DNA from: Candidatus Sulfomarinibacteraceae bacterium
GTDB lineage: Bacteria; Acidobacteriota; Thermoanaerobaculia; Thermoanaerobaculales; Sulfomarinibacteraceae
Assembly (NCBI GenBank): GCA_963796455.1
Contig: CAWCLO010000001.1
Coordinates: 576,001 to 640,000 of the forward strand
DNA: 64,000 nucleotides
Direction: 5' to 3'
Positions 1 to 64,000 of this stretch are shown piece by piece; position 1 is the first letter of the stretch; each line of letters opens with the position of its first letter. The position numbers and the translations under genes were made by a program. The notes under the pieces were generated by a model. It saw only the letters and a list, made by a program, of their open reading frames with translations. It was not told where the DNA came from and did not search any database.

Positions 1-2
1 AA

Positions 3-866
3 GACTCCAAAGGAACCCGCGGTGATGCCGTCATCACCCTCGGCGGCGTCGGTGGTTTTGTCGGATCGGTACGGGTCGAACTCGTCGAATTACCGGTTGT
101 AGTGCTCGACGAACAGGGCGTACCCTTGGTAGGACTGGAAGAATCCGTATTCAGTGTCCGCGAGGACGCATCCGAGGTGGAGGTCGAAGGATTCGGCACC
201 ACCGAAGATTTGCCGTTGTCGCTGGCAATCGCCGTCGACACCTCGGGCTCGATGATCGAGGATTTTCCCAAGGTTCGGACCGCGGTTCGCGGCTTCACGG
301 ACCAATTGCTCAAACCCGGCGACCAGGCGGTCCTCATCCGCTTTTCGTGGGACGCCAATGTCCAGGTCTCGTGGACCGACAACATCCAGGCGCTGGTCGG
401 CACCCTCGACACCGTGCGACCGGACGGTGGCACATCGCTGCATGATGCCGTCGTGCGCTCGCTCGAACAGTTTCGCGGCCGCCGCGGCCGCCAGGCCGTC
501 GTGCTCCTGACCGACGGAGAAGACACAACATCACGGACCGGTTGGCAGGTGGCCGAGCGATTCGCGCACACGATGCGCATCCCGATCTTTTCGATCGGTC
601 TCGGTGTCGGCAAGCTCGATTTCGGGAGCCGCCGGGTACTCAAGGCCCTGGCGACAGAAACCGGCGGCGAGGCCTTTTTTCCAAAAACCGTCGATGAGCT
701 CCCCGCGGTTTATGACCGTATCGCCGAGTTGCTCCGGTCGCAATACCTCCTGTGGTACACCTCACCGTCAGACAAGCCCTATGAGCAGTTCCGGACAGTC
801 GAAGTAACAGTCGACAAACCTGGAGTCACCGTGAGGACGATTACGGGCTACTACCCGGGTAAATGA
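3..866 (+). CDS. VWA domain protein (VWFA-related acidobacterial type), 5'-partial
   Basis: Frame is open from the window start (DSKGTRGD...VELVELPVVVLD). MIDAS motif DTSGS, GGTSLHDA, LLTDGED, and C-terminal LRSQYLLWY. Confidence 0.85.
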   Translation, partial: DSKGTRGDAVITLGGVGGFVGSVRVELVELPVVVLDEQGVPLVGLEESVFSVREDASEVEVEGFGTTEDLPLSLAIAVDTSGSMIEDFPKVRTAVRGFTDQLLKPGDQAVLIRFSWDANVQVSWTDNIQALVGTLDTVRPDGGTSLHDAVVRSLEQFRGRRGRQAVVLLTDGEDTTSRTGWQVAERFAHTMRIPIFSIGLGVGKLDFGSRRVLKALATETGGEAFFPKTVDELPAVYDRIAELLRSQYLLWYTSPSDKPYEQFRTVEVTVDKPGVTVRTITGYYPGK

Positions 867-872
867 AATGAC

Positions 873-987
873 GACGGGCCAGCAGAGCTGGCCCAGTCGG
901 AATTTCATCCTGAGCGAGGGAGGTACGACCGAGTCGAAGGATCTCTCTTGACGGGCCAGCAGAGCTGGCCCAGTCGGAATTTCATCC
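873..987. repeat. 38-bp direct repeat x2 (873-910, 950-987) with internal hairpin GGGCCAGC-AGA-GCTGGCCC
   Basis: Identical copies of GACGGGCCAGCAGAGCTGGCCCAGTCGGAATTTCATCC separated by 39 bp. Confidence 0.9.
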
Positions 988-1052
988 CAGGATTTCGCCG
1001 AAACGTGTTGATCAGTCGATCAGGGTGACACGCTTCACGGTCGAAGCGATTG

Positions 1053-1103
1053 CGATGTTCTATCTGCGTCCATCTGCGTGATCTGCGGTTTCTCCTCGCG
1101 TCG
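1053..1103. repeat. Dispersed ATCTGCGT-unit repeat; related copies at ~45115-45148, ~54833-54884 (inverted) and ~44308-44335 (inverted, partial)
   Basis: Shared core ATCTGCGT(C/T)CATCTGCGTGATCTGCGGTTTCTCC. Confidence 0.85.
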
Positions 1104-1205
1104 GTCGTATACGGCTCAGCCTTCGGGCCTTGGCGAAACCATCACACCTGTCTTGGACCGATTCCGGGGGTGGGAATTCCTAATTCCCAATCCCTGATTC
1201 CTAAT

Positions 1206-4088
1206 TCAGAATCGCACCCCAATCCAGAAGTTCGTCTGGAAGCCGGTCAGCTGCTCTGAGAAGTCCCAGATTTTGACCCAATCCCAGTGCAAGGGGAGTC
1301 CAAAGAGGTTGAGGTCGAGACCAAAACCGTAGGACGACACACCATCCACCAGTCGCCAGTCCTCCATGAAGACATAAGGCGCACCGAACTGGTTGAATTT
1401 GTCACCATTGTCGTTTTCAAACCAGGCGCCACCGACATCGAGGAAGATACGGCCGCGGATCCCGCCCAACCTCAGGAAGGCGAAATCAACCCGATCGATG
1501 AGTGGGAAGCGCCACTCGAGATTGGTGAACCAGGTTCTGTTACCGGAAAGTGCGCGGGTAGGATATCCGCGAAGGGTGTCGAGACCACCAAAGGCGTAAA
1601 TCCACGGCTGGTTGCCGGCGGCCATTCCGACCCAGGCCCGGAAAGCGAACTCGCTACGTTGTGAGGTCGGTACATAGGCGCGGGCATCGATTTCGACGTT
1701 CTGAGTCAGGGTGCCGCCCTGGTCCATATCGTATCCGTAGTAATAACGGGCTTCCCAACGGGCCCCCTTGTGAGGTCCGTAGTTGTTCCAGAAGGTGGTA
1801 TCGCCGCTGGCTCCAACGCCGATATATGGGCTCTGGTTCTGGGTCGTCTGGAATTCGATCTCACCGGTGAAGGGGTTCTGTATCGGTTGATCATAACGTC
1901 GATCGAGATAGCCGCCGCGGGCCGACAATCGGTAATAGGTGCTCAGGGGATACTGAATCGTGAATTCCCCGGCGGTAAAGCGATAGAGCTGCTCCTTTCC
2001 AGTCACCCGGAACGTCAACGGATCGTATCCCGTGATGTAGTACGAGCGGCTGTCATAGATCGACGCTCCCCATTTGAGCCGCGGTTCGAGGTTGAAATAA
2101 CTGACCGCAAAATTCGAAAAGGTGTCGATGCTGTCGAGGAATATCTGGATTCGGCGGTCCCCGTACTGATCGGAGAGCGTGATATAGGCCTGACCCAGGA
2201 TCTGGCTGGCCGTGTCGACGCCGATATATGCCCCGGCGTCCTCGAGGAAGAACTTCCGTCCCTTGAGCTTTTCGCCCTTCTCCGGATCGACAGCGATGCT
2301 CACCGCCGGTACGAACTCAGCGAGCTCGATTGTCTCGGACGGTGGTTCGGAGATACCGACGCTCTCACCTTGGTTGGCGTCGGTGCCGTACAGGCCCCAG
2401 ATGCCGTTCGAATAGGCCTGAAATCCGATCCGCTCACCCTCGGGTGATGTCCCGACCACCGGGTTCATCGCGGCCCCGATCACATATGTCATCCGAGTCA
2501 TCTCGCGGGTGTCGATGTCGAGGCGATAAATGTCGTAGACGCCGCCCTCACGATCCGAGGAGAAATACAGTCGATTCCCGTCGGGAGAGAAGACCGCACC
2601 TTCGTCCTGGCCCGGGCCGAAGGTCAGCTGTTCGCGCTTCGATGGATCTGCCATATTGAGCCCGATCAACTTACCCGCCCCGCCGCGAGCCGAGGTGTAG
2701 ACCATCTGGGTTCCGTCCGGAGAGAATGCCGGGGAAGCGTCGTATTCGGGATCGTTGGTGAAATTCCTGACCTCGCCGGTCTCGAGATCGAGGAAGTAAA
2801 TATCGAATTGGCCGTTAGACACCGCGTGAAAGGCCACATGTCGGCCGTCAGGGGTAAAGGCCGGTTGCGACGGCTGATCGACCGGCATTTCGATCGGAAA
2901 TTTGCGGTAGATTCCACCTTTTCGAACATCAAGCAACAGGAGAGATCTCACCCTCTCGGTCCGGGCAAAGACGGCGACATAGTTGCCATCGGGCGAAAAA
3001 GCGAGGTCGCGTCCCTCCGATGGTGCAGTCGTCAGCCCCTGGGCGACCAGGTACTGATACTTGGTGGTCATTCCTTTGGTGAGGTTTTTGTACAGGGTCC
3101 GGTCCGGAATCCCGAAAATAGCCACATCCACGTCCCGCTTGTAGGTGGTGAATGCGGCGACAAGATCGCCGGATGGAGAAATCGCCGGCGAGGTCTGATT
3201 CGAGTTCACAAAGCCCGGCACGCGGAACTTCTGTCCGAACTCACCCGGCACTCCGCGATCGGCGTAGTCCTTGTACCTCCTTCTCAACCAGGTCCTGAAG
3301 GCGGCGTCGAATTCCTCGGGATTCATGTTGAGGACCTTGTCGAGAGGTTTGCCGACCTGCCCGCCGAAATTGCCGCGGAAAGAAAAGACGAAGTCCCTTA
3401 CGACATCTTCGCCCCATTCCTCTTCGATGAACTCGAAGACCTTGTGGCCGTACCGATACGCGAGGAAACCGTTTGGCGCTCTGTGGATGGAGGGCACCTG
3501 GTCCGACATCGCGGCATCCCGAAGATAGATCTCGTCCCGCGTCGTTTCATCGTCTCCATAATAGGACGCCATGCCCTCCATGAACCACAGTGGCGGCCGC
3601 GCATAGATGGCTCGGCCTCTCCTGCCGCCAAAAAAGATTTCGTACTGAAAAATATGGGTCAGCTCGTGCTGAATAAGCGCCTGGAGCTCGCGATCCGGCA
3701 GGTCGACGGGCAACACCATTCGATTCCGGACCGGTGTTGCAAAAGCACCCACACCCTCAGGGATGAAACCAACGATGATATTCGTCTGTTCGAACTCGGC
3801 ATGGTTCGCATAGATGATCATCGGAACCGGTTTCAGGATCTGGTAGTTCAGCTTCCGGGCGATGTCGTCATAGGCGCTCTCCGCGTAGGATGCCACCTTT
3901 TCCAACATCGGCACAGTCCGGTCGTAATAAGAGATCTTGAAATGCGGCGTGGTGTATATGTACCAGTCGAACTTGTCCCACCGAACTTTGTTCTTGCCAC
4001 CTACATAGGGGTTGTAGGGATTCAACTGGGCCGCCACCGGCAAAGCGGCAAACAGCACGGCCACAAGGATTTTCAACCACAGTCTCAT
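1206..4088 (-). CDS. Exported peptidase MA-like / PD40 (TolB-like) beta-propeller / Omp85-type barrel protein
   Basis: Signal peptide. HELTH plus WFMEGMASY (gluzincin-like). Repeated SPAFSPDG PD40 motifs. C-terminal FGGLDTLRGY, FLDVGGAW and terminal VRF. Confidence 0.8.
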   Translation of the reverse strand: MRLWLKILVAVLFAALPVAAQLNPYNPYVGGKNKVRWDKFDWYIYTTPHFKISYYDRTVPMLEKVASYAESAYDDIARKLNYQILKPVPMIIYANHAEFEQTNIIVGFIPEGVGAFATPVRNRMVLPVDLPDRELQALIQHELTHIFQYEIFFGGRRGRAIYARPPLWFMEGMASYYGDDETTRDEIYLRDAAMSDQVPSIHRAPNGFLAYRYGHKVFEFIEEEWGEDVVRDFVFSFRGNFGGQVGKPLDKVLNMNPEEFDAAFRTWLRRRYKDYADRGVPGEFGQKFRVPGFVNSNQTSPAISPSGDLVAAFTTYKRDVDVAIFGIPDRTLYKNLTKGMTTKYQYLVAQGLTTAPSEGRDLAFSPDGNYVAVFARTERVRSLLLLDVRKGGIYRKFPIEMPVDQPSQPAFTPDGRHVAFHAVSNGQFDIYFLDLETGEVRNFTNDPEYDASPAFSPDGTQMVYTSARGGAGKLIGLNMADPSKREQLTFGPGQDEGAVFSPDGNRLYFSSDREGGVYDIYRLDIDTREMTRMTYVIGAAMNPVVGTSPEGERIGFQAYSNGIWGLYGTDANQGESVGISEPPSETIELAEFVPAVSIAVDPEKGEKLKGRKFFLEDAGAYIGVDTASQILGQAYITLSDQYGDRRIQIFLDSIDTFSNFAVSYFNLEPRLKWGASIYDSRSYYITGYDPLTFRVTGKEQLYRFTAGEFTIQYPLSTYYRLSARGGYLDRRYDQPIQNPFTGEIEFQTTQNQSPYIGVGASGDTTFWNNYGPHKGARWEARYYYGYDMDQGGTLTQNVEIDARAYVPTSQRSEFAFRAWVGMAAGNQPWIYAFGGLDTLRGYPTRALSGNRTWFTNLEWRFPLIDRVDFAFLRLGGIRGRIFLDVGGAWFENDNGDKFNQFGAPYVFMEDWRLVDGVSSYGFGLDLNLFGLPLHWDWVKIWDFSEQLTGFQTNFWIGVRF

Positions 4089-4179
4089 ATCTTTCCTCCA
4101 CCTCGTCCCGGTGTTTGTTCCGGAAAACGGGGCCGGCCCAAACGATCCATCGATCCGATCTCCTCAACCATCGATCGTC

Positions 4180-4872
4180 TCAATTGGTATATAGGGATCG
4201 TTTGACCTGCACCGATCGCGGCACGAAGATCCCAATCAGTCGATTCTGCAGGGTATAGAGGTCGGTGAACATATCCGTGTATTCCTCGAGTTTACGTTCG
4301 TTCTCGGGTTTGAAATCGGTGATCTGCTCACGGTGAATCACGTCGCCCGTCGAGCCTTCGACCACAACCAAAAGAATGTCGTAATTGAAGCCCGTTTCTT
4401 CCACCAGAACCTGCCTGAAGTAGGTCTTGCCATCCTGTGGAGACACGTACTCCTCGGTCGTATATCCGGCCCGATCCAGGACCTTGACGTCGATCGAGGC
4501 CGCAACGATGAGGTCGGCATTCGTGCTGTCGTGGATACCGATCCAAAAATCCGATTGTTCGGTCAGGGCACCGAGATGTTCAGTCGGTGCCTGGATATCG
4601 TCGCTCTTTGGCAACAAACGCAGTTCGGCCTCACGGCGCAGCACTTTTCGGAGATAGATCTCGAATTCGCGGGCGGCTGTCAAATCCACCGATTGGATGT
4701 CCTCGCCCTCTCGTGGTTCGATCAGAATCGGCCCGACGTAGATCGACTCGGTGCCATCCACGGGAAGTTCCGGTTTGAGTTTCAAAACCATCCGGACTTC
4801 CCGAGCGCCGGCACCGCAAACCGAGGCGACGACGAGGGCGATAAAAAAGAACTGAAATGCCTTACTGCGCAT
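4180..4872 (-). CDS. Exported hypothetical protein
   Basis: Signal-peptide-like N-terminus; overlaps the TPR gene end in an operon-like arrangement. Confidence 0.7.
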   Translation of the reverse strand: MRSKAFQFFFIALVVASVCGAGAREVRMVLKLKPELPVDGTESIYVGPILIEPREGEDIQSVDLTAAREFEIYLRKVLRREAELRLLPKSDDIQAPTEHLGALTEQSDFWIGIHDSTNADLIVAASIDVKVLDRAGYTTEEYVSPQDGKTYFRQVLVEETGFNYDILLVVVEGSTGDVIHREQITDFKPENERKLEEYTDMFTDLYTLQNRLIGIFVPRSVQVKRSLYTN

Positions 4873-5266
4873 CTTCCACCTCCTCGTCCTCCTTGGCCTC
4901 CTTGATTTCTATTTCTTCCGGAGGGGCGACGTAGGCGGAATAGAACTCCTGAAATCGCGCATAGTTTCGCTGCAGCGACCCGTTACCAGGGGCAAGCGTA
5001 AGCCCGGTCTGATAGGTCAGCAGCGCCTGTTCAAATAACCCGAGAGCCTCTTGCGCGACCGCGATGTTGTTGAGGATCCGTGGTTGATCCGGGGTCAGTT
5101 CGTTGGCGTGCTCAAATCTCATGAGGGCCTCCTGCCAATAGCCGCGCCTGGCGGCTTTGTACCCCCACTCCATATCTGCCTCGGCCTCCTTCGCTGACCC
5201 GTCACCTGCAACCGCCGTGCCAAAAGCCGCTATCGCGAAGAAAATGATGGTTGCAACTTTCAACAT
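4862..5266 (-). CDS. Tetratricopeptide repeat protein
   Basis: Signal peptide then TPR pattern (YWQEALMRFEHANELTPDQPRILNNIAVA). Start moved to the ATG at 5266. Confidence 0.75.
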   Translation of the reverse strand: MLKVATIIFFAIAAFGTAVAGDGSAKEAEADMEWGYKAARRGYWQEALMRFEHANELTPDQPRILNNIAVAQEALGLFEQALLTYQTGLTLAPGNGSLQRNYARFQEFYSAYVAPPEEIEIKEAKEDEEVEDAQ

Positions 5267-5340
5267 TGATATCTTTCGTCCGCCCACGGGGCACTCCCTC
5301 TCGGTTTCTTGTCCGTGGTCTATTCCACGGCGATGTTGAT

Positions 5341-7962
5341 TCATTTTCCCGCCGGATAGTAACCGGAAATGGTGCGCACCTTGACGCCCTTTCGGTCGAC
5401 TTCGACCTTGATCTTGCGTAACTGATCTGCAGGTTGTTCGGAATTCGAGGTGTAGGCGATCAGATACTGAGTTCTCAGTTCACCATTGATCTCTTCGTAA
5501 ATTGCATCGAGCTCGGATTTCTCCGAGACAAAGAAGGCCTTCCCTCCGGTGGCGCCCGCCAACTTGTTGAATTGATACCTGGTGGTGACATTCGTGACCG
5601 GAATATCGATTCCGATCGTATAGATGGTCACACCCATCCGTTGCGCGTAGCCGAGAGCATCCGAAAACTCGTTTTCGGAAACCGTGTCTTCACCGTCGCT
5701 CAGCAAGACCATCGCCCTTCGCCCGGTAACGCCTGAAAACTGGAACAACCCCATGATGATCGCGTCATAGAGCGCAGTCTCACGATCGGCATACAACGCA
5801 AGCAGCGCATTTTCAATGATCGTCAAATCGGCAGTGAAGCCCGCCAGCATGTCGGGGCGATCAGAAAAGGTCTCGATATACGCACGATCTCGCGGTCTGA
5901 GAAGGTCGCGCAGAAAGCCCATCACCACTCGTTGAACGGTTGGCAGCGTCGCAGTCATCGAACCCGAAGTGTCAATCACGATCCCCATGCGCACCGGGAG
6001 ATCGCGGTGCAGCGAGAAGTGCGAAATCTCCTGTTGAACCTTGTTTTCCAGGATCGTGAAATCGTCCGCCGTCAAATCCGTTACCGGACGACCCTGGCGA
6101 TCGAGCACCGTCACCGGCAATTCGACCGCCGTGACCTCGACCACGGTGCCGAACTGAGGCGAGTTGACAAACTGGATATCCTCCGCCTGCGCATCGTTTT
6201 CCAAGGTGGCGAGGGCACGAAGATAACCAAATTGTTCGGTCGTGTTCAGCACCACCGACATTTCGTACGGAGCATCGTGAATCGTCGCCAGCGGTTCGTC
6301 ATTCCAATAGAACTCGAGCCGGTCGAGTTTTTCATCGGAGGGAATGTTGAGTTCAGCAGCCACCCGGACGCGACCGGCTCCCTGGTCCTCGGCGGGAGTG
6401 ATAGGTTTGAGCTTGACGTAAAACCGCTCCCTGCCGACGTTGACCGTGTAGCCGTCCCGGGCGATCTCCTGCCCGTCTTCGTCGTAACCGATGACTGTGA
6501 CTGCTGTCAGCTTCGGCAGCGGTCCGAGATTGATGTCGATGTCGAAAGGCGGTCGATTCTTGGTCAGAACCAACTCACTATCGAGGAAGAACATCACTTT
6601 CTGAACCTCGGGGCGCGCCAGGGCCTCGAAGCGATGGATCCCGCTGACCGCATCGCCTTCCGGGCCGACCAACTGAAGGGTCGGTCGTTCCTCCTCGACC
6701 TCCGGCTCGTAGGTCAGACCGGAGTCGTTTGCCACCATCATGCCCGCACCGTATTCGGCTTCGAATTCTTCGTAGTCGTCATCGGCCTCGATCGCCGCCA
6801 ACGATCGATCGACTGTGAAATTGAATTCCTCGATGGACCCGTGCTTGGAGTGCACATCCTCCACCTTCAGTCGCAGACGATAGTCTCCCGGCCTCACAAA
6901 ACGATCGAGCAACAGACCGACCCGATCCCCCGCATGCGGCACCGAGAAGAGATAACGAAAACGATCGACCATGATTTCCGCGCCGCTGGTGATTTCTCCA
7001 ACAACATCCAGTTGCACCACCTCGATGTCACCAACAGGGGTCGTGCCAAGCCCCTCCACATCGACATCGATCGCGAATCCGACCTCGACCAGGCCGCCGC
7101 GAGCCGCACGTGCGCTGTTCTCGATCTCAAAAGCCAGCGGCTCGGCGTCATCATCAAGCAACGCCGAAAACTCCATGAATCTGGCCGATGTGGATTCCAT
7201 GCCCATGCGTTCGTCGGTCTGGACGTGGTGCATATAACGAAGGTAATTGGGCTCCCTGCTCCAGATCTCCGCCGCCTTCAACAAGCGCATGGTCACATCG
7301 CCATTCGGACAGCGGTACTGAGGCGTTTCGAGAATATTATCCGGTCGATACTGGCCGATTCCATAGCGGCTTTCCGCGCCGACGCTGTTGTACAACCTCT
7401 GAATGCCATCCATGTCGGTCCACATCCGCCATCGATTGAGCATCATGGGCTCGAAGAAAAGCACCACGACATCTTCACCGATACCTTCGATATACGGCCA
7501 GATCCAGAAATCCATATTAGTGAAAATGGATCTGCAGTTGGGGTCGTGGCGACCGGCCGGCGGCCCATGCAACAGCAGCACCCGCGCCCGGTCCTCCATG
7601 GTGTTTCCGAACTCCGAACGCGCGATTGCAAGGCGGTCTTCATACATGTTGCGGAACGAGCCACCAAATCCCGATTGCCGTCCCCACAAAATCCACAAGC
7701 GCTCCGCAAAGGCCTTGCGTTGCGAATCGGTTTCGAGGGACAGAAAAGCCTGTCGTTGTTCCTTGGTGATGAGCGGGTAGACCTCTTCCTCCAACCAGAC
7801 GTGCCAGTGCAGGGGGAGGTGAGCCAGTTGCTCGGATTGTTCCTGTTTCTTGCTCTTCTTTTTATTCTTGTCGCTTGCGTCGGAAACGCTCCCAAAAATG
7901 AGCATGAGAGTCAGAGCAACTGCGGTGATCCGAATCATCCGTGCTCTTCTCTTCTTTGTCAC
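5341..7962 (-). CDS. GWxTD-like domain / Ig-like / VWA fusion protein
   Basis: WLEEEVYPLITKEQRQAFLSL and DRARVLLLHGPP resemble the GWxTD domain. C-terminal VWA with DTSGS and LSDGED. GTG start follows AGGAGG (ATG at 7938 is an alternative). Confidence 0.75.
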   Translation of the reverse strand: MTKKRRARMIRITAVALTLMLIFGSVSDASDKNKKKSKKQEQSEQLAHLPLHWHVWLEEEVYPLITKEQRQAFLSLETDSQRKAFAERLWILWGRQSGFGGSFRNMYEDRLAIARSEFGNTMEDRARVLLLHGPPAGRHDPNCRSIFTNMDFWIWPYIEGIGEDVVVLFFEPMMLNRWRMWTDMDGIQRLYNSVGAESRYGIGQYRPDNILETPQYRCPNGDVTMRLLKAAEIWSREPNYLRYMHHVQTDERMGMESTSARFMEFSALLDDDAEPLAFEIENSARAARGGLVEVGFAIDVDVEGLGTTPVGDIEVVQLDVVGEITSGAEIMVDRFRYLFSVPHAGDRVGLLLDRFVRPGDYRLRLKVEDVHSKHGSIEEFNFTVDRSLAAIEADDDYEEFEAEYGAGMMVANDSGLTYEPEVEEERPTLQLVGPEGDAVSGIHRFEALARPEVQKVMFFLDSELVLTKNRPPFDIDINLGPLPKLTAVTVIGYDEDGQEIARDGYTVNVGRERFYVKLKPITPAEDQGAGRVRVAAELNIPSDEKLDRLEFYWNDEPLATIHDAPYEMSVVLNTTEQFGYLRALATLENDAQAEDIQFVNSPQFGTVVEVTAVELPVTVLDRQGRPVTDLTADDFTILENKVQQEISHFSLHRDLPVRMGIVIDTSGSMTATLPTVQRVVMGFLRDLLRPRDRAYIETFSDRPDMLAGFTADLTIIENALLALYADRETALYDAIIMGLFQFSGVTGRRAMVLLSDGEDTVSENEFSDALGYAQRMGVTIYTIGIDIPVTNVTTRYQFNKLAGATGGKAFFVSEKSELDAIYEEINGELRTQYLIAYTSNSEQPADQLRKIKVEVDRKGVKVRTISGYYPAGK

Positions 7963-8264
7963 GACCGCCTCCTGCGGTCGGCAAAATGGACTCGGAGAGA
8001 TCGATTCATTTGACGACATTCCCTGGATCACCTCAATAGGGTAGCGCGGATTGCAGCACCGTCCAGTAGGTGCGCCGCATCTGTTGGTTACGCGACTCGT
8101 GTCCACCTTTCGAAATGCACTTTCCATGCCTCTCCGCATCCCGTTGGTCTCGAATATGCAACATCAAAATGGCCGGTTACCTTTCCACTTCTCTAATAGT
8201 ACGGACACCATAACGCGAAGTTGTCTCGAAATTGTCCCAGAAGTGTCGCGAGTTGTCATGGAAA

Positions 8265-8298
8265 GGGGCTTGGGGCTTGGGGCTGGGGCTTGGGGCTT
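8265..8298. repeat. (GGGGCTT)n heptamer array
   Basis: About 5 units; the same unit recurs at ~54640-54660. Confidence 0.85.
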
Positions 8299-8392
8299 CA
8301 AAGGACCGCCACCGAGTCGGTGGAGGTCAAGTCCCAGGCATCACCCCTCAAGCCGAAGCGACACGGTACCAGGCGTTGCCTGGCCGTCGCTT

Positions 8393-10060
8393 TCAGGTCT
8401 GGAGCACCCCTACCTTGAAATCGGGGATATCCGGTTGATTCGCCGAGGCGGCGATCGCGCGGGCCAGGCAATCGCGGGTGTCGCGCGGATCGATGATCTC
8501 GTCGACCCACATTCTGGCCGCAGCGTAGCGAGGGTCATTGGTCGCGTCATACCGTGCCTGGATCTCGGCAAGCAGTTTGCCACGCTCCTCCTCGGAGACA
8601 TCCTTGCCGCGGTTTTTGAGCTGAATGGCAAGGAGAGTCTCGGAGGCTTGCTGCCCCCCCATCACCGCGATCGTTGCCGACGGCCAGGCAAAGTAGAACC
8701 TCGCGCCATAGGCGCGACCGCACATGGCGTAGTTGCCTGCGCCGAAGGAGTTGCCGACAAAAACTGTGAATTTCGGCACCACCGAGTTGGCCACAACGTT
8801 GACCATTTTTGCGCCGTCCTTGATGATCCCGTCGCGTTCGGATTTGGACCCCACCATGAAACCGGTGACATCCTGGAGAAAGACGATCGGAATCCCCTTC
8901 TGGTTCATCAGCTCGACGAAGCGCGCGCCTTTGTCGGCGGAATCGGAGTAGATCACTCCACCGATCTGGGTTTCCTGCTCGTTGTCCGCCAGACCACGCC
9001 GACGTTTCACGATCTGGCGTTGATTGGCCACGACGCCGACCGCCCAGCCATCGATACGGCCTGTGCCGCATATCAGCGTCTTCCCGTAGGTCGCCTTGTA
9101 CTCGGTGAACTCGGACCCGTCGAGCAACACCGCGATCAGATCGCGCATGTCATAGGGGCGAGCACGGTCGGCCGGAAGCAGACCGAGCAGATCTTCGGGC
9201 TCACCCAGCGGAGGCCGCGCCTCGACGCGATCGAAGGGCGCTCTGGCGGGCCGCGCCAGCTCGCCGATCCGAGAGCGGATGTGATCGATGGCCGCCTCGT
9301 CGTCGGGGAAACGGTCATCGACCACCCCGGAAATATCCACCTGGACCTCGGCACCACCCAGTTCCTGGTTGTCCATTCGCTCACCGATCGCCGCCTGGAC
9401 CAGATGAGCCCCGGCCAGAAAAATTGTCCCGTTGCCCTCGACGATAAGTGCCTCATCGGACATGATCGGGAGGTAGGCACCGCCGGCGACGCAGGACCCG
9501 AGGATGGCGGAGATCTGATAGATGCCCTGGGCGGAGAGACGGGCGTTGTTGTAGAACACACGACCAAAATGCTCGCGATCGGGGAAAATCTCATCCTGCA
9601 TCGGCAGAAAAACACCGGCCGAGTCCACCAGGTAGATCAATGGGAGCCGGTTCTCCATCGCGATCTCCTGGGCCCGGAGGATTTTTTTGCAGGTAATCGG
9701 AAACCAGGCACCGGCTTTGACCGTTGCGTCATTGGCGACCACCATGCATTCGCGCCCACGCACCATGCCGAGGCCGACGACAACTCCCGCCGATGGAGCA
9801 CCGCCCCACTCTTCGTACATCTCCCAACCCGCAAAGGCACCGATTTCCAGCAACCTCGTCCCGTCGTCGATCAAGACCTCGATTCGTTCCCGGGCCAGGA
9901 GTTTGCCCTTCTTTTTCTGTTTTTCTGCCGCCTTTTCGCCACCGCCCACGGCGATGCCCTTTTTCTGGGCCTCGAGAATCCGCAACTCGTTGCGCCAGTG
10001 ATCGCGGTTGGTCTCGAAGGCGATATTCTTATTCGGTGTGTGATCGAGGACCTTGGACAT
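8393..10060 (-). CDS. Acyl-CoA carboxylase carboxyltransferase (beta) subunit, methylcrotonyl-CoA carboxylase-like
   Basis: ANDATVKAGAW, YLVDSAGVFLP, GSCVAGGAY, QDVTGFMVG, AVMGGQQA. AAGGAG RBS before the ATG. Confidence 0.92.
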   Translation of the reverse strand: MSKVLDHTPNKNIAFETNRDHWRNELRILEAQKKGIAVGGGEKAAEKQKKKGKLLARERIEVLIDDGTRLLEIGAFAGWEMYEEWGGAPSAGVVVGLGMVRGRECMVVANDATVKAGAWFPITCKKILRAQEIAMENRLPLIYLVDSAGVFLPMQDEIFPDREHFGRVFYNNARLSAQGIYQISAILGSCVAGGAYLPIMSDEALIVEGNGTIFLAGAHLVQAAIGERMDNQELGGAEVQVDISGVVDDRFPDDEAAIDHIRSRIGELARPARAPFDRVEARPPLGEPEDLLGLLPADRARPYDMRDLIAVLLDGSEFTEYKATYGKTLICGTGRIDGWAVGVVANQRQIVKRRRGLADNEQETQIGGVIYSDSADKGARFVELMNQKGIPIVFLQDVTGFMVGSKSERDGIIKDGAKMVNVVANSVVPKFTVFVGNSFGAGNYAMCGRAYGARFYFAWPSATIAVMGGQQASETLLAIQLKNRGKDVSEEERGKLLAEIQARYDATNDPRYAAARMWVDEIIDPRDTRDCLARAIAASANQPDIPDFKVGVLQT

Positions 10061-10135
10061 GGGCACTCCTTGTTTCGGTATTGTACGCCTACTCCGAGTA
10101 CGCGGCAGCCAGGACGCAGTACTCAGGGCGTGAGT

Positions 10136-10228
10136 TCGCTATCGCAATCGCTATCGGAATCGCTATCGAAAAATTGGACGATCAACCTCACCGCCGATAG
10201 CGATAGCGATCCCGATAGCGATAGCGAT
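10136..10228. repeat. Inverted pair of hexamer arrays (TCGCTA)n ... (CGATAG)n
   Basis: 10136-10168 and 10195-10228 are mutually complementary arrays. Confidence 0.85.
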
Positions 10229-10340
10229 TTCCAGTTCCGGTATATCTGCGATATCTACGGAGAGCCCAGGGCCGACCTTTTCACGGCGTAGTGCGTAGCA
10301 CGAAGCCGGATGGTAAACTCCCCCTTCGATCGGAGATCTC

Positions 10341-11264
10341 ATGGCAAGAATCAAGGTACGGCGGATCCACCGCGAAGAGCTTCCCGGAATCGCCATTCTG
10401 CGCGACGCGGTTGCTGCGGATCTGGCGGCCTTTCCCGCAAACCACGGCGTACTCGACCTCGATATGGAGGTCGACCCCAATCTTCGCCATCTCATCAAAA
10501 ACGATCCGGATGGTATCTTCACCGCCTACGAGGGCAGTGAAACCCTTGGATTCGGCGCCGCCACCATCCGTTCGCGGCAGTGCATTCTGTCGGAGTTATG
10601 GGTCCTTCCGCAGCACCAGGGCCGGGGAGCCGGCGGCGCTCTCATGAACCGTCTATTGGCCTATGGCGTGCAGTCCGGGGCTCGCGAGTTCCTCGCCCTG
10701 GCACCGACCGAGACCAGTATTCAAGCGATGCTCCTGGGACACGGAATGGCACCGATGGTGCCGGTTTTCCTCTTCAGTCTGGCCGTCGAGGACGCCGCCC
10801 AGCTCGCCCAGGCACTGGTTCGCCTTTTGCCCGGAGCTGAGGTCACATCCGATTTGATGATCCGCCGAGGTCAGGCGGACGTCGACCGCATCGATCAATT
10901 GACACGAAACATCGTCCGCGGCGTCGATCATGATTTCTGGCTCAAACAACGCGGCCATCGCGCAGCTTTTGTGCGCCAGGGCGAGCGAAACGCAGCCTAC
11001 GCGTACGGCAGCGCCGACCAGGTGGGTCCGGTCGCAGGGAGTACCCAGGACGCGGCCCTGTCGGCCCTCGGTTGGGCCATTCAACTCGCCGTCGACTCGG
11101 AGGCACCGGGCCCCCTGGAAATTCGGGTCCCGGCACCATTCAAGCCGGCCATAGAGGCTCTGTTGGAGAGCAACGCACGATTGCAGGCAACCATGATGCT
11201 GTATGGCAAGGACTCTTCCCTGGCCTTTGACCGTCTGGTCTTCGGGCTCCCCTGCCTGCCATGA
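10341..11264 (+). CDS. GNAT family N-acetyltransferase
   Basis: Acetyl-CoA binding motif LWVLPQHQGRGAGGALM. Confidence 0.8.
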   Translation: MARIKVRRIHREELPGIAILRDAVAADLAAFPANHGVLDLDMEVDPNLRHLIKNDPDGIFTAYEGSETLGFGAATIRSRQCILSELWVLPQHQGRGAGGALMNRLLAYGVQSGAREFLALAPTETSIQAMLLGHGMAPMVPVFLFSLAVEDAAQLAQALVRLLPGAEVTSDLMIRRGQADVDRIDQLTRNIVRGVDHDFWLKQRGHRAAFVRQGERNAAYAYGSADQVGPVAGSTQDAALSALGWAIQLAVDSEAPGPLEIRVPAPFKPAIEALLESNARLQATMMLYGKDSSLAFDRLVFGLPCLP

Positions 11265-13327
11265 GCAAGGGGTTGCGCCGGCCCGAAGACGGCCGCTACC
11301 GCGTTCACTATGAAAGTGAACTGAACGAACAACAACTCGAAATCGTAATGCATCCGGGAGGACCGATGTTGGCCCTCGCCGGCGCCGGCACGGGCAAGAC
11401 CCGCGCCCTGGTCTACCGCACCTGCCGGCTCATCGAAGACGGTGTGCCGCCGTCGCGAATCCTGCTCCTCACCTTCACCAACAAGGCGGCAAAGGAAATG
11501 ATGGGCCGGGTCGATCAGCTGGTTGAACGCGGCACTTCCCGAGTCACCGGAGGCACCTTTCACTCGGCAGGACACCGCATCCTGCGCCGCTACGCGGATC
11601 TTCTGGGGTATTCGACACGTTTTTCGATTCTTGACCGGGAGGATGCGACCGAACTGATGGGCGCCGCGTTGGCCGACGTCAGCCCGGAGGTTCCGAGCCG
11701 CCGGTTGCCGAGGTCGCGACTCCTGGTGGACACCTACAGCTTCATCATCAACACCGGACGCGACATTGAACAGGTGCTGACCGAGCGCAGTCCTCAGTTT
11801 TTCGACCAGGCCGAGCTGATTGCCACGGTCTTCAAACGATATCTCGAGCGCAAACGCGCGGCCGATCTGATGGACTTCGACGATCTGCTGCTCAACTGGC
11901 TTCTGTTGTTGACCAGGTTCCCCCGTGCGCGCGCCGAGCTCCGTGAGCGATTCAGTCACGTCCTGGTTGATGAGTACCAGGACACCAATCGACTGCAGGC
12001 CGATATCGTCGATGCCATGTTGGGGCCGGAACGCAATGTGATGGTGGTAGGTGATGACGCCCAGTCGATCTACGCGTTCCGTGGAGCCGATTTCGAGAAC
12101 ATCATCGGTTTCCCCGAGCGCCACCCCGATTGCAAAGTCTTCCGTCTCGAAACCAATTACCGCTCGGTGCCGCCGATCCTCGAGCTTGCCAACGCTTCGA
12201 TCTCTCACAATCAGCGGCAATTTGAAAAGAATCTCCGTCCCGTACGGTCCGGCGACGAAAAACCTATCGAAGTCGCGGTTCCCTCTCCTGAGGCCCAGGG
12301 TGAGTATGTTGCCGACCGTATTCTGGAGCTTCGCGAGGAGGGCTTCGAGTTGGAGGACATGGCGGTCCTCTATCGTAATCATGCGCACTCCCTTGATCTG
12401 CAGGTGGAACTCGCCCGCCGAAATATCCCATTCAGGGTTCGGTCTGGGCTTCGATTCTTCGAAAATCGCCACGTCAAGGACGCTTTGGCCCACCTCCGGT
12501 TTCTGGATAATCCCCGCGATGAAATCGCTTTCGCTCGTCTGATCAAGCTTCGTGATGGATTCGGGCCTCGACTGGCAAACAGGGTCTGGGATCGATTGAA
12601 GGGCACGGACCCACTCCGATGCCTGCTCGAGCTCGAGATCGGAGTTCTGGGGCTGCCGCGCGGCGCGAGTTCGTCGATGCAGGAGGTGCAGACTCTGATG
12701 GCGGAAATCGCTTCCCCAAAGATCTTGAGCCAACCGGGGGAAGCGATCCGCAGCGTGGTGGAGTCCTTCTACAAATCCTGGGCTCGATCGCACCTCGAGA
12801 ACGCGGGTTCACGACTCGAAGATCTGGAGCAACTGGCCCTTTTTGCAGACGGATACCCTGACGTCAATACCTTTCTTTCCGAGGTGACCCTTCTCAACGA
12901 TCTTTCGGGCGAGGACGCGACCGCCGGCCCGCCGGACGAAATGGTAACCCTCTCGACGGTCCATCAGGCCAAGGGCATTGAATGGCGCGCCGTGTTTATC
13001 ATCTGGCTCGCCGAGGGGCGTTTCCCGACATTTCGAATGGATGACGAGGAGGAAGAGCGCCGCCTCTTCTACGTGGCCGCCACGAGGGCCGGCGACCGCC
13101 TCGAGTTGATTCGTCCCGAGCTCGCGCGTGATCGATATCGTGTCGATACGATCGTCGAGCCATCCCGATTTCTCAGCGAACTGCCGCAGGACGTTCGAGA
13201 GCTGGTTGTTCTCTCCGAAGATCGCTTGTCCGATGGCATCGATGCCCTGCAGGGCGGCGGCCGTTATCAGCTTCCAGCCTTTCTCGAAGAGAGCAGCGAC
13301 CCGGACGGCGACGACGAGGTCAACTGA
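11261..13327 (+). CDS. UvrD/PcrA/Rep family ATP-dependent DNA helicase
   Basis: AGAGTGKT, TFTNKAA, VDEYQD, GDDAQSIYAFRGA, STVHQAKGIEW, EERRLFYVAATRA. ATGA overlap with the GNAT gene. Confidence 0.95.
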   Translation: MSKGLRRPEDGRYRVHYESELNEQQLEIVMHPGGPMLALAGAGTGKTRALVYRTCRLIEDGVPPSRILLLTFTNKAAKEMMGRVDQLVERGTSRVTGGTFHSAGHRILRRYADLLGYSTRFSILDREDATELMGAALADVSPEVPSRRLPRSRLLVDTYSFIINTGRDIEQVLTERSPQFFDQAELIATVFKRYLERKRAADLMDFDDLLLNWLLLLTRFPRARAELRERFSHVLVDEYQDTNRLQADIVDAMLGPERNVMVVGDDAQSIYAFRGADFENIIGFPERHPDCKVFRLETNYRSVPPILELANASISHNQRQFEKNLRPVRSGDEKPIEVAVPSPEAQGEYVADRILELREEGFELEDMAVLYRNHAHSLDLQVELARRNIPFRVRSGLRFFENRHVKDALAHLRFLDNPRDEIAFARLIKLRDGFGPRLANRVWDRLKGTDPLRCLLELEIGVLGLPRGASSSMQEVQTLMAEIASPKILSQPGEAIRSVVESFYKSWARSHLENAGSRLEDLEQLALFADGYPDVNTFLSEVTLLNDLSGEDATAGPPDEMVTLSTVHQAKGIEWRAVFIIWLAEGRFPTFRMDDEEEERRLFYVAATRAGDRLELIRPELARDRYRVDTIVEPSRFLSELPQDVRELVVLSEDRLSDGIDALQGGGRYQLPAFLEESSDPDGDDEVN

Positions 13328-13349
13328 TTCGGTAACCTGAGACCTCAGG

Positions 13350-13378
13350 TTGACAAAAAGATATCAATATATTAGAAT
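13350..13378 (+). promoter_or_regulatory. Sigma70-type promoter of thioredoxin
   Basis: TTGACA-N17-TAGAAT in an AT-rich patch; AAGGAG RBS downstream. Confidence 0.75.
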
Positions 13379-13421
13379 ATTCTTGAATGGTTATGTATGA
13401 ATTTCAACAAAGGAGATCAAC

Positions 13422-13799
13422 ATGGCAGTCACACAATTGACTCAACAGAACATCGACGAAACCATCAACAACAACGACATTGTCGTGATCGACTTCTGGG
13501 CCCCCTGGTGCGGACCGTGTAAAGCATTCAAACCTGTGTTCGAAGAGGCTTCGGAGCGGCACACCAACATAACTTTTGCAGCCTGCAACACCGAGGAGCA
13601 GGTGGAACTCGCCTCGAGCTTCAGGATCCAGTCCATTCCAACTCTCGTGGTTTTTCGCGAAGGCATCGGGATCTTCGGGCAGCCGGGAATGCTCCCGGCC
13701 GAGGCCCTGGATGAGCTGGTCGAAAAGGTCCGCGCATTGGATATGGCTGAGGTTCGGGCGGAAGTCGAGAAGCAGCAGGCCGAGACTGTCGAAGCCTGA
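13422..13799 (+). CDS. trxA: Thioredoxin
   Basis: DFWAPWCGPCK and IQSIPTL. Confidence 0.92.
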   Translation: MAVTQLTQQNIDETINNNDIVVIDFWAPWCGPCKAFKPVFEEASERHTNITFAACNTEEQVELASSFRIQSIPTLVVFREGIGIFGQPGMLPAEALDELVEKVRALDMAEVRAEVEKQQAETVEA

Positions 13800-13919
13800 G
13801 CGACTGATGATTTTTTAATTCATTGCCGGGGTCCATTGGACCCCGGCGTTTTCGTGCCGGACTAACGGCGTCCACCCGCCATCCAGTGCTCTCTGTTATA
13901 GTCCGCCACCGGGCGTGCT

Positions 13920-15191
13920 GTGATGTCGACACACCATCTGAATGCATCCGATTCGAAGACCACCTCCTATTTGGGCTGGTCTGTGTTGGCCCTCGCCATG
14001 TCAATTCCCCTGTACCGACCGTGGGTCGGCATGGCGGCAGTGCTCATCTTGATCATCTGGATATTCGGTGGTGGCGTCCGCCGACGGCTCCACGATCTGA
14101 CGACCAGCCGGTTGAACCTCGCCGTCCTCGTCTTCATCGGCGTCAACCTGCTGTCCCTCGCGTGGTCCGCCTTTCCAGGAGACGGTTTTCGATATACCAG
14201 AAAATACTGGTACCTCTTGCTGATTCCGGTACTCGCGAGCGCCGTCACCCCCGTTTTTCGTCGCGCCGCCGTCACCGTCTTTGCCTTTGCGGCCGCAGCA
14301 TCCTCAGCGGTTTCGATCGCAATATTTTGTGGTCTTTTCCGTTTTGGCGGCGCCCATCCGGGCAACCCCTCTCCGCTGATGCACCACATCGATTTCAGCC
14401 TCATCCTGGCCCTCGCGGCGCTGTTGATTCTCAACCGCCTGCTCCACGGAGATCTCACCTCTACCCGACGCACCGTGTGGATTGTCCTCTTCTCGGTCGT
14501 AGTTTGTGGCCTGCTCGTGAATATCGGCCGTAGCGGCCACCTCGCGTTCATCGGTGGACTTGCGGCTCTCTTGGGATTCTGGGCCCTCGGCCGCTCCAAA
14601 AGAACCCTTGCGACAGCAGCAGCCGTCCTCCTGATTGGCCTGGCCGCCACGTGGTACGGCATGCCAAGGGTTCGAGATCGAGTGCAGGAGGGCACGGGAC
14701 AGATACGCGCAGCCGTGGTTGACAAACAATTTCAAGGCTCGCTTGGCGGCAGGGTGGCCGCGACGCTCGTGGCGGGAGAAATCATCCGCGCCCACCCCCT
14801 CCTCGGAACCGGTGTCGGGGCCAATATGCCCGAATTCAGACGGATCCTCGAATCTGAATACCCGGAATTCTCATTCGCCATTTCCTGGTATCCGCATTTT
14901 CACAACCAATACACTCAGATCGCCACCGAGCTGGGTCTGCTCGGTCTGTTGTCTCTTGCCTGGATTTTCTTCGAACTGGTGCGCGGCCCGATACATAATC
15001 GGGAGTTCAAAGCTACGGCGATCATTCTGGCGACCGTCTACCTCCTCGGATTCATCGGCGAGCCCTTCCTCCACAAACAGCTCACCCTGGTCGCCTTCGC
15101 CCTGTTTGCCGGGCTGATCGCCGGAGAGCAACTGGATTCCAGCGATCGGGGACAGCGACGGGGAACGGCAGACAGCGTCAGCCAACAGTAG
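13920..15191 (+). CDS. O-antigen ligase (Wzy_C) family membrane protein
   Basis: Multi-TM; GRSGHL, HPLLGTGVG, HFHNQYTQIATELGLLGL. Confidence 0.85.
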   Translation: MMSTHHLNASDSKTTSYLGWSVLALAMSIPLYRPWVGMAAVLILIIWIFGGGVRRRLHDLTTSRLNLAVLVFIGVNLLSLAWSAFPGDGFRYTRKYWYLLLIPVLASAVTPVFRRAAVTVFAFAAAASSAVSIAIFCGLFRFGGAHPGNPSPLMHHIDFSLILALAALLILNRLLHGDLTSTRRTVWIVLFSVVVCGLLVNIGRSGHLAFIGGLAALLGFWALGRSKRTLATAAAVLLIGLAATWYGMPRVRDRVQEGTGQIRAAVVDKQFQGSLGGRVAATLVAGEIIRAHPLLGTGVGANMPEFRRILESEYPEFSFAISWYPHFHNQYTQIATELGLLGLLSLAWIFFELVRGPIHNREFKATAIILATVYLLGFIGEPFLHKQLTLVAFALFAGLIAGEQLDSSDRGQRRGTADSVSQQ

Positions 15192-15232
15192 ACAGGGGCA
15201 GCGATCAGTCTGACTGGTACGGAGACCTGCAA

Positions 15233-15586
15233 TCAAGACTTTGGGTTGAGCAAACGCCAGGTCATGGCACGGACCTGATCGAAGGCCTTCATCGCTTCAC
15301 TGGCTCCATTCCGGCTGATCGCCCCGGTGTGCGCGAGGAGCTCCAAGTGGCTGTCGACCTCTTTCGCCGAGGCGTAGGCGATTCTCCAGTGGTTCGAACG
15401 GTCTCTACCAACTCGGCCGTGCCCTTCTGCCAGGTTCGCAGGGACTGAACTCGCCGACCGGATTACCTGATCGGCAATAGGCTTCAGCGGAGCTGAAACC
15501 CTCATCACGAGCTTGATCGCGATTCCTGCTGCTTCGAGGGCTTTCGAGTGGGCAACGAGGTTGGTGGTCGTGGCGGCGTTGGACAT
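15233..15586 (-). CDS. Four helix bundle protein (23S rRNA IVS protein-like family), 117 aa
   Basis: DQVIRSASSVPANLAEGHGR and IAYASAKEV motifs. GGAGGT RBS before the ATG at 15586. Confidence 0.9.
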   Translation of the reverse strand: MSNAATTTNLVAHSKALEAAGIAIKLVMRVSAPLKPIADQVIRSASSVPANLAEGHGRVGRDRSNHWRIAYASAKEVDSHLELLAHTGAISRNGASEAMKAFDQVRAMTWRLLNPKS

Positions 15587-15724
15587 GGTCACCTCCGGGT
15601 CGTTCATGCCCATACCCACAAGCCGGTGTGGCGGCCGATGTCAAGGATGCCCTGCACCCTGCCTGTCCTTGACATCGGCCGCCCACCGGCTACCCCCTTC
15701 TCTTGAACGACCCGGAGATGGCCA
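15586..15724 (-). promoter_or_regulatory. Three-tier nested hairpin leader covering the RBS of the four-helix-bundle gene
   Basis: Perfect 18-bp IR 15630-15647/15666-15683, 8-bp IR 15621-15628/15684-15691, and ~20-bp IR 15587-15606/15704-15723. Confidence 0.75.
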
Positions 15725-15978
15725 CTTCGTCGCCTGTACTGCTGACCGCTGCCGCTGAACACTGATCACTGTTTGCTGTCCCTGTCGCTGCTAACTGTCG
15801 CTGACGCTGGACACTGTCGCTGCCACTGCAATACGGGCGTGGACGCGAACTCGGACTCGCACGCGGGCACGGGGAAACCGCAAACCGGATATGCCAAAAA
15901 GCAATCCCTAAACCTCGGGTGGTCAGGTGGGCAACTTTATCGACGAATTGCAGGGCAAAAAGCGACGTAAAAAAGGGC

Positions 15979-16866
15979 TCAGTCCGCGCCTTCTTTGTCC
16001 TCACCCTCGCCCTGATCCGCGAGTTCTTTCAAACCCTGCCAGGTCTTCTCGTCCTCGTCGAACTCGGGAAGCGTCGGAGGGACCCCTCGATCATCGTTGA
16101 CCTGCCAGCCCCACAGGATGGCGAATTTCATGTAGGTGCTGTAGGCCTGCAGGAGGCAGAACACAATTCCGAGGGAGCCATCGAGGATCCCGAGTTGAAG
16201 AAAATAGGTTCTGAAGAAACGCCACATCGGTCGAAAGAGGACCTCGAGGGCGCTGGTGCGGACTCCGTCCCGCCAACACTGCGCAGCATTCCAATAACCG
16301 TATTTTGCGAGGCGAAAGGCGTACTCGTCGAAACTCCGATCCACCATGTAATGGTCGATAGCATTCTTCAGGATCGGCGTCTCTCCGGTTGTATGCAGAA
16401 CCGAGTGAACCCGCCGGTTCTCGTAGAAGGCGGTTCCATTGCGAAACAACCGCGCCACCCGATCATGTTGCCAACCGGAAAACCTGATTCGCCGGCCGAG
16501 AATGAAAACGCTCCGGTTCATCATGTACGCATCGTGCTTCGGGCCAGCCAAAAGGATGGATTCGACCTCCTGTCGGAGTTTGGGGGTACACCGTTCGTCC
16601 GAATCGAGAAGGAAGATCCAATCACTCTTCACGTGCTGTAGCGCCCAGTTCTTCTGCGCACCGGCACCGAAGTACCTGCGCTGGAAGAAGCGAACCTTGT
16701 CGTAGCTCTGAGCGATTTCGGGGGTGCGATCCGACGAAAAGGAATCGACCACGATGATCTCGTCGCACCATTCGAGCGACTCGATGCAGTCGGCAATGTT
16801 GTGTTCTTCGTTGAACGAGGTGATGACTCCGCTCACCGCTGGACGTTTCTTTTCATCGCTAGCCAA
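15979..16866 (-). CDS. Glycosyltransferase family 2 (LPS core beta-1,4-glucosyltransferase-like)
   Basis: FNEEHNIADCIESL, VVDSFSSDRT, LLDSDER. Confidence 0.9.
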   Translation of the reverse strand: MASDEKKRPAVSGVITSFNEEHNIADCIESLEWCDEIIVVDSFSSDRTPEIAQSYDKVRFFQRRYFGAGAQKNWALQHVKSDWIFLLDSDERCTPKLRQEVESILLAGPKHDAYMMNRSVFILGRRIRFSGWQHDRVARLFRNGTAFYENRRVHSVLHTTGETPILKNAIDHYMVDRSFDEYAFRLAKYGYWNAAQCWRDGVRTSALEVLFRPMWRFFRTYFLQLGILDGSLGIVFCLLQAYSTYMKFAILWGWQVNDDRGVPPTLPEFDEDEKTWQGLKELADQGEGEDKEGAD

Positions 16867-17038
16867 TGCCTGTGCCTCCGGGGTAAGGAATCCTCACACG
16901 ATCAAGGGATCCGACTCTCGATCCAAGGCCACGACCGGGACGGCTCCACGGCCTGATTCGAGACGGTGGGATCGTAGCACAAAGCAAACATCACCCAAGT
17001 GATGGTGGGGTCTTCGCAGCATTTCGAGTTATCATGGA

Positions 17039-17752
17039 GTGATGGTCGAGAACCGGCAACACGTGCTTGTAGTCGGCGGCAAAGAGGACGGTCTCAATCG
17101 AGTCGCACCCATGCTGCGCAGGGCGGAATTCAGCGTCCACACGGTGGACGAGTCGCCGTTTCTCCTCGATCTCGTGTTGAGTACCGCCTTCGAACTCGTG
17201 GTCGTCAACTATCCAATGGACAACCTGTCGATCGACGATCTCCTCGAGACCGTTCGTGAGGAAGGGTCCGCCTGCCACGGTGCCGGGATTCTCCTCCTCA
17301 CAGACCCGACCATGCTCGACGACGCACAGGCGCTCGTGGATGTGGGCGCAAACCGTGCGATCTGCACCGACTGGAACGAGGCTCGCCTCTGGCAGGCAGT
17401 CGGAGATCTGCTCGATATCGCTCCGAGAATCTTCATGAGGGTGTTGCTTCACGCCGAGGTCGAGGTTCAGACACCGGGAACCAAAACGGTCTTTCAGACT
17501 GTCAACGTGTCGGTCACTGGAGCACTCTTGCAGGGTTCCGAAATGATTGACCCCGGTGCGACCTTCGATTTCCTCTTCCGCCTTCCGGGCGGCGGACTCG
17601 TCGAAGGGACCGCAGAGGCTGTCCGTCAGACAAACACCCTCCGCGAGGGCGTGAACGGAATCGGGACCCGTTTCGTGGGTTTTCGCGGCGACAGCGAGGA
17701 GCGTCTCCTCAGCCACGTCAGACGCCAGGTCTACCTCGGCAACAGGAGATAG
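17039..17752 (+). CDS. Receiver-like domain plus PilZ domain protein
   Basis: N-terminal degenerate REC fold; C-terminal NVSVTGA, AEAVR and GIGTRF PilZ-type motifs. Confidence 0.7.
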   Translation: MMVENRQHVLVVGGKEDGLNRVAPMLRRAEFSVHTVDESPFLLDLVLSTAFELVVVNYPMDNLSIDDLLETVREEGSACHGAGILLLTDPTMLDDAQALVDVGANRAICTDWNEARLWQAVGDLLDIAPRIFMRVLLHAEVEVQTPGTKTVFQTVNVSVTGALLQGSEMIDPGATFDFLFRLPGGGLVEGTAEAVRQTNTLREGVNGIGTRFVGFRGDSEERLLSHVRRQVYLGNRR

Positions 17753-18948
17753 AACCGGCCGTCATTTTTCATCCGGCCGGCTATCGCTGCGGCTTCATCG
17801 CCGGCACCGACAAAGAGATCAACTCTCCCCGGCCCTCGGATCGCACCACCGGTGTCCTGATTCACCGAGAAGCGCGCAAATTCCACCTCGCCCCCATCGT
17901 CGCTGGGCATCGTACCTTCGATCCACGCCATCACCGGTGCCGGAAACAGCCGCCGATCGGTGGCAATGGATCGCCCAGCTGTAACAGGCACGCCATAACA
18001 ACCGAGGGGGCCGTCGGTGGTATCGAGCGGACGGAAGAAGACATAGGACGGATTGTAGGAAAGAACCCTCCGCACCTCTTCCGGGTTCTCTGCGAGGAAG
18101 GTCCGAATCGCCTGCATCGACATCTCTTCACGGCTCACGAGGCCCTCGTCGATCAAGAGCTTTCCGATCGATTTGTAGGGATGTCCGTTCGCGACTGCAA
18201 AACCGGCGCGCTTCCGCGAACCGTCTTCAAAAACCAGGGTTCCAGAGCCCTGGATCTGCAGAAAAAAAAGATCCACAGGATCCGCCACATATCCGAGTAC
18301 CGGCGCGGCGGCCGCGAGACCCTCACCAAAGTCGATTGCCGCACGATCCGGATACGGCACCAGATCATGTCCATCGACCCGGCCTACCAGACTTCGTGAG
18401 GCTGGATCGAGTCCGAAATCGCGCAGGTCGATCTTGACGAGATCGTCGGGGATGCCCCGGACCGGAACCGTGTATCCAGGCTCCTCCTCGAGGCGGGCAT
18501 CGAGCAGCGGTTCGTAATATCCCGTGAAGAGCACTTCGCCTCGCCTATTTCGCCCGACCGATCGCAGGAGGATGAAGTCTTCCTGCAACAGGCGGGTTCG
18601 AAGCGCCGGATCACCTTCGGTTTGCATGATTTCCCGGAATCGACGCACCCCGTCGGCGAGTTGGGCGGCGCTTCGATCCAGGGGCCCGAAGCTGAAGACC
18701 CGTTCGGGAGGGACGCGCTCGAGATAGCTCAGCGAGTGATCGCAGGCCGCCAGCAGGGACTCAACCGGAAGATCGTCTGCCAGGACGGGCCACCGGTTGG
18801 CGGAAACCTCTTTCAAGGGCCGTTTGGAACGAGCCGTAACGGAACTTCCGGTCGAGCAACCCAGCGAAATCACACACAGAGCCACCACGAAGCAGCGGAC
18901 GGAAAACGGCACGCTCAACGGACGAGAACCAGGGACAACCACGGCCAA
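17731..18948 (-). CDS. mltA: Membrane-bound lytic murein transglycosylase A
   Basis: FTGYYEP, FFLQIQGSG, NPSYVFF, QDTGGAIRGPGRVDLFVG; lipoprotein-like SLGC. Confidence 0.9.
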   Translation of the reverse strand: MAVVVPGSRPLSVPFSVRCFVVALCVISLGCSTGSSVTARSKRPLKEVSANRWPVLADDLPVESLLAACDHSLSYLERVPPERVFSFGPLDRSAAQLADGVRRFREIMQTEGDPALRTRLLQEDFILLRSVGRNRRGEVLFTGYYEPLLDARLEEEPGYTVPVRGIPDDLVKIDLRDFGLDPASRSLVGRVDGHDLVPYPDRAAIDFGEGLAAAAPVLGYVADPVDLFFLQIQGSGTLVFEDGSRKRAGFAVANGHPYKSIGKLLIDEGLVSREEMSMQAIRTFLAENPEEVRRVLSYNPSYVFFRPLDTTDGPLGCYGVPVTAGRSIATDRRLFPAPVMAWIEGTMPSDDGGEVEFARFSVNQDTGGAIRGPGRVDLFVGAGDEAAAIAGRMKNDGRFYLLLPR

Positions 18949-20177
18949 TAAGTGATGATCAGAACCGTTACAAAAAGAATAAGGAGGAAGGGCATGGCGG
19001 CCCGGTAGAGCGTCACGATCGGCCGGTCGAAACGATAGCTCGCGATGAAAAGGTTCATCCCGACAGGAGGCGTGCAGTAGCCGATCTGCATGTTGGCGAG
19101 GAAGATCATCCCCAGGTGAATCGGATCAACACCATAACCGGCAGCGATCGGAAGGATCAGGGGAACCACGAGGACGAGGGCTGAGAAAATATCGAGCATC
19201 ATCCCGAGTGCGAGCAGAAAAACATTGAGCAGGATGAGAAAACTCAGTTTCGAGGAGACGTGGGTCGTGACGAACTCGAAAAGCCGGGTCGGCACCTCCT
19301 GGTCGATCATCAGATTTGTCGACGCAAGCGACGCTCCGAGAATGATGAGGATCCCGCCCACCAAAACCATCGAATCACGCATCACGCCCGGGATCCGTTT
19401 GAAGGGAATGTCGCGATAGATCAGGACCTCGACAACAAAAACATAGACCACGGTGACCACAGCGGCCTCGGAGACCGCGAAAAATCCACTGTAAACGCCA
19501 CCTAGAACGATGATTGGAAGCGGGATCTCCCAGGCCGACTCCCTCACCGCGGCGACACTTTCCCGCCAATTGAATCGGTGTCGATTGACCCTGTTTCGAA
19601 CGAAGGTGCCCTCGCGCATGCAATAGAGAGACAGCAGCAACAACATGAACAAACCGGGTAGAATCCCCGCGACAAAAAGATCATCCACCGACTGCTCGGC
19701 AATGATGGCGTAGAGGATCAACGGCAGCGACGGCGCGAAGAGGAGGCCCAGGCTTCCAGAAGTCGTAATCAAACCGAGATTGAACCGTTCGCGATAGCCC
19801 GCCTCGGCGATCGCCGGGTAGAGCAGGGCTCCCATGGCGATGATCGTCACCCCGGACGCACCGGTGAATGCGGTAAAGAGCGCACAGACGAAAAGGGCGA
19901 CAACGGCGAGTCCTCCCGGCATCCATCCGAGGAGGACGTTGGTGACCCGGACCAGCCGTTTCGGGGCCTGGCTTTCGCCGAGCAGGTATCCGGCAAAGGT
20001 GAAGAGCGGGATGGCGATCAGGACCGGAATCTCGGAGACCCGAAAGAACTCCATGGGCACGATCATGAGATCGATGTCGGCCCGCGCAAAACCGATCAAG
20101 GCGCTCGCGGCGATGATCGCAAACAAGGGGGCGCCGAGAATCGCGAGCAGAATCAATGCGATGCCGATGAGGATCAA
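18915..20177 (-). CDS. dctM: TRAP transporter large permease
   Basis: LIAIPLFTFAG, GSLGLLFAPS, TPPVGMNLF. TTG start overlaps the dctQ stop. Confidence 0.9.
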   Translation of the reverse strand: MILIGIALILLAILGAPLFAIIAASALIGFARADIDLMIVPMEFFRVSEIPVLIAIPLFTFAGYLLGESQAPKRLVRVTNVLLGWMPGGLAVVALFVCALFTAFTGASGVTIIAMGALLYPAIAEAGYRERFNLGLITTSGSLGLLFAPSLPLILYAIIAEQSVDDLFVAGILPGLFMLLLLSLYCMREGTFVRNRVNRHRFNWRESVAAVRESAWEIPLPIIVLGGVYSGFFAVSEAAVVTVVYVFVVEVLIYRDIPFKRIPGVMRDSMVLVGGILIILGASLASTNLMIDQEVPTRLFEFVTTHVSSKLSFLILLNVFLLALGMMLDIFSALVLVVPLILPIAAGYGVDPIHLGMIFLANMQIGYCTPPVGMNLFIASYRFDRPIVTLYRAAMPFLLILFVTVLIITYWPWLSLVLVR

Positions 20178-20692
20178 AACAACTCCTCCTCGGCAATGCC
20201 CTGTCTGAGATGTTTGACGGCGTAGAGCAGGTAGCGCAGCGCGATGACCGCAAAACCGACCGGCAGAACCGCCTCGCAGACCCAGACCGGAGCAAACCCG
20301 ATCGACATGCCGCCAGCCGCTCGATCTTCCATCATCAGCCGATAGGCGCTCCACGCAACCACTGAAGACACAACGGCTGTGAAGAGATCCGTCACGACCC
20401 GGAGGCGGGCTTTCCATTGTTCCGGAAGGAACCGCGAGAGCGCATCGACGGAGATCTGTTTGTCATGGCGGGTCGCCACCATCGCACCGATCATTCCAAT
20501 CCACAAAACCGAAACCCGCAGCAGCGGGTCGGCCCACAACAAGGCACCATCGAAAAGATTGCGGAGAATAATCTGTGTCCCGGCCACCACGACCATGGAG
20601 GTCAGGAGCAGCACGAGCAAGGCGTCTTCGAAGACAGCGATCGCCCACAGGAGTCGAGCGACAGACGACTTGGATTCGGTCTCTGTTGTCAC
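20174..20692 (-). CDS. dctQ: TRAP transporter small permease
   Basis: Four TM segments; QIILRN, WADPLLR; lies between dctP and dctM. Confidence 0.88.
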   Translation of the reverse strand: MTTETESKSSVARLLWAIAVFEDALLVLLLTSMVVVAGTQIILRNLFDGALLWADPLLRVSVLWIGMIGAMVATRHDKQISVDALSRFLPEQWKARLRVVTDLFTAVVSSVVAWSAYRLMMEDRAAGGMSIGFAPVWVCEAVLPVGFAVIALRYLLYAVKHLRQGIAEEELF

Positions 20693-21705
20693 TCGTCGGT
20701 GGCCCGTTCCCGAGCACGGTAGGCCCCGAGGATCTCGTCGATCTCGGACAGCACACGCTCGTCATATTTGCGGAAATCCACCAGGATCTTTGTCGCCTCG
20801 GCGGCGATGACGGTCCATTGCGCTCGCGCCTCATCGGTCGGATCGACAAAGGTCACGCCCTGGGCCGTCAACGCGGCGCGGGCTTCCTGATTGTCCACCC
20901 GGGTGCGCTTGTCGAGCCTGGCGTTGGATTCGAGCAGCACTTCACGCATGATCGCCTGATCACCGGGGCTCAGCTTGTCAAAGGACTTTTTGGTGACTGC
21001 AAGGGCTCCATAGACGTAGGTGATCGGCAGGTCTGTGACGTAGGGCGCCTTGGTAAACCACTGCAGCGCGATCGCCCCGACCGGCGGAGCTGCGATGGTA
21101 TCGATCAGACCGGTCTGCAAACCGGTCAGAACATCCGATATCGGAAGTGGAACCGGCGATAATCCGGCCGCCTCGACAATTGCCAGGGAGACGGGATCAC
21201 CCTGTGGAATCCACGCCTTGCGGCCCTTCAGGTCTTCAAAATTTCGCGTCGGTTCGGCCGACATGAGGTAGGTAAACCCGGTTTCGGTCAGCCCGAATGC
21301 GATGTAGCCGGCCTCTTCGAGACCGTCGATCAGATTCTGATCCATCCGTTGACGAACGTGATCCACCTCGTCATATGATTGGAAGAGCAGTGGAATGTTG
21401 TAGACCTCGACCTCCGGATCCGCATCGGCAAGACCACCCGAAAGAAAGACCCCGCCCTGGAGCTGGCCGATTCTCATCTTGCGGATGATCGCCAGATCCG
21501 AGCCCATGGTCCCACCGGGATAAAACCGCAGACTGACCCGACCCTCGGTCCGTTCGTTCAACTCATCGGCCGATCTTTTGAACTCGTTCATCCAGTACGA
21601 ACCGTCCGGCGCCATGGTGGCGATCTTGAAGCGGTGATTCTGTGCTCCGGCCGGGACCGCCGCAATCGTCAGGACGGCAAGAAAGAAGATCATCCTTCGG
21701 TACAT
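20689..21705 (-). CDS. dctP: TRAP transporter substrate-binding protein
   Basis: KIATMAPDGSYW, FYPGGTMG, DVLTGLQTGLID. Confidence 0.9.
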   Translation of the reverse strand: MYRRMIFFLAVLTIAAVPAGAQNHRFKIATMAPDGSYWMNEFKRSADELNERTEGRVSLRFYPGGTMGSDLAIIRKMRIGQLQGGVFLSGGLADADPEVEVYNIPLLFQSYDEVDHVRQRMDQNLIDGLEEAGYIAFGLTETGFTYLMSAEPTRNFEDLKGRKAWIPQGDPVSLAIVEAAGLSPVPLPISDVLTGLQTGLIDTIAAPPVGAIALQWFTKAPYVTDLPITYVYGALAVTKKSFDKLSPGDQAIMREVLLESNARLDKRTRVDNQEARAALTAQGVTFVDPTDEARAQWTVIAAEATKILVDFRKYDERVLSEIDEILGAYRARERATDE

Positions 21706-21706
21706 T

Positions 21707-22588
21707 TCAGTCTCCAAAATAGTCTTCGGAATCGGCCAGCAGCCTGCCCGCCTCTTCCTGTGCAATCGTATTGATCAAAGTGAGGCCCGGGGACACCGGG
21801 TCCGCCTCGATGACCTCGCGGCAGAGCCGGTCGTGAAGATCACGATCAAAGATCAATCGAGCGTATGAATCTGCCAGCAGGACCTTGGCCATCAAATTGC
21901 GACCATCCGAGAGCTCGATAACACGCTCGAAGCTCTCCCTGCCCTTCTCCGGTTGGCCACCCATTGCTTCGGGGAGGATTGTCGCGAGGATCCCGAGATA
22001 GAGGTGGGCGGCTCCGTCGTCATACTCCGGATCGAGGGCGACTACCCGCTGCATGACGGCATCGACCCGGGCCTTGTCGCCGATCGCTTTCCAATCCGCC
22101 CTGTTGGCCTGGACCCACGTCGCCCAGGCGGCACCGGCGCCGAACAGAACCCCTACGTTTTTCGCTTTCCAGCCGTCAATCACAGTTTCGAAATCAGCAT
22201 AGGGAGCACTCCAGCTATCGCAAGCCGAAGTATTGGTTCGACACATCGCCCTCCAACCGTAGTCACGACCCTTGACGGCAAGCTTCGAGGCACGGTCGTT
22301 ATCGTTGACAAAGGCACCGGCATAGCTCGAGTAGAGTTGGGCCCCTGCCAGCAGCAGACTGACATTCTCCGGGTCGTCCGCAATCAAACCGTCGATCAGA
22401 AGCAGATAGGCCGGTGCTCCCTGGCGAACGGTTTCAGGATCGTTTTGATCGAGCACCGCCGTCGTCAGGCTGTCGGCAAGACCGCTGGTCGCCGATGACA
22501 TGATGGAAGAACATCCCATAGACAGTGACGCCATGGCCACCGCGGCCAGGGGAAGGAAGAATCTCTGTCGTCGTCTCTGGTCAATCAT
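21707..22588 (-). CDS. tatT: TRAP transporter TatT component (TPR lipoprotein)
   Basis: Lipobox SMGC, DPETVRQGAP and GGQPEKGRESFER; sits directly upstream of dctP. Confidence 0.82.
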   Translation of the reverse strand: MIDQRRRQRFFLPLAAVAMASLSMGCSSIMSSATSGLADSLTTAVLDQNDPETVRQGAPAYLLLIDGLIADDPENVSLLLAGAQLYSSYAGAFVNDNDRASKLAVKGRDYGWRAMCRTNTSACDSWSAPYADFETVIDGWKAKNVGVLFGAGAAWATWVQANRADWKAIGDKARVDAVMQRVVALDPEYDDGAAHLYLGILATILPEAMGGQPEKGRESFERVIELSDGRNLMAKVLLADSYARLIFDRDLHDRLCREVIEADPVSPGLTLINTIAQEEAGRLLADSEDYFGD

Positions 22589-22676
22589 ACTTTACAACTC
22601 ACTGATGAAAATACCGATGGGAATGGCTCGCTCAGTATGAGTTGATTGTACGGTATTTTGCGCTCGGGTGAGGTCT

Positions 22677-23312
22677 TTATCGCGTCGATCCGAATCCACC
22701 CCGCAACGGGCCGTCGCTCAGGCCTGAGGAACCATTTGCCGAGACGTTCGTGATCACTGTGGTGCCATTTCCGTCCCTGGTCATTCGCACGGGCACAGCG
22801 CGGTAGGATTTTGCGTAACGGTACGGCCGGCCCGTATACAGGGTCATGATCTTGGAGACATACGAGCGGGTTTCCGCGTAGGGCGGAATGCCGCGATAAC
22901 GGGCCACGGCGCCTTCGCCGGCATTATACGCGGCGAGAGCGAACTGCAGATTACCGGAATAGCGCTCGATCAAACGGGAAAACTCGCGAACGCCGCCCCG
23001 GATATTTTGCTCCGGATCGAAGGGGTCGTTGACACGCAGCCGTTTTGCCGTCTCCGGCATCAGTTGCATCAGACCCATGGCTCCCTTTTTGCTGACGGCC
23101 TTCGGATCGTAGGCGGATTCGACCCTGACCAGAGCGTCCACCAACTTGGGATCCACACCGTGTTCACGACTCACCTGATCGACAAGACTCCGAAGATCGT
23201 TCCGCGTGCCCGAGGCAGAGATCTCCACCGACGGAGCAGCTCCGTGCGCGCCAATCGGCGCCAAGGCGAGCAGGACCCCAAGCCCCACGACACAGGCCAT
23301 TCGTAGACTCAC
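22677..23312 (-). CDS. Lytic transglycosylase (SLT domain)
   Basis: VESAYDPKAVS, GAMGLMQLMP, LAAYNAG. Confidence 0.92.
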   Translation of the reverse strand: MSLRMACVVGLGVLLALAPIGAHGAAPSVEISASGTRNDLRSLVDQVSREHGVDPKLVDALVRVESAYDPKAVSKKGAMGLMQLMPETAKRLRVNDPFDPEQNIRGGVREFSRLIERYSGNLQFALAAYNAGEGAVARYRGIPPYAETRSYVSKIMTLYTGRPYRYAKSYRAVPVRMTRDGNGTTVITNVSANGSSGLSDGPLRGGFGSTR

Positions 23313-23352
23313 GGTACTATTATGACAGCATTTGCCGCGAAAGGAGGGTCAT

Positions 23353-24762
23353 TTGCAGGAAAAACCCGTCGAAGTCGATCCTTTCCAACTATTTGCACAC
23401 CGAATGTCGACGGCAGGCCTGAGTCGGCCGGCGATTGATTCCTTCCATTTTCACTTTGACCGACTGCACGAAGGAGACGACGGACTGCTTGCCGAAAAAG
23501 ACATCGACGCGGTTGCGAGTCTTCCCGCCGCCAGCGACCTGGAGGATTGTCGCGAGTCGGGAAAGGCGGCGCTGGAGAGAACCGTAGTCATCAAACTCAA
23601 CGGCGGTCTCGGCACAGGCATGGGGCTCGACGAGGCGAAATCGTTGCTTATGGTTCGCGATGGACTCAGCTTTCTCGATCTGATCGCTCGCCAGGTTCTC
23701 TCGCTCCGCAGCAATTACGGGGCGCAGGTTCCTCTCATTCTGATGAACAGTTTTCGAACCAATGAGCAATCAACAAAAGCCCTCGATCATTATCCAACAT
23801 TGGAGATTGCGGACATCCCCACGGGATTTCTTCAAAACAAGGTTCCCAAGATCCTCGCGAAGGGTCTGCTCCCCGCCGAGAGCCCAGAACGAGGCGATCT
23901 CGAATGGTGCCCGCCCGGACACGGCGATCTCTATACCGCGATCGCCGGTACCGGGTTGTTGCCTCGGTTGATCGACCGCGGCATCGAGTACGCCTTCGTG
24001 TCCAACGCCGACAATCTCGGCGCGGTGGTCGACACCGCCCTCCTCGGATATATGGTCGAAGACCGGATTGATTTCATGCTCGAGGCTGCGGTCCGCACGA
24101 GGGCGGATCGAAAGGGCGGCCACCTGTGTCGCCTCGCCAACGGCCGACTCGCGCTCCGCGAATCCGCGCAATGCCCGCCGGAAGCCCGATCGGCATTTCA
24201 GGACATCGAACGCTACTCGTTTTTCAACAGCAATAATCTGTGGATCCATCTGCCATCCCTGGCGGCGGTCCTCGAAGCAAGCGGGGGCTTCTTGCCACTG
24301 TCGACAATCGTCAACCGGAAGAACCTCGATCCCCGTGACCCCTCATCCCCGGCGGTCCTGCAATTGGAAACGGCCATGGGCTCCGCCATCTCCCTCTTCG
24401 AAAAGGCCACCGCGGTCATCGTCCCGAGGCAACGTTTCTCGCCGGTGAAGAACACCAACGACCTTCTCGCAACCCGCTCGGACGCCTACGATCTCACCGA
24501 AGATTCACGGGTAGTGCTCCACTCCGAGAGGAGTTCACCTCCCGTCATCTCTTTAGATGACCGATATTTCAAGATGATCGACGACTTCGAAACCAGGTTT
24601 CCGAATGGACCGCCATCCCTTCGTCGCTGCGACCTCTTCGAGGTCGAAGGAGACGTGACCTTTGGCGCCGGAGTGGTGGCCGAGGGTGCTGTCACGATTC
24701 GCGCCGACGGCCCGGCCCGGGTGCCCGACGGCACCGTGATCGATCGGGCCGTCGATCTCTAG
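23353..24762 (+). CDS. UTP--glucose-1-phosphate uridylyltransferase, eukaryotic-type (UDPGP family)
   Basis: KLNGGLGTGMG, WCPPGHGD, SNADNLGA, KGGHL, QLETAMG, RFSPVK. TTG start follows AAGGAGG. Confidence 0.9.
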   Translation: MQEKPVEVDPFQLFAHRMSTAGLSRPAIDSFHFHFDRLHEGDDGLLAEKDIDAVASLPAASDLEDCRESGKAALERTVVIKLNGGLGTGMGLDEAKSLLMVRDGLSFLDLIARQVLSLRSNYGAQVPLILMNSFRTNEQSTKALDHYPTLEIADIPTGFLQNKVPKILAKGLLPAESPERGDLEWCPPGHGDLYTAIAGTGLLPRLIDRGIEYAFVSNADNLGAVVDTALLGYMVEDRIDFMLEAAVRTRADRKGGHLCRLANGRLALRESAQCPPEARSAFQDIERYSFFNSNNLWIHLPSLAAVLEASGGFLPLSTIVNRKNLDPRDPSSPAVLQLETAMGSAISLFEKATAVIVPRQRFSPVKNTNDLLATRSDAYDLTEDSRVVLHSERSSPPVISLDDRYFKMIDDFETRFPNGPPSLRRCDLFEVEGDVTFGAGVVAEGAVTIRADGPARVPDGTVIDRAVDL

Positions 24763-24871
24763 CCCGTCTCTCAATTTGCCCGAGTGTGATTTGGTGCCGG
24801 TCACTTCATGACGACACGATAGAATCTCCAACACTCGAGAACGCGGAAATCTTGAAAGGAAAAACCAATCG

Positions 24872-26479
24872 ATGACTGACAGCCCACACCCCGAGGCGAA
24901 AAAATCCCCCGGTGAAGTCGTCCGCGACGCGTTTCTGGAACTCGGCTCGACCCTGGTGGCATTCATCAAGGCGCCAAAGGCCCTGTGGGGCGTCAACATC
25001 CCCTATGTGGTCGAAGGACTCGTCTACTTCGGCATCCTGACCATCCTCGGCAAGTTCTGTTCAGAAAATGTCGGGCTCAGCGACCTGCAGGCGGGATGGG
25101 TCTATTCATTGGTCACCGCCGGCATCACCTTCGCCATGCTCTTCCTCGGCGGGGTGAGCGACAAGATCGGCATTCCACGAACACTCGCCCTCTCATTTGT
25201 GTTATTTGTTGTCGGACGCGGGCTGATCGCATTTTCTGGCACTGTCGATCTCGGACAGGGGCTGGCATCGCCAATGTTCATGACCCTGGCCCTGGGTCTT
25301 CTGATCATGGTGGTGGCCTACGGTCTGTACCAACCCGCCGCCTATGCCGGAGTCAAGCGCTACACCAACCCGAAAACCGCCGCCATGGCCTACGCGGTGG
25401 TCTATGGATTGATGAACCTGGGCGCATTTTTCTCAGGTTTTGTCTCACCTCTGGTCCGCCACCGATTCGTCGGTGTTTTTCCACCCAATGGTCTGACCGC
25501 GGTCTTCTGGACCTACACCTTCCTGTGCGTCATCGCGCTCGTACTCACCCTGCTCATTTTGACGCGCAAGACGGACGCGGCGGCAGTCGAGCGTGTCGCC
25601 CGCGAAACGGCTGAACTCAGCGCTGGGGACGGCTTGTCGGAAAACACGAAGCAAGAAGAACAAGAGCTCATTGAAACGACCCCGAAGACCGACAACCGGC
25701 GTTTCATCGTCTTATTCTCCCTCGCCGTGATCGCGATCGGCGCCGCAGCGGCAGCCGCTACGGGACGCCTGAACATCGCGCCCTGGATCACCTTCGTTGC
25801 CGCCGCAGGCCTCGCCGCCCTCGCGGTTTTTGAATACCTCAGGGCCCGGCCTGATCACCCCTTCCGCGACGGTCGATTCACCTTCTTCATCTTCATCTTG
25901 ATACCGGTGCAGACCTTGTTCGCCCATACCTGGCTGACCGTTCCCTACTATCTCGACCGCGCCTTTCGCGGCTCGATGGTCAGCGACTATTTCGAGTTCT
26001 TTTCGAACATCAACCCGATTCTGATCTTTGTTCTGGCGCCGATCGTTGCCGGTCTGACGGCCCGCGCCAACATCTACACGATGATGATCATCGGCACGCT
26101 CGTCATGGCGCTGCCCACCTTCCTGCTCGTGATCGGCCCTCATCTTGTTCCGTTTCTTGCCTACATCGTGTTGATGTCGATCGGCGAAGCAATGTGGCAA
26201 CCGCGTTTCCTGCAATGGATTGCCGAGGTCGCACCCCCCGGCAAGACGGGGCTTTATATGGGGATCGGCCAGTTCCCATGGTTTCTCACCAAGTTTCTGA
26301 CCGGTCTCTACTCGGGCTATTTCGTGGCGACCTATGTTCCACGGCCTGAGTCGGGGCTGCCGATCAATTCAGAGTTCATGTGGCTGATCTACGGTTTGAT
26401 CGCCATGATTTCGCCGGTGGCACTGATCCTCACCCGAAAATGGATGATGGCGGGGATGAAGGAAAAGCACGAAGGTTGA
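24872..26479 (+). CDS. MFS transporter (peptide-transporter-like)
   Basis: Many TM helices; GGVSDKIG, YGLMNLGAF, APPGKTGLYMG. Confidence 0.85.
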   Translation: MTDSPHPEAKKSPGEVVRDAFLELGSTLVAFIKAPKALWGVNIPYVVEGLVYFGILTILGKFCSENVGLSDLQAGWVYSLVTAGITFAMLFLGGVSDKIGIPRTLALSFVLFVVGRGLIAFSGTVDLGQGLASPMFMTLALGLLIMVVAYGLYQPAAYAGVKRYTNPKTAAMAYAVVYGLMNLGAFFSGFVSPLVRHRFVGVFPPNGLTAVFWTYTFLCVIALVLTLLILTRKTDAAAVERVARETAELSAGDGLSENTKQEEQELIETTPKTDNRRFIVLFSLAVIAIGAAAAAATGRLNIAPWITFVAAAGLAALAVFEYLRARPDHPFRDGRFTFFIFILIPVQTLFAHTWLTVPYYLDRAFRGSMVSDYFEFFSNINPILIFVLAPIVAGLTARANIYTMMIIGTLVMALPTFLLVIGPHLVPFLAYIVLMSIGEAMWQPRFLQWIAEVAPPGKTGLYMGIGQFPWFLTKFLTGLYSGYFVATYVPRPESGLPINSEFMWLIYGLIAMISPVALILTRKWMMAGMKEKHEG

Positions 26480-26527
26480 CACGAAGGGCGACGATTGTTA
26501 GATTGTCGCTCCCTTCGGGGACGTTGA

Positions 26528-26602
<75 letters not shown>

Positions 26603-26617
26603 TAAAACTCATTTGAA

Positions 26618-26646
26618 GCCCGGCTCACCGCCGGGCCTTTTCTTTG
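26618..26646 (+). terminator. Putative intrinsic terminator after tRNA-Gly
   Basis: GCCCGGC-TCACC-GCCGGGC followed by a T-rich tract. Confidence 0.55.
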
Positions 26647-26725
26647 CCGGTGCGAGCGGATTGACCCGTCGTCGGGGGGCAATCTTGACCGTCGCCGAGG
26701 CGTGGACTAAACTACCGGCCCTGAA

Positions 26726-26800
26726 GGCGACGTGGCCAAGTGGTAAGGCAGGGGCCTGCAAAGCCCTTATCCCCCGGTTCGAATCCGGGCGTCGCCTCCA
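26726..26800 (+). tRNA. tRNA-Cys (GCA)
   Basis: Acceptor stem GGCGACG/CGTCGCC, anticodon loop CTGCAAA, TTCGAAT T-loop, U discriminator plus CCA. Confidence 0.97.
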
Positions 26801-26819
26801 ATTCAATCCCCAATACAAG

Positions 26820-27590
26820 ATGCTCGTTGCTCGATGCTGGATGCTGGATGCTGGATGCTGGATAAGTTTTGTCCGAGACAGTGTCTCGGACAGCGTTCAG
26901 GGACAGCAACGGCGGCAGCGGCAGCAAACAGTAGTCAGCGGCAGCATTCAGTCATCAGCGACAGCAAACGGCCCTCATATTCTCGGGTTCAATAGCCGCC
27001 AGGTCATCGCACGGACATGATCGAAGGCCTTCATTGCTTCACTGGCTCCGTCCCGGCTGATCGCACCGGCGTGGGCGAGGAGTTCCAAGTGGCTGTCGAC
27101 CTCTTTCGCCGAGGCGTAGGCGATTCTCCAGTGGTTCGACCGGTCTCTACCGACTCGGCCGTGCCCTTCCGCCAAGTTAGCAGGGACAGAACTTGCCGAC
27201 CGGATCACCTGATCGGCTATGGACTTCAGAGGAGCTGGAACCCTCATCACGAGTTTGATAGCGATTCCTGCTGCTTCCAGGGCTTTCGAGTGGGCAACGA
27301 GGTTGGTGTTCGTGGCGGCGTTGGACATGGTCACCTCCGGGTCGTTCATGCCCCATACCCACCAGCCGGTGTGGTGGCCGATGTCAAGGATGCCCCGCAC
27401 CCTGCCTGTCCTTGACATCGGCCGCCCACCGGCTACCCCTTCCTTGGAACGACCCGGAGGTGGCCACTTCGCCGACTGGAATCCTGATCGCTGCCGCTGG
27501 ATACTGACCGCTGGCCCTGTTCGCTGTTGCCTGTCGCTGTCGCTGGACGCTGCCGCTGCAATACGGGCACGGACGCGGACTCGGCGTAAC
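26820..27590 (-). mobile_element. Four-helix-bundle cassette, copy 2 (boundaries approximate)
   Basis: (GATGCTG)n end array, CAGCG-rich flank, gene, hairpin leader 27329-27466, CGCTG-rich flank. Confidence 0.6.
26975..27328 (-). CDS. Four helix bundle protein, 117 aa
   Basis: 8 aa differences from copy 1 by manual count; same RBS and start. Confidence 0.9.
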   Translation of the reverse strand: MSNAATNTNLVAHSKALEAAGIAIKLVMRVPAPLKSIADQVIRSASSVPANLAEGHGRVGRDRSNHWRIAYASAKEVDSHLELLAHAGAISRDGASEAMKAFDHVRAMTWRLLNPRI

Positions 27591-27604
27591 GGCGAACCGG
27601 AAAT

Positions 27605-27637
27605 AAAAAAACCCGGCGCCGCAGCGCCGGGTTTTTG
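27605..27637. terminator. Bidirectional intrinsic terminator after the S1-domain gene
   Basis: A-run, CCCGGCGC-CGCA-GCGCCGGG, T-run. Confidence 0.8.
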
Positions 27638-27651
27638 CTGATTGCAATCAA

Positions 27652-29166
27652 CTATTCCTCTTTTTTCTTTGCCGGTGCCTTCTTCTTTGCCGGCGCCTTT
27701 TTCTTCTTAGCTGGCGTCTCTTTCTTCTTTGCCGGCGCCTTTTTCTTTTTTGCCGGCGCCTTTTTCTTGGTCGTGCCGAGGGCCGCCTGGAGCTGAGCGC
27801 CGAAACCGGTCAGACCGGGTTCCGAGCCACCCTGGGTATCCATATGTTTCAGATACTCCTGCCGCTCCTTGTCCTTGACGAGGGCGTTCACCGACAGGCT
27901 GATACGCCGCCGCTCCGGATCCAGCGTCATCAACATGACCTGGATCTTTTCACCGGGCTTGAAGACGGTCCGCGGATCGATGTCCTTCTCCATCCCCAAC
28001 TCGGAGATCGGAATCAAGCCACTGAGACCCGGCTCCAACTCGACAAAGACACCGAAATCGGCACCGTTTTCGACAGTCCCTTCGACCGGCGACCCTTCGC
28101 GATACCTCATGGTGATGTTTTCCCACGGATCACGGTCGGGCACCTGGCGCATCGTCAGGCTGATGCGGCGGTTTTCGAGATCGATCTCGCGAACCCAACC
28201 GTGCACGGCCTGGTCCATTTCGAGCGTGTTGAGTTCGAGGCCCGGCTTCAACTGGCTGACGTGCAGGAGCCCGTCGATTCCCTGTTCGAGCTCTACAAAG
28301 GCACCAAAATCGGCCTTGCGGACGATCTTGCCGTCAAAGGAACTGCCTACCGGATAGCGCTCTTCGACCGCGCTCCAGGGATCATCCTGCAGAGCTTTCA
28401 TGCTGAGCGAGATCCGGTCCTTTTCGCGATCGAGCTCGAGAACCTTGACTCGGATCTCATCACCCTCGCCGAGAACGTCGCGGGGATGGCCGATCCGGTG
28501 GTGAGCGATTTCAGTTACATGGACCAGGCCGTCAACGCCACCAAGGTCAACGAATGCCCCGAAATCGGTCAGCGAGCGAACCCGGCCCTCAATTTCGCTC
28601 CCCGCCTCGAGTGTCGCCCAGGCCTCTGCCCGGAGTTTTTCTTTCTCCACACGAAGAAGCGCCGCACGAGAAACCACCAGGCGCTGTCCATCGGCTTCGT
28701 ATTCGAGCACTTTGAATGTGTAAGTCTGGCCGAGAAAGCTATCGACGTCATCGGTCCTCAGATCGGAAATATGGGACAGAGGGCAGAATCCGCGAACACC
28801 GGAAACGGTCACGTCGAAGCCGCCCTTCCGTCGTCCCATGACCTTTCCCTCGACCGGCTCGCCGGATTTGGCGGCGGCCTCGAGCTTTTCCTTGAGCTTG
28901 GCCTCGAGAGCCATTCTTCGCGAAACCCGAATCTCTTCTCCCGCCGAAATGACGACAACTTCAACCGGATCTCCGGTTCCGAGGTCGTCGAGTTCCGAAC
29001 GGTCGAGAACAGCTTCCGATTTTCCCGACACATCCACCAGCGCGACGTCCCCTTTGATGACAACAATGGTGCCCTCGATGACGTCTCCCGGTTTCAGGTC
29101 CTCTGCTTCGAAACTCTCGCGCAGAGCGAGTTCAAATTCGTTGGCGGTGTTTGATTCCTCGGTCAT
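27652..29166 (-). CDS. Ribosomal protein S1-like multi-S1-domain protein with Lys/Ala/Pro-rich tail
   Basis: Repeated S1 motifs (DFGAFVDLGGVDGLVHVTEI, DFGAFVEL, DFGVFVEL). C-terminal PAKKKK repeats. Probably an rpsA paralog. Confidence 0.88.
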   Translation of the reverse strand: MTEESNTANEFELALRESFEAEDLKPGDVIEGTIVVIKGDVALVDVSGKSEAVLDRSELDDLGTGDPVEVVVISAGEEIRVSRRMALEAKLKEKLEAAAKSGEPVEGKVMGRRKGGFDVTVSGVRGFCPLSHISDLRTDDVDSFLGQTYTFKVLEYEADGQRLVVSRAALLRVEKEKLRAEAWATLEAGSEIEGRVRSLTDFGAFVDLGGVDGLVHVTEIAHHRIGHPRDVLGEGDEIRVKVLELDREKDRISLSMKALQDDPWSAVEERYPVGSSFDGKIVRKADFGAFVELEQGIDGLLHVSQLKPGLELNTLEMDQAVHGWVREIDLENRRISLTMRQVPDRDPWENITMRYREGSPVEGTVENGADFGVFVELEPGLSGLIPISELGMEKDIDPRTVFKPGEKIQVMLMTLDPERRRISLSVNALVKDKERQEYLKHMDTQGGSEPGLTGFGAQLQAALGTTKKKAPAKKKKAPAKKKETPAKKKKAPAKKKAPAKKKEE

Positions 29167-29238
29167 GGTAGGCCTCACAGTAGAATCCCATGTACGATCC
29201 TCGCACGGGGAGCAGGAGAATAACACAAACGAAATGGT

Positions 29239-29409
29239 ATTTCGGATTCGGAATTTCGGATTTCGGATTTCTGAAACGGCATGTTGCAACGGGAACCGGG
29301 CGGCGATGCTGTGGTGCGCCCTTCAGGCGGTCGAAACCGGGCCACTCACATGATTGGACTCCACAAGATAGGCTGTCAAATTCGAAATCCGAAATTCGAA
29401 ATCCGAAAT
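29239..29409. repeat. Inverted pair of heptamer arrays (ATTTCGG)n ... (CGAAATY)n
   Basis: 29239-29271 is complementary to 29378-29409. Confidence 0.85.
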
Positions 29410-30704
29410 CACTTTTTGCCGGCCTGCCAGACGATGTCGCCGCCGACTATGGTCGCCGCCGGCCAGCCCTTGAGGCGCATACCTTCGAATGGTGTATTAC
29501 GAGATTTCGAACGAAATCTGGCCGACTCGACTGTCCGCAGGGCTCGCAAATCGAGGATCGTGACATCCGCCGGCGATCCTTCCTTGAGACTGCCGCCGGG
29601 CAGGTTGTAGGCCTCTGCAGGACCCGTCGACAAAAGGCGAACCAACTGCGTCAGACCGACGACCCGTCCATGCAGCAGGCGATCGATCGCCAAGGGAACC
29701 GTGGTCTCCAGACCCACGATCCCGAATGGTGCATCGGCAAAGTCGAATTCCTTTTCGTCGGCGTGGTGTGGTTCGTGCTTGGATACGATCGCATCCACCG
29801 TTCCATCGTAGATCGCCTGGAGGAGGGCCTCGACCTCGTTCGATCCTCGCAACGGAGGATTGGTCTTCCAGTTTGGATCGTAGTTGGCTCCCGCCACATC
29901 CTCGTCGGTCAGGACAAACTGGTGTGCCGCAACCGCGCAACTCACGGCCACATTCCTTTGTTTACCGACCCGGATCAAATCGAGAGCCGTCGGCGTTGAA
30001 ACGTGGCATATATGGAGGCGCCCCTTGGTGAGCTCCGCCAGCAGAACATCCCGGGCCACCATCACATCCTCGGCCGAGGTCGGCATGCCGCGCAAACCGA
30101 TTCTGGTGGAGACAAGACCCTCGTGCATCGAGCCCGCGTCCGAGAGGTTGAGATCCTCTTCGTGGACCGCGACAGGAATCTCGAAACTCCGCGCATATTC
30201 GAGGGCCCGCCTCGCCAGCAGGGCATTCGATATCGGGTGCGGGCAATCCGACACCGCAACCGCACCGGCCTTGGCCATCTCGCCGATCTCGGCCAGCTCC
30301 TGACCCGCAAGGCCCTTCGAAACCGCACCCACCGGATAAACACGAGCAAGCCCGACCTCGCGGGCCTTGTCCAGGATATAGCCGGTCACCGACGGATCGT
30401 CGTGGACGGGCTCGGTGTCCGGCATCGCACATATTGCGGTGAATCCACCCGCCACCGCCGCCCTGCAGCCGGTTGCGATCGTCTCTTTGTACTCAAAGCC
30501 AGGCTCACGAAGATGGCATTGGAGATCGATGAATCCCGGCGCGACCACGAGGCCCGCGGCGTCCAGGATCTTGGTCCTCGCCGGCGCTTCGACACGCTCC
30601 CCAATCTTCGAGATCTGGCCGTCTTCGATCAGAACATCCATGCCCTGATCGAGACCCTGCGACGGGTCGATGACTCTTCCGTTACGAATCAGAAGCCGCT
30701 TCAC
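29409..30704 (-). CDS. pyrC: Dihydroorotase (or pyrC'-like structural partner of PyrB)
   Basis: [41 protein letters not shown] start overlaps the pyrB end. Confidence 0.9.
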
Positions 30705-31641
30705 TGCGTCCTCCGGCGAGAAGGTAAAGGATGGCCATTCGAATGGCGACACCGTTGGTCACCTGATCCAAGATCACACTCTGATCGCCATCCGCGACCA
30801 GTGAGTCGATCTCGACACCTCTGTTCATCGGGCCCGGGTGCATCACGACCGCGTGATCGTCTGCGAGCCGAAGGCGGTCCGGAGTCAGCGCGAAAAAATC
30901 GTAATATTCGCGCATCGACGGGAAGTTGATCTTTTTCTGTCGCTCCAACTGGATTCGCAGCATCATCACCACATCGGCACCCTCGAGGGCAGGTTCGATG
31001 CGGTGGAACGCCTCGACCCCCAACTCCTCGACGTGGAGCGGCAACAACGATGCCGGGGCCACAAAACGGACCTCCGCACCCATCTTTGACAACAAAAAGG
31101 CGTTTGATCGTGCGACCCGCGAATGGCGGATATCGCCTGCAATCACCACCTTGAGGCCATCGAGCCTGCCAAAACGACGATTCATCGTGAAGGCGTCGAG
31201 CAGCGCCTGGGTCGGGTGTTCGTTGATTCCGTCACCGGCATTGATTACCGACGCGCTGACCACCCCGGCGAGACGGTGGGGGGCTCCGGAGTGAGGATGA
31301 CGGATCACGATGAAATCAGGCGCCATCGCCATCAGATTGCGGGCTGTATCGAAGAGTGTTTCGCCTTTGCTGACCGACGAACTCGATGCCGAAAAGTTCA
31401 GGGTATCCGCCGACAGTCTTTTTTCGGCCACTTCGAAGCTGAACCGGGTCCTTGTCGAGGGCTCCATGAAGAGATTGACGACCGTGGATCCGCGCAGAGC
31501 CGGAACCTTCTTGATGGGTCGGCGTGCCACATCGAGGAGTTCTTCCGCGGTATCGAGGATGAGTTGTATCTCCGGCGCAGCGAGTTGATCGATACCGACA
31601 AGATCCTTGCCGGACAAGGCGGCAGCGGGCTCAATCGGCAT
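30682..31641 (-). CDS. pyrB: Aspartate carbamoyltransferase catalytic subunit
   Basis: [26 protein letters not shown]. Confidence 0.96.
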
Positions 31642-32206
31642 CCGCAACCTCCCTCCCGATCCATATTCCATCAACCTCGTCCACCTCTTTCAGTCGCACC
31701 TGAACATCCTCGTCACGGGTGGTGTCGACCACCTTGCCCACGACATCGGCCGCAATCGGCAGCTCGCGATGACCACGATCCACCAGCACCGCCAACCGAA
31801 CGGCCAGCGGACGTCCCCAGTCGACCAGCGTATCGAGCGCGGCTCGAATCGTTCGACCGGTAAAGAGCACGTCATCTACGAGGTAGATCACGCAGCCGTC
31901 TATCTTTGTCGGGAGAAAGGTTTCCTTGAGGACGGGTTGTTGGTGGGCCGGACGCCACGGTCCGATATCGTCCCGGTACAGAGTGATATCGAGGCGACCA
32001 ACCGGAATTTCACGTCCGGTTGTTTCCTTGATCACCCGGGCCAGCCGATCCGAGAGCGGTATGCCACGGGTGTGGATTCCGACCAACATGACTTCGTCCC
32101 CGTCACGTTCCAGGATTTCTGCCGCCATGCGAGCGATTGTCCGCAACATTCCGGCCGAGTCGAGAATCGGCTGCAAAACGGTTCGCGCGGGCTTGCCTTC
32201 CGTCAT
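31631..32206 (-). CDS. pyrR: PyrR regulator / uracil phosphoribosyltransferase
   Basis: [28 protein letters not shown]. Confidence 0.95.
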
Positions 32207-32271
32207 TGCACGCCTCCTTGGCGCCTGTCTGAATCACATTTCTTCTCCGCACGAGCACGCTGAAACAAGCG

Positions 32272-32297
32272 AAAAAAAAGCTCCCCGAACGGGAAGC
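32272..32297 (-). terminator. Intrinsic terminator in the pyrR leader (candidate attenuator)
   Basis: Minus strand reads GCTTCCC-GTTC-GGGGAGC-T8, about 65 nt upstream of pyrR. The upstream gene is divergent. Confidence 0.65.
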
Positions 32298-32368
32298 GTT
32301 GGTGCGGAGCAGATGTTTTTCGAACTCCCATCTGGGAGATGGTAGCACAACGGAGGCACATCGAGGTT

Positions 32369-32462
32369 TGAGTTCTGAGTTCTGAGTTCTGAGTTGCCGA
32401 ACAGTCTCTCAAGAGCATGGTCGAAGGATGGGATAACTCAAAACTCAACTCTCAAAACTCAG
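32369..32462. repeat. Inverted pair of heptamer arrays (TGAGTTC)n ... (AAACTCA)n
   Basis: 32369-32395 against 32435-32462. Confidence 0.8.
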
Positions 32463-32497
32463 CCTTTCGACCGTCGTTCTGGATATGATGTCGGACG

Positions 32498-33385
32498 GTG
32501 ATTCAGAATAAGACGACCCGCCCGAGCGATCGGCTGATGATCCTCGCCGCAGCCGTGCTGTTTTCGACTGGTGGGGCAGCGGTCAAATTGTGTTCGATGA
32601 CCAACTGGCAGGTCGCGAGTTTCCGGTCGGGAATCGCGGCCGTCGCACTTGCCCTTCTGTTACCTGCCGCAAGGCGAAACTGGACCTGGCGGACCTTTGT
32701 CGTCGGCAGCACCTACGCATTGACGATGATCTGCTTTGTTTTGTCCAATAAGCTCACGACCTCCGCCAATGCCGTCTTCCTGCAAAGCACAGCGCCGTTG
32801 TACATTCTCCTGTTGGGACCATTCCTCCTCAGCGAGCCTGTCAGGCGCCGCCAACTACTTTTTATGGCAGCGCTCACCATCGGCATGTTTTTCATTTTCA
32901 GTGGGGAGCAACAGACTTTTACCACCGCCCCGGACCCGCTTCGAGGCAACATCGTCGGAATCGTGACAGGAATCTGCTGGGCCTTCACGATCATCGGATT
33001 GCGTTGGTTGGCCCGTGGATCCGATCCCGCCTCGCAAAACAACCCTGCCGCGGCCGCAACACTGTCCGGGAATCTGATTGCGTTTCTGATCACTCTACCC
33101 GCAGCACTGCCGGTCGTCTCCAGCACCGCCATTGACTGGGCCGCTGTGAGCTTTCTCGGGATTTTTCAGATCGGTCTGGCTTATGTGTTCATTGTTCACG
33201 GTGTACGTCGGGTCAGCGCCCTCGAGGTCTCGCTGCTGGTATTGCTCGAGCCGGTCCTCAACCCGATCTGGTCGTGGTTGATCCACGGCGAAACGCCGAC
33301 TTCATACTCGCTGGTGGGAGGAGCCTTGATCGTTCTGGCGACGGCCGTCTACACCTGGACCGGCTCGCGACCAGAATCGAATTGA
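32498..33385 (+). CDS. DMT/EamA family transporter
   Basis: About 10 TM segments; ANAVFLQSTAP and LLEPVLNPIW. Confidence 0.9.
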   Translation: MIQNKTTRPSDRLMILAAAVLFSTGGAAVKLCSMTNWQVASFRSGIAAVALALLLPAARRNWTWRTFVVGSTYALTMICFVLSNKLTTSANAVFLQSTAPLYILLLGPFLLSEPVRRRQLLFMAALTIGMFFIFSGEQQTFTTAPDPLRGNIVGIVTGICWAFTIIGLRWLARGSDPASQNNPAAAATLSGNLIAFLITLPAALPVVSSTAIDWAAVSFLGIFQIGLAYVFIVHGVRRVSALEVSLLVLLEPVLNPIWSWLIHGETPTSYSLVGGALIVLATAVYTWTGSRPESN

Positions 33386-33777
33386 CGCTCGCCGTGCGCC
33401 ACGGTGACCGTGGTGTGGAGACCGCCCCGCAGCCGATAGTCAAGCACGATCTCCATCCAACGAGGCTCGCAGCAGGCCACCAGGTCATCCAGGACGCGGT
33501 TGGCGGCATGCTCCTGATAGATCCCCACATTGCGGAAGCTCGTCAGGTAGTACTTGAGCGACTTCAGCTCGATACATACCGCCGACGGCAGATATCGAAT
33601 GCTCAAAGTGCCAAAATCAGGCAGCCCGGAGAATGGGCACACACAGCTCCATTCATCGGTCGATATCTCGACCTCCGCCGCGCGCGGCCGGTATTCGTAT
33701 GGAAAGGTCTCGAGGACCCCGGGAGTCAATTTTTCGACCCCGTCGAATGAAAACGTCCGTCCTTCCGCCTCGACCAT
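33349..33777 (-). CDS. queF: PreQ1 synthase (7-cyano-7-deazaguanine reductase)
   Basis: CPFSGLPDFG, ELKSLKYYL, RGGL. Confidence 0.93.
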   Translation of the reverse strand: MVEAEGRTFSFDGVEKLTPGVLETFPYEYRPRAAEVEISTDEWSCVCPFSGLPDFGTLSIRYLPSAVCIELKSLKYYLTSFRNVGIYQEHAANRVLDDLVACCEPRWMEIVLDYRLRGGLHTTVTVAHGERQFDSGREPVQV

Positions 33778-33850
33778 GGCTCATCCTACAACAGGTCGGA
33801 GCTCGTCAGCGATCGGATACACTGATCCGACAACATCCAAGAGGTGCCCA

Positions 33851-34684
33851 ATGAGCTACGCAAAGAGGTTCCGAGTCAAACCCGGCCAAAAAATCGATCT
33901 TGACGGCTTCGAGGCCAATTGGAAACCCGACGGCATGAAGCGGGTGGATGGAGAGGACGAATTCGTCAACCTGACCGAACGCCTCAGCGAACTCCAGCAC
34001 CTGATGTATGCGGAGGACAAACGATCGCTACTCATCGTCCTCCAGGGTCGCGATGCCGCGGGCAAGGACGGCACCATCCGCCACGTCTTTGGACCGATGA
34101 ACCCGCAGGGCTGCAAGGTGACCAGCTTCAAGGTGCCGTCAAAACTCGAATCTTCCCACGACTTTCTCTGGCGCTGCCACATCGCGGCACCGGCGCGGGG
34201 GCAGGTCGGGATCTTCAATCGTTCCCACTATGAGGACGTGCTGGTCGTCCGGGTTCATGATTTGGTGGAGAAATCGGTATGGTCGAAACGATTCGATCAC
34301 ATCAACAATTTTGAAAGACTGCTCAACGACCAGGGGACGACGGTCCTCAAGTTCTATCTCCACATCGATCGTGAAGAGCAACTCGAACGATTCAAGAAAC
34401 GAATCGACAACCCGAGAAAGAACTGGAAGATCAGCGACGCAGATTATTCAGAACGCCCCTTTTGGGATGAATACACTGCGGCCTTCGAGGACGCCCTCAG
34501 CAAATGCAGCACCCGTGAGGCGCCATGGTTCGTGATCCCAGGCAATCGTAAATGGGCCCGCAATCTGGTCATAGCCAACATCGTCGCTGAAACGATGGAG
34601 GGCTTCGGGATGCAGTACCCCGAACCCGAGGTCGACATGGAAGCGATCAAGCGGATGTATCACGAGGCGGAGGACGCAGGCTGA
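33851..34684 (+). CDS. ppk2: Polyphosphate kinase 2 family protein
   Basis: LQGRDAAGKDG, FNRSHYEDVL, APWFVIPGNRKW. GAGGTG RBS. Confidence 0.92.
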   Translation: MSYAKRFRVKPGQKIDLDGFEANWKPDGMKRVDGEDEFVNLTERLSELQHLMYAEDKRSLLIVLQGRDAAGKDGTIRHVFGPMNPQGCKVTSFKVPSKLESSHDFLWRCHIAAPARGQVGIFNRSHYEDVLVVRVHDLVEKSVWSKRFDHINNFERLLNDQGTTVLKFYLHIDREEQLERFKKRIDNPRKNWKISDADYSERPFWDEYTAAFEDALSKCSTREAPWFVIPGNRKWARNLVIANIVAETMEGFGMQYPEPEVDMEAIKRMYHEAEDAG

Positions 34685-34689
34685 TTCTC

Positions 34690-35545
34690 GTTGCAGGATG
34701 CAGGATGCAGGATCACTCGTGTCCAAGACAGAGTCCCAGACAGCAATCAGGGACGGCGACAGCGATCAGCGTCGGCGACAGGGAACAGCTATCAGTGTTC
34801 AGCGTCAGCGAACAGGAGTCAGCGTCACGTTTGACTGGTATGGAGCCCTGAAATCAAGACTTTGGGTTGAGTAAACGCCATGTCATGGCACGGACCTCAT
34901 CGAAGGCCTTCATCGCTTCACGGGCTCCGTTCGCGCTGATTGCGCTGGCGTGGGCGAGGAGCTTCAAGTGGCTGTCAACCTCCTTCGCGGAGGCGTAGGC
35001 GATTCTCCAGTGGTTCGACCGATCTCTTCCGATCCGGCCGTGCCCTTCCGCCAGATTCGCAGGGACCGAACTTGCCGACCGGATCGCCTGATCGGCTATG
35101 GACTTCAGAGGAGCTGGAACCCTCATCACGAGTTTGATCGCGATTCCTGCTGCTTCCAGAGCTTTCGAGAGGGCAACAAGGTTGGTGTTCGTGGCGGCTG
35201 AGGACATGGTCACCTCCGGGTCGTTCATGCCCATTCCCACAAGCCGGTGTGGTGGCCGATGTCAAGGATGCCCTGCACCCTGCCTGTCCTTGACATCGGC
35301 CGCCCACCGGCTACCCCTTCCTTGGAACGACCCGGAGGTGGCCACTTCGCCGCCTGTACTCCTGACCGCTGCCGCTGCTCTCCGTCGCTAAACACTGACC
35401 GCTGTCCCTGTTCGCTGTTGCCTGTCGCTGACGCTGGACACTGTTGCTGACGCTGTCCCTGACCGCTGTCCGAGACACCGTTTTGGACAGCGGTGATCCA
35501 GCATCCAGCATCTGGTATCTGGTATCTGGTATCTGGTATCTGCCG
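34690..35545 (-). mobile_element. Four-helix-bundle cassette, copy 3, with the clearest long imperfect inverted flanks
   Basis: ~34697-34825 is the imperfect reverse complement of ~35360-35512; (TCTGGTA)n array at the outer end. Confidence 0.65.
34854..35207 (-). CDS. Four helix bundle protein, 117 aa
   Basis: 13 aa differences from copy 1 by manual count; same leader. Confidence 0.9.
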   Translation of the reverse strand: MSSAATNTNLVALSKALEAAGIAIKLVMRVPAPLKSIADQAIRSASSVPANLAEGHGRIGRDRSNHWRIAYASAKEVDSHLKLLAHASAISANGAREAMKAFDEVRAMTWRLLNPKS

Positions 35546-35621
35546 AAATCCTCCTTGGCATTCTCGCTCGCCGGACCCATATTCTTCACATCCGCACATT
35601 TCAGCGAAAAGGGGGGCACTC

Positions 35622-36008
35622 ATGCATTGGTGTTACTCATGCCCGCACTGCGACGCCTCGCTCAACCCCGATGAAACGATCGTTCTGATCGGCGAATGCG
35701 GTCCCCACCGGATCCTGATGGGCTTCCACCCCGAACCGGGGAACTACCGCGGCTATCTGCCGCCGGAGTTCCACCTGCAGGAAGGTTCGATGTGGGACTT
35801 TTTCTGTCCGGTTTGTTCTCGGAGCCTGGTCTCCGAGGCCGCCCCCGAGCTCTGTGCCCTCGACCTGGACACTCAAGGCGTCCGCCACCGGCTTTTCTTT
35901 TCCCGCACTGCCGGCGAAAGGGCGACCTTCGTGATCACGGCCGAAGGCATCACGAGCCACGGAGAGCACGCAGAACAACATTCTCTGGAAATGCTGGATC
36001 TTGTATAG
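35622..36008 (+). CDS. Hypothetical protein with two CxxC motifs
   Basis: CPHC and CPVC; purine-rich RBS before the ATG at 35622. Confidence 0.7.
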   Translation: MHWCYSCPHCDASLNPDETIVLIGECGPHRILMGFHPEPGNYRGYLPPEFHLQEGSMWDFFCPVCSRSLVSEAAPELCALDLDTQGVRHRLFFSRTAGERATFVITAEGITSHGEHAEQHSLEMLDLV

Positions 36009-36269
36009 AAGGACCAGTCGTTTGCAGAGCGACAGAGCTTGAAGACTTCCGCACTCCCTTTCTCCCATTCTGGAACGGGATCGGGATCGGATAGCGTGGA
36101 CTGACCATCCCCTTTCTCCCTTTCTCCCTTTCTCCCTTTCAGGAACGATATCCGCGACAGCCGTTCGATAGCGATGGCGCGGATACTGAGCCGTGCGCTG
36201 CCCCTCTGCTCCTCCGCCCCTCTGCGCCACCCCTCGTCACCCCGAAGCGCTGCGTGTAGGATAGAACAC

Positions 36270-37268
36270 GTGGACTTCAAGAAACGCCAGGTGATCCTGA
36301 GATCGATCGGGCTCCTCGTCGCGGTGCTTGGCGCTGGGACCCTGGGTTATATGCTCATTGAAGGCCAGGGCATTATGCCCGCCTTCTATATGACCACTAT
36401 AACGGTCACCACCATTGGGTTTCGCGAGGCCTTTCCGCTTTCTCCGGCCGGCCAGGCATTCACGATCGTGCTCGCCTTTGGCGGCGTCGGGGTCATCCTG
36501 ATGATCGCTACCGATTTCGCCCGGGCAATGCTCGACACCGATATCAGCCGCATGATCGGTCTGCGAAAGGATCTGACAATGTTGAAGAAGCTCAGCCGAC
36601 ATATTGTCGTGTGCGGTCACGGCCGCATGGGCAATGCCGTCGTCGAGGTCCTGCGCGAACGGGGCGTTGATTTCGCCGTGGTTGAACTCGACGCCGAGCG
36701 TTGCCGGGAACTCGAAGAACACCATATTCCGGTGGTCCGTGGGGACGCGACCAAGGAAGATGTGCTCGAAGCCGCTGGAGTCGCCAGAGCCAATACTCTG
36801 ATCGCCTGCCTCGCCGACGACGCCAACAACGTGTATTCGATTCTGCTCGCCCGACAGCTCAAACCCGGGATCACGGTCATCGCGCGAGCGGTCGAGGACG
36901 GCGCCGAAGAACGGCTCAAACTCGCGGGCGCCGATCGGGTGCTCAATCCTTACCGGGTCGGCGGAATCAGGCTCGCCATCACGGCCCTCAAACCAACCGT
37001 CGCCGACTTCGTCGAGGCCTCCCTCTTCGGGTCATCGATGGAGCTCGAACTGGCCGAGGTGGTGGTTCACCCTTCCAGCGATCTTGCCGGCAAAACCCTT
37101 GCCGGAGCTGAAGTCCGGCAGCGTTTCGGCATCATCGTCGTCGCTCTCAAACGAGGCGACAAAAGCACCTTCAACCCGGAGGCTCACGAGGTGATCGAGG
37201 CCGGTGATGTTCTGGTCGCGTTGGGGCCGATTCACGCTCTCGAAAGAATCGAGCAGGCAACGCAATAG
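36270..37268 (+). CDS. Potassium channel protein with RCK (TrkA-N/TrkA-C) domains
   Basis: Pore motif TVTTIGF, VCGHGRMG, GDATKEDVL. Confidence 0.9.
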   Translation: MDFKKRQVILRSIGLLVAVLGAGTLGYMLIEGQGIMPAFYMTTITVTTIGFREAFPLSPAGQAFTIVLAFGGVGVILMIATDFARAMLDTDISRMIGLRKDLTMLKKLSRHIVVCGHGRMGNAVVEVLRERGVDFAVVELDAERCRELEEHHIPVVRGDATKEDVLEAAGVARANTLIACLADDANNVYSILLARQLKPGITVIARAVEDGAEERLKLAGADRVLNPYRVGGIRLAITALKPTVADFVEASLFGSSMELELAEVVVHPSSDLAGKTLAGAEVRQRFGIIVVALKRGDKSTFNPEAHEVIEAGDVLVALGPIHALERIEQATQ

Positions 37269-37448
37269 GACGAGAGGCTATGTGGCTATGGCCGGCTGCT
37301 TCGCAGCCTGGCTGTGAGGCTTATGATTGTTTTTTCTAGGCGCGACCACACAGCCTCATAGCCCCATAGCCTTATTGCCTTATGGCATAGAGATCAGCGT
37401 GTCTCGCGGGGGAACCCTGGTGCGACATCGCCGTTGAAGCCAGCGATC

Positions 37449-38669
37449 CTAAACCGAGGCGGCCGCCACCTGTGACAGTCTCCCCGGATAGGCCGCAACG
37501 GCGGCATCGAGAATCTTCATGGCTCGGCCCAGGGTGTTGGAGTCATACATGAAGGCGATCCGAACTTCGTCGATGCCGAGTCCTTCAGTCACATAAAAAC
37601 CCTCGCCAGGCGCCAGACACACCGTTTCCCCTTCGAGCGAGAAATTGCGCAGCAGATAGACGGCAAAATCTTCGCAGCTGTCAATCGGCAACCGCGCCAT
37701 CGAATAGAAGGACCCCTCCGTGCGGTGAGGACTCACGCCTTCAATGGCCCCAAGGCCCTTATAGACCGCATCGCGACGACGCTGGTACTCACCACAAAGC
37801 TCTTCGGAATAGGCGCGGCCGTTTTTTAACATCGGCACCACCATCAGCTGCTCCGCCGTCGGCACCGAGAGCCGTGCCTGACAAAAACGAAGGGTTACGT
37901 CGAGGATCTCGCGGTTGTGGGTTGCCAGGCAACCGATACGCACGCCACAGGCGTTGAACCGTTTGGACACGCTGTCAACGACGATGATTTGCTGCGCCAG
38001 TTCCTCAAATTGTGTGAAGCTGCGCACGTCGCCGCCATCAAAGACGAATTCCCGGTAGACCTCATCACAGATCACAAAGAGATCATTTTCCAACGCGACC
38101 TGCGCCACCGCCTCGAGTTCCTCCGCGGTATAGACCGTCCCGGTGGGGTTCGAAGGGTTACACAAAAGGATGGCCTTGGTCCTCGGCGTGACGCTGGCGC
38201 GCAGTCGGTCGATGGAATGAAAGTGATAGCCTTCCTCCACCCGCAACGTGATCGGGACCATCGAGACATCGGCCTGGGCGGCAAAGCTCAGATAATTCGT
38301 GTAGCACGGCTCGAAAACCAGGACCTCGCCGCCACCACCTGCCACCACCGAGAGGACAAAGGTGATCGCCTCGCTGGCGCCCGCCGTGACCAGGATTTCG
38401 TCCGGTGCATAGGCGATGTCCCAGCTCTCAAAAAACTCGCTCCACCCCTCGCGGGCTTCCAGGAGTCCATCGCTCGGTGCATAGGCAAGCGTTGCCAGGG
38501 AGAGCCCATGGAGTTCGGCAATCATCTCGGGAGGCGTCGGCATATCGGGCTGACCGATATTGAGATAGATGACCTTCGTACCGCGGGCTTCGGCCTGGAG
38601 CGCGTGCGGCGCCAGTTTTCGGATCGGTGAAGCCTGCAATTTGGAACTCTTGGCTGAAAGCTTGGGCAT
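37449..38669 (-). CDS. PLP-dependent aminotransferase class I/II (aspartate aminotransferase-like)
   Basis: LNIGQPD, CNPSNPTG, DEVYREF, SVSKRFNACGVRIG. Confidence 0.92.
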   Translation of the reverse strand: MPKLSAKSSKLQASPIRKLAPHALQAEARGTKVIYLNIGQPDMPTPPEMIAELHGLSLATLAYAPSDGLLEAREGWSEFFESWDIAYAPDEILVTAGASEAITFVLSVVAGGGGEVLVFEPCYTNYLSFAAQADVSMVPITLRVEEGYHFHSIDRLRASVTPRTKAILLCNPSNPTGTVYTAEELEAVAQVALENDLFVICDEVYREFVFDGGDVRSFTQFEELAQQIIVVDSVSKRFNACGVRIGCLATHNREILDVTLRFCQARLSVPTAEQLMVVPMLKNGRAYSEELCGEYQRRRDAVYKGLGAIEGVSPHRTEGSFYSMARLPIDSCEDFAVYLLRNFSLEGETVCLAPGEGFYVTEGLGIDEVRIAFMYDSNTLGRAMKILDAAVAAYPGRLSQVAAASV

Positions 38670-38869
38670 GGATACCTCCCGGTCGGCACCGCGGTTCCCC
38701 GGATTGTAGCGTATCGGATCAGCCACCTACCCGCCCGTACCCGTATCGGGAAAGGGGGAAAGGGCGCAGGGGAGAAAGGGAGAACGCCCGCAACACGATA
38801 CTCGATGTTGGATGCTCGAACCGCCACATGGCAGAGGGGAAGAGGGGCGGAGGAGCAGAGGGGCTCGAA

Positions 38870-39330
38870 TCGAGATACGAGATGCTGGATACTGGATCAC
38901 TCTTGTCCAGGTGGGAGTTTCGGACAGCGATCAGGGACAGCGACGGGGAACGGCAGAAAGCGTCAGCAAACAGGAGTCAGCGGCAGCGACCAGCGGCCGG
39001 GGCAGCGACAGCGCCAGCCAACACCAATCACTCCGTCGGGTTCAACAGCCGCCAGGTCATGGCACGGACCTGATCGAAGGCCCTCATCGCTTCACTGGCT
39101 CCGTTCCGGCTGATCGCCCCGGCGTGGCGGCCGATGTCAAGGATGCCCTGCACCCTGCCTGCCCTTGACATCGGCCGCCCACCGGCTACCCATTTCTGTA
39201 GAACGATCCGGAGGTGGCCACGCCGTCACTGCGCCTGATCGCTGGCCCTGAACACTGATTGCTGCCCCCTGTCCCTGTTCGCTGTCCTCTGTCGCTGCCG
39301 CCGCAATTCGGGCACCGACGCGGACTCGGG
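38870..39330 (-). pseudogene. Four-helix-bundle cassette, copy 4, internally deleted (only the gene's 3' end remains, fused to the leader hairpin)
   Basis: ~39028-39125 encodes ...GAISRNGASEAMRAFDQVRAMTWRLLNPTE* and joins directly to GGCGGCCGATGTCAAGGA... Confidence 0.88.
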
Positions 39331-39336
39331 GGAACG

Positions 39337-39426
39337 GCGCCTTTGCGTCTTTGCGTTCTTCGCGGTTTCAGCATGTGCACGCGGGACGCGTGCACCACCA
39401 TGGTGGTGCGGCCGTCTCGGCTGCAC
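39337..39426. repeat. ~90-bp dispersed repeat containing two REP-like palindromes; second copy at 44774-44864
   Basis: GTGCACGCG(G/A)GACGCGTGCACCAC-CATG-GTGGTGC(G/A)GCCGTCTCGGCTGCAC. Confidence 0.9.
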
Positions 39427-39503
39427 TTCCCCTCTGCTCCTCTGCTCTGATGGATCGATAGCGATAGCGATTATTCGCGGTAGCGACCCGGGTACAATGT
39501 CGC

Positions 39504-40922
39504 GTGATGTATTCCTTCCGGAAGTGGCGAGAAAAGTACGGAACGATCACGGCCCGCTCGTTGTGGGACCTGTTCATGGTCTGGGTCGTGATCATCAACC
39601 TCGGCCTGATCCTCTTCGATCTCAGCTATCTGTGGCTTCGTCCGATGTACATCCATTGGGTACCCTTTGTGACAAAAATCTGGGACCCGGTCCTGGGTAT
39701 CAAACCCCACCCACTCACCGACCGTTTGATCGAAGAAGAGTCGGCGGCCGAGGAGATTCTGCGAATCGACCCGACATCGCCCGCACTCACCGTGAAGCTC
39801 GATCAATTGCGACGTCTGACGCAACGGATGTTCAACGAAAATCCTTTTTTCAGATCGGGGCAGACCAAGGACCTGGACGCCCTCTGGGTCGGGATGGCGA
39901 GAGAGACCGGCCGGGTTTCCACTCACTATTCGAATTCCGAGATCGTCGCCGCGGTCGCAGAGGATTACTGGAGCGGCTCACCAGAAGAACTGAGCACCCG
40001 CTTCAAGCGTTTTGACGAATTTGCGGTACCCCTGCTCGAACTCAACTACTTCCGTGGCTACGACCTCGACGGCGAGTTGATCGACCATTTCTGGAAGATT
40101 GACCTGCCGTTCCTGATCCTGTTCTGGTTCGAATTCCTGACCCGATGGATCCTTGCCTTCCGTCGGGGAAGCTATGCCCGGTGGTACTTCTTTCCGATCT
40201 TTTACTGGTACGACCTTCTCAGCCTGATACCGGTCACCGCGTTGCGGCCTCTTCGTCTGCTTCGAGTCCTGTCCATTTATATGCGGCTCCGCCAATCGGA
40301 GCTTTCGAACATCGGCCGGGATTTTTTCAGTCGAACCGTCGCCTACATATCCAACATCGTCACCGAAGAAGTCTCCGACCGCGTTGCCGTCCGTATCCTC
40401 GACGAGTACCGAGAAGAGATAGTAGACGGCACCCACGTCCGCATCGCCCGCGCCACGGTCGAACCACGGCGCGAGGAGATCGAACGAGTGCTCACCAACC
40501 AGATACGGAGCATCCTCACCGATGAGGAGACTCTCGAGCGTTTCCGGCAACTGCTCGAGCTGAACCTCGACAATGCCGTCGAAGAGTCGGAGAGCCTGCG
40601 TTCACTGCCGCTGCCGCATATGGTCGTCAAACCCGTCGTCCGGGCGGTCGGCGAAGTCATTCTCGAAACCACCATCGAGACCATCGCGACGACCCTCAAC
40701 AGTACGGAGGGTGATGAGGCGGTTCAGGCGGTGGCCTCCTCGATCATCGACTCGGTGTTCTCAGGCCCGGTTCTTGTAGAAATTGAATCGCTGGCCAAGG
40801 ACATCAGCCTCCAGGTCATCGATCACATGAAGGACGTCGTGGTCGTCAAAAAGTGGGCCCTGCCCGGCGAGCAGGAGGATCGACCAGCCATGCCGTGGGA
40901 GAAACCTGACGAGAAAGCGTAA
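39504..40922 (+). CDS. Ion-transport-domain-like membrane protein
   Basis: WYDLLSLIP and an S4-like LRPLRLLRVLSI segment; no pore motif seen. Confidence 0.65.
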   Translation: MMYSFRKWREKYGTITARSLWDLFMVWVVIINLGLILFDLSYLWLRPMYIHWVPFVTKIWDPVLGIKPHPLTDRLIEEESAAEEILRIDPTSPALTVKLDQLRRLTQRMFNENPFFRSGQTKDLDALWVGMARETGRVSTHYSNSEIVAAVAEDYWSGSPEELSTRFKRFDEFAVPLLELNYFRGYDLDGELIDHFWKIDLPFLILFWFEFLTRWILAFRRGSYARWYFFPIFYWYDLLSLIPVTALRPLRLLRVLSIYMRLRQSELSNIGRDFFSRTVAYISNIVTEEVSDRVAVRILDEYREEIVDGTHVRIARATVEPRREEIERVLTNQIRSILTDEETLERFRQLLELNLDNAVEESESLRSLPLPHMVVKPVVRAVGEVILETTIETIATTLNSTEGDEAVQAVASSIIDSVFSGPVLVEIESLAKDISLQVIDHMKDVVVVKKWALPGEQEDRPAMPWEKPDEKA

Positions 40923-40984
40923 AAGGGCGCACGGGTGAAAGGGAGCCCGTGAGCCCGTCGCGATTCTGATAAGGGCGCCTCGTC

Positions 40985-41048
40985 CCCCTTTCCCCCTTTC
41001 TCCCTTTCTCCCTTTCTCCCTTTCTCCCTTTCTCCCTTTCTCCCTTTT
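40985..41048. repeat. (CCCTTTCT)n octamer array
   Basis: About 7 units. The same unit occurs at ~36110-36140 and inverted at ~38755-38790 and ~42611-42640. Confidence 0.88.
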
Positions 41049-41115
41049 TGATAGTCCGGTGGTGCACAGGCGTGATGAAACCTATTCGAGTCCAACCGGC
41101 ACGGACTTGAAAAGA

Positions 41116-41916
41116 TCAGCTCTTGCCCGCCGAGAGGCGGTCGATCCGCAAGGTCGCATCCACCCCCATGAAATGGCGTCCCGCAAGGACCACCACCATC
41201 ATCGCGCCGAGCGCTACCGCGGCGGCGATCATGAACATGACCACGATCTGGTAGGCCACCGCCTGGAGAGGCGGGGAGCCGGCCAGGATCTGACCGGTCA
41301 TCATTCCGGGGAGCGATACGATCCCCGCCGCTGCCATGGAGTTGATGATCGGGATCATGCCGGTTCTGACGGAATCCTTGAGGGGCTCCGCCAGGGCCTC
41401 ACGGCGGTTGGCTCCGAAGGCGATACGAAGTTCGACCTCGGCCGTCCGGGTTGCGAGGGCATCGAGAAAACGATCGAGGCAGAGCGAGATACCGGTCAGC
41501 GAGTTGCCGAGGATCATTCCGAGCAACGGAATCACGTACTGGGGTTCCCACCAGGGATCGACACCCACCACAACCTGGGTGACGACACCGCCCACGACAA
41601 AACAGGTGGCGGCCATGGTGAGCCAGGTGTCGACGAGGATGCCACGATAGCGTCGCGAGGCGCGACCCACCGCCTCGCGGGCGGCAAAGACCGTCATCAG
41701 AACGAGAAGGACCACGACCAGGAGCGGGTTGCGAAGCGCAAAAATCCGTTCGAGGATCAAACCCAGAAGACCGAGTTGAATCACGGTCCGTATCGCGGCC
41801 ACCCCGAGCCGCCGCTCGACACCGAGACCGAGCACGAGTGAGACCACACCAGCCGCAACGATCAACAGGGAGGCGATCAGCAGCTGTGAAGGCCCGAGTT
41901 CGATGAATTCGGCCAT
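41116..41916 (-). CDS. fetB: UPF0014 / FetB-like ABC permease
   Basis: RTVIQL, YVIPLLGMILGNS, GIVSLPGMMTGQILAG. Confidence 0.85.
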   Translation of the reverse strand: MAEFIELGPSQLLIASLLIVAAGVVSLVLGLGVERRLGVAAIRTVIQLGLLGLILERIFALRNPLLVVVLLVLMTVFAAREAVGRASRRYRGILVDTWLTMAATCFVVGGVVTQVVVGVDPWWEPQYVIPLLGMILGNSLTGISLCLDRFLDALATRTAEVELRIAFGANRREALAEPLKDSVRTGMIPIINSMAAAGIVSLPGMMTGQILAGSPPLQAVAYQIVVMFMIAAAVALGAMMVVVLAGRHFMGVDATLRIDRLSAGKS

Positions 41917-42575
41917 CAGATTTCCCGCAATCCGTCACGCTCGAGGCGCAAGCGCCGATCGGCACGGCGGTTGAGATGGGGATCGTGGAGCACGCACAGA
42001 GCGAGGCAGCCCGGCCGTCGGCCGAATTGCAGCAGGAGATCGAAGCAGATTTCGGCGACCTCCGGGTCGAGACCGGAAAGCGGTTCATCGGCCACCAGAA
42101 CCCCCGGGTCCCAGAGCAAGCCTCGGACCAAAGCAAGCCGGTGGCGTTCACCGCCGGAGAGGGTTCCCACCATGCGATCGCGGGCGATGTTTCCGAGACC
42201 GACGTCGTTTAGCAGAGTTATCATTCGCGAGACATCGAGGTCACGGTCACGTCCTGCATTCTGGCAGAACGGCAAGTTCAGATTGTCATCCACCGTGCCC
42301 TGGATCATCGGCGCATCCTGCGCCACGAGACTCACCCGCGCCCGCCAAGCCGGAAGCTCTGCGCAGGCATAATCCGTTCCCGCCAAGCGCCGCGAGGCCG
42401 CCGGGCTCCAGGCCAGCGCGGTCAGGTGCCTGAGCAACGTGCTCTTGCCGCTTCCCGACGCACCCTCGATAGTGACGCACTGATTGTCTTCGAGAGACAC
42501 GGCAGCCCCCTCGAAGAGCACCCGGCCTTCGCCGTCGGAGGCGGAGAAGGGACCGCATTGCAGGAATGCTGTCAT
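41916..42575 (-). CDS. ABC transporter ATP-binding protein (FetA-like)
   Basis: GASGSGKS, LSGGERHR, ADEP. Confidence 0.88.
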   Translation of the reverse strand: MTAFLQCGPFSASDGEGRVLFEGAAVSLEDNQCVTIEGASGSGKSTLLRHLTALAWSPAASRRLAGTDYACAELPAWRARVSLVAQDAPMIQGTVDDNLNLPFCQNAGRDRDLDVSRMITLLNDVGLGNIARDRMVGTLSGGERHRLALVRGLLWDPGVLVADEPLSGLDPEVAEICFDLLLQFGRRPGCLALCVLHDPHLNRRADRRLRLERDGLREI

Positions 42576-43032
42576 GTGGAGAGTGTATCTCCTCCCGAGT
42601 CCGGATCAGGAAAGGGAGAAAGGGGGGAGAAAGGGAGAAACCCCGCGACACGATGCTCGATACTCGATGCTGGATGCTCGAGCCCGAGCCCGTTTCCGAA
42701 AGGGGGAAAGGGAGAACGAACCTCCAAGTAACCGAGGGGCAGAGGGCCGCTCGGTATCCTCGCTATCGCTATCGGGATCGCTCTCGCTATCGAACGGCTG
42801 CGCTGGATACCGATCCCGTTCCCGTTCCCGGACGGAAGTACCGTCCCGGCACCGATCACCCACTCATGGCAATGTCGCCTCCCGATGTCATCTTGAAAGC
42901 AAGCAAACAGCTCAGAATCTCCGCGGCAACATGTCACCAAGACCGGAGCAATTCGAAAAAGATGGTGATAGCGAAGATAATCCCAAACCGCGCGCCCTTC
43001 CCAGGGGGATAAATCCAGCATAAAATACTCAA

Positions 43033-44112
43033 GTGACCGACCCGCCTCTCCGACGTATCCTTCACGCCGATATGGATTGCTTCTATGCTGCGGTCCATAT
43101 GCGCGACGACCCTTCGCTGGCGGGCAAACCGGTGGTTGTCGGTGGCGACCCATCCGGGCGGGGGGTCGTGGCGGCCGCCAACTACGAGGCCCGTAAGTAC
43201 GGGATCCACTCCGCGCTGCCCGCGGCCCAGGCGCGGCGTCTCTGTCCGGAAACGATCTTCCTGCGCCCCGATTTCACCCGCTACCGGGAAGAATCTCAGA
43301 AGATCTTTGCCATCTACCGCGATTACACGCCAGTGGTCCAGACCCTTTCGCTCGACGAAGCTTTCCTCGATGTGAGCGATCATCTGAGGGACTTCGGCAG
43401 CGCCACCGCCGTTGCCACGGACATCCGTCGCCGGGTTCGAGAAGAACGCGGGCTCACGGTTTCGGTCGGAGTCGCGCCCAGCAAGCTGGTGGCCAAGATC
43501 GCCTCTGATCACGATAAGCCGGACGGGCTCACTGTTGTCAAACCCTCCCAGGTCCAAGTCTTCCTCGCGCCCCTCCCGGTTCGCCGCCTGCACGGCATCG
43601 GACCGGCAACCGAAAAGACCCTGCACGCCATGGGCATCAAGACGGTGACCGATCTCCGCCACGCCTCGGTGGATCTGCTGGCGGCCCGCTTCGGTCACTG
43701 GGGCCGCGGCATGCAGGAGCGGGCCTGGGGAATCGACAACCGTTCGGTTTCCACTCGCCACGAACGCAAGAGCATCAGCACCGAACGGACCTTCTCGGTC
43801 AATGTCAAAGCGAGCGCTGAAATCGACGAGATTCTCGTTTCGATGGCGGCGGAGGTTGCCAAGGCCCTCGAAAAACGCGAGCTCGCAGCCTCCACCATCA
43901 CGATCAAGGTCCGGTATCCGGATTTCACCACCCCCACCCGCTCCCACACCCTTCCGACTCCGACCAACGACGCTTCGACCATCGCTTCGGTCGCCCATGA
44001 GCTGGTCCGCCGCACCGAGGCTGCCAAACGATCCGTCCGCCTGCTCGGCGTCGGCGCCAGCAACCTGGTCCCGGGTGAGCTCGGTCAACGAGCACTCTTT
44101 GGTAACGAGTAG
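43033..44112 (+). CDS. dinB: DNA polymerase IV
   Basis: HADMDCFYAAV, NYEARKYG, SLDEAFLD, KPDG. Confidence 0.95.
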   Translation: MTDPPLRRILHADMDCFYAAVHMRDDPSLAGKPVVVGGDPSGRGVVAAANYEARKYGIHSALPAAQARRLCPETIFLRPDFTRYREESQKIFAIYRDYTPVVQTLSLDEAFLDVSDHLRDFGSATAVATDIRRRVREERGLTVSVGVAPSKLVAKIASDHDKPDGLTVVKPSQVQVFLAPLPVRRLHGIGPATEKTLHAMGIKTVTDLRHASVDLLAARFGHWGRGMQERAWGIDNRSVSTRHERKSISTERTFSVNVKASAEIDEILVSMAAEVAKALEKRELAASTITIKVRYPDFTTPTRSHTLPTPTNDASTIASVAHELVRRTEAAKRSVRLLGVGASNLVPGELGQRALFGNE

Positions 44113-44447
44113 CCGCTCGCTTCCTGAAAACTACAGAGGCACAACGACACAGATGCTGGATGCTGGATCAGCCACCGTTCGTCACAACCACCAAGACACG
44201 AAGCCGCCACCAAGGTTCTTGTCACGGCGTAGCCACGGAGCGACGATGCCGGACCCACAGAACACACAGAAAAACACAGAAGCCATCGCAGCGCAGCGCA
44301 ATTTGCCCGCAGATCACGCAGATAGACACAGATGACAGCCTGATTGCGGGGACATCAGATACCGCTGCAACCAAACGGCGTCCGCATCTGGAGTTCTTAA
44401 CGCAAAGGCGCAAAGACGCAGAGGACTTCCCGGACGAATCCTCAGTC

Positions 44448-44568
44448 AGGCGAGGTCCTGGCCGCCGTTGGCGGCCAGGTACCGCTGGGTAAGGAAACCG
44501 CCCCGAAAACAAGCTGTCGTCGCGGTTTCCTTACCCAGCGTCCCTGCGCGACCGCGCAGGCCTCGCCT
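44448..44568. other. Four-way-junction fold-back at the centre of a 1.1-kb non-coding repeat region
   Basis: Closing stem 44448-44455/44561-44568 encloses three hairpins: 44457-44479, 44483-44540 (19-bp perfect stem) and 44543-44560. Confidence 0.7.
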
Positions 44569-45068
44569 CCTTCCTCCTCTTTTCTTCAATCAAGGAAGGT
44601 GGTCTCCGATGCAAGGCAGAACCGGCATGCCGTAGGCCTGCCGGACGGTGGGAAGCGGGGTGACAACGAGCGCTGGCGATCGGAGTCACCCCTCTTCTCA
44701 CCGGCGACGGGCGATCGGAGATCGTCTGTCGATCTGCCGACACTGACGCCACCCTCGCACAAGTCCGCCAACCGCGCCTTTGCGTCTTGGCGTTCTTTGC
44801 GTTTTCATCAATGTGCACGCGAGACGCGTGCACCACCATGGTGGTGCAGCCGTCTCGGCTGCACTCCGGTCGTGCCTTTGCGATGGCTTCTGTGTGTTCT
44901 GTGTGTTCTGTGGGCCTTTGCGCCAGCCCTCTGTGTTCCCTCTCTGTGTCTCCGTGCCTCCGTGGTTTCCTTGGTGTGGCTCCTTTGTGCCTTTGTGTCT
45001 TCGTGTTTGGGCGTCCTCTATCTGGGTCCACCTGGGTGATCGGTGGGCATATTCGGTCCATCTCCCGT

Positions 45069-45108
45069 CGATAGCGATAGCGATAGCGATAGCGATAGCG
45101 ATAGCGAT
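45069..45108. repeat. (CGATAG)6 perfect hexamer array
   Basis: Read directly from the sequence. Confidence 0.95.
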
Positions 45109-45250
45109 GATCATATCTGCGTTCATCTGCGTGATCTGCGGTTTCTCCTGCGATGGTTGGGCGAGAATCCAAAAACCGAGAATCCTAATTCCTAACTTCA
45201 ATTCCTAAATTCATACCTGCTCACCCGGATCTGGCACACTGGTTTTCCGA

Positions 45251-45748
45251 ATGGCAACAACTGGATCAGGCACCCGTACCAGCCGTCTCGTCCTCGGCAT
45301 CGTCACAGCACTCGCACTGCTTTGGACCGCCGGGGTGGTCTTGGCACCGTGGCTTTCGAGCAACGCCTCGATGCTCGGTGGGTGGTTGCGCTTACTCTAC
45401 CGTCCCGGCTGCCACCAGATCGCCGATCGATGCATTGATCTCGGCTTTGGCCCGATGGCGGTCTGCGCCCGCTGTTTCGGGCTCTACCTCGGGGGCTCTC
45501 TCGGACTTTTGTGGATGACCGCCTGGAACCGGCCGTGTCGTCCGCGACCGTTGTGGCTTGCGATCATCGCGACGCCGACGATCCTCGATTTTGCGGCCGG
45601 TCAGATCGGACTGCCCAGTCTCGGAAATTGGCAGCGCCTGCTTTTGGCTATGCCCCTCGGGCTCCTTGCCGGAATCTACATCGGGGATGCACTGCTTTCC
45701 ATCATCCGGCAGAACAGCAAACACATCGCACAGGATTCGGTAGGATAG
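45251..45748 (+). CDS. DUF2085-like membrane protein
   Basis: CHQIADR and MAVCARCFGLYLG motifs. Confidence 0.8.
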   Translation: MATTGSGTRTSRLVLGIVTALALLWTAGVVLAPWLSSNASMLGGWLRLLYRPGCHQIADRCIDLGFGPMAVCARCFGLYLGGSLGLLWMTAWNRPCRPRPLWLAIIATPTILDFAAGQIGLPSLGNWQRLLLAMPLGLLAGIYIGDALLSIIRQNSKHIAQDSVG

Positions 45749-45768
45749 GTGCACCCAAGGAGGAGGAC

Positions 45769-46287
45769 ATGCAGAATCAAACGCCCTCGATCATGACACC
45801 TGCCCTTATTGCCGGTGTTTTATTCGGAATCATCGGCGGCATTCCAGTTCTTCACCTCGGTTGTTGTCTGTGGGCCCTCGGTGCAGGCCTTTTCGCCACG
45901 TACCTTTACTCGAGACGTGCGAAGACGGCGGATGAGCTGTTTTCTGCCAAAAAGGGTGCGGTCGTTGGGCTTGTCGGCGGCGGTATATTTGGATTCGTTG
46001 CCGGGTCGGTCCACTCTTTCATCCTCAATTTCCTCGGCGCGCTTGATGCCGAAGTCATCGCCGACCAGGTGGCGCAGAATCCGATGATCGCTCCCGAGGA
46101 CTTCGAACAGGTCAATCAGATCCTGCAGTCGACAGGGCCCTTACTTTTTGTTTTGGTTTTTATTTTTTTATGGTTGATTACCGGCCTGATCTTCGGCACC
46201 CTCGGCGGTCTGATCGGCGGGTCGGTCTTCAAACATGAACCCGAGGCCGTCACCGACACAGCACCTCCACCACCACCGATCGGATAG
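45769..46287 (+). CDS. Hypothetical membrane protein
   Basis: AGGAGG RBS; about 4 Gly-rich TM segments with GCC. Confidence 0.75.
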   Translation: MQNQTPSIMTPALIAGVLFGIIGGIPVLHLGCCLWALGAGLFATYLYSRRAKTADELFSAKKGAVVGLVGGGIFGFVAGSVHSFILNFLGALDAEVIADQVAQNPMIAPEDFEQVNQILQSTGPLLFVLVFIFLWLITGLIFGTLGGLIGGSVFKHEPEAVTDTAPPPPPIG

Positions 46288-46317
46288 GTCAACGGATCCT
46301 CGAAAAGGGAGAAGCTC

Positions 46318-46992
46318 ATGAACGCTACGGTCCCACCGCCGCCCGCAGTACCGGCCCTGCCAACGCAGCCGATCGCCTGGGAGGACCCCAGCCGCGGAAG
46401 TTGGTTTGAACGATTCTTCGAAACGGTGAAGAGCCTTGCAACCGCACCGGGAGATGCCTTCAGAAGTATGCCAACCGAAGGAGGCATCGGCAAACCACTG
46501 GTGTACACCATCATGGTGGGCTGGATCGGGTTCGCCATCGCGATCATCTGGAACGTGATGTTTCAAAGCATGTGGATTCCGTTTATGGACCTTGGAGAAG
46601 CGGCAGGATCTGCAATCGGCATATCCATCATCGGTGCGATCGGGATGATCGTGATCGCTCCGATTTTTGTCATTCTCGGCGTGTTCATCGCCTCGGCCAT
46701 CCTCCACCTCATGCTGATGATCGTGGGCGCCGCGAACAACGGATTCGAGGCCACGGTCCGAATCGTCTGCTACTCCCAGACCGCTCAGTTGGCCAACATT
46801 ATTCCCCTGTGCGGTGGTGTCGTCGCCTTGATTTGGGGAATCATCCTCTACATTGTCGGAATTGCCGCGGGTCACGAAACGACTCACGGTAAAGCAGTCC
46901 TCGCGGTGCTTCTGCCTGTCGTTCTGTGCTGCGCATTTACCGCCGTGATGTTCTTCGTCTTTATGGGAGTAGTCGCAGCCCAGGCCCAGTGA
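46318..46992 (+). CDS. YIP1 family membrane protein
   Basis: IAWED, FEATVRIVCYS, about 5 TM segments. Confidence 0.8.
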   Translation: MNATVPPPPAVPALPTQPIAWEDPSRGSWFERFFETVKSLATAPGDAFRSMPTEGGIGKPLVYTIMVGWIGFAIAIIWNVMFQSMWIPFMDLGEAAGSAIGISIIGAIGMIVIAPIFVILGVFIASAILHLMLMIVGAANNGFEATVRIVCYSQTAQLANIIPLCGGVVALIWGIILYIVGIAAGHETTHGKAVLAVLLPVVLCCAFTAVMFFVFMGVVAAQAQ

Positions 46993-47387
46993 AAACCAGA
47001 CCAGCCGGAGTCATCGACCGTCAGCTCTCAGCCTTGTGGCTGGCGGCTGCGGTTTCGTCGCTAGCCCTGAAACCATTATGGTTGGCCGTTGCGCCCCATC
47101 TGCGGCCGTGCATATTTCATTCGCTCACAGGAATCGCGTGTCCCTCGTGCGGCACCACCCGCGCCGCCGTCGCCTTTCTCGATGGCAACCTGCTTGCTTC
47201 ATTCGCGGCCAATCCACTGGCGATGATCGCCGGGTTCATCTTTGTCGCCGGTGCGCCGGTGGCCATGATCTGGACCCTCGCGAGGCTGCCGATTCCGACC
47301 CTCGCAAAACCTCTCCCCGTGTGGACAAAGATCGTCGCGGTCGTTCTTCTGCTCGTGAATTGGATCTACGTCATCGTCACTCTGTGA
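46989..47387 (+). CDS. DUF2752-like membrane protein
   Basis: CIFHSLTGIACPSCGTTRA...NPL; GTGA overlap with the YIP1 gene. Confidence 0.85.
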   Translation: MKTRPAGVIDRQLSALWLAAAVSSLALKPLWLAVAPHLRPCIFHSLTGIACPSCGTTRAAVAFLDGNLLASFAANPLAMIAGFIFVAGAPVAMIWTLARLPIPTLAKPLPVWTKIVAVVLLLVNWIYVIVTL

Positions 47388-47463
47388 CCCCGCCCCAAAA
47401 CCAGAATACGTCATCATTTTGAGATTCCGTATCTATAGCTGACACTTCGTCAGTTGCGTAAAC

Positions 47464-47492
47464 TTGACAATATCGAAATCTGGAAATATTCT
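47464..47492 (+). promoter_or_regulatory. Sigma70-type promoter of cytochrome operon 1
   Basis: TTGACA-N17-TATTCT in an AT-rich region. Confidence 0.7.
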
Positions 47493-47539
47493 CCTTGAGT
47501 GATATGAAAATATAGTTCTTCAAAAAACCAACTCTTACA

Positions 47540-47557
47540 TTGTGAAAAATTGTACAA
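47540..47557. promoter_or_regulatory. Rex-box-like operator
   Basis: TTGTGAAAAATTGTACAA has 2 mismatches to TTGTGAA-N4-TTCACAA and abuts the RBS. Confidence 0.45.
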
Positions 47558-47567
47558 GGAGGTACAG

Positions 47568-47924
47568 ATGCGCAAGTCTCATGTGTTCGTCGCGACCGTT
47601 TTGATTGGTGTCATGGCATTGAGCCTGGCCAACGTGGCCACCGCCGCCAAAAAGCCCAAGGGCGTGGATCTTTACAAGGAATATTGTAAGCCCTGCCACG
47701 AAGCCGATTCGGAAAACGGCGAATACACCCCCATGACCATGATCCAGGATCAGTGGGATCGTTTCTTCGACAAAAAATACGTCGACAGCCACTCCGGCGT
47801 GATGGATCCCAACCACGACAACAAACCGGTCACCGAGGTCATCAGCGAAGACGATCTCGAGATGATCAAAAAGTTCGCAGTTGACCATGCGGCTGATTCC
47901 GAACAGCCGATGACCTGCGGTTGA
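47568..47924 (+). CDS. Monoheme cytochrome c
   Basis: AAGGAGG RBS, signal peptide, CKPCH, C-terminal HAADSEQPMTCG. Confidence 0.88.
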   Translation: MRKSHVFVATVLIGVMALSLANVATAAKKPKGVDLYKEYCKPCHEADSENGEYTPMTMIQDQWDRFFDKKYVDSHSGVMDPNHDNKPVTEVISEDDLEMIKKFAVDHAADSEQPMTCG

Positions 47925-47952
47925 TTCAGCCTGAAATTAGGAGGAGGACACA

Positions 47953-49596
47953 ATGTTTCGCAAGACACTCTCAGTGCTCGGCATCCTGCTGCTCGGTCTG
48001 ACCACCGTCGGGTTCACCCAGGACGCGGCGACAGCGGAAGAGATCGACAAGCTCAAAGAAGAAATCTCAGACCTCGAAAAACGGGTCATGAAGAATGAGG
48101 TCAAGACCGCCAAAGACCGCGTGAATTTCAGGGGCGACTTCCGCTTCGAGATCAATTCCATCAACTCGACCTATGACGATCATTTCAACGGAATGGCCCT
48201 CCAGAGAATGCTGGTGGACACCCTGTTCTACTTCAACGGCACCGGCATGCCGCCGCAGTCGCCCGCGGATGTGCAGAATTTCATCGCCCAGAATTATGCG
48301 AACTATCTCTACTTCCAGGACAATGTCGTCAGTTTTGACTGGCTCAAGAACACCCTGGGCCAGTTCCCGCCGGAGATGCAAGAAGCTCTGATGCAACAGC
48401 TGCTGCCCTACACCTACACCGAGGGCTACGACTACTCGAACGACATCCTCTACACCAACCGCCTGCGCCTCCAGATGGATGCCAAGGTCGCCGACAGCGT
48501 CGACTTTGCCGGCCGTCTTTCGATGTACAAGGTGTGGGGCGACTCCACGGGAGTCCAGACCTTCAACGGTTTCCCGACCTCGATCAATGTCGACGGCACC
48601 ACCGCCTCGGTCCCGAACTCGGACATCCTGCGCGTCGAGCGCGCCTATTTCACCTGGCACTCCGACAAGATGTATCTGTCGATCGGTCGCAGGCCGTCGA
48701 CCGGCGGCGCTCCGCTCAACCTCCGCAACGATGAGCCCCGCGGTGGAACACCGCTTGGTTCGATCATCAACTACCAGTTTGACGGCGCGACCTTTGGTTG
48801 GAACATCAGCGAAAAGTCCACGTTCCGCCTCTGCTACGGCGTCGGCTTCGAATCCGGCTTCGGCAACGCCCAGGAGCTGCAACAGCCCGCCGACCGGCTC
48901 AAGGACGCGTCCTTCTTCGGTATCAACTGGGATGTCTACAAAAACGAGAATGTCTTCATCCAGGCCAGCATCGCACGTGCATTTGACGTGACCGACGGAT
49001 TCGGCGGCCTCGTCGTCCTGCCCGTTGATCCGGTCTCCGGACAGGATATTCCCGCACCCGTCGTTCTTCGCTACTCCCCGTCGGCCAACCTCGGCGACAT
49101 CACGTGGGCGAGCGCGGTCGTGGTCGGCAACACCGGGCCCTTCGACTATTTCGCCACCCTCTCGTACATGGAGTCCGACCCCAACAACGTCACGACGCCC
49201 TTCGGCGGCCTCTTCTCGGATCCCTTTGAGACTCCCGAAAAACAGGACGGCTACGCCTACTACTTCGGCGCCCGCTATACCTTCGCCAACAACAAGACCA
49301 AGCTCGGTCTCGAGTACAACTACGGCTCCGAGTACTGGTTCAACATGGGCGTGGCCGAGGACAGCCTCTTCGGACCCAAGACCTCGACCCGCGGCAGCGT
49401 GTGGGAGCTCTACCTCACCCACCGGATCACGAAGAACTTCATCCTCAAGCTCGACTACATGAAGTACGACTTCACGTACTCGCAGTCCGGCTGGCACATG
49501 GGCGCTCCGAAGGAACTGGATTCGACTCCTATCCTCGGCTTCCCGTCTCCGACCAGCGCCGACCGTTTCCTGCTAGGATTGCAGGCGCGGTTCTGA
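47953..49596 (+). CDS. DUF3373-like outer-membrane beta-barrel (porin-like)
   Basis: Signal peptide, coiled coil, GDFRF, TNRLRL, VERAYF, IGRRPSTGG, terminal ARF. Confidence 0.75.
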   Translation: MFRKTLSVLGILLLGLTTVGFTQDAATAEEIDKLKEEISDLEKRVMKNEVKTAKDRVNFRGDFRFEINSINSTYDDHFNGMALQRMLVDTLFYFNGTGMPPQSPADVQNFIAQNYANYLYFQDNVVSFDWLKNTLGQFPPEMQEALMQQLLPYTYTEGYDYSNDILYTNRLRLQMDAKVADSVDFAGRLSMYKVWGDSTGVQTFNGFPTSINVDGTTASVPNSDILRVERAYFTWHSDKMYLSIGRRPSTGGAPLNLRNDEPRGGTPLGSIINYQFDGATFGWNISEKSTFRLCYGVGFESGFGNAQELQQPADRLKDASFFGINWDVYKNENVFIQASIARAFDVTDGFGGLVVLPVDPVSGQDIPAPVVLRYSPSANLGDITWASAVVVGNTGPFDYFATLSYMESDPNNVTTPFGGLFSDPFETPEKQDGYAYYFGARYTFANNKTKLGLEYNYGSEYWFNMGVAEDSLFGPKTSTRGSVWELYLTHRITKNFILKLDYMKYDFTYSQSGWHMGAPKELDSTPILGFPSPTSADRFLLGLQARF

Positions 49597-49624
49597 GAAA
49601 ACACAACGATCGAGGAGGCAGCAA

Positions 49625-51028
49625 ATGACTCGGCAGACGATTACCCTGATCTCAATGCTCACCCTGGTCGCAATGCCGGCGCTCGCGGCCGACTATTCCC
49701 ACAAGGAGTATTTCGAGCACTACGAGGGCACCAAGACATGTCTCGGGTGCCACCAGGACGAGGCGGAGACTTTTTTCCACTCGCAGCACTATCAGTGGAA
49801 GGGCGAAACCCCTGCGATCGTCAACGCTGAAGGAAAACCCCTCGGCAAATCGAACACCATCAACGACTTCTGCACCAACCCCATCCCGGCATGGATCGGC
49901 ATCACCAAGAACTCCCGTGGAGAACTCCTCTCACAGGGTTGTTCGAAGTGCCACGCCGGGCTGGGTAAGATGCCCAGTGCAGAAATGAGCCAGGAACAGC
50001 TCGAAAACATCGACTGTCTGATCTGTCACGCGTCGGGCTACAACCGGACACTGGTCGAGAACGACGACGGCAGCCTCGAGTGGAAGCCGATCCTATGGAA
50101 GAACCAGGAAGGCCTCGACTCGGTCTCCAAAAGAATTACCATGCCGAAAAGGACCAGCTGCCTTCGCTGCCACTCCGGATCGGGCGGCGGACCCAACTTC
50201 AAGCGTGGTGACATCGAATACGAATTGGCCGATACCGACCGCACCTTCGATGTCCACATGGGCTCGGACGGCGGCGACATGGCCTGCATGGACTGCCACG
50301 CCGGAACCAGCCACCGGATGCGGGGCCGCGGCGTCGATCTCATGGGTTCGGATTCTGCCGACCGGTTGAGTTGTGCAGACGGAGCCTGCCACGAGGCAGC
50401 TCCTCACCAAAAGGAACTGCTCAACCGCCATGCGGTCAAGGTGGATTGCACGGTGTGCCACATTCCGGTCTTTGCCAAAGCGGATGCCACCGACATGGCC
50501 CGCGACTGGTCGACTCCGGGATACAACGAGGCCAAAGACAAGCACGTGCCCACCATCACAATGGGCTCCAACGTCGAACCCGAAATCACGTGGTACAACG
50601 GAACGGTGTGGGCCCAGCTGCCCAAGGTGCCGGTAACCACCGACGCCGATGGCGTCATTCCGATGGTTGTGCCGCAAGGTTCACTTCAGGACCCCAAAGC
50701 CAAGCTGCACGTGTTCAAGGTTCACACCGGCAAAATGCCCGTGACGAAGGACACCCGCTGGCTCCTCCCCATCAACGTCGAAGAGTTCTTCGCCGACGGC
50801 AACATCGACGGCGCCGTTCGTGAGGCTTCACACGTGCTCTATGGCCTCGAAGACTTCGACTACGAGTGGATGCCGGTCAAACGCTACATGGGCATCTTCC
50901 ACGAGGTCCAGTCGGCGGAATACTCCCTGCGATGCCTCGATTGCCACGGATCCGAAGGGCGGCTCGATTGGGCCGGTCTGGGCTATGAAGGCGATCCTAT
51001 GGCCATGGTCCTGAGCCCTTCGCACTGA
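49625..51028 (+). CDS. Octaheme cytochrome c, tetrathionate reductase (Otr) family
   Basis: Seven CxxCH plus one CX4CH (CADGACH); HYQW, GKSNTINDFC, HSGSGGGPNFKRGD. Confidence 0.85.
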   Translation: MTRQTITLISMLTLVAMPALAADYSHKEYFEHYEGTKTCLGCHQDEAETFFHSQHYQWKGETPAIVNAEGKPLGKSNTINDFCTNPIPAWIGITKNSRGELLSQGCSKCHAGLGKMPSAEMSQEQLENIDCLICHASGYNRTLVENDDGSLEWKPILWKNQEGLDSVSKRITMPKRTSCLRCHSGSGGGPNFKRGDIEYELADTDRTFDVHMGSDGGDMACMDCHAGTSHRMRGRGVDLMGSDSADRLSCADGACHEAAPHQKELLNRHAVKVDCTVCHIPVFAKADATDMARDWSTPGYNEAKDKHVPTITMGSNVEPEITWYNGTVWAQLPKVPVTTDADGVIPMVVPQGSLQDPKAKLHVFKVHTGKMPVTKDTRWLLPINVEEFFADGNIDGAVREASHVLYGLEDFDYEWMPVKRYMGIFHEVQSAEYSLRCLDCHGSEGRLDWAGLGYEGDPMAMVLSPSH

Positions 51029-51048
51029 CCTTTTTCGACGATTGAGAC

Positions 51049-51074
51049 AGCGGGCCTTCGGGCCCGCTTTTTTT
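51049..51074 (+). terminator. Intrinsic terminator
   Basis: AGCGGGCC-TTCG-GGCCCGCT plus T-run. Confidence 0.9.
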
Positions 51075-51246
51075 GTCACGACAGCGTAATCATATTGAGA
51101 CCCCTTCACTCCTTGTGAATCATTTCTCCACTCATTGAAATCGTAATCATTCCTAAATCGTTGACGAAAACAAAGATATAAAACATAGTTAACTGCTATC
51201 CATTGAATAATTGAACGTCTCTGCATATGACCAAAGTGACATAAGC

Positions 51247-51275
51247 TTGACAATCAATTTTGAGATTCATAGCTT
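51247..51275 (+). promoter_or_regulatory. Sigma70-type promoter candidate of cytochrome operon 2
   Basis: TTGACA-N17-TAGCTT within a ~200-bp AT-rich block. Confidence 0.55.
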
Positions 51276-51454
51276 AAGTAGGTGAGCACGAACTGTACCC
51301 CCGCGACGCTTCTCGTCCCATACGATTGAGCCCCTCTCAGTCGCCCCGGGCGGGCGGCACGAACTCCAAGAAAAACGGGCGGCCGCAGCCCGTTCTGTGT
51401 CGATTTTCAGACCCCGATGGGGTCTCAATTGTGTCGAAAAAAGGAGGAAGTGAA

Positions 51455-52342
51455 ATGAGAAGGAGCATCCTGCTGACCCTGGTCGGCGTGGTGTGCGCTC
51501 TGGCCCTTCCTGCGGCGGCTTCTGACGAATCGCCTTGTGCGGATTGTCACGACGAAGTCGCGGCGGAGATGGCCAATCAGATCCACATGCGCATCAAGGC
51601 TTTCGAGGTCTATGGTCGCCAGGTGGGTTGTGAGGGCTGCCACGGAGACGGGACCCAGCATATGGAAGAAGGGGATCCGGCCCTGATCCGGACCTTCAGC
51701 AACCCGGCGGATGATATCTCCGCGTGTCTCGATTGCCACTCGCTCAAGAATCAGGGCGAATGGGAAGCATCGACCCACGCGATGGAAAATATCACCTGCC
51801 TCGACTGTCACTCGATCCACGAGACGGTCAATCCGGTGAACTCGTGCAAAGATTGCCACCAGACGACCTATGCGCAGTTCCAGCTCCCCTCGCACCACCC
51901 GGTGCCTGAGGGCAAAATGGGGTGTGCGAGCTGCCACGATCCGCACGCGGCAACCGAGAATCAGCTCAACACCCACATGCGGCTCAATGACCTCTGCTAC
52001 ACCTGCCACCAGAACAAAGAGGGCCCGTTCATCTTCGAGCACGCCCCGGTGGTCGAGGACTGCAGCTTGTGTCATACACCGCACGGCGCAATCGCAAACA
52101 ACCTGTTGACCGCCAACGAGCCCACGCTCTGCCTGCAGTGCCACGAATTCCACTTCCATGCCGGGCTCCTCAGCCCCGAGGGTGAGTGGGAGGTTGGTGG
52201 TTCTGAGTTCGAGAACCCGGCCGGCGAACACAGCTTCAACCGCTCGTTCACCACCAAGTGCAGCCAGTGCCACTCCCAGGTCCACGGCAGCGACCTCCCG
52301 TCGCAGTCCACCGCGGGTGGCGGCCACGGCGGGGTTCGGTGA
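51455..52342 (+). CDS. Decaheme c-type cytochrome, DmsE/MtrA family
   Basis: AAGGAGG RBS, signal peptide, ten CxxCH, SHHPVPEG, GPFIFEHAPV, CHSQVHGS. Confidence 0.93.
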   Translation: MRRSILLTLVGVVCALALPAAASDESPCADCHDEVAAEMANQIHMRIKAFEVYGRQVGCEGCHGDGTQHMEEGDPALIRTFSNPADDISACLDCHSLKNQGEWEASTHAMENITCLDCHSIHETVNPVNSCKDCHQTTYAQFQLPSHHPVPEGKMGCASCHDPHAATENQLNTHMRLNDLCYTCHQNKEGPFIFEHAPVVEDCSLCHTPHGAIANNLLTANEPTLCLQCHEFHFHAGLLSPEGEWEVGGSEFENPAGEHSFNRSFTTKCSQCHSQVHGSDLPSQSTAGGGHGGVR

Positions 52343-52353
52343 AGGGGGTAGAA

Positions 52354-54588
52354 ATGAAAAACACTATTCGAATCATCCTGATCCTGACCCTCGCTTTGGT
52401 TCCGTTCCAGGCATCTGCCCAAGACGGTGACGAAGCTACCGCAGCGGACAACGGCAACCCCGGACCGTGGATCTTCAGTTTCTACGGCACCGAGTACGTC
52501 GTCCCGGGTTTCTGGGCCGCCGAAGGTGATGTGGAGAGCAAGGCCGAACTCGGCCTCTACGGCGCTTCGTCCGACGACTCGCCGGACATGGCTGCAGAGT
52601 TCTACGACACCGAGTCGGGTCCGACCCTCAATGCGACGGTCGCGTCCCACCAGAAATGGGGCAGCCTCTATTTCCAGGGCGCCTACCAGAGCAACAGCAC
52701 CAATTCCGGTGAGCTCAACTTCGATATCGGGCGGGTCTTTCGCTCCGACAACGAGTACGGCAGGTTTCTCCACCGGCTTGGTCACGATCCGATGGAAAAC
52801 CTCGAGGCGACATCCTTCAACGGCAAGGTGGTCTGGCACACGGACCTCAGCCCGGACCAGGATTACAACCTCAACTACACGAACTTCGAAAGCCGCAACG
52901 AGATCCAGCTGCCTTCGATCAAGGCCCTGACCCTCGGCGTCGGCTTCCGCGAGCAGGCGCGTGACGGCCACCGCCAGGCCTTCACGGTCTCGCACTGCGA
53001 CAACTGCCACATGTACAGCCAGGCCCACGTGCTCAACGAGAAAACCTCGGACGTGACTCTGGACGCCAAGGTCGCCTGGAAGGGTGGATACGCCAAGGCT
53101 GCATTCGACAGCCGGAGCCTCCGCTACGGCAACAACAACTCGGTGTATGTGCAGTATGACGACGCACTCCATCCAGAGTTGCAGGTGCCCGTCTTCAACA
53201 ACCGGCTCCAGTTCGACTCCGAGGTCGGTGCGATTCCGGCCGACCTGTGGCCTGACAGCGACAAAAACCGGACCCGGCTCGACCTGGTCTTCAACGACCT
53301 GGGCGGTTTCACTCTGACCGCCAACGGTGTCTGGTCCGAGACCGAAAACCGGAATGCCAACCTCAAATCCAACTACTCCGGGTATATCGCGACCCTGGCC
53401 AAGGGTTGGAAGAGCGGCTGGCGCTTCCGCTGGCGGGGCCGCGCCTATTCGATCGACAACGACGACATCTTCATCGATGTCAACGACCGTCCATCGATCG
53501 CGGGGCCGCATGTCGGACAGACCTACGAAGACGTCTACGGTCTTAACTTCGACCATGTCCGCAAGTCGGCGCTGAATCGTGATGCCTTCGAATCCAAAGC
53601 CGACGCGAGCTATCGCTTCGGCAAAAAGGCCGGGACGCTCCGCTTCATGTGGAACTATGACACCGTCGATCGCAAGAACTACGAGGTCATGCCCGGTAAA
53701 TCCGAAACCACCACCAACATGATCGGCGCCAACTGGCGCAGCCGGCCTGCAAAGGGCTTCCAGTTCGAAGCCAACCTGAAGTATGCCGACGTCAAGGACG
53801 CCTTCACGCTGATCAACGGTGCGTGTTCGACCCTGGTTTCGAGCTCATACCCGAATCCCTGGAACCCCGAGACGCCCCAGTACACCCAGTTCCACGAGGC
53901 ACGGACCGCCGAGACCACAGCGTCGGCTTCGAGCTGGGGCCGCGCCGATCTGCGGCTCGGCTACACCACCGGCAACACCACCATCTTCGGTAAGTACATC
54001 TACTACGATGGCAACAACAGCGATGGTGATCTGACCGACTGGTCGCGGACCTCCAACACCGCTCTGGTGACCGTGTGGTCGGCGCCCACCGAGAAGATCA
54101 ACCTCTATGGAACCTATACCTGGATGGATTCGGATCTCGGAGTTCCGGTCTGCATAGCCGTTTTCGATGGTTGAGCAGGCACGATTATGGGAGGCCAGGA
54201 TGGCTTCTCTCGTGACATGCTCGACTACAACTCCGAAAGCAATACCTTCATGGCCGGTGTGAAATACAAGAACAGCAAAAAGTTGGAGCTCGGAATCGAC
54301 TTCACGTGGATGGAGGCCAAGGCCGCTCTTGCGCCCTTCGATCTGTCGGCCGACGACTATGTCGAGACCCATCCGCCGATGTCTTACGATTTCTCGCAGA
54401 GTCACACCTACTCAGACATCAACAGCACCCGTACCGATGTCGAACTGTGGGGCACCTTCCGGTTTGCCACCGACTGGTGGGTCCGGCTGAGGTATCACAT
54501 GGTCGACTACAAGGATGACGCACCGTACCTCTACGATACGTCCGGAAGCTACACCTTTGCCGCCGCGGCGCTCGGCGTGGTCTTCTGA
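52354..54588 (+). CDS. MtrB/PioB-like outer-membrane beta-barrel with a CxxCH motif; probable selenoprotein (UGA 54172-54174 read as Sec607), 744 aa
   Basis: ORFs 52354-54174 and 54187-54588 share a frame and are separated by a single TGA. A hairpin follows the TGA. The OMP-type terminal Phe (LGVVF) and tandem TGA-TAA stop occur only in the read-through product. Confidence 0.8.
54175..54220 (+). promoter_or_regulatory. Bacterial SECIS-like stem-loop
   Basis: Lower stem CACGA/TCGTG, upper stem GGGAGGCC/GGCTTCTC with G-U pairs, apical loop AGGAU beginning after a 22-nt spacer from the UGA. Confidence 0.72.
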
Positions 54589-54606
54589 TAAGTCCTCGGT
54601 TATCTC

Positions 54607-54638
54607 AAAGGCCCCACCTTCGGGTGGGGCCTTTTTTT
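54607..54638 (+). terminator. Intrinsic terminator
   Basis: AAAGGCCCCACC-TTCG-GGTGGGGCC-T7. Confidence 0.9.
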
Positions 54639-55130
54639 GGCTTGGGGCTTGGGGCTTGGGCGAAAAGCTATGGGCTATGGGCTATGGGGTTTAAGCAACG
54701 AACTGCAGCCGTTAGCTTTCGTGCCTGTAGCCTATTTCGTGGAGCCGAGCCAAATGCAAAACGCCGGATCGTCAAGGAAAATGGGCGCCGTGTCACCGAC
54801 GGGGCACGGGCACGAGTTGGGATGCTCGGTGGCGACGCGAGACGGAGAAACCGCAGATCACGCAGATGAACGCAGATAACATCGAGCAGGGCTCCTGGTG
54901 GATCGGGGACTCTCGTCGCCACGTTCGCGGGATGTCGTGAGATGGAGTCTGCGAGCGCCGGAGGTGCGAAAGATTCATAGCCCGAGCCTCATGCCCCAAG
55001 CCCTTAGCTTCAGGCCTCAAGCCTCAGGCCTCAGGACTCAGGCCCCAAGTCATTGTGTCACCCGGACCCGGGGGCGCGTCGTACGGACTCGCAGGGCGCC
55101 AGCCGCACGCCCAGAAAGCTCGGTGTGAGC

Positions 55131-55145
55131 TGGCACGGGACTTGC
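55131..55145 (+). promoter_or_regulatory. Sigma54 (-24/-12) promoter
   Basis: TGGCACGGGACTTGC matches TGGCAC-N5-TTGC, about 48 bp before the ATG. Confidence 0.75.
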
Positions 55146-55192
55146 CATACCAGGGCAAAGGGTGGAACCAATCACCCACATTGGAGGTCATC

Positions 55193-56089
55193 ATGGAAAC
55201 CAGGAAGATTTTTATCGTTACGGTCGCCATTCTCTCGGCGGTCATCATCTTCGCAGTCGCCCAACCGGGGACTGCGCAACAGCGCCGCGCCGGAGATCAG
55301 ATCGGAGCCGAATGTGAAGGCGGGCTCAACGCTCTTTTCGATGAAATCGAAATAGTGCCCCTCACGACAGCCGACGAAACCGACATCATCTTTTTACGCG
55401 AGGAAGAAAAGCTCGCCCGCGATGTCTATATCACGCTGGGTGAACGTTGGCAGTTGCCGATCTTCCGCAATATCGCGCGCTCGGAACAGAAGCACATGGA
55501 TCTGGTGTTTCGACTCATTGAGACCTACGAGATGACCGACCCGGTCACGGATGACACCGTTGGCATCTTTACCGACCCCGGTCTGACGCAGCTCTATGGT
55601 GAGCTGGTTGCAAAAGGTGAAACCTCGACCATCGATGCGCTCGAGGTCGGCGCGATCATCGAGGACCTGGATCTGGCGGATCTCTACGAATTGATCGAGG
55701 ACACCGACAACCGTCACGTCCTGCTGGTTGCCAACAATCTCGCCAAAGGTTCGCGCAATCATCTGCGCGCGTTCATGCGGGCGCTCACTGCCCAGGGCGG
55801 GACCTACACACCGCAATACCTCGACCAGGAGACCTTTGACGCGATCGTCACCTCCGACTTCGAGCGCGGCGTGACCTACGATGCCGACGGCAATGCCCTC
55901 GAGGCCTGTGGCGGCGGCTCCCAGGGTTGGGGCATGCGACGCGGCCGGAACGGCGGCCAGGGCAACGGCCAACGTGGCGGCGACGGGTCCGGAGAATGCG
56001 ACGGTACCGGACCGCAGGGCAACGGGAATAACGGCGGACAGAATGGTACAACAACGGCGGCAACGGCGGCAACGGCGGCAACTGAATAG
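55193..56089 (+). CDS. DUF2202-like ferritin-fold exported protein with Gly-rich tail
   Basis: REEEKLARDVY, SEQKH, IEDLDLADL, GSRNHLRAF. GGAGG RBS. Confidence 0.85.
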   Translation: METRKIFIVTVAILSAVIIFAVAQPGTAQQRRAGDQIGAECEGGLNALFDEIEIVPLTTADETDIIFLREEEKLARDVYITLGERWQLPIFRNIARSEQKHMDLVFRLIETYEMTDPVTDDTVGIFTDPGLTQLYGELVAKGETSTIDALEVGAIIEDLDLADLYELIEDTDNRHVLLVANNLAKGSRNHLRAFMRALTAQGGTYTPQYLDQETFDAIVTSDFERGVTYDADGNALEACGGGSQGWGMRRGRNGGQGNGQRGGDGSGECDGTGPQGNGNNGGQNGTTTAATAATAATE

Positions 56090-56117
56090 ATCACGAGTCG
56101 AAATCAAGGAGCGAACA

Positions 56118-56573
56118 ATGGAAAATACAGCCGGGGCCATCTTGACAATCTTCAGCGCTGCGGCCCTCGTCCTGGCGACCACCGGTCTCGCCAGTGCCCA
56201 GGAAGCTGCACCGAATCCAGCCGGTGTCCAGACTCAAGCCAAGAAGGGTGACGGCAGCGGCTCGGTGCAGGGCGCTCAGAACCGAACCGGTACCGCTCCG
56301 AGACTCGGCCCCGCCGACGGTACCGGGCGCCAGGGGCTCGCACCACAGCACAGAACAGGCAACGGGTCCGCAGGCCGGATCGGCGCCGCTCAGGGCAAAG
56401 ATCAGGCAGCGCCAAATGGCATGGGCAATCGTGGACCCAACGAATCGGGCCAGAGAAACCTGACGAGAACCCGGTCGCGAAACCTCAACGGATCTGCACG
56501 AGGCACCTGCTCCGGGCCGGTTGGCCGGTCAGGGCGAGCTTCGGGCGGGTCTCGAGGCGGTGGCCGCCGATAG
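56118..56573 (+). CDS. Exported low-complexity Gly/Arg-rich hypothetical protein
   Basis: AAGGAG RBS, signal peptide, GPADGTG-like motifs, terminator directly downstream. Confidence 0.65.
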   Translation: MENTAGAILTIFSAAALVLATTGLASAQEAAPNPAGVQTQAKKGDGSGSVQGAQNRTGTAPRLGPADGTGRQGLAPQHRTGNGSAGRIGAAQGKDQAAPNGMGNRGPNESGQRNLTRTRSRNLNGSARGTCSGPVGRSGRASGGSRGGGRR

Positions 56574-56591
56574 ATCCCTCCCCTCGTCAGT

Positions 56592-56618
56592 GCCCCGCCA
56601 CCCGGCGGGGCTTTTTTT
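56592..56618 (+). terminator. Intrinsic terminator
   Basis: GCCCCGCC-ACCC-GGCGGGGC-T7. Confidence 0.88.
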
Positions 56619-56619
56619 C

Positions 56620-56785
56620 GGCTTGGAGCTTGGGCTACAGGCTATAGGCTATAGGCTATACCTATACGCTATACGCTATACGCTATAAGGATACAGGTTC
56701 TAGGCACTGAGCTATCGGGCGCTGGTCGTTGCGTATAGCGTATAGCCTACTGCGTTTGGCGTTTGGCGTTTGGCGTATAGCTTAT
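56620..56785. repeat. Composite heptamer arrays (GGCTATA)n, (CTATACG)n / inverted (GCGTATA)n, (TTTGGCG)n
   Basis: Read directly from the sequence. Confidence 0.85.
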
Positions 56786-56829
56786 CGCTCACCGCCCAGG
56801 TGGGTGGACGGCCCTCAGGCCCCAAGCCT

Positions 56830-58104
56830 CTATATCACCGTGCCATCCGGAATCACGCCATTCTTCTCCACCACCACGATGCCATCGCGAATCGCCCAAC
56901 CATCGCCATTGGCTTCGTTGACGCCATCGGTGTTCTGAATCGTGACATTGCGGCCGATGCGTGCGTTCTTGTCGATGATGGCATTGCTGATATCGCAGCC
57001 CTCGCCAATCCCTACCGGCGGCTCGCCGTACTCGGGCTCGGGATAGTAGTTGTCGACACCCATGATCAGAGTCCGACGGATTCTCGAACCACGAATCTGA
57101 CCGCGCAGACCGATAACCGATTCTTCGGCCTGGGTGCTTTCGACCCGCGATCCATCGCCCAACAAGACACGATCAAACTGGCAGCCGTGGAGGCGGGCGC
57201 CGGGAAGATATCTCGGCCGGGTGTAGATCGGCCAACTTCGGTCGTGGAAGGTGAAGGCTGGTTCTTTCTGGACCAGATCCATATGGGCGTCAAAAAAGGC
57301 GCGTATGGTCCCGATGTCGCGCCAGTATCCCTTGAAGAAGTGCGCCTGGACCTTGCTGCGGGAAATCTCAGCCGGGATGATGTCGCCACCGAAATCGACC
57401 AGATCATTGTCCAGTGCGGCGATCAGCGCTTTTTTGCGGAAGAGATACACGCCCATCGATGCGATGTAAGGCAGATCCGCCGCAACGCCGTTTGCCTCGA
57501 GCAGGGCGGGAGCGACCTCCATACCGGATCGCTGTTCGGGGGTGGCGGGTTTTTCGCGAAACTCGACGATTCGTCCCGAGTCATCGACCCTGGCCGCGCC
57601 AAATTCGGCGATCTCTGATTCTGAACACGGTTTGACGGCGATACTGATGTCGGCGCCCGCATCGAGGTGGTCATCGAGCAGTTGCCGATAGTCCATGCGA
57701 TACATATGGTCGCCGGAGAGGATGAGCACGTGATCGCCCTGGATCTGTTGGATGGTCTGCAGGTTCTGCCGGACCGCATCCGCGGTGCCCTGAAACCAGG
57801 TCTGAACGGTCGGAGTCTGCTGGGCAGCGAGGATCTGGACATAACCGGTCGAAAAGGCATCAAAACGGTAGGTACGTCCGATGTGGCGGTGCAGCGAAAC
57901 CGAGTTGAACTGGGTCAGAACGTACATCCGCTCCATGCCCGAGTTGATCGCATTCGAAATCGGAATGTCGATCAACCGGTATTTGCCGGCCACCGGCACC
58001 GCCGGTTTCGATCGACGCTGAGTCAGCGGGGCCAATCGTGATCCGCGCCCTCCGCCGAGGATGAGAACGGTGACATCGCGGTTTTTTTCTTCGACTGCGC
58101 TCAT
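56830..58104 (-). CDS. glgC: Glucose-1-phosphate adenylyltransferase
   Basis: GGGRGSRL, KPAVP, QFNSVSL, GTADAV, GYWRDIGT. Confidence 0.96.
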   Translation of the reverse strand: MSAVEEKNRDVTVLILGGGRGSRLAPLTQRRSKPAVPVAGKYRLIDIPISNAINSGMERMYVLTQFNSVSLHRHIGRTYRFDAFSTGYVQILAAQQTPTVQTWFQGTADAVRQNLQTIQQIQGDHVLILSGDHMYRMDYRQLLDDHLDAGADISIAVKPCSESEIAEFGAARVDDSGRIVEFREKPATPEQRSGMEVAPALLEANGVAADLPYIASMGVYLFRKKALIAALDNDLVDFGGDIIPAEISRSKVQAHFFKGYWRDIGTIRAFFDAHMDLVQKEPAFTFHDRSWPIYTRPRYLPGARLHGCQFDRVLLGDGSRVESTQAEESVIGLRGQIRGSRIRRTLIMGVDNYYPEPEYGEPPVGIGEGCDISNAIIDKNARIGRNVTIQNTDGVNEANGDGWAIRDGIVVVEKNGVIPDGTVI

Positions 58105-58170
58105 TTGTTTCTCCCGCTGTCTGTCTTCCGGTTAGTTTAGCCCGGATTGCCGTACTCGAGAAATACCTTC

Positions 58171-59322
58171 TCAAAACCCCGGATTATCGACACCACGTGA
58201 TCCGTAGCCCCAACCCAGAACCGCAACAATCAGCAGGACAAGTCCTCCATTACCCCAGAGCCGCGGCTTTTCGGAAGAGGTTTTGAGGTCCAGGAATTGG
58301 GTCATGAGTTGCTCTCTCGATGCGAGCGACCGCATGACACGCCGGCGCAGACGCGGGGATCCTTCGACCAACAACAGGAGATGGGCCATCGCCCTCGGCA
58401 GACGACCGGCCTTGCGGTGATTGGCGGCATAGAGAGAGAGATCTCCGGCCTGAATTGCCTCGACCACCGCGCTGGCGTGATGAAAGGCAAGTGACAGGCC
58501 CTCACCGGTGATCGGGTCGATGGAGCCGCCGGCGTCTCCAACCAGCGCGAGACGACCCTGAACCGGCCGCCGGCACCGTTGTTCCAGCGGGCCGGCGCCG
58601 CGGTCGCGCGATCTGGACGGTGCCCCGGCGAGGCGATCGGCAAGAGCGGGAAAACGCAGCAACAAATCGTCAAACCGGGACGTTTGACCGCTCCAGAGCA
58701 TGGCTACTCCGATTTCGGAGTCACTCACAGGGGTTACGTAGGCTTCGCAGCCGTCGCTCCAGTAGACCTCCACCAGGTCCGTCCACGGCGTGATCCCAAA
58801 GTGCCGCCGAACCGAGAAGCGGCGATGTCGAGTCGGGCGACCTTCGAGCCCCGCCCATCGACGAACCCTCGATTTTCTCCCGTCCGCGGCCACCAACCAT
58901 CTGGCTCGAACTCTCCCCTGATCCGTTTCGAATCCGTCCTCCCCCAACCCGCTGACGCGGACGCCCCATCGGAGGTCGGCTCCCAGATCGACCGCGCGCC
59001 GATACAGCGCTTCGTGCAGAACCGGACGTCTGATGCCATAACCACAGCTGCCGCGGAACCGACCCTCGGCGGTACCCGAGTCATCGATATAGCGGACACC
59101 ACGAAACGGGTGCGATGCCATCGAATCGAGGTCCACTCCACTTTGTTTCAGATGTTCGATCCCGTCCGGCATCACGCCCTCACCACACGGGCGGTCGATC
59201 GGCGCTCGAGCGGCCTCCAGGACCACGACCTCAAGGCCGGCCCGCCGGGCCTGGATCGCGGTCATCAGCCCGGCCGGCCCACCGCCGGCGATCACGAGAT
59301 CGGGCCGTTCAGCTCCGCCCAC
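58171..59322 (-). CDS. FAD-dependent oxidoreductase/monooxygenase (SrsC-like position)
   Basis: GGGPAG, PCGEG, AADG, LVGDAGGSIDPITGEG. Confidence 0.85.
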   Translation of the reverse strand: MGGAERPDLVIAGGGPAGLMTAIQARRAGLEVVVLEAARAPIDRPCGEGVMPDGIEHLKQSGVDLDSMASHPFRGVRYIDDSGTAEGRFRGSCGYGIRRPVLHEALYRRAVDLGADLRWGVRVSGLGEDGFETDQGRVRARWLVAADGRKSRVRRWAGLEGRPTRHRRFSVRRHFGITPWTDLVEVYWSDGCEAYVTPVSDSEIGVAMLWSGQTSRFDDLLLRFPALADRLAGAPSRSRDRGAGPLEQRCRRPVQGRLALVGDAGGSIDPITGEGLSLAFHHASAVVEAIQAGDLSLYAANHRKAGRLPRAMAHLLLLVEGSPRLRRRVMRSLASREQLMTQFLDLKTSSEKPRLWGNGGLVLLIVAVLGWGYGSRGVDNPGF

Positions 59323-61063
59323 GGGACCTCCGGGAGCGAGCCATCGCCAGGGTGGATCGAAGAATTGATGAGGCGATCTTGAAGGGCGTTACACATACCG
59401 GCGGAGCCAGTTCACCCGCCTGCCACAGAAGAATGCCCTGGCGGCGGCGGATCTTGCCCGACGAAGTTCGTGGCAGGGTGCCCGGTGGAAGCACCTCGAC
59501 GTGCTGCGGATCAAGTCCGGTCGCCGCTCGAACCGCACGCGCCATTTCGCCGGCGATCACGGGGTAGCGACCGGCGGGCTGGTTTCCCATGGCTTCTGCC
59601 AACACCACCAACTCCTCACCCGCTCCACCATCCGGGACAAAAGACGCCGCCAACGTGCAGCCGGTACGAACCCCCTCAACATCGTCGAGGGCATGTTCGA
59701 CCTCGATCGGCGAGTGATTGCGTCCACGGAGGATGATCAGGTCTTTGGACCGGCCGGTCAGAAAGAGCTCGCCCGAGGCGAGAAATCCGAGATCTCCGGT
59801 GTCGAGCCACCCGTCCCGAATCGCCCTGGCCGTCTCTCGGGGCTGACCGAAGTAACCATCCATGAGGGACGGGCCCGAGACCTCAAGGCGACCGATCTCT
59901 CCTTCGGGTTTTTGTTCTCCATTTGCGTCGACGATCCTGATTTCAAAATCCGGCAGCGGACGGCCCACCGACACGATCTCGACACCCGCTGGGTCTTCGG
60001 ATGCCACGCGCTCGTCGGCCAGAAGATCACGATCATAGAAGCGGCTCGTGAAAGGCCTGGAGACCTCGGAGAAGGTGACTGCCAGCGACGCTTCGGACAG
60101 ACCATAAACCGGAGTCAGGGCCTCAGCCCGGAAACCCCACCGGGCAAAGCGATCCTGAAAGGCCCTGAGGACCCTGGCGGCAACCGGTTCGGCACCGCAG
60201 AGCGCAACCCCCCACTGCGACAGATCGACCCCTTCAAGATCCTCGTCGCGAATCTTTTCGACGCACAGCCCATAGGCAAAATTCGGAGCGGGAGAGACCG
60301 TCGCCCGGTATTTCGAAATGCACCGCAACCAGACGGCAGGCCGAGCGACAAAGAGCTCCGGTGGGAGCAACGTCAGATCCGCCCCGCGCTCGAGGGCAGG
60401 AAAGACACACCCGATCAGCCCCATGTCGTGATAGAGGGGCAGCCAGCTGACGCCGCTGTGGGTGATCCCGTTGCCATCGGGCCAGAATCGGTTCAAGCGA
60501 ATGGTCTGTGCCACTACGGCACGGTGGCTCAGAGCAACCGGTCTGGGTACTGAGGTCGTTCCCGACGAAAATTGAATCATCGCCAGGTCGGTACTTTGCG
60601 GAGCATCGGTTTCCAGCCCGTCGTCATCGAGCGAAGCTACCGTACGACATCCGAGCCAGGGCTTCGCAAGCTCGATCACGGTTCCGAGAATTCGGCGAAC
60701 CCTGGTGTCGGCAAGCACCAACCGGGCATCAACCGCGCCCAGCATGGCTGCCGTTCGAGCGGTGTATTCATCCAGACGACCGAGCCGGACCGGCGGGTAG
60801 AGCGGCACCGGAATCCCACCCGCCATCAGGACTGCAAAAAACGCGTCGAAGAACTCGGGGGATGTGGGATACACGAGGGCAACTCGATCGCCACGCTCGA
60901 TGCCAAGGGCCGCCAGACCTCCTGCACAGCGCAGGGCACGATCTCGGATTTCCGACCAGGGGAAGAATGAAGCCCTTTCGTGACGGTCGATGAATCGCAA
61001 CCCGTGATCGGGAACGGCCGCCACCCGGTCGAGAAGATCGATCAGGGTGACGGAATCATCCAT
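59309..61063 (-). CDS. Fatty acyl-AMP ligase
   Basis: QFSSGTT, WLPLYHDMGLIG, PNFAY, YGLSEA, TGDLG, PRTSSGK. Confidence 0.9.
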   Translation of the reverse strand: MDDSVTLIDLLDRVAAVPDHGLRFIDRHERASFFPWSEIRDRALRCAGGLAALGIERGDRVALVYPTSPEFFDAFFAVLMAGGIPVPLYPPVRLGRLDEYTARTAAMLGAVDARLVLADTRVRRILGTVIELAKPWLGCRTVASLDDDGLETDAPQSTDLAMIQFSSGTTSVPRPVALSHRAVVAQTIRLNRFWPDGNGITHSGVSWLPLYHDMGLIGCVFPALERGADLTLLPPELFVARPAVWLRCISKYRATVSPAPNFAYGLCVEKIRDEDLEGVDLSQWGVALCGAEPVAARVLRAFQDRFARWGFRAEALTPVYGLSEASLAVTFSEVSRPFTSRFYDRDLLADERVASEDPAGVEIVSVGRPLPDFEIRIVDANGEQKPEGEIGRLEVSGPSLMDGYFGQPRETARAIRDGWLDTGDLGFLASGELFLTGRSKDLIILRGRNHSPIEVEHALDDVEGVRTGCTLAASFVPDGGAGEELVVLAEAMGNQPAGRYPVIAGEMARAVRAATGLDPQHVEVLPPGTLPRTSSGKIRRRQGILLWQAGELAPPVCVTPFKIASSILRSTLAMARSRRSRGRS

Positions 61064-61298
61064 CGATGCGCTCCCGGATCGCATCCACAAGATCGCCCAC
61101 CGTGACAATCCCCTCGACCTGATCGAGTTCGACCCGAAATCGGTTCTCCACTTCGAGAGCGAGGGTCAGGCTCTTGAGTGAGTCCAGTTCGAGGTCTTCA
61201 ACCAGACGCATCTCAGGCTGGAGTTCACCGGTCCAACCGACATGGGTTCGAGCCACCTCGGTGATCCCCTCGAGGACCTCACTTCGTGCCAGGCTCAC
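61056..61298 (-). CDS. Acyl carrier protein
   Basis: LVEDLELDSL phosphopantetheine site and VTVGDLV; GTG start overlaps the upstream stop. Confidence 0.88.
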   Translation of the reverse strand: MSLARSEVLEGITEVARTHVGWTGELQPEMRLVEDLELDSLKSLTLALEVENRFRVELDQVEGIVTVGDLVDAIRERIDG

Positions 61299-61861
61299 GC
61301 GACCTCCCCTGGTTCGACCGCGGCCGCCCCAGCTACAAGGGCCCGCTCCTCGACTGCAACGCGAACCCGCAGGAGGAGCAGATTGGCGACGCTGAAAAAC
61401 ACCGCGGTGAGCCACGCGAAATGAACCATTGGAATGGCGGCAATCTCGAGAACCACCGCCAGATAATTCGGATGTCGAAGCCACCGGTAGGGGCCGGTCA
61501 CCACCAGGTCTTCGCCGGGAACAACCACCACACGAGTCGTCCACCTCTGTCCAAGGGTGCTGAGAGCCCACCACCGCAGCACGAGGGCCACGATCAGAAC
61601 CGTCATCGATACGAGCGCAACCACCGGTATCCAAGGACGACGGAGGAGCCAGACCTCGGCAACGCAAGATACGAGAAATCCGCCGTGGAGAAGCACCATC
61701 ACAGGATAATGTCCGGAACCAACCTCGAGAGCCCCACGATCTCGCAAAAGGCGCAAATTCCGATCGGACACCCGCATCTCCCACAGGCGCTGGACGGCGA
61801 TCAAGCCGACCAGAAAGGTGTAGGCGACGCGGGAATCGACTTCGAAGAAGGTGCCCGTCAT
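61295..61861 (-). CDS. Isoprenylcysteine carboxyl methyltransferase family protein (SrsB/BpsB-like)
   Basis: LGQRWTTRV, GPYRWLRHPNY, EERAL; ATGA overlap with the PKS stop. Confidence 0.88.
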   Translation of the reverse strand: MTGTFFEVDSRVAYTFLVGLIAVQRLWEMRVSDRNLRLLRDRGALEVGSGHYPVMVLLHGGFLVSCVAEVWLLRRPWIPVVALVSMTVLIVALVLRWWALSTLGQRWTTRVVVVPGEDLVVTGPYRWLRHPNYLAVVLEIAAIPMVHFAWLTAVFFSVANLLLLRVRVAVEERALVAGAAAVEPGEVA

Positions 61862-62934
61862 TGTCCGTCCCATCGCAACAAAACCAACTCGGAGCAAAAA
61901 CCGGGGCCCATCGCGGTTATCACACCCCAACTCTCCCCTGCCGGCGGCGTTGCCATGGCCTCTTCGAGCACCATCAGGACCGAGGTGGAGGAGAGGTTGC
62001 CGACCTCGCGCAGGGTTCGCCAGGCGCTGTCGAGGGCGCCCTCCGGCAGATCCAGCGAGTCCTGCATGGCCTCGAGGACCTTGGGTCCACCCGGATGAGA
62101 GATCCAGTATTCGATGTTGTTCCTTTGCAGATTGTTCGCGCCAAGGAACGCGTCAACATCATCACGAAGGTGACGGCGCACCATTTCAGGCACCATGGCC
62201 GAAAGCACGACTTTGAAACCACGCTCCGAGACATCCCAGCCCATCACGCGTTCGCTCTCCGGATAGAATGACGACCGGCTGGCTATGATCTCAGGCCCAA
62301 CGGCGTCACGATCGGAACCAACCAGCACAACCGCCGCCGCACCATCTCCAAAGAGACCCGATGCAATCAGATTCTCGACCGAAAGATCTTCCCGTTGCAG
62401 GGTCAGCGAGCACAACTCGACGGAGAGCAGAACGACGACGTCGCTGGGATGACCCTTGAGATAGTCCGCAGCTCGCGCGACCCCGGCCGCTCCGGCGAGG
62501 CACCCGAGCCCGAAAATCGGCACCCTCTTCACGTCATTTCGCAGACCGATGCGATTGATCAGACGGGCATCGATCGATGGCGTCGCAACGCCGGTGACGG
62601 TGACAAAAAAGATGGCATCCACATCCTCGACCCCGAGTCCGGCACGCTCGAGAGCAGCGATCACCGCCTCACCGCCCAACTCGGTGGCGACGCGAATCCA
62701 GTGGTCGTTCGCCTCACCCCAACCGGTGAGCTTCGGATACTCCTCGAGGGGGAGCGCCAGATGGCGGCCACCGACCAGCACGTTCCGATGCAGATCCTCC
62801 AACCGCCTCAGGTTGAAATAGCGCTCGGCCCACTGCTCGCGAAAGGCGGCCAGCAAGGTCTCCTGATCGTAGAAATGATCGGGCAGCACCGAGGCCACTC
62901 CTGCAATATTTATCCCACCCACCGAGTCATCCAA
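61858..62934 (-). CDS. Type III polyketide synthase
   Basis: Cys-His-Asn triad motifs GLGCLAG, SHPGG, GNLSS; also LFGDGA and MGPGF. Confidence 0.94.
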   Translation of the reverse strand: MDDSVGGINIAGVASVLPDHFYDQETLLAAFREQWAERYFNLRRLEDLHRNVLVGGRHLALPLEEYPKLTGWGEANDHWIRVATELGGEAVIAALERAGLGVEDVDAIFFVTVTGVATPSIDARLINRIGLRNDVKRVPIFGLGCLAGAAGVARAADYLKGHPSDVVVLLSVELCSLTLQREDLSVENLIASGLFGDGAAAVVLVGSDRDAVGPEIIASRSSFYPESERVMGWDVSERGFKVVLSAMVPEMVRRHLRDDVDAFLGANNLQRNNIEYWISHPGGPKVLEAMQDSLDLPEGALDSAWRTLREVGNLSSTSVLMVLEEAMATPPAGESWGVITAMGPGFCSELVLLRWDGQ

Positions 62935-63093
62935 TCGCCGAGACGGGTCTCTGTCGGTCGTTGTTTGTTGTGAACCCTCATCTCATATTCGAGTGCAACA
63001 CAAGCACGGCGCCGAGTATTGCTGCACCTTTGTGTTCCCCTTCATGAGGTCCATCACAGGCGAAACCAAAAAAACCCGGTAGCATGAGCGTCG

Positions 63094-64000
63094 ATGTCGA
63101 TAGACCGCTTGATCCACTCCAGTTCACCAAGGTTGCCAAGGTTGCCAAGGCTGCTGAACTCATCGATCCTGGCATTTGCAACCGCGTTGATCTGCGGCGC
63201 CATGTGGTTATTTGGCTGGTTACCGGCTTTGGATCGAGTCACGGGAGATTTTCTCCTGCGCAGTGCAGGTAATCGCACCGGTGACGATCAACCTATTGCG
63301 GTCATTGTTATCGACGACCGCGCAATAGAGCTTTTCGGTCCCCTCCCCTGGCCCAGATCCCGGCTTGCCGAAATCGTCGAACAGAGTTTTGCCGCCGGCG
63401 CGCTTGGAGTCGCCATCGACCTCATCCTCGCCGAACCGGGTGACCCCACGGAAGATCTCGCCCTCGCTCGGGCACTGTCTCGGGGGTCGACCGTCCTTGC
63501 AACCGCATTCGACTCTACAGGCGAGTGGTTGCTGCCGCTGGAGCCTTTTGGAGGCGCCGGTGTGGCGGCCCACGCATATGGCGAGGTCGGTCCGGATGGG
63601 GTGGTGCGTTCGTATTCCGCCACCAAACAATCTCGTGGGCTGTCTCTCCCGGCCTTGCCCCTGGCAGCGGCTCGAATGCTGCGCCCTGATGTACCGATCA
63701 CACCCGGCGCCACGCTCCGACCCGATTTTAATCCGGCACCTCAAAACCTCCCGCGTCTCAGCGCCGCATCCTTTCTGAACGCTTCCTTTCAAGCGCAGGA
63801 TATCAGCGATCGGATCGTTTTCATCGGCATCTCGGCCACTGGGGCGAGCGACCAATTCGTGGTCCCCACCGGTCCTCGCCACACACCGGTGGCCGGTGTT
63901 CTGGCTCACGCCTCGGCCGCTTCGTCGATTCTCGGCGGGAGGCTCCTCCGGCTTGCTCCTGCGCTCTGGAGTTTGCTCCTGGCATTCTCACTCGCGGGCG
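63094..64000 (+). CDS. CHASE2 domain protein, 3'-partial (not in the ORF track)
   Basis: Frame reads TM segment, IDDRAIELFGPLPWPR, AIDLILAEP, PDGVVR, IVFIG, PVAGVLAHA; open to the window end. Confidence 0.8.
   Translation, partial: MSIDRLIHSSSPRLPRLPRLLNSSILAFATALICGAMWLFGWLPALDRVTGDFLLRSAGNRTGDDQPIAVIVIDDRAIELFGPLPWPRSRLAEIVEQSFAAGALGVAIDLILAEPGDPTEDLALARALSRGSTVLATAFDSTGEWLLPLEPFGGAGVAAHAYGEVGPDGVVRSYSATKQSRGLSLPALPLAAARMLRPDVPITPGATLRPDFNPAPQNLPRLSAASFLNASFQAQDISDRIVFIGISATGASDQFVVPTGPRHTPVAGVLAHASAASSILGGRLLRLAPALWSLLLAFSLAG

Follow-up and report, generated by a model that had tools for sequence, protein, structure and literature searches.

The question raised by this locus is how a short gene without an enzyme of its own has come to be repeated within a window of 64 kb (the whole stretch of DNA analysed here, at its full length). 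A sequence-only reading of the window had described three intact minus-strand genes and a deleted fourth copy near 39 kb, and had taken them for an uncharacterised element that is either mobilised in trans or spreads itself through recognition of its own RNA or single-stranded DNA by the encoded protein. All four repeats prove to be damaged copies of a mobile cassette that has no transposase and possesses IS4 ends and 9-base target duplications; their components are as follows.

15140..15232, minus strand: CTG-unit array downstream of the copy 1 gene, the outer IS4-type end being lost
15233..15586, minus strand: copy 1 four-helix-bundle gene, 117 aa
15585..15725, minus strand: copy 1 leader, with an outer stem over the GGAGG site and start codon, and an inner stem
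15726..15872, minus strand: copy 1 upstream CAG-unit array, junction and hexamer repeats
15873..15945, minus strand: copy 1 remnant of an IS4-derived end region, in which no terminal repeat was found
26818..26863, unstranded: heptamer target array (GATGCTG)n, directly after tRNA-Cys and adjoining copy 2
26864..27603, minus strand: copy 2, with a degenerate B end at 26864, CTG array, gene, leader, CAG array and truncated A end
26975..27328, minus strand: copy 2 four-helix-bundle gene, 117 aa
27327-27467, minus strand: copy 2 leader
34714..35495, minus strand: copy 3, with terminal repeats at both ends and B-type inner sequence after each
34854..35207, minus strand: copy 3 four-helix-bundle gene, 117 aa
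35206-35345, minus strand: copy 3 leader
38898..39330, minus strand: copy 4, with a B end at 38898, partial leader (to 39221), CAG array and truncated A end

The open reading frame (ORF) calls agree with the three 117-aa genes as first placed, including the 8 and 13 aa by which copies 2 and 3 differ from copy 1, and the PF05635 profile (copy 1) and TIGR02436 (all three intact window genes) match above cut-off. An in-frame ATG at 15607 would extend the copy 1 product to 124 aa if used, and the ORF of a neighbouring O-antigen ligase terminates at 15191, within the CTG-unit array of copy 1. The fourth copy is indeed deleted, retaining only 100 nt from the 3' end of the gene (39028-39127, ORF bases 255-354), and near 39124-39130 a short shared word marks where this remnant meets the leader. 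The leader hairpin of about 140 nt reported earlier is real and nested, its inner stem in copy 1 (15667-15693) being preceded by GTAG. As for the flanks, described as rich in CAGCG/CGCTG, they are arrays built of 6-7-nt units, which are of CAG type on the upstream side and of CTG type on the downstream side; they do not form copy-specific inverted repeats, since the upstream arm of a copy scores as well against the downstream arm of another copy as against that of the same copy (33.0 versus 32.6; 10.3 when shuffled). The true terminal inverted repeats lie approximately 200 bp outside the bounds originally proposed, and the common minus-strand orientation holds within the window and is lost genome-wide, where both strands are used. 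None of the 54 window ORFs scanned matches a transposase, integrase or reverse transcriptase (RT) family, as had been noted. A normal left and right end pair is present in none of the four window copies, and copy 3, whose flanking 9-mers are mirror images without direct duplication and which has heptamer arrays on either side, is likely a recombinant. In an Rfam scan of the window only tRNAs reached the gathering score and, at E values up to 10, only generic hairpins matched, far below cut-off; the four copies are intergenic, rather than placed in 23S rRNA as intervening sequences would be. None of the sequencing runs searched contains half of the stretch, the RNA run yielding contigs of relatives only, and since the stretch used for the read search does not include a B end, circular forms could not show up.

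Genome-wide, there are 58 intact 117-aa genes of the PF05635/TIGR02436 family, a further 41 loci that are partial or divergent, and 72 relatives without the gene, well over 100 copies per genome. A full element measures approximately 850 bp and holds the four-helix-bundle gene as a passenger, with no transposase in its interior. The genome scan for terminal inverted repeats recovered 98 A ends and 177 B ends, forming 75 A-B pairs that span 341-895 bp; B-B and inverted-core elements also occur. At these 75 pairs the 9-bp flanks are 0.77 identical, compared to 0.51 for mismatched flanks, and a duplication with at most one mismatch is found at 35 pairs (9.9% being expected), while the other 40 carry two or more mismatches, some of them having no recognisable duplication. 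The length of the duplication is apparent from 24 non-array sites, where identity reaches 0.67 at 9 bp versus 0.23-0.25 for lengths of 7, 8, 10 or 11. Insertion prefers AT-N5-AT sites in heptamer arrays, and 29 of 56 such arrays touch an element end. The interpretation of these arrays as excision footprints was rejected: the same arrays are present at element-free orthologous sites in two relatives (G006 and G008), and they are therefore read as targets. In the comparison of related genomes for empty alleles, proposed earlier as a check, the gene is missing from 19 of 20 orthologous site-genome pairs (the remaining pair contains an element in opposite orientation); the relatives are 70-80% alike, and exact pre-insertion alleles were not recovered from them. 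These sequence features identify the element as one that is likely of the mobile insertion cassette or cargo MITE type and likely moved in trans.

The ends of the cassette are identical to the inverted ends that autonomous IS4 elements carry in other phyla. Among the 79 loci of the collection scan, the same ends delimit 10 elements of 1344-1418 bp, five with a perfect 9-bp duplication and five without a perfect one; the YREK motif is present in all eight translated proteins, and DUF4372 plus DDE_Tnp_1 in all six transposases scanned with Pfam. Provisionally, the ends and size of this cognate element would fit the IS4Sa subgroup, which is defined in the available portion of PMC2266710 by ends CA......T, a length of 1150-1750 bp and a repeat of 8-10 bp. 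Such an IS4 element is present in one of 25 genomes of the genus (locus L146); its transposase was not found in the source genome (assembly 90.5% complete), and the two further genomes in which these ends abound likewise yielded none, so that we infer mobilisation from sequence alone. The single DDE_Tnp_1 match of the source genome was discarded as the cognate enzyme, its printed sequence having different inverted ends. Taken together, the repeats are probably copies of a cassette of approximately 850 bp with IS4-type inverted ends and 9-bp duplications, in which a four-helix-bundle gene has replaced the transposase and which is likely moved in trans by an IS4 transposase; the IS4 element, formerly resident in the genome or left out of its assembly, would have excised and reinserted the cassette. 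Mobility without an enzyme of its own, as first suggested, is in line with these ends, duplications and empty sites. The other proposal, spread through the protein's recognition of its own RNA or ssDNA, is not supported, in view of the IS4 ends, of the genome search that found no RT and of gene-less copies with equally good duplications: 24 paired gene-less copies average 7.2 matches of 9 versus 6.7 for 28 full copies, and two 433-bp gene-less copies with a similarity score of 0.98 carry different perfect duplications. Another genome of the genus, with 48 exact IS4-type ends and just three protein matches, likewise counts against self-spreading by the protein.

In relatives, the same gene and hairpin leader are contained within ISL3-ended cassettes (29 paired loci; 8-bp flank identity 0.84 versus 0.71) whose ends match those of autonomous ISL3 elements, and in the gene tree the IS4-borne genes constitute one nested clade among these genes. 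Neither an ISL3 transposase nor ISL3-type cassette ends were found in the source genome, and two G006 loci flagged as having both IS4 and ISL3 ends proved to be chance matches. Gene and leader may be an older module that was carried by ISL3-ended cassettes in the genus and acquired IS4 ends in a single lineage. Parallel families exist in 19 of 24 congeneric genomes; the subfamily is absent or faint in some, and any host benefit is therefore not essential. In one genome (G040), all 29 loci have neither IS4 nor ISL3 ends, which means that transposase ends do not account for all expansions.

The expected resemblance of the protein to intervening-sequence proteins and to Avd was upheld by structure comparison (TM 0.81-0.83 to 2GSC/2RLD; 0.76-0.80 to Avd), and its predicted pI is 10.3. 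The suggested dN/dS comparison among copies gave 0.16. Private alleles, counted as synonymous:missense, are 39:66 in intact versus 11:62 in broken copies (p=0.0013), and remain at 24:36 in the 26 intact copies without one or both ends (p=0.0015 versus broken copies); by region, the contrast is found in codons 57-114 (p=0.004) and not in codons 1-56 (p=0.59), where broken copies are few. Since missense changes are depleted even in intact copies missing ends, these alleles point to selection on the copies in their present places. A singleton-versus-shared contrast, which would have placed selection in propagation only, was dropped, considering that homoplasy confounds it and that end-less copies are also depleted. 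Conservation of the gene even in copies without the ends needed to jump suggests an undiscovered function of the protein. No consensus promoter was found in copy 2, there is no bias towards co-orientation with the upstream gene (31/58 versus 44/72), and the outer leader stem may hide the ribosome site in read-through transcripts, thereby keeping expression low.

What the protein does, and whether it contributes to spread, allows several readings. The one we find most plausible, if tentatively, is that the products of all intact copies join one common pool of oligomers, basic and Avd-like, that would bind foldback RNA or ssDNA, in which case a missense subunit would be harmful and purged, and deleted or gene-less copies would be tolerated. 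It seems unlikely that the protein acts in cis, each copy serving its own locus, as it might by binding or processing the foldback transcript of that copy to spare neighbouring genes, in the manner of an rRNA intervening sequence. Such action would suit the selection on copies missing an end and the state of the leader, the stems of which are almost unchanging across 57 copies, with paired changes at 18 of 44 predicted pairs among 23 leaders (both sides changed in 6 of 14 pairs of the inner helix) and decay of the 5' arm in gene-less copies; however, some 72 copies without the gene and many with deletions survive with both of their repeat arrays, folding has no sense-strand preference, and 27 of the 58 intact copies differ in orientation from the gene upstream. 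About equally improbable is a broader proposal, in which gene and hairpin leader form a hitchhiker module without mobility enzyme, residing in non-autonomous shells of two unrelated IS families, swapping shells by recombination and kept functional at every locus since the Avd-like protein would act on foldback RNA or ssDNA, its own or that of short-repeat arrays.

Recombination might instead do much of the spreading, empty IS4-type shells being transposed and the gene-leader module being copied between shells, including IS4 and ISL3 ones, by gene conversion via shared arrays. The copies are mosaic, with four-gamete incompatibility of 68-89% (a figure that homoplasy may inflate), r2 dropping from 0.13 to 0.03 within 50 nt, multi-base markers linked between neighbours and unlinked between the two ends of the gene, and the B-B and inverted-core elements mentioned above. 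On the other hand, whole gene-bearing elements 0.98-0.99 alike occupy different target sites, and the many gene pairs at least 99% alike (45/120 in G008, 27/190 in G006), together with uniform element lengths, are what unit transposition predicts; we consider this reading rather doubtful. Less probable still is an inner module moved as a REPIN-like unit by a resident HUH (RAYT) transposase, with IS ends as secondary shells. In GTAG-family REPs the hairpin is likewise preceded by GTAG, a conserved (G/A)TAG precedes the inner hairpin in all lineages seen, and G040 has 46 matches without IS ends. The search of the genome for RT, RAYT or HUH enzymes, suggested earlier, returned six Y1 transposase matches and no RT, and the gene-less subfamily contains, in the place of the gene, the REP flanking two of the six Y1 genes. 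Nevertheless, the leader inner hairpin was seen beside none of these six genes, the 80 loose matches to it that lie outside elements resemble chance hits, and the outer boundaries have DDE-type duplications. As for a self-spreading RNA-protein element using an RT, it would accord with the Avd-like fold, Avd being, in the available part of 10.1101/2023.10.23.563531, the pentameric partner of the RT of diversity-generating retroelements (DGRs). It is nonetheless largely refuted and very improbable: apart from the missing RT family match in a genome 90.5% complete and the IS-type ends and duplications, RT counts are unrelated to protein matches (none in G000 and G004, which have 97 and 43 matches; three in G001, with one), and there is no adenine excess among variable sites (A 75/83, C 112/113, G 95/104; distinct alleles). 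Finally, an assembly artefact would be conceivable for mosaic copies in a metagenome-assembled genome, yet its probability is negligible, given that intact copies average 89% alike with one of 1653 pairs at least 98% alike, that duplications are site-specific and that parallel families exist in the genus genomes.

The preferred reading, a trans-mobilised cassette, provides the gene with a vehicle whose ends are defined and for which the genus itself offers a candidate transposase; gene-less and broken copies serve as natural controls, so that mobility and function can both be tested. Passive cargo would not be expected to be under purifying selection in dozens of redundant copies, end-less ones among them. 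With each kind of shell, ISL3 or IS4, directed to a short-repeat array of its own, the switch between them connects the intergenic heptamer arrays with IS targeting. How the 23S intervening-sequence protein family functions and how it spreads are questions of long standing according to the accessible text of PMC4990558; the hitchhiker proposal, if true, would supply this family with both a function and a means of spreading. In the literature covered, which did not extend to subscription journals or bioRxiv supplements, no account of the cassette was found.

Among known systems, MIC231 and the IS231 subgroup (PMC3913671, PMC2266710, in the portions available) are alike in having IS4-family ends round a passenger gene, no transposase, a target duplication and mobilisation in trans, which we infer here; in contrast, the present ends fit the IS4Sa pattern (CA......T, 8-10 bp) and not IS231, copies exceed 100 per genome, the leader is structured and conserved, heptamer arrays are strongly preferred and the same cargo is also found on ISL3 ends. 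The cassette agrees with the autonomous IS4 elements encoding DUF4372 and DDE_Tnp_1 (L044, L045, L051, L106, L107, L146) over the first 17-18 bases at either end and in its 9-bp duplication, whereas its transposase is replaced, by a cargo gene that is antisense to the transposase direction. ORF-bearing 23S rRNA intervening sequences, such as that of Coxiella encoding S23p, have the protein family, a foldback structure and a patchy distribution in common with it, a transposition remnant and ORF-driven mobility being listed as unproven hypotheses for them in the part of PMC4990558 available; the cassette, unlike these, is intergenic, multicopy and outside rRNA. Avd of DGRs (PDB 4DWL, 8UB7) is alike in fold (TM as above) and basic character, but is 6-10% identical, and no RT, template or variable repeat was found here. 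REPINs and RAYTs resemble it in the GTAG-preceded leader hairpin and through the resident RAYT's REP that replaces the gene in the gene-less subfamily, whereas the boundaries of the cassette are DDE-type ends with 9-bp duplications.

Read along the gene strand, the cassette comprises an A end, a conserved stretch of ≈100 nt, hexamer repeats, a CAG array, the leader, the gene, a CTG array (both arrays being built of 6-7-nt units) and a B end, the two ends being imperfect inverted repeats (CACTGCTGTCCAAAACAG and CACTCTTGTCCAAGACAG). In the genome containing the window (G000; 5.02 Mb, 10 contigs named C1 to C10, 90.5% complete), 98 A and 177 B ends were retrieved, forming 80 inward pairs (75 A-B, spanning 341-895 bp, and 5 B-B). 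Paired flanks match at exactly 9 bp (identity 0.77 versus 0.51 for the flanks of different elements, used as control), with this duplication being exact in 21 of the 75 A-B pairs and carrying at most one mismatch in 35 (expected 9.9%). Besides 9 bp, flank identity rises only at 2 and 16 bp, representing the same register of a 7-base period, and at the 24 sites located outside arrays the 9-bp identity is 0.67 versus 0.23-0.25 at lengths of 7, 8, 10 and 11 bp. The target is AT-N5-AT, mostly within heptamer arrays, 29 of 56 of which adjoin an end. Judging from these ends and duplications, the cassette is very probably mobile as an IS4-type element moved in trans. The four unrelated single-copy four-helix-bundle genes of G000 are also bracketed by mirror-image short arrays, without IS ends.

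IS4 enzymes move their elements by cut-and-paste. Used as a query against the collection, the A end returned 118 stretches, and among the 79 loci listed ten are two-ended elements of 1344-1418 bp, five with and five without a perfect 9-bp duplication. The YREK motif is present in all eight of their translated proteins and DUF4372 plus DDE_Tnp_1 in all six scanned; by size, ends and repeat length these elements can provisionally be placed in subgroup IS4Sa (PMC2266710). A cognate transposase with matching ends was found in one of the 25 genomes of the genus, and no IS4 transposase with these ends was found in the 90.5% complete G000. Records from Poribacteria, Planctomycetota and elsewhere likewise contain IS4-type ends (collection loci L030, L043, L080, L094, L097 and L099), which bound short 254-356-bp elements at three of the six loci and in some cases adjoin heptamer arrays.

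Within the window, the sequence-only reading had described three 117-aa genes, a deleted fourth copy and no transposase, integrase or RT, all of which was borne out, the latter among 54 ORFs scanned; the other two intact genes differ from copy 1 at 8 and 13 residues. A normal end pair is present in none of the four copies.

Cassette copies and other features of the window
15233-15586, minus strand: copy 1, intact gene, neither end present
26975-27328, minus strand: copy 2, intact gene, A end missing
34854-35207, minus strand: copy 3, intact gene, B-type sequence at both ends
≈39 kb, minus strand: copy 4, inner hairpin through gene base 255 missing, A end missing
39375-39426 and 44813-44864: REP palindromes, of a type also found flanking two resident Y1 (RAYT-like) genes and filling the gene-less subfamily
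10124-10228, 29232-29416, 36110-36228, 38750-38864, 40990-41047, 42756-42816, 44255-44337, 45065-45149 and 54844-54883: several other 6-10-nt tandem array families, filling intergenic spaces, often as mirror-image pairs; their units recur around the four unrelated single-copy four-helix-bundle genes of G000
47953-54588: DUF3373, multiheme cytochromes and an MtrB/PioB-like porin fragment, likely an extracellular electron-transfer locus
58171-62934: type III polyketide synthase, AMP-binding enzyme, carrier-like ORF and FAD oxidoreductase

The window genes exceed the cut-offs of both PF05635 and TIGR02436 in profile searches, and the protein is modelled as four helices (pLDDT 94); with this predicted model as query, TM scores are 0.81-0.83 to 2GSC and 2RLD, crystal entries with five chains in each, and 0.76-0.80 to Avd. 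Gene order around the window sites is retained in five relatives, the gene being absent at sites 2-4 in all five and at site 1 in four; at site 1 of G006, a genome of the genus, the element lies in opposite orientation with both ends present. Because the gene is absent at syntenic sites, the vertical conservation that had been named as speaking against mobility is not found in these relatives.

The genome-wide copy number, which the sequence-only reading had left to a wider search, amounts to 99 protein-matching loci, 58 of them intact 117-aa ORFs. The uniform minus orientation holds for the window copies but not for G000, where loci occupy both strands. Intact copies share a mean nucleotide identity of 89%, and 1 of 1653 pairs reaches at least 98%. 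Protein matches occur in 19 of 24 other genomes of the genus (0-54 each) and number 46 in a sister-family genome (G040).

Further repeats in G000
C1:368309, 391087, 470247, 661747, 999981 and 1137326; C3:14025 and 98092; C10:438251: nine loci with a common deletion that runs from the inner hairpin to codon 57 and has a short shared word at its junction (through recurrent deletion, conversion or transposition)
C2:1-3059 with C10:770619-773674 and C2:5473-6797 with C10:776087-777411: duplicated multi-kb segments at the start of C2, possibly assembly overlap
C4:886989-887964, C1:2061-2800 and seven others: separate dispersed family, nine segments of at least 350 bp

Another 72 G000 loci retain the leader start and carry, in place of the inner hairpin and gene, a REP palindrome, the same REP as flanks two of the six Y1 transposase genes of this genome. 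Paired gene-less elements (n=24) match at 7.2 of the 9 duplicated positions, compared to 6.7 in 28 full ones, and two of them are 0.98 alike across 433 bp with differing perfect duplications. In G021, 48 exact ends, mostly in 387-bp pairs, accompany three protein matches. A genome search found no RT in G000; RTs occur in 11 of 25 genomes, their presence not tracking copy number. The proposal that the protein drives spreading is thus not supported, given gene-less elements with equally good duplications and no RT found in the 90.5% complete G000: movement does not require the protein in cis.

The gene is constrained, dN/dS among intact G000 copies, a comparison suggested earlier, being 0.16 (0.06 for residues 10-80). 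Alleles private to a single copy comprise 39 synonymous and 66 missense changes in intact copies, versus 11 synonymous, 62 missense and 3 stops in 41 broken segments (p=0.0013; p=7e-5 at conserved residues), the private synonymous rate being the same in both groups (0.60 per 100 codons). The missense contrast is significant in codons 57-114 (p=0.004) and not in 1-56 (p=0.59), where broken copies are few. G000 copies also recombine with one another, but conversion would be expected to remove missense and synonymous changes without distinction. The 26 intact copies missing one or both ends carry the highest private synonymous load (0.92 per copy), yet at conserved residues their missense changes are few (0.38 versus 2.14). 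Selection is therefore operating on resident copies as well as on those that jump. Tentatively, intact copies might feed a shared pool of nucleic-acid-binding protein, in which missense subunits would be harmful.

In the predicted fold, the outer leader stem ties up both GGAGG site and start codon in base pairs; in IS10 and IS50 the start is concealed in read-through RNA. Across 57 copies stems are near-invariant and loops variable, and paired changes affect 18 of 44 predicted pairs (23 leaders, 9 genomes), which kinship or palindrome self-correction can also produce; neither leader strand folds better than the other. A (G/A)TAG motif ahead of the inner stem is retained in all lineages and reads on the opposite strand as TTGACA-N16-18-TA (47 of 58 copies in G000, 12 of 12 in G014, 12 of 13 in G006); it constitutes a REP-type signal or, alternatively, a weak promoter directed outward. 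No consensus promoter was found in copy 2, nor an Rfam family for the leader. In a second leader type (L219, L220, L227 and L230-L233 of G006; L007 of G017) the outer stem is the same and encloses another insert instead of the inner hairpin, the loop thus acting as an exchangeable slot.

Gene, leader and arrays are also found between GG(C/T)TCATCCGGAA ends, which are those of autonomous ISL3 elements, within AACGTT-containing arrays (G014, G008, G005, G020, G016, G017 and G019). At 29 paired ISL3-type loci the 8-bp flank agreement is 0.84 versus 0.71, being exact in 10 (8.6% expected). This pattern occurs in 13 of 25 genomes and in none of the three with abundant IS4 ends (G000, G006 and G021). 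A tree was built from 61 genes, sampling 10 of G000's 58 and no more than 8 from any other genome; in this tree, rooted at its midpoint on the G040 branch and with bootstrap not settled, 18 IS4-borne genes form a single clade (100/99) nested in a branch (96/94) with ISL3-borne genes, further ISL3-borne genes lying outside. This nesting suggests a carrier switch from ISL3 to IS4, which we consider fairly probable. Neither kind of end was found at the 29 G040 loci. In G017 (L240:948-3186), an autonomous ISL3 element within an AACGTT array directly adjoins a four-helix-bundle module that itself carries a single ISL3 end. Many near-identical recent copies in G008 (L205-L211) have lost the TTGACA arm that the inner hairpin has on the sense strand, this arm thus being dispensable for ISL3-type spread.

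A literature search found no description of this cassette. It is neither a DGR nor an rRNA intervening sequence, for which PMC4990558 lists transposon origin and ORF-driven mobility as unproven hypotheses. With terminal inverted repeats, target duplications, a passenger gene in place of a transposase and orthologous sites that lack the gene, the cassette has the features of a mobile insertion cassette and probably works like MIC231 (PMC3913671).

Follow-up and report, generated by a model that had tools for sequence, protein, structure and literature searches.

An MtrB-like outer-membrane barrel of an acidobacterium is a predicted selenoprotein with a putative heme c motif and a decaheme partner

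In Shewanella, the outer-membrane barrel MtrB has 26 strands with long extracellular loops, and the C terminus of its partner MtrA faces out (PMC7198977, PDB 6R2Q); MtrC is contacted only by heme A10 and residues 284-306 of MtrA (PMC7198977). A second pair, OmcKL, has been described as a porin:cytochrome conduit (PMC10553843), in which OmcK is treated as extracellular and without a periplasmic partner; that article mentions selenocysteine zero times. The link of the barrel analysed here to GSU2204 of G. sulfurreducens and to HS1_RS02765 of HotSeep-1 rests on the name of the family's HMM together with the citation of PMC4070692 in PMC10553843, and the same citation ties OmcL to GSU2204. The GSU2204 family is included among the high-confidence predicted selenoproteins in Table 1 of a 2026 review (PMC13188914), and its selenocysteine is not named in passages of PMC1914089, PMC11475568, PMC8528874 and bioRxiv 2026.05.27.727921. 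The literature searched contained no experiments on the heme, selenium or function of this family.

MccSep (ExtKL, GSU2937-2936), a periplasmic soluble pentaheme polysulfide reductase, combines heme c with selenium: its Sec lies in a mobile D-G-U loop next to a heme that has Cys as a ligand, and the enzyme reduces polysulfide and selenite (PMC13510729). The His/Cys hemes of TsdA and SoxAX are cited in the same paper as sulfur catalysts. Natural ligation of a heme by Sec has been described for a P450 (PMC11703216). In our literature search, we found no Sec-ligated heme that was of c-type or located in an outer-membrane barrel. The fused monoheme cytochrome-porin Cyc2 may be likened, by description only, to the protein analysed here, as an outer-membrane barrel with one c-type heme motif. 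In Cyc2 the heme is carried on an N-terminal domain, and neither an inserted decaheme nor Sec is known for it.

In the window, i.e., the whole 64,000-nucleotide stretch analysed, an ATG at 52354 opens a frame that reads ...VPVCIAVFDG and then reaches a TGA at 54172-54174. As the first-pass annotation had pointed out, the same frame continues beyond this apparent stop, for 137 codons (AGTIMGGQDG...LGVVF), to a TGA at 54586-54588 followed by TAA. The features of the locus are collected in Table 1. The encoded protein scored 499.6 bits over residues 53-606 against NCBIfam model NF041027, 'GSU2204 family CXXCH-containing (seleno)protein' (cut-off 350), and the model ends at residue 606, directly before the UGA. 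The score, the CxxCH (C215-D-N-C218-H219) and the Sec/Cys right after the modelled part all agree with membership; thus, judged by its sequence, the barrel is a new acidobacterial member of the already catalogued NF041027 (GSU2204/OmcL) family. The GSU2203/GSU2204 kinship named by the first-pass annotation was right, since both NF041027 and, for the upstream gene, NF041028 scored over their cut-offs. Pfam contains no model for the barrel, NF040886 (MccSep) did not match it, and in the Atlas it matched MtrB_PioB clusters only. NF041027 was over its cut-off in 41 of 401 genomes of the phylum. The nearest named loci are from Thermoanaerobaculia and Ca. Sulfomarinibacteraceae (69-70%), and named relatives extend to Desulfuromonas, Geothermobacteraceae, Desulfurivibrionaceae, Nitrospiraceae and Methylomirabilota.

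Table 1. Positions and supporting observations for the barrel gene, its elements and the adjoining units in the window.
Feature	Positions	Strand	Basis or remark
Upstream unit: small monoheme cytochrome, DUF3373 protein, octaheme tetrathionate-reductase-like cytochrome	47568..51068	+	own terminator 51049-51068
Two sigma-70-like promoter matches, both weak, ahead of the decaheme gene	51095..51189	+	9/12 matches; 4 found vs 2.5 expected
MtrA-like decaheme cytochrome c, GSU2203/OmcK family	51455..52342	+	NF041028 336.1, cut-off 325; MtrA 6r2q_A E 4e-38
Barrel gene, GSU2204/OmcL family, 744 aa if TGA607 = Sec	52354..54588	+	predicted 26-strand outer-membrane beta-barrel, C-terminal Phe
Likely signal peptide, aa 1-22, ending A-S-A	52354..52419	+	read off sequence; N-terminal helix in model
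Putative heme c motif H214-C215-x-x-C218-H219, tip of long strand 7/8 hairpin (predicted outer face)	52993..53010	+	C, C, H in 126/126 rows covering motif
C491, likely disulfide partner of C600	53824..53826	+	co-occurrence, coupling
C600, Cys of C-x6-U; not conserved, covaries with C491	54151..54153	+	homolog comparison
In-frame UGA, predicted Sec607, within D-G-U, tip of long strand 21/22 hairpin (predicted outer face)	54172..54174	+	homolog comparison; local pLDDT 63
Bacterial SECIS hairpin	54172..54223	+	upper stem 54189-54209, apical loop GGA
Intrinsic terminator closing the two-gene unit	54607..54634	+	12 pairs, T run

From sequence comparison, we consider it nearly certain that UGA607 is read as selenocysteine, giving a single 744-residue protein. 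The recoding is well supported because the homologs end at this codon, the TGA is conserved, the Cys orthologs have no SECIS, the SECIS covaries, and the host has the Sec machinery. The database search found 180 homologs, and each of the 120 that were listed terminates with D/N-G at the residue preceding the UGA position, bearing out the expectation that gene callers split this gene. Among 201 genomes of the class, 37 have a match; the site is spanned in 34 of them, and all 34 have the TGA (33 single, 1 double TGA), with 136-138 open codons after it wherever the contig is long enough. Among 36 longer stretches taken from the phylum at large, the codon is TGA in 29, Cys (TGC/TGT) in 4 and neither in 3. 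Together with these 4 genomic orthologs, 4 database proteins have Cys at this position, and the family tree contains only 2 changes of Sec to Cys. The substitution pattern is of the same coding type before and after the UGA, with values for codon positions 1/2/3 of 0.30/0.24/0.44 and 0.31/0.29/0.47, respectively (10 pairs).

The machinery that this reading needs is present: the host genome has selA, selB and selD over cut-off and a tRNA-Sec with TCA anticodon letters. None of the 4 Cys-type genomes, which belong to two families and hence are not independent, has selA over cut-off, and a fifth genome, with a UGA copy, does have it. A search for selA across the class matched 199 of 201 genomes and so does not discriminate; this tally, like the no-match totals for the barrel and MccSep, takes in the unpublished genomes G004, G175 and G179, on which nothing else said here depends.

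The hairpin that the first-pass annotation had placed after the UGA was found as described. The UGA plus 56 nt folds with -26.7 kcal/mol (z = -4.96), and none of 200 shuffled sequences was equally stable. The upper stem has 9 bp, and the apical loop, which is GGA or, with the closing A-U unpaired, AGGAU, lies 22-23 nt 3' of the UGA, so that the hairpin falls within all four bSECIS limits, i.e., a loop of 3-9 nt containing G, a stem of 4-16 bp, a spacing of 16-37 nt and an MFE of at most -7.5 (PMC13188914). The stem-loop motif is present in 43 of 48 distinct UGA loci vs 0 of 4 Cys loci, and the codon of Gly614 is GGC in 42 of 42 cases vs a background of 54%. In the alignment, 83.6% of the stem cells are paired, and both sides have changed in 6 of 9 pairs; the pairing exceeds that of 500 shuffles and of all slid controls, a result that is inflated by related sequences. 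In the 5.0-Mb genome, TGA-N18-GGCCAG-NN-(T/C)GGC occurs once, at the barrel-gene site. A sequencing error at the TGA is refuted by its retention in homologs and by contigs of four public sediment runs, which span 54172-54174 and have no difference there among those listed (the check covers contig pieces only, and 31 difference rows stand outside those listed). Additionally, one contig piece from an RNA run spans 54163-54229 with 0 other letters. Regarding the claim that the selenoprotein is hidden, it is so for gene callers, but NCBIfam and the 2026 review already list the family.

The barrel gene starts 11 nt after the end of the decaheme gene, and a gene with ten CxxCH motifs lies immediately upstream of the barrel in 36 of 36 regions. 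In the host, this two-gene unit is bounded by terminators on both sides. No third cytochrome or MtrC-type partner gene is conserved in the compared regions, and a terminator comes right after the barrel; we propose that the pair does without a third cytochrome because the decaheme corresponds to MtrA, while the redox centre on the outside is likely provided by the barrel itself. A few of the compared regions have other multiheme genes nearby. The host pair resembles OmcKL in gene order and in its NF041028 and NF041027 scores over the cut-offs. Unlike OmcKL of Geobacter, it belongs to an acidobacterium. Where PMC10553843 treats OmcK as extracellular, the OmcK analysed here is homologous to MtrA, and modelling places it within the barrel. 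The octaheme Otr-like cytochrome of the upstream unit scored 285 bits against TIGR04315, below the cut-off of 375, and this Otr-like cluster adjoins the decaheme-barrel pair in close relatives only.

The AlphaFold2 model of the barrel (132 sequences) has a pLDDT of 90.5, a pTM of 0.85 and, by our own tally over its listed elements, 26 barrel strands, five of which follow the Sec. The best solved-structure match is MtrB (6r2q_B; E 5.9e-23, TM 0.66, 12% identity). TIGR03509 (MtrB/PioB) did not match the whole protein at E 0.001, gave 17.5 bits against its cut-off of 240 for the last 137 aa, and matched nowhere in the host genome, the controls being likewise silent. The comparison with the Shewanella system (TIGR03509 MtrB/PioB, TIGR03508 DmsE/MtrA) has two sides. 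The likeness lies in the predicted 26-strand barrel around a decaheme and in the best fold and sequence matches, whereas the low identity, the unreached TIGR03509 cut-off, the absence of a conserved MtrC from the host unit, and the CxxCH and predicted Sec on extended outer hairpins set the host barrel apart. The fold match, model and family scores together support the view of the first-pass annotation that an MtrB-like barrel with a CxxCH is paired with an MtrA-like decaheme, and a conduit architecture for the pair is, on these models, very probable.

In the model, long loops follow the odd strands and tight turns the even strands, and the tips of the CxxCH hairpin (strands 7/8) and the Sec hairpin (strands 21/22) lie on the same face. 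This face is predicted to be the outer one because the long loops of MtrB are extracellular. We modelled a complex of a Cys-type ortholog barrel with the C-terminal 109 residues of the partner decaheme, including 4 hemes. Its score was 0.93 (best of 3 controls 0.00), above a threshold that 116 of 157 solved complexes attained, as against 2 of 215 mismatched pairs; at least 95% of the contacts agreed between runs and the partner pLDDT was at least 90, although the pass may reflect memory of MtrAB. The named contacts, in ortholog numbering, include 178-189 in the CxxCH hairpin and 561-570 plus 573 in the Sec hairpin, where Cys is 571; residues 571-572 are absent from them. Both hairpins are thus predicted to touch the outer end of the decaheme. 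However, they arise from almost opposite positions on the barrel wall, and no part of the barrel model is less certain than the Sec loop, with a pLDDT of 63. Coupling between H214 and G606 is weak (z 2.9; 254 sequences, effective 137; 17 of the top 60 pairs on adjacent strands). K158 couples to H214 (z 4.1) and to F604/D605 (z 5.4 and 4.7), which in so noisy an analysis is a hint only.

Taken as a whole, our best reading stands at about an even chance: an MtrB-like barrel selenoprotein would sheathe the decaheme and carry a surface heme of its own, and Sec would act at that heme. Its first step, the recoding signals of UGA607 and the fixed decaheme-barrel gene pair lacking a conserved MtrC-type third gene, is shown by comparison. 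The 26 strands and the C-terminal end of the decaheme inside the barrel, touching the CxxCH and Sec hairpins on the outer face, are predicted. The CxxCH would then bind heme c as an eleventh centre, taking the place of the first heme of MtrC; C491-C600 would be a structural staple for the Sec hairpin and not a redox partner; and Sec607, helped by His/Lys214, would be the sixth ligand of the barrel heme or a nucleophile beside it. Such an arrangement could couple the one-electron steps of the wire to two-electron chalcogen chemistry at the cell surface. A position of Sec at the barrel heme seems slightly favoured.

MccSep is the closest analogy for this chemistry, as it also has a heme c motif plus Sec in D-G-U. 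Nevertheless, we saw no homology, and its heme-ligating Cys has no counterpart in the barrel. The most likely substrate event would be the breaking of S-S bonds of extracellular polysulfide or sulfur, although a sulfur substrate is a tentative suggestion. In favour of sulfur, the host has dsrA and the adjoining Otr-like gene, and related Ca. Sulfomarinibacter induce otr in response to tetrathionate and contain unnamed cytochrome-barrel clusters (PMC8528874). Against it, MccSep does not co-occur (NF040886 was over its cut-off in 1 of 401 phylum genomes, which had no NF041027 over cut-off, and was absent from the host), the Otr cluster adjoins the pair only in close kin, and the sole expression data point to minerals or partner cells. 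The fullest version, in which the barrel is a surface enzyme whose c-type heme, fed by ten hemes, is ligated by His and Sec (or has Sec poised beside it) and catalyses on extracellular sulfur, is possible but not something we would expect.

The expression data fit better with a pair that only conducts, the alternative that survives best even if we regard it as unlikely. Here the barrel heme would be the eleventh heme of a wire that exchanges single electrons with partner cells, electrodes, humics or minerals. Either Sec would be the sixth ligand of this heme and adjust its potential, or the decaheme would provide that ligand through its additional invariant His; substrates would not be converted covalently. 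On hematite and magnetite, GSU2203 and GSU2204 rise by a factor of about 1.5 to 2.7 (PMC4070692, Table 2), OmcKL homologs of HotSeep-1 are expressed 4-fold above oetABI (PMC10553843), and OmcKL is transcribed in an Orca Basin MAG (bioRxiv 10.64898/2026.02.09.704686). The mineral fold changes are, however, small. A further point in favour of simple conduction is the decaheme itself: three residues past the heme-9 motif, all 35 sequences compared have His instead of the Asp of MtrA, and in the complex model this His meets the base of the Sec hairpin (1:565 with 3:247). Relatives without Sec also retain the CxxCH. On the other hand, the costly Sec has been kept across several phyla with only the two changes to Cys noted above, which suggests chemistry that Cys does poorly.

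Both the conducting pair and our best reading require a heme on the barrel. The putative CxxCH probably binds one, to judge from its conservation. Alternatively, His214-Cys-Cys-His219 would be a dithiol or metal site without heme that relays two electrons from the decaheme to Sec or binds a metal(loid) together with it, an idea that gains from the unusual place that an outer barrel loop would be for heme attachment and from the covariation of His/Lys214 with Sec. Of 245 sequences with Sec, with Cys or truncated at the UGA, 244 have His or Lys at position 214, and in 6 full-length relatives without Sec/Cys it is M, M, M, Q, F and H (His/Lys in 1 of 6); three further rows without Sec/Cys look frameshifted and were set aside from this count. 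The loop between hemes 9 and 10 of the decaheme behaves in the same way, with 37-56 aa in 32 partners of Sec/Cys barrels and 19-23 aa in 3 others. Thus, in the sequences compared, His/Lys214 and the long heme 9-10 loop (32/32 vs 0/3) appear to travel with Sec. What makes a heme-free site improbable is the His after CxxC, which is invariant (126/126) and kept after the second Cys even in a C-x4-CH variant (P0269), as for a proximal heme ligand. Of the barrel His residues, only H219 is constant (H140 236/245, H144 220/245, H273 207/245). GSU2204 has, moreover, been annotated as a putative cytochrome c (PMC4070692).

The barrel has four cysteines, C215, C218, C491 and C600, and both the HCDNCH motif at C215 and the C-x6-U spacing between C600 and U607 are as the first-pass annotation claimed. 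Its proposal that the latter form a redox centre fared worse. For C600 and U607 as a redox-active selenenylsulfide pair recharged by the hemes, it can be said that C600 is present in the host copy and in 174 of 254 sequences (those kept of 343 after 89 were dropped as >=95% identical, <60% covered or lacking the motif). However, of 53 full-length Sec/Cys-type sequences, 30 lack C600 and keep Sec/Cys, and the 23 with C600 all have C491. Of the 254 non-redundant sequences, 161 have C491 as well as C600, 75 have neither and 18 have only one of them. They were gained or lost jointly in independent tree pairs (median sign-test p 0.008 and 0.004; 13 and 12 pairs), and the coupling analysis puts C491-C600 in 4th place. 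In two full-length sequences with C491 and no C600, a Cys is located in the downstream half of the Sec hairpin. An equivalent of C600 without C491 occurs in 13 UGA-truncated records, including Desulfuromonadia-type ones, but these cover the upstream part only; when metagenome contigs were scanned with single proteins for such loci, the two scans gave 186 and 47 pattern matches, with 0 relatives among them. No other Cys at 491, 600 or downstream is found in 26 of the 53 full-length sequences. Because C600 comes and goes with C491 while Sec stays, C491-C600 is likely an optional structural disulfide; the C600-U607 redox pair was rejected for the host copy and is, as a general explanation, very unlikely. 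Across the sequences compared, Sec/Cys607 and the CxxCH are the only constant sulfur or selenium residues.

Finally, there is a negligible chance that translation really ends at the UGA and that the final 133 codons form a separate gene, or that the reading is an artefact: an ATG 12 nt past the UGA does start a 133-aa ORF and locus L038 has a second TGA 15 codons on, but this Met is Leu, Thr or another residue in many homologs, the downstream piece has no signal peptide and contains the last five strands, the Cys orthologs are one ORF, and the SECIS covaries.

The family, its Sec and its partner are thus catalogued, and no paper that we found assigns a function to them. Because annotation cuts the gene in two, work on OmcKL of Geobacter and of syntrophic sulfate reducers has left the final five strands and the selenium out of the discussion. 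The comparison presented here narrows the question to one site, composed of the heme motif, His/Lys214 and the predicted Sec607, from which C600 drops out. In marine Thermoanaerobaculia with dsr genes, the pair is a candidate for the cell-surface end of a respiratory chain that uses sulfur or metals. If the OmcKL of ANME partners also has Sec, methane-oxidising consortia would rely on selenium for a leading conduit, through which sulfur species might be exchanged in addition to electrons.

Position 607 of the barrel, the predicted MtrB-like outer-membrane selenoprotein, is occupied by neither Sec nor Cys in the full-length relatives listed as non-Sec in the table, while the heme motif is retained. 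These relatives have M, Q, F or H immediately before that motif; in their partner decahemes, the heme 9-10 loop is short. Genomes G368 and G222 each encode the barrel in two forms, one with Sec and one without. Among the UGA copies, those at loci L041, L079, L084 and L088 have a longer Sec loop and are followed by a stem-loop of different sequence, and in three of the four a Cys is located 10-16 residues downstream of Sec. At L038 (G146:C454), a second in-frame TGA occurs 15 codons past the Sec codon, probably because the gene is broken or the sequence misassembled.

The partner decaheme contains two His residues in addition to the ten non-motif His common to MtrA; the extra His located three residues past the heme-9 motif is invariant (35/35 sequences).

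The separate upstream cytochrome unit adjoins the barrel pair only in close relatives. Its octaheme Otr-like cytochrome has seven CxxCH motifs and one C-x4-CH, and scored below the cut-off of TIGR04315. Downstream, the ferritin-like DUF2202 protein and the small secreted protein also follow the barrel in three relatives. A glgC-like gene adjoins the polyketide synthase cluster.

Location of the features described in the text
Feature	Location	Strand
Upstream unit: small monoheme cytochrome, DUF3373 protein, octaheme Otr-like cytochrome	window 47568-51068	
Partner decaheme	window 51455-52342	+
Barrel Sec codon	window 54172-54174	+
DUF2202 protein with Gly/Asn-rich tail, then small low-complexity secreted protein	window 55055-56573	
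Type III polyketide synthase, membrane protein, acyl carrier-like ORF, AMP-binding ligase, FAD oxidoreductase	window 58171-62934	-
Non-Sec barrel relatives, genomic	L080:7844-10021; L085:7984-10308; L094:7805-9745	
Non-Sec barrel relatives, proteins	P0222; P0265; P0269	
Host-genome multi-CxxCH open frames	G000:C4:488000-491700; C4:912486 onward	

The host genome has 22 open frames with at least four CxxCH motifs, some of which contain 25, 23 and 16. The D-G-U sequence at the Sec site is common to the barrel and the periplasmic pentaheme selenoenzyme MccSep (PMC13510729), two unrelated heme c selenoproteins.
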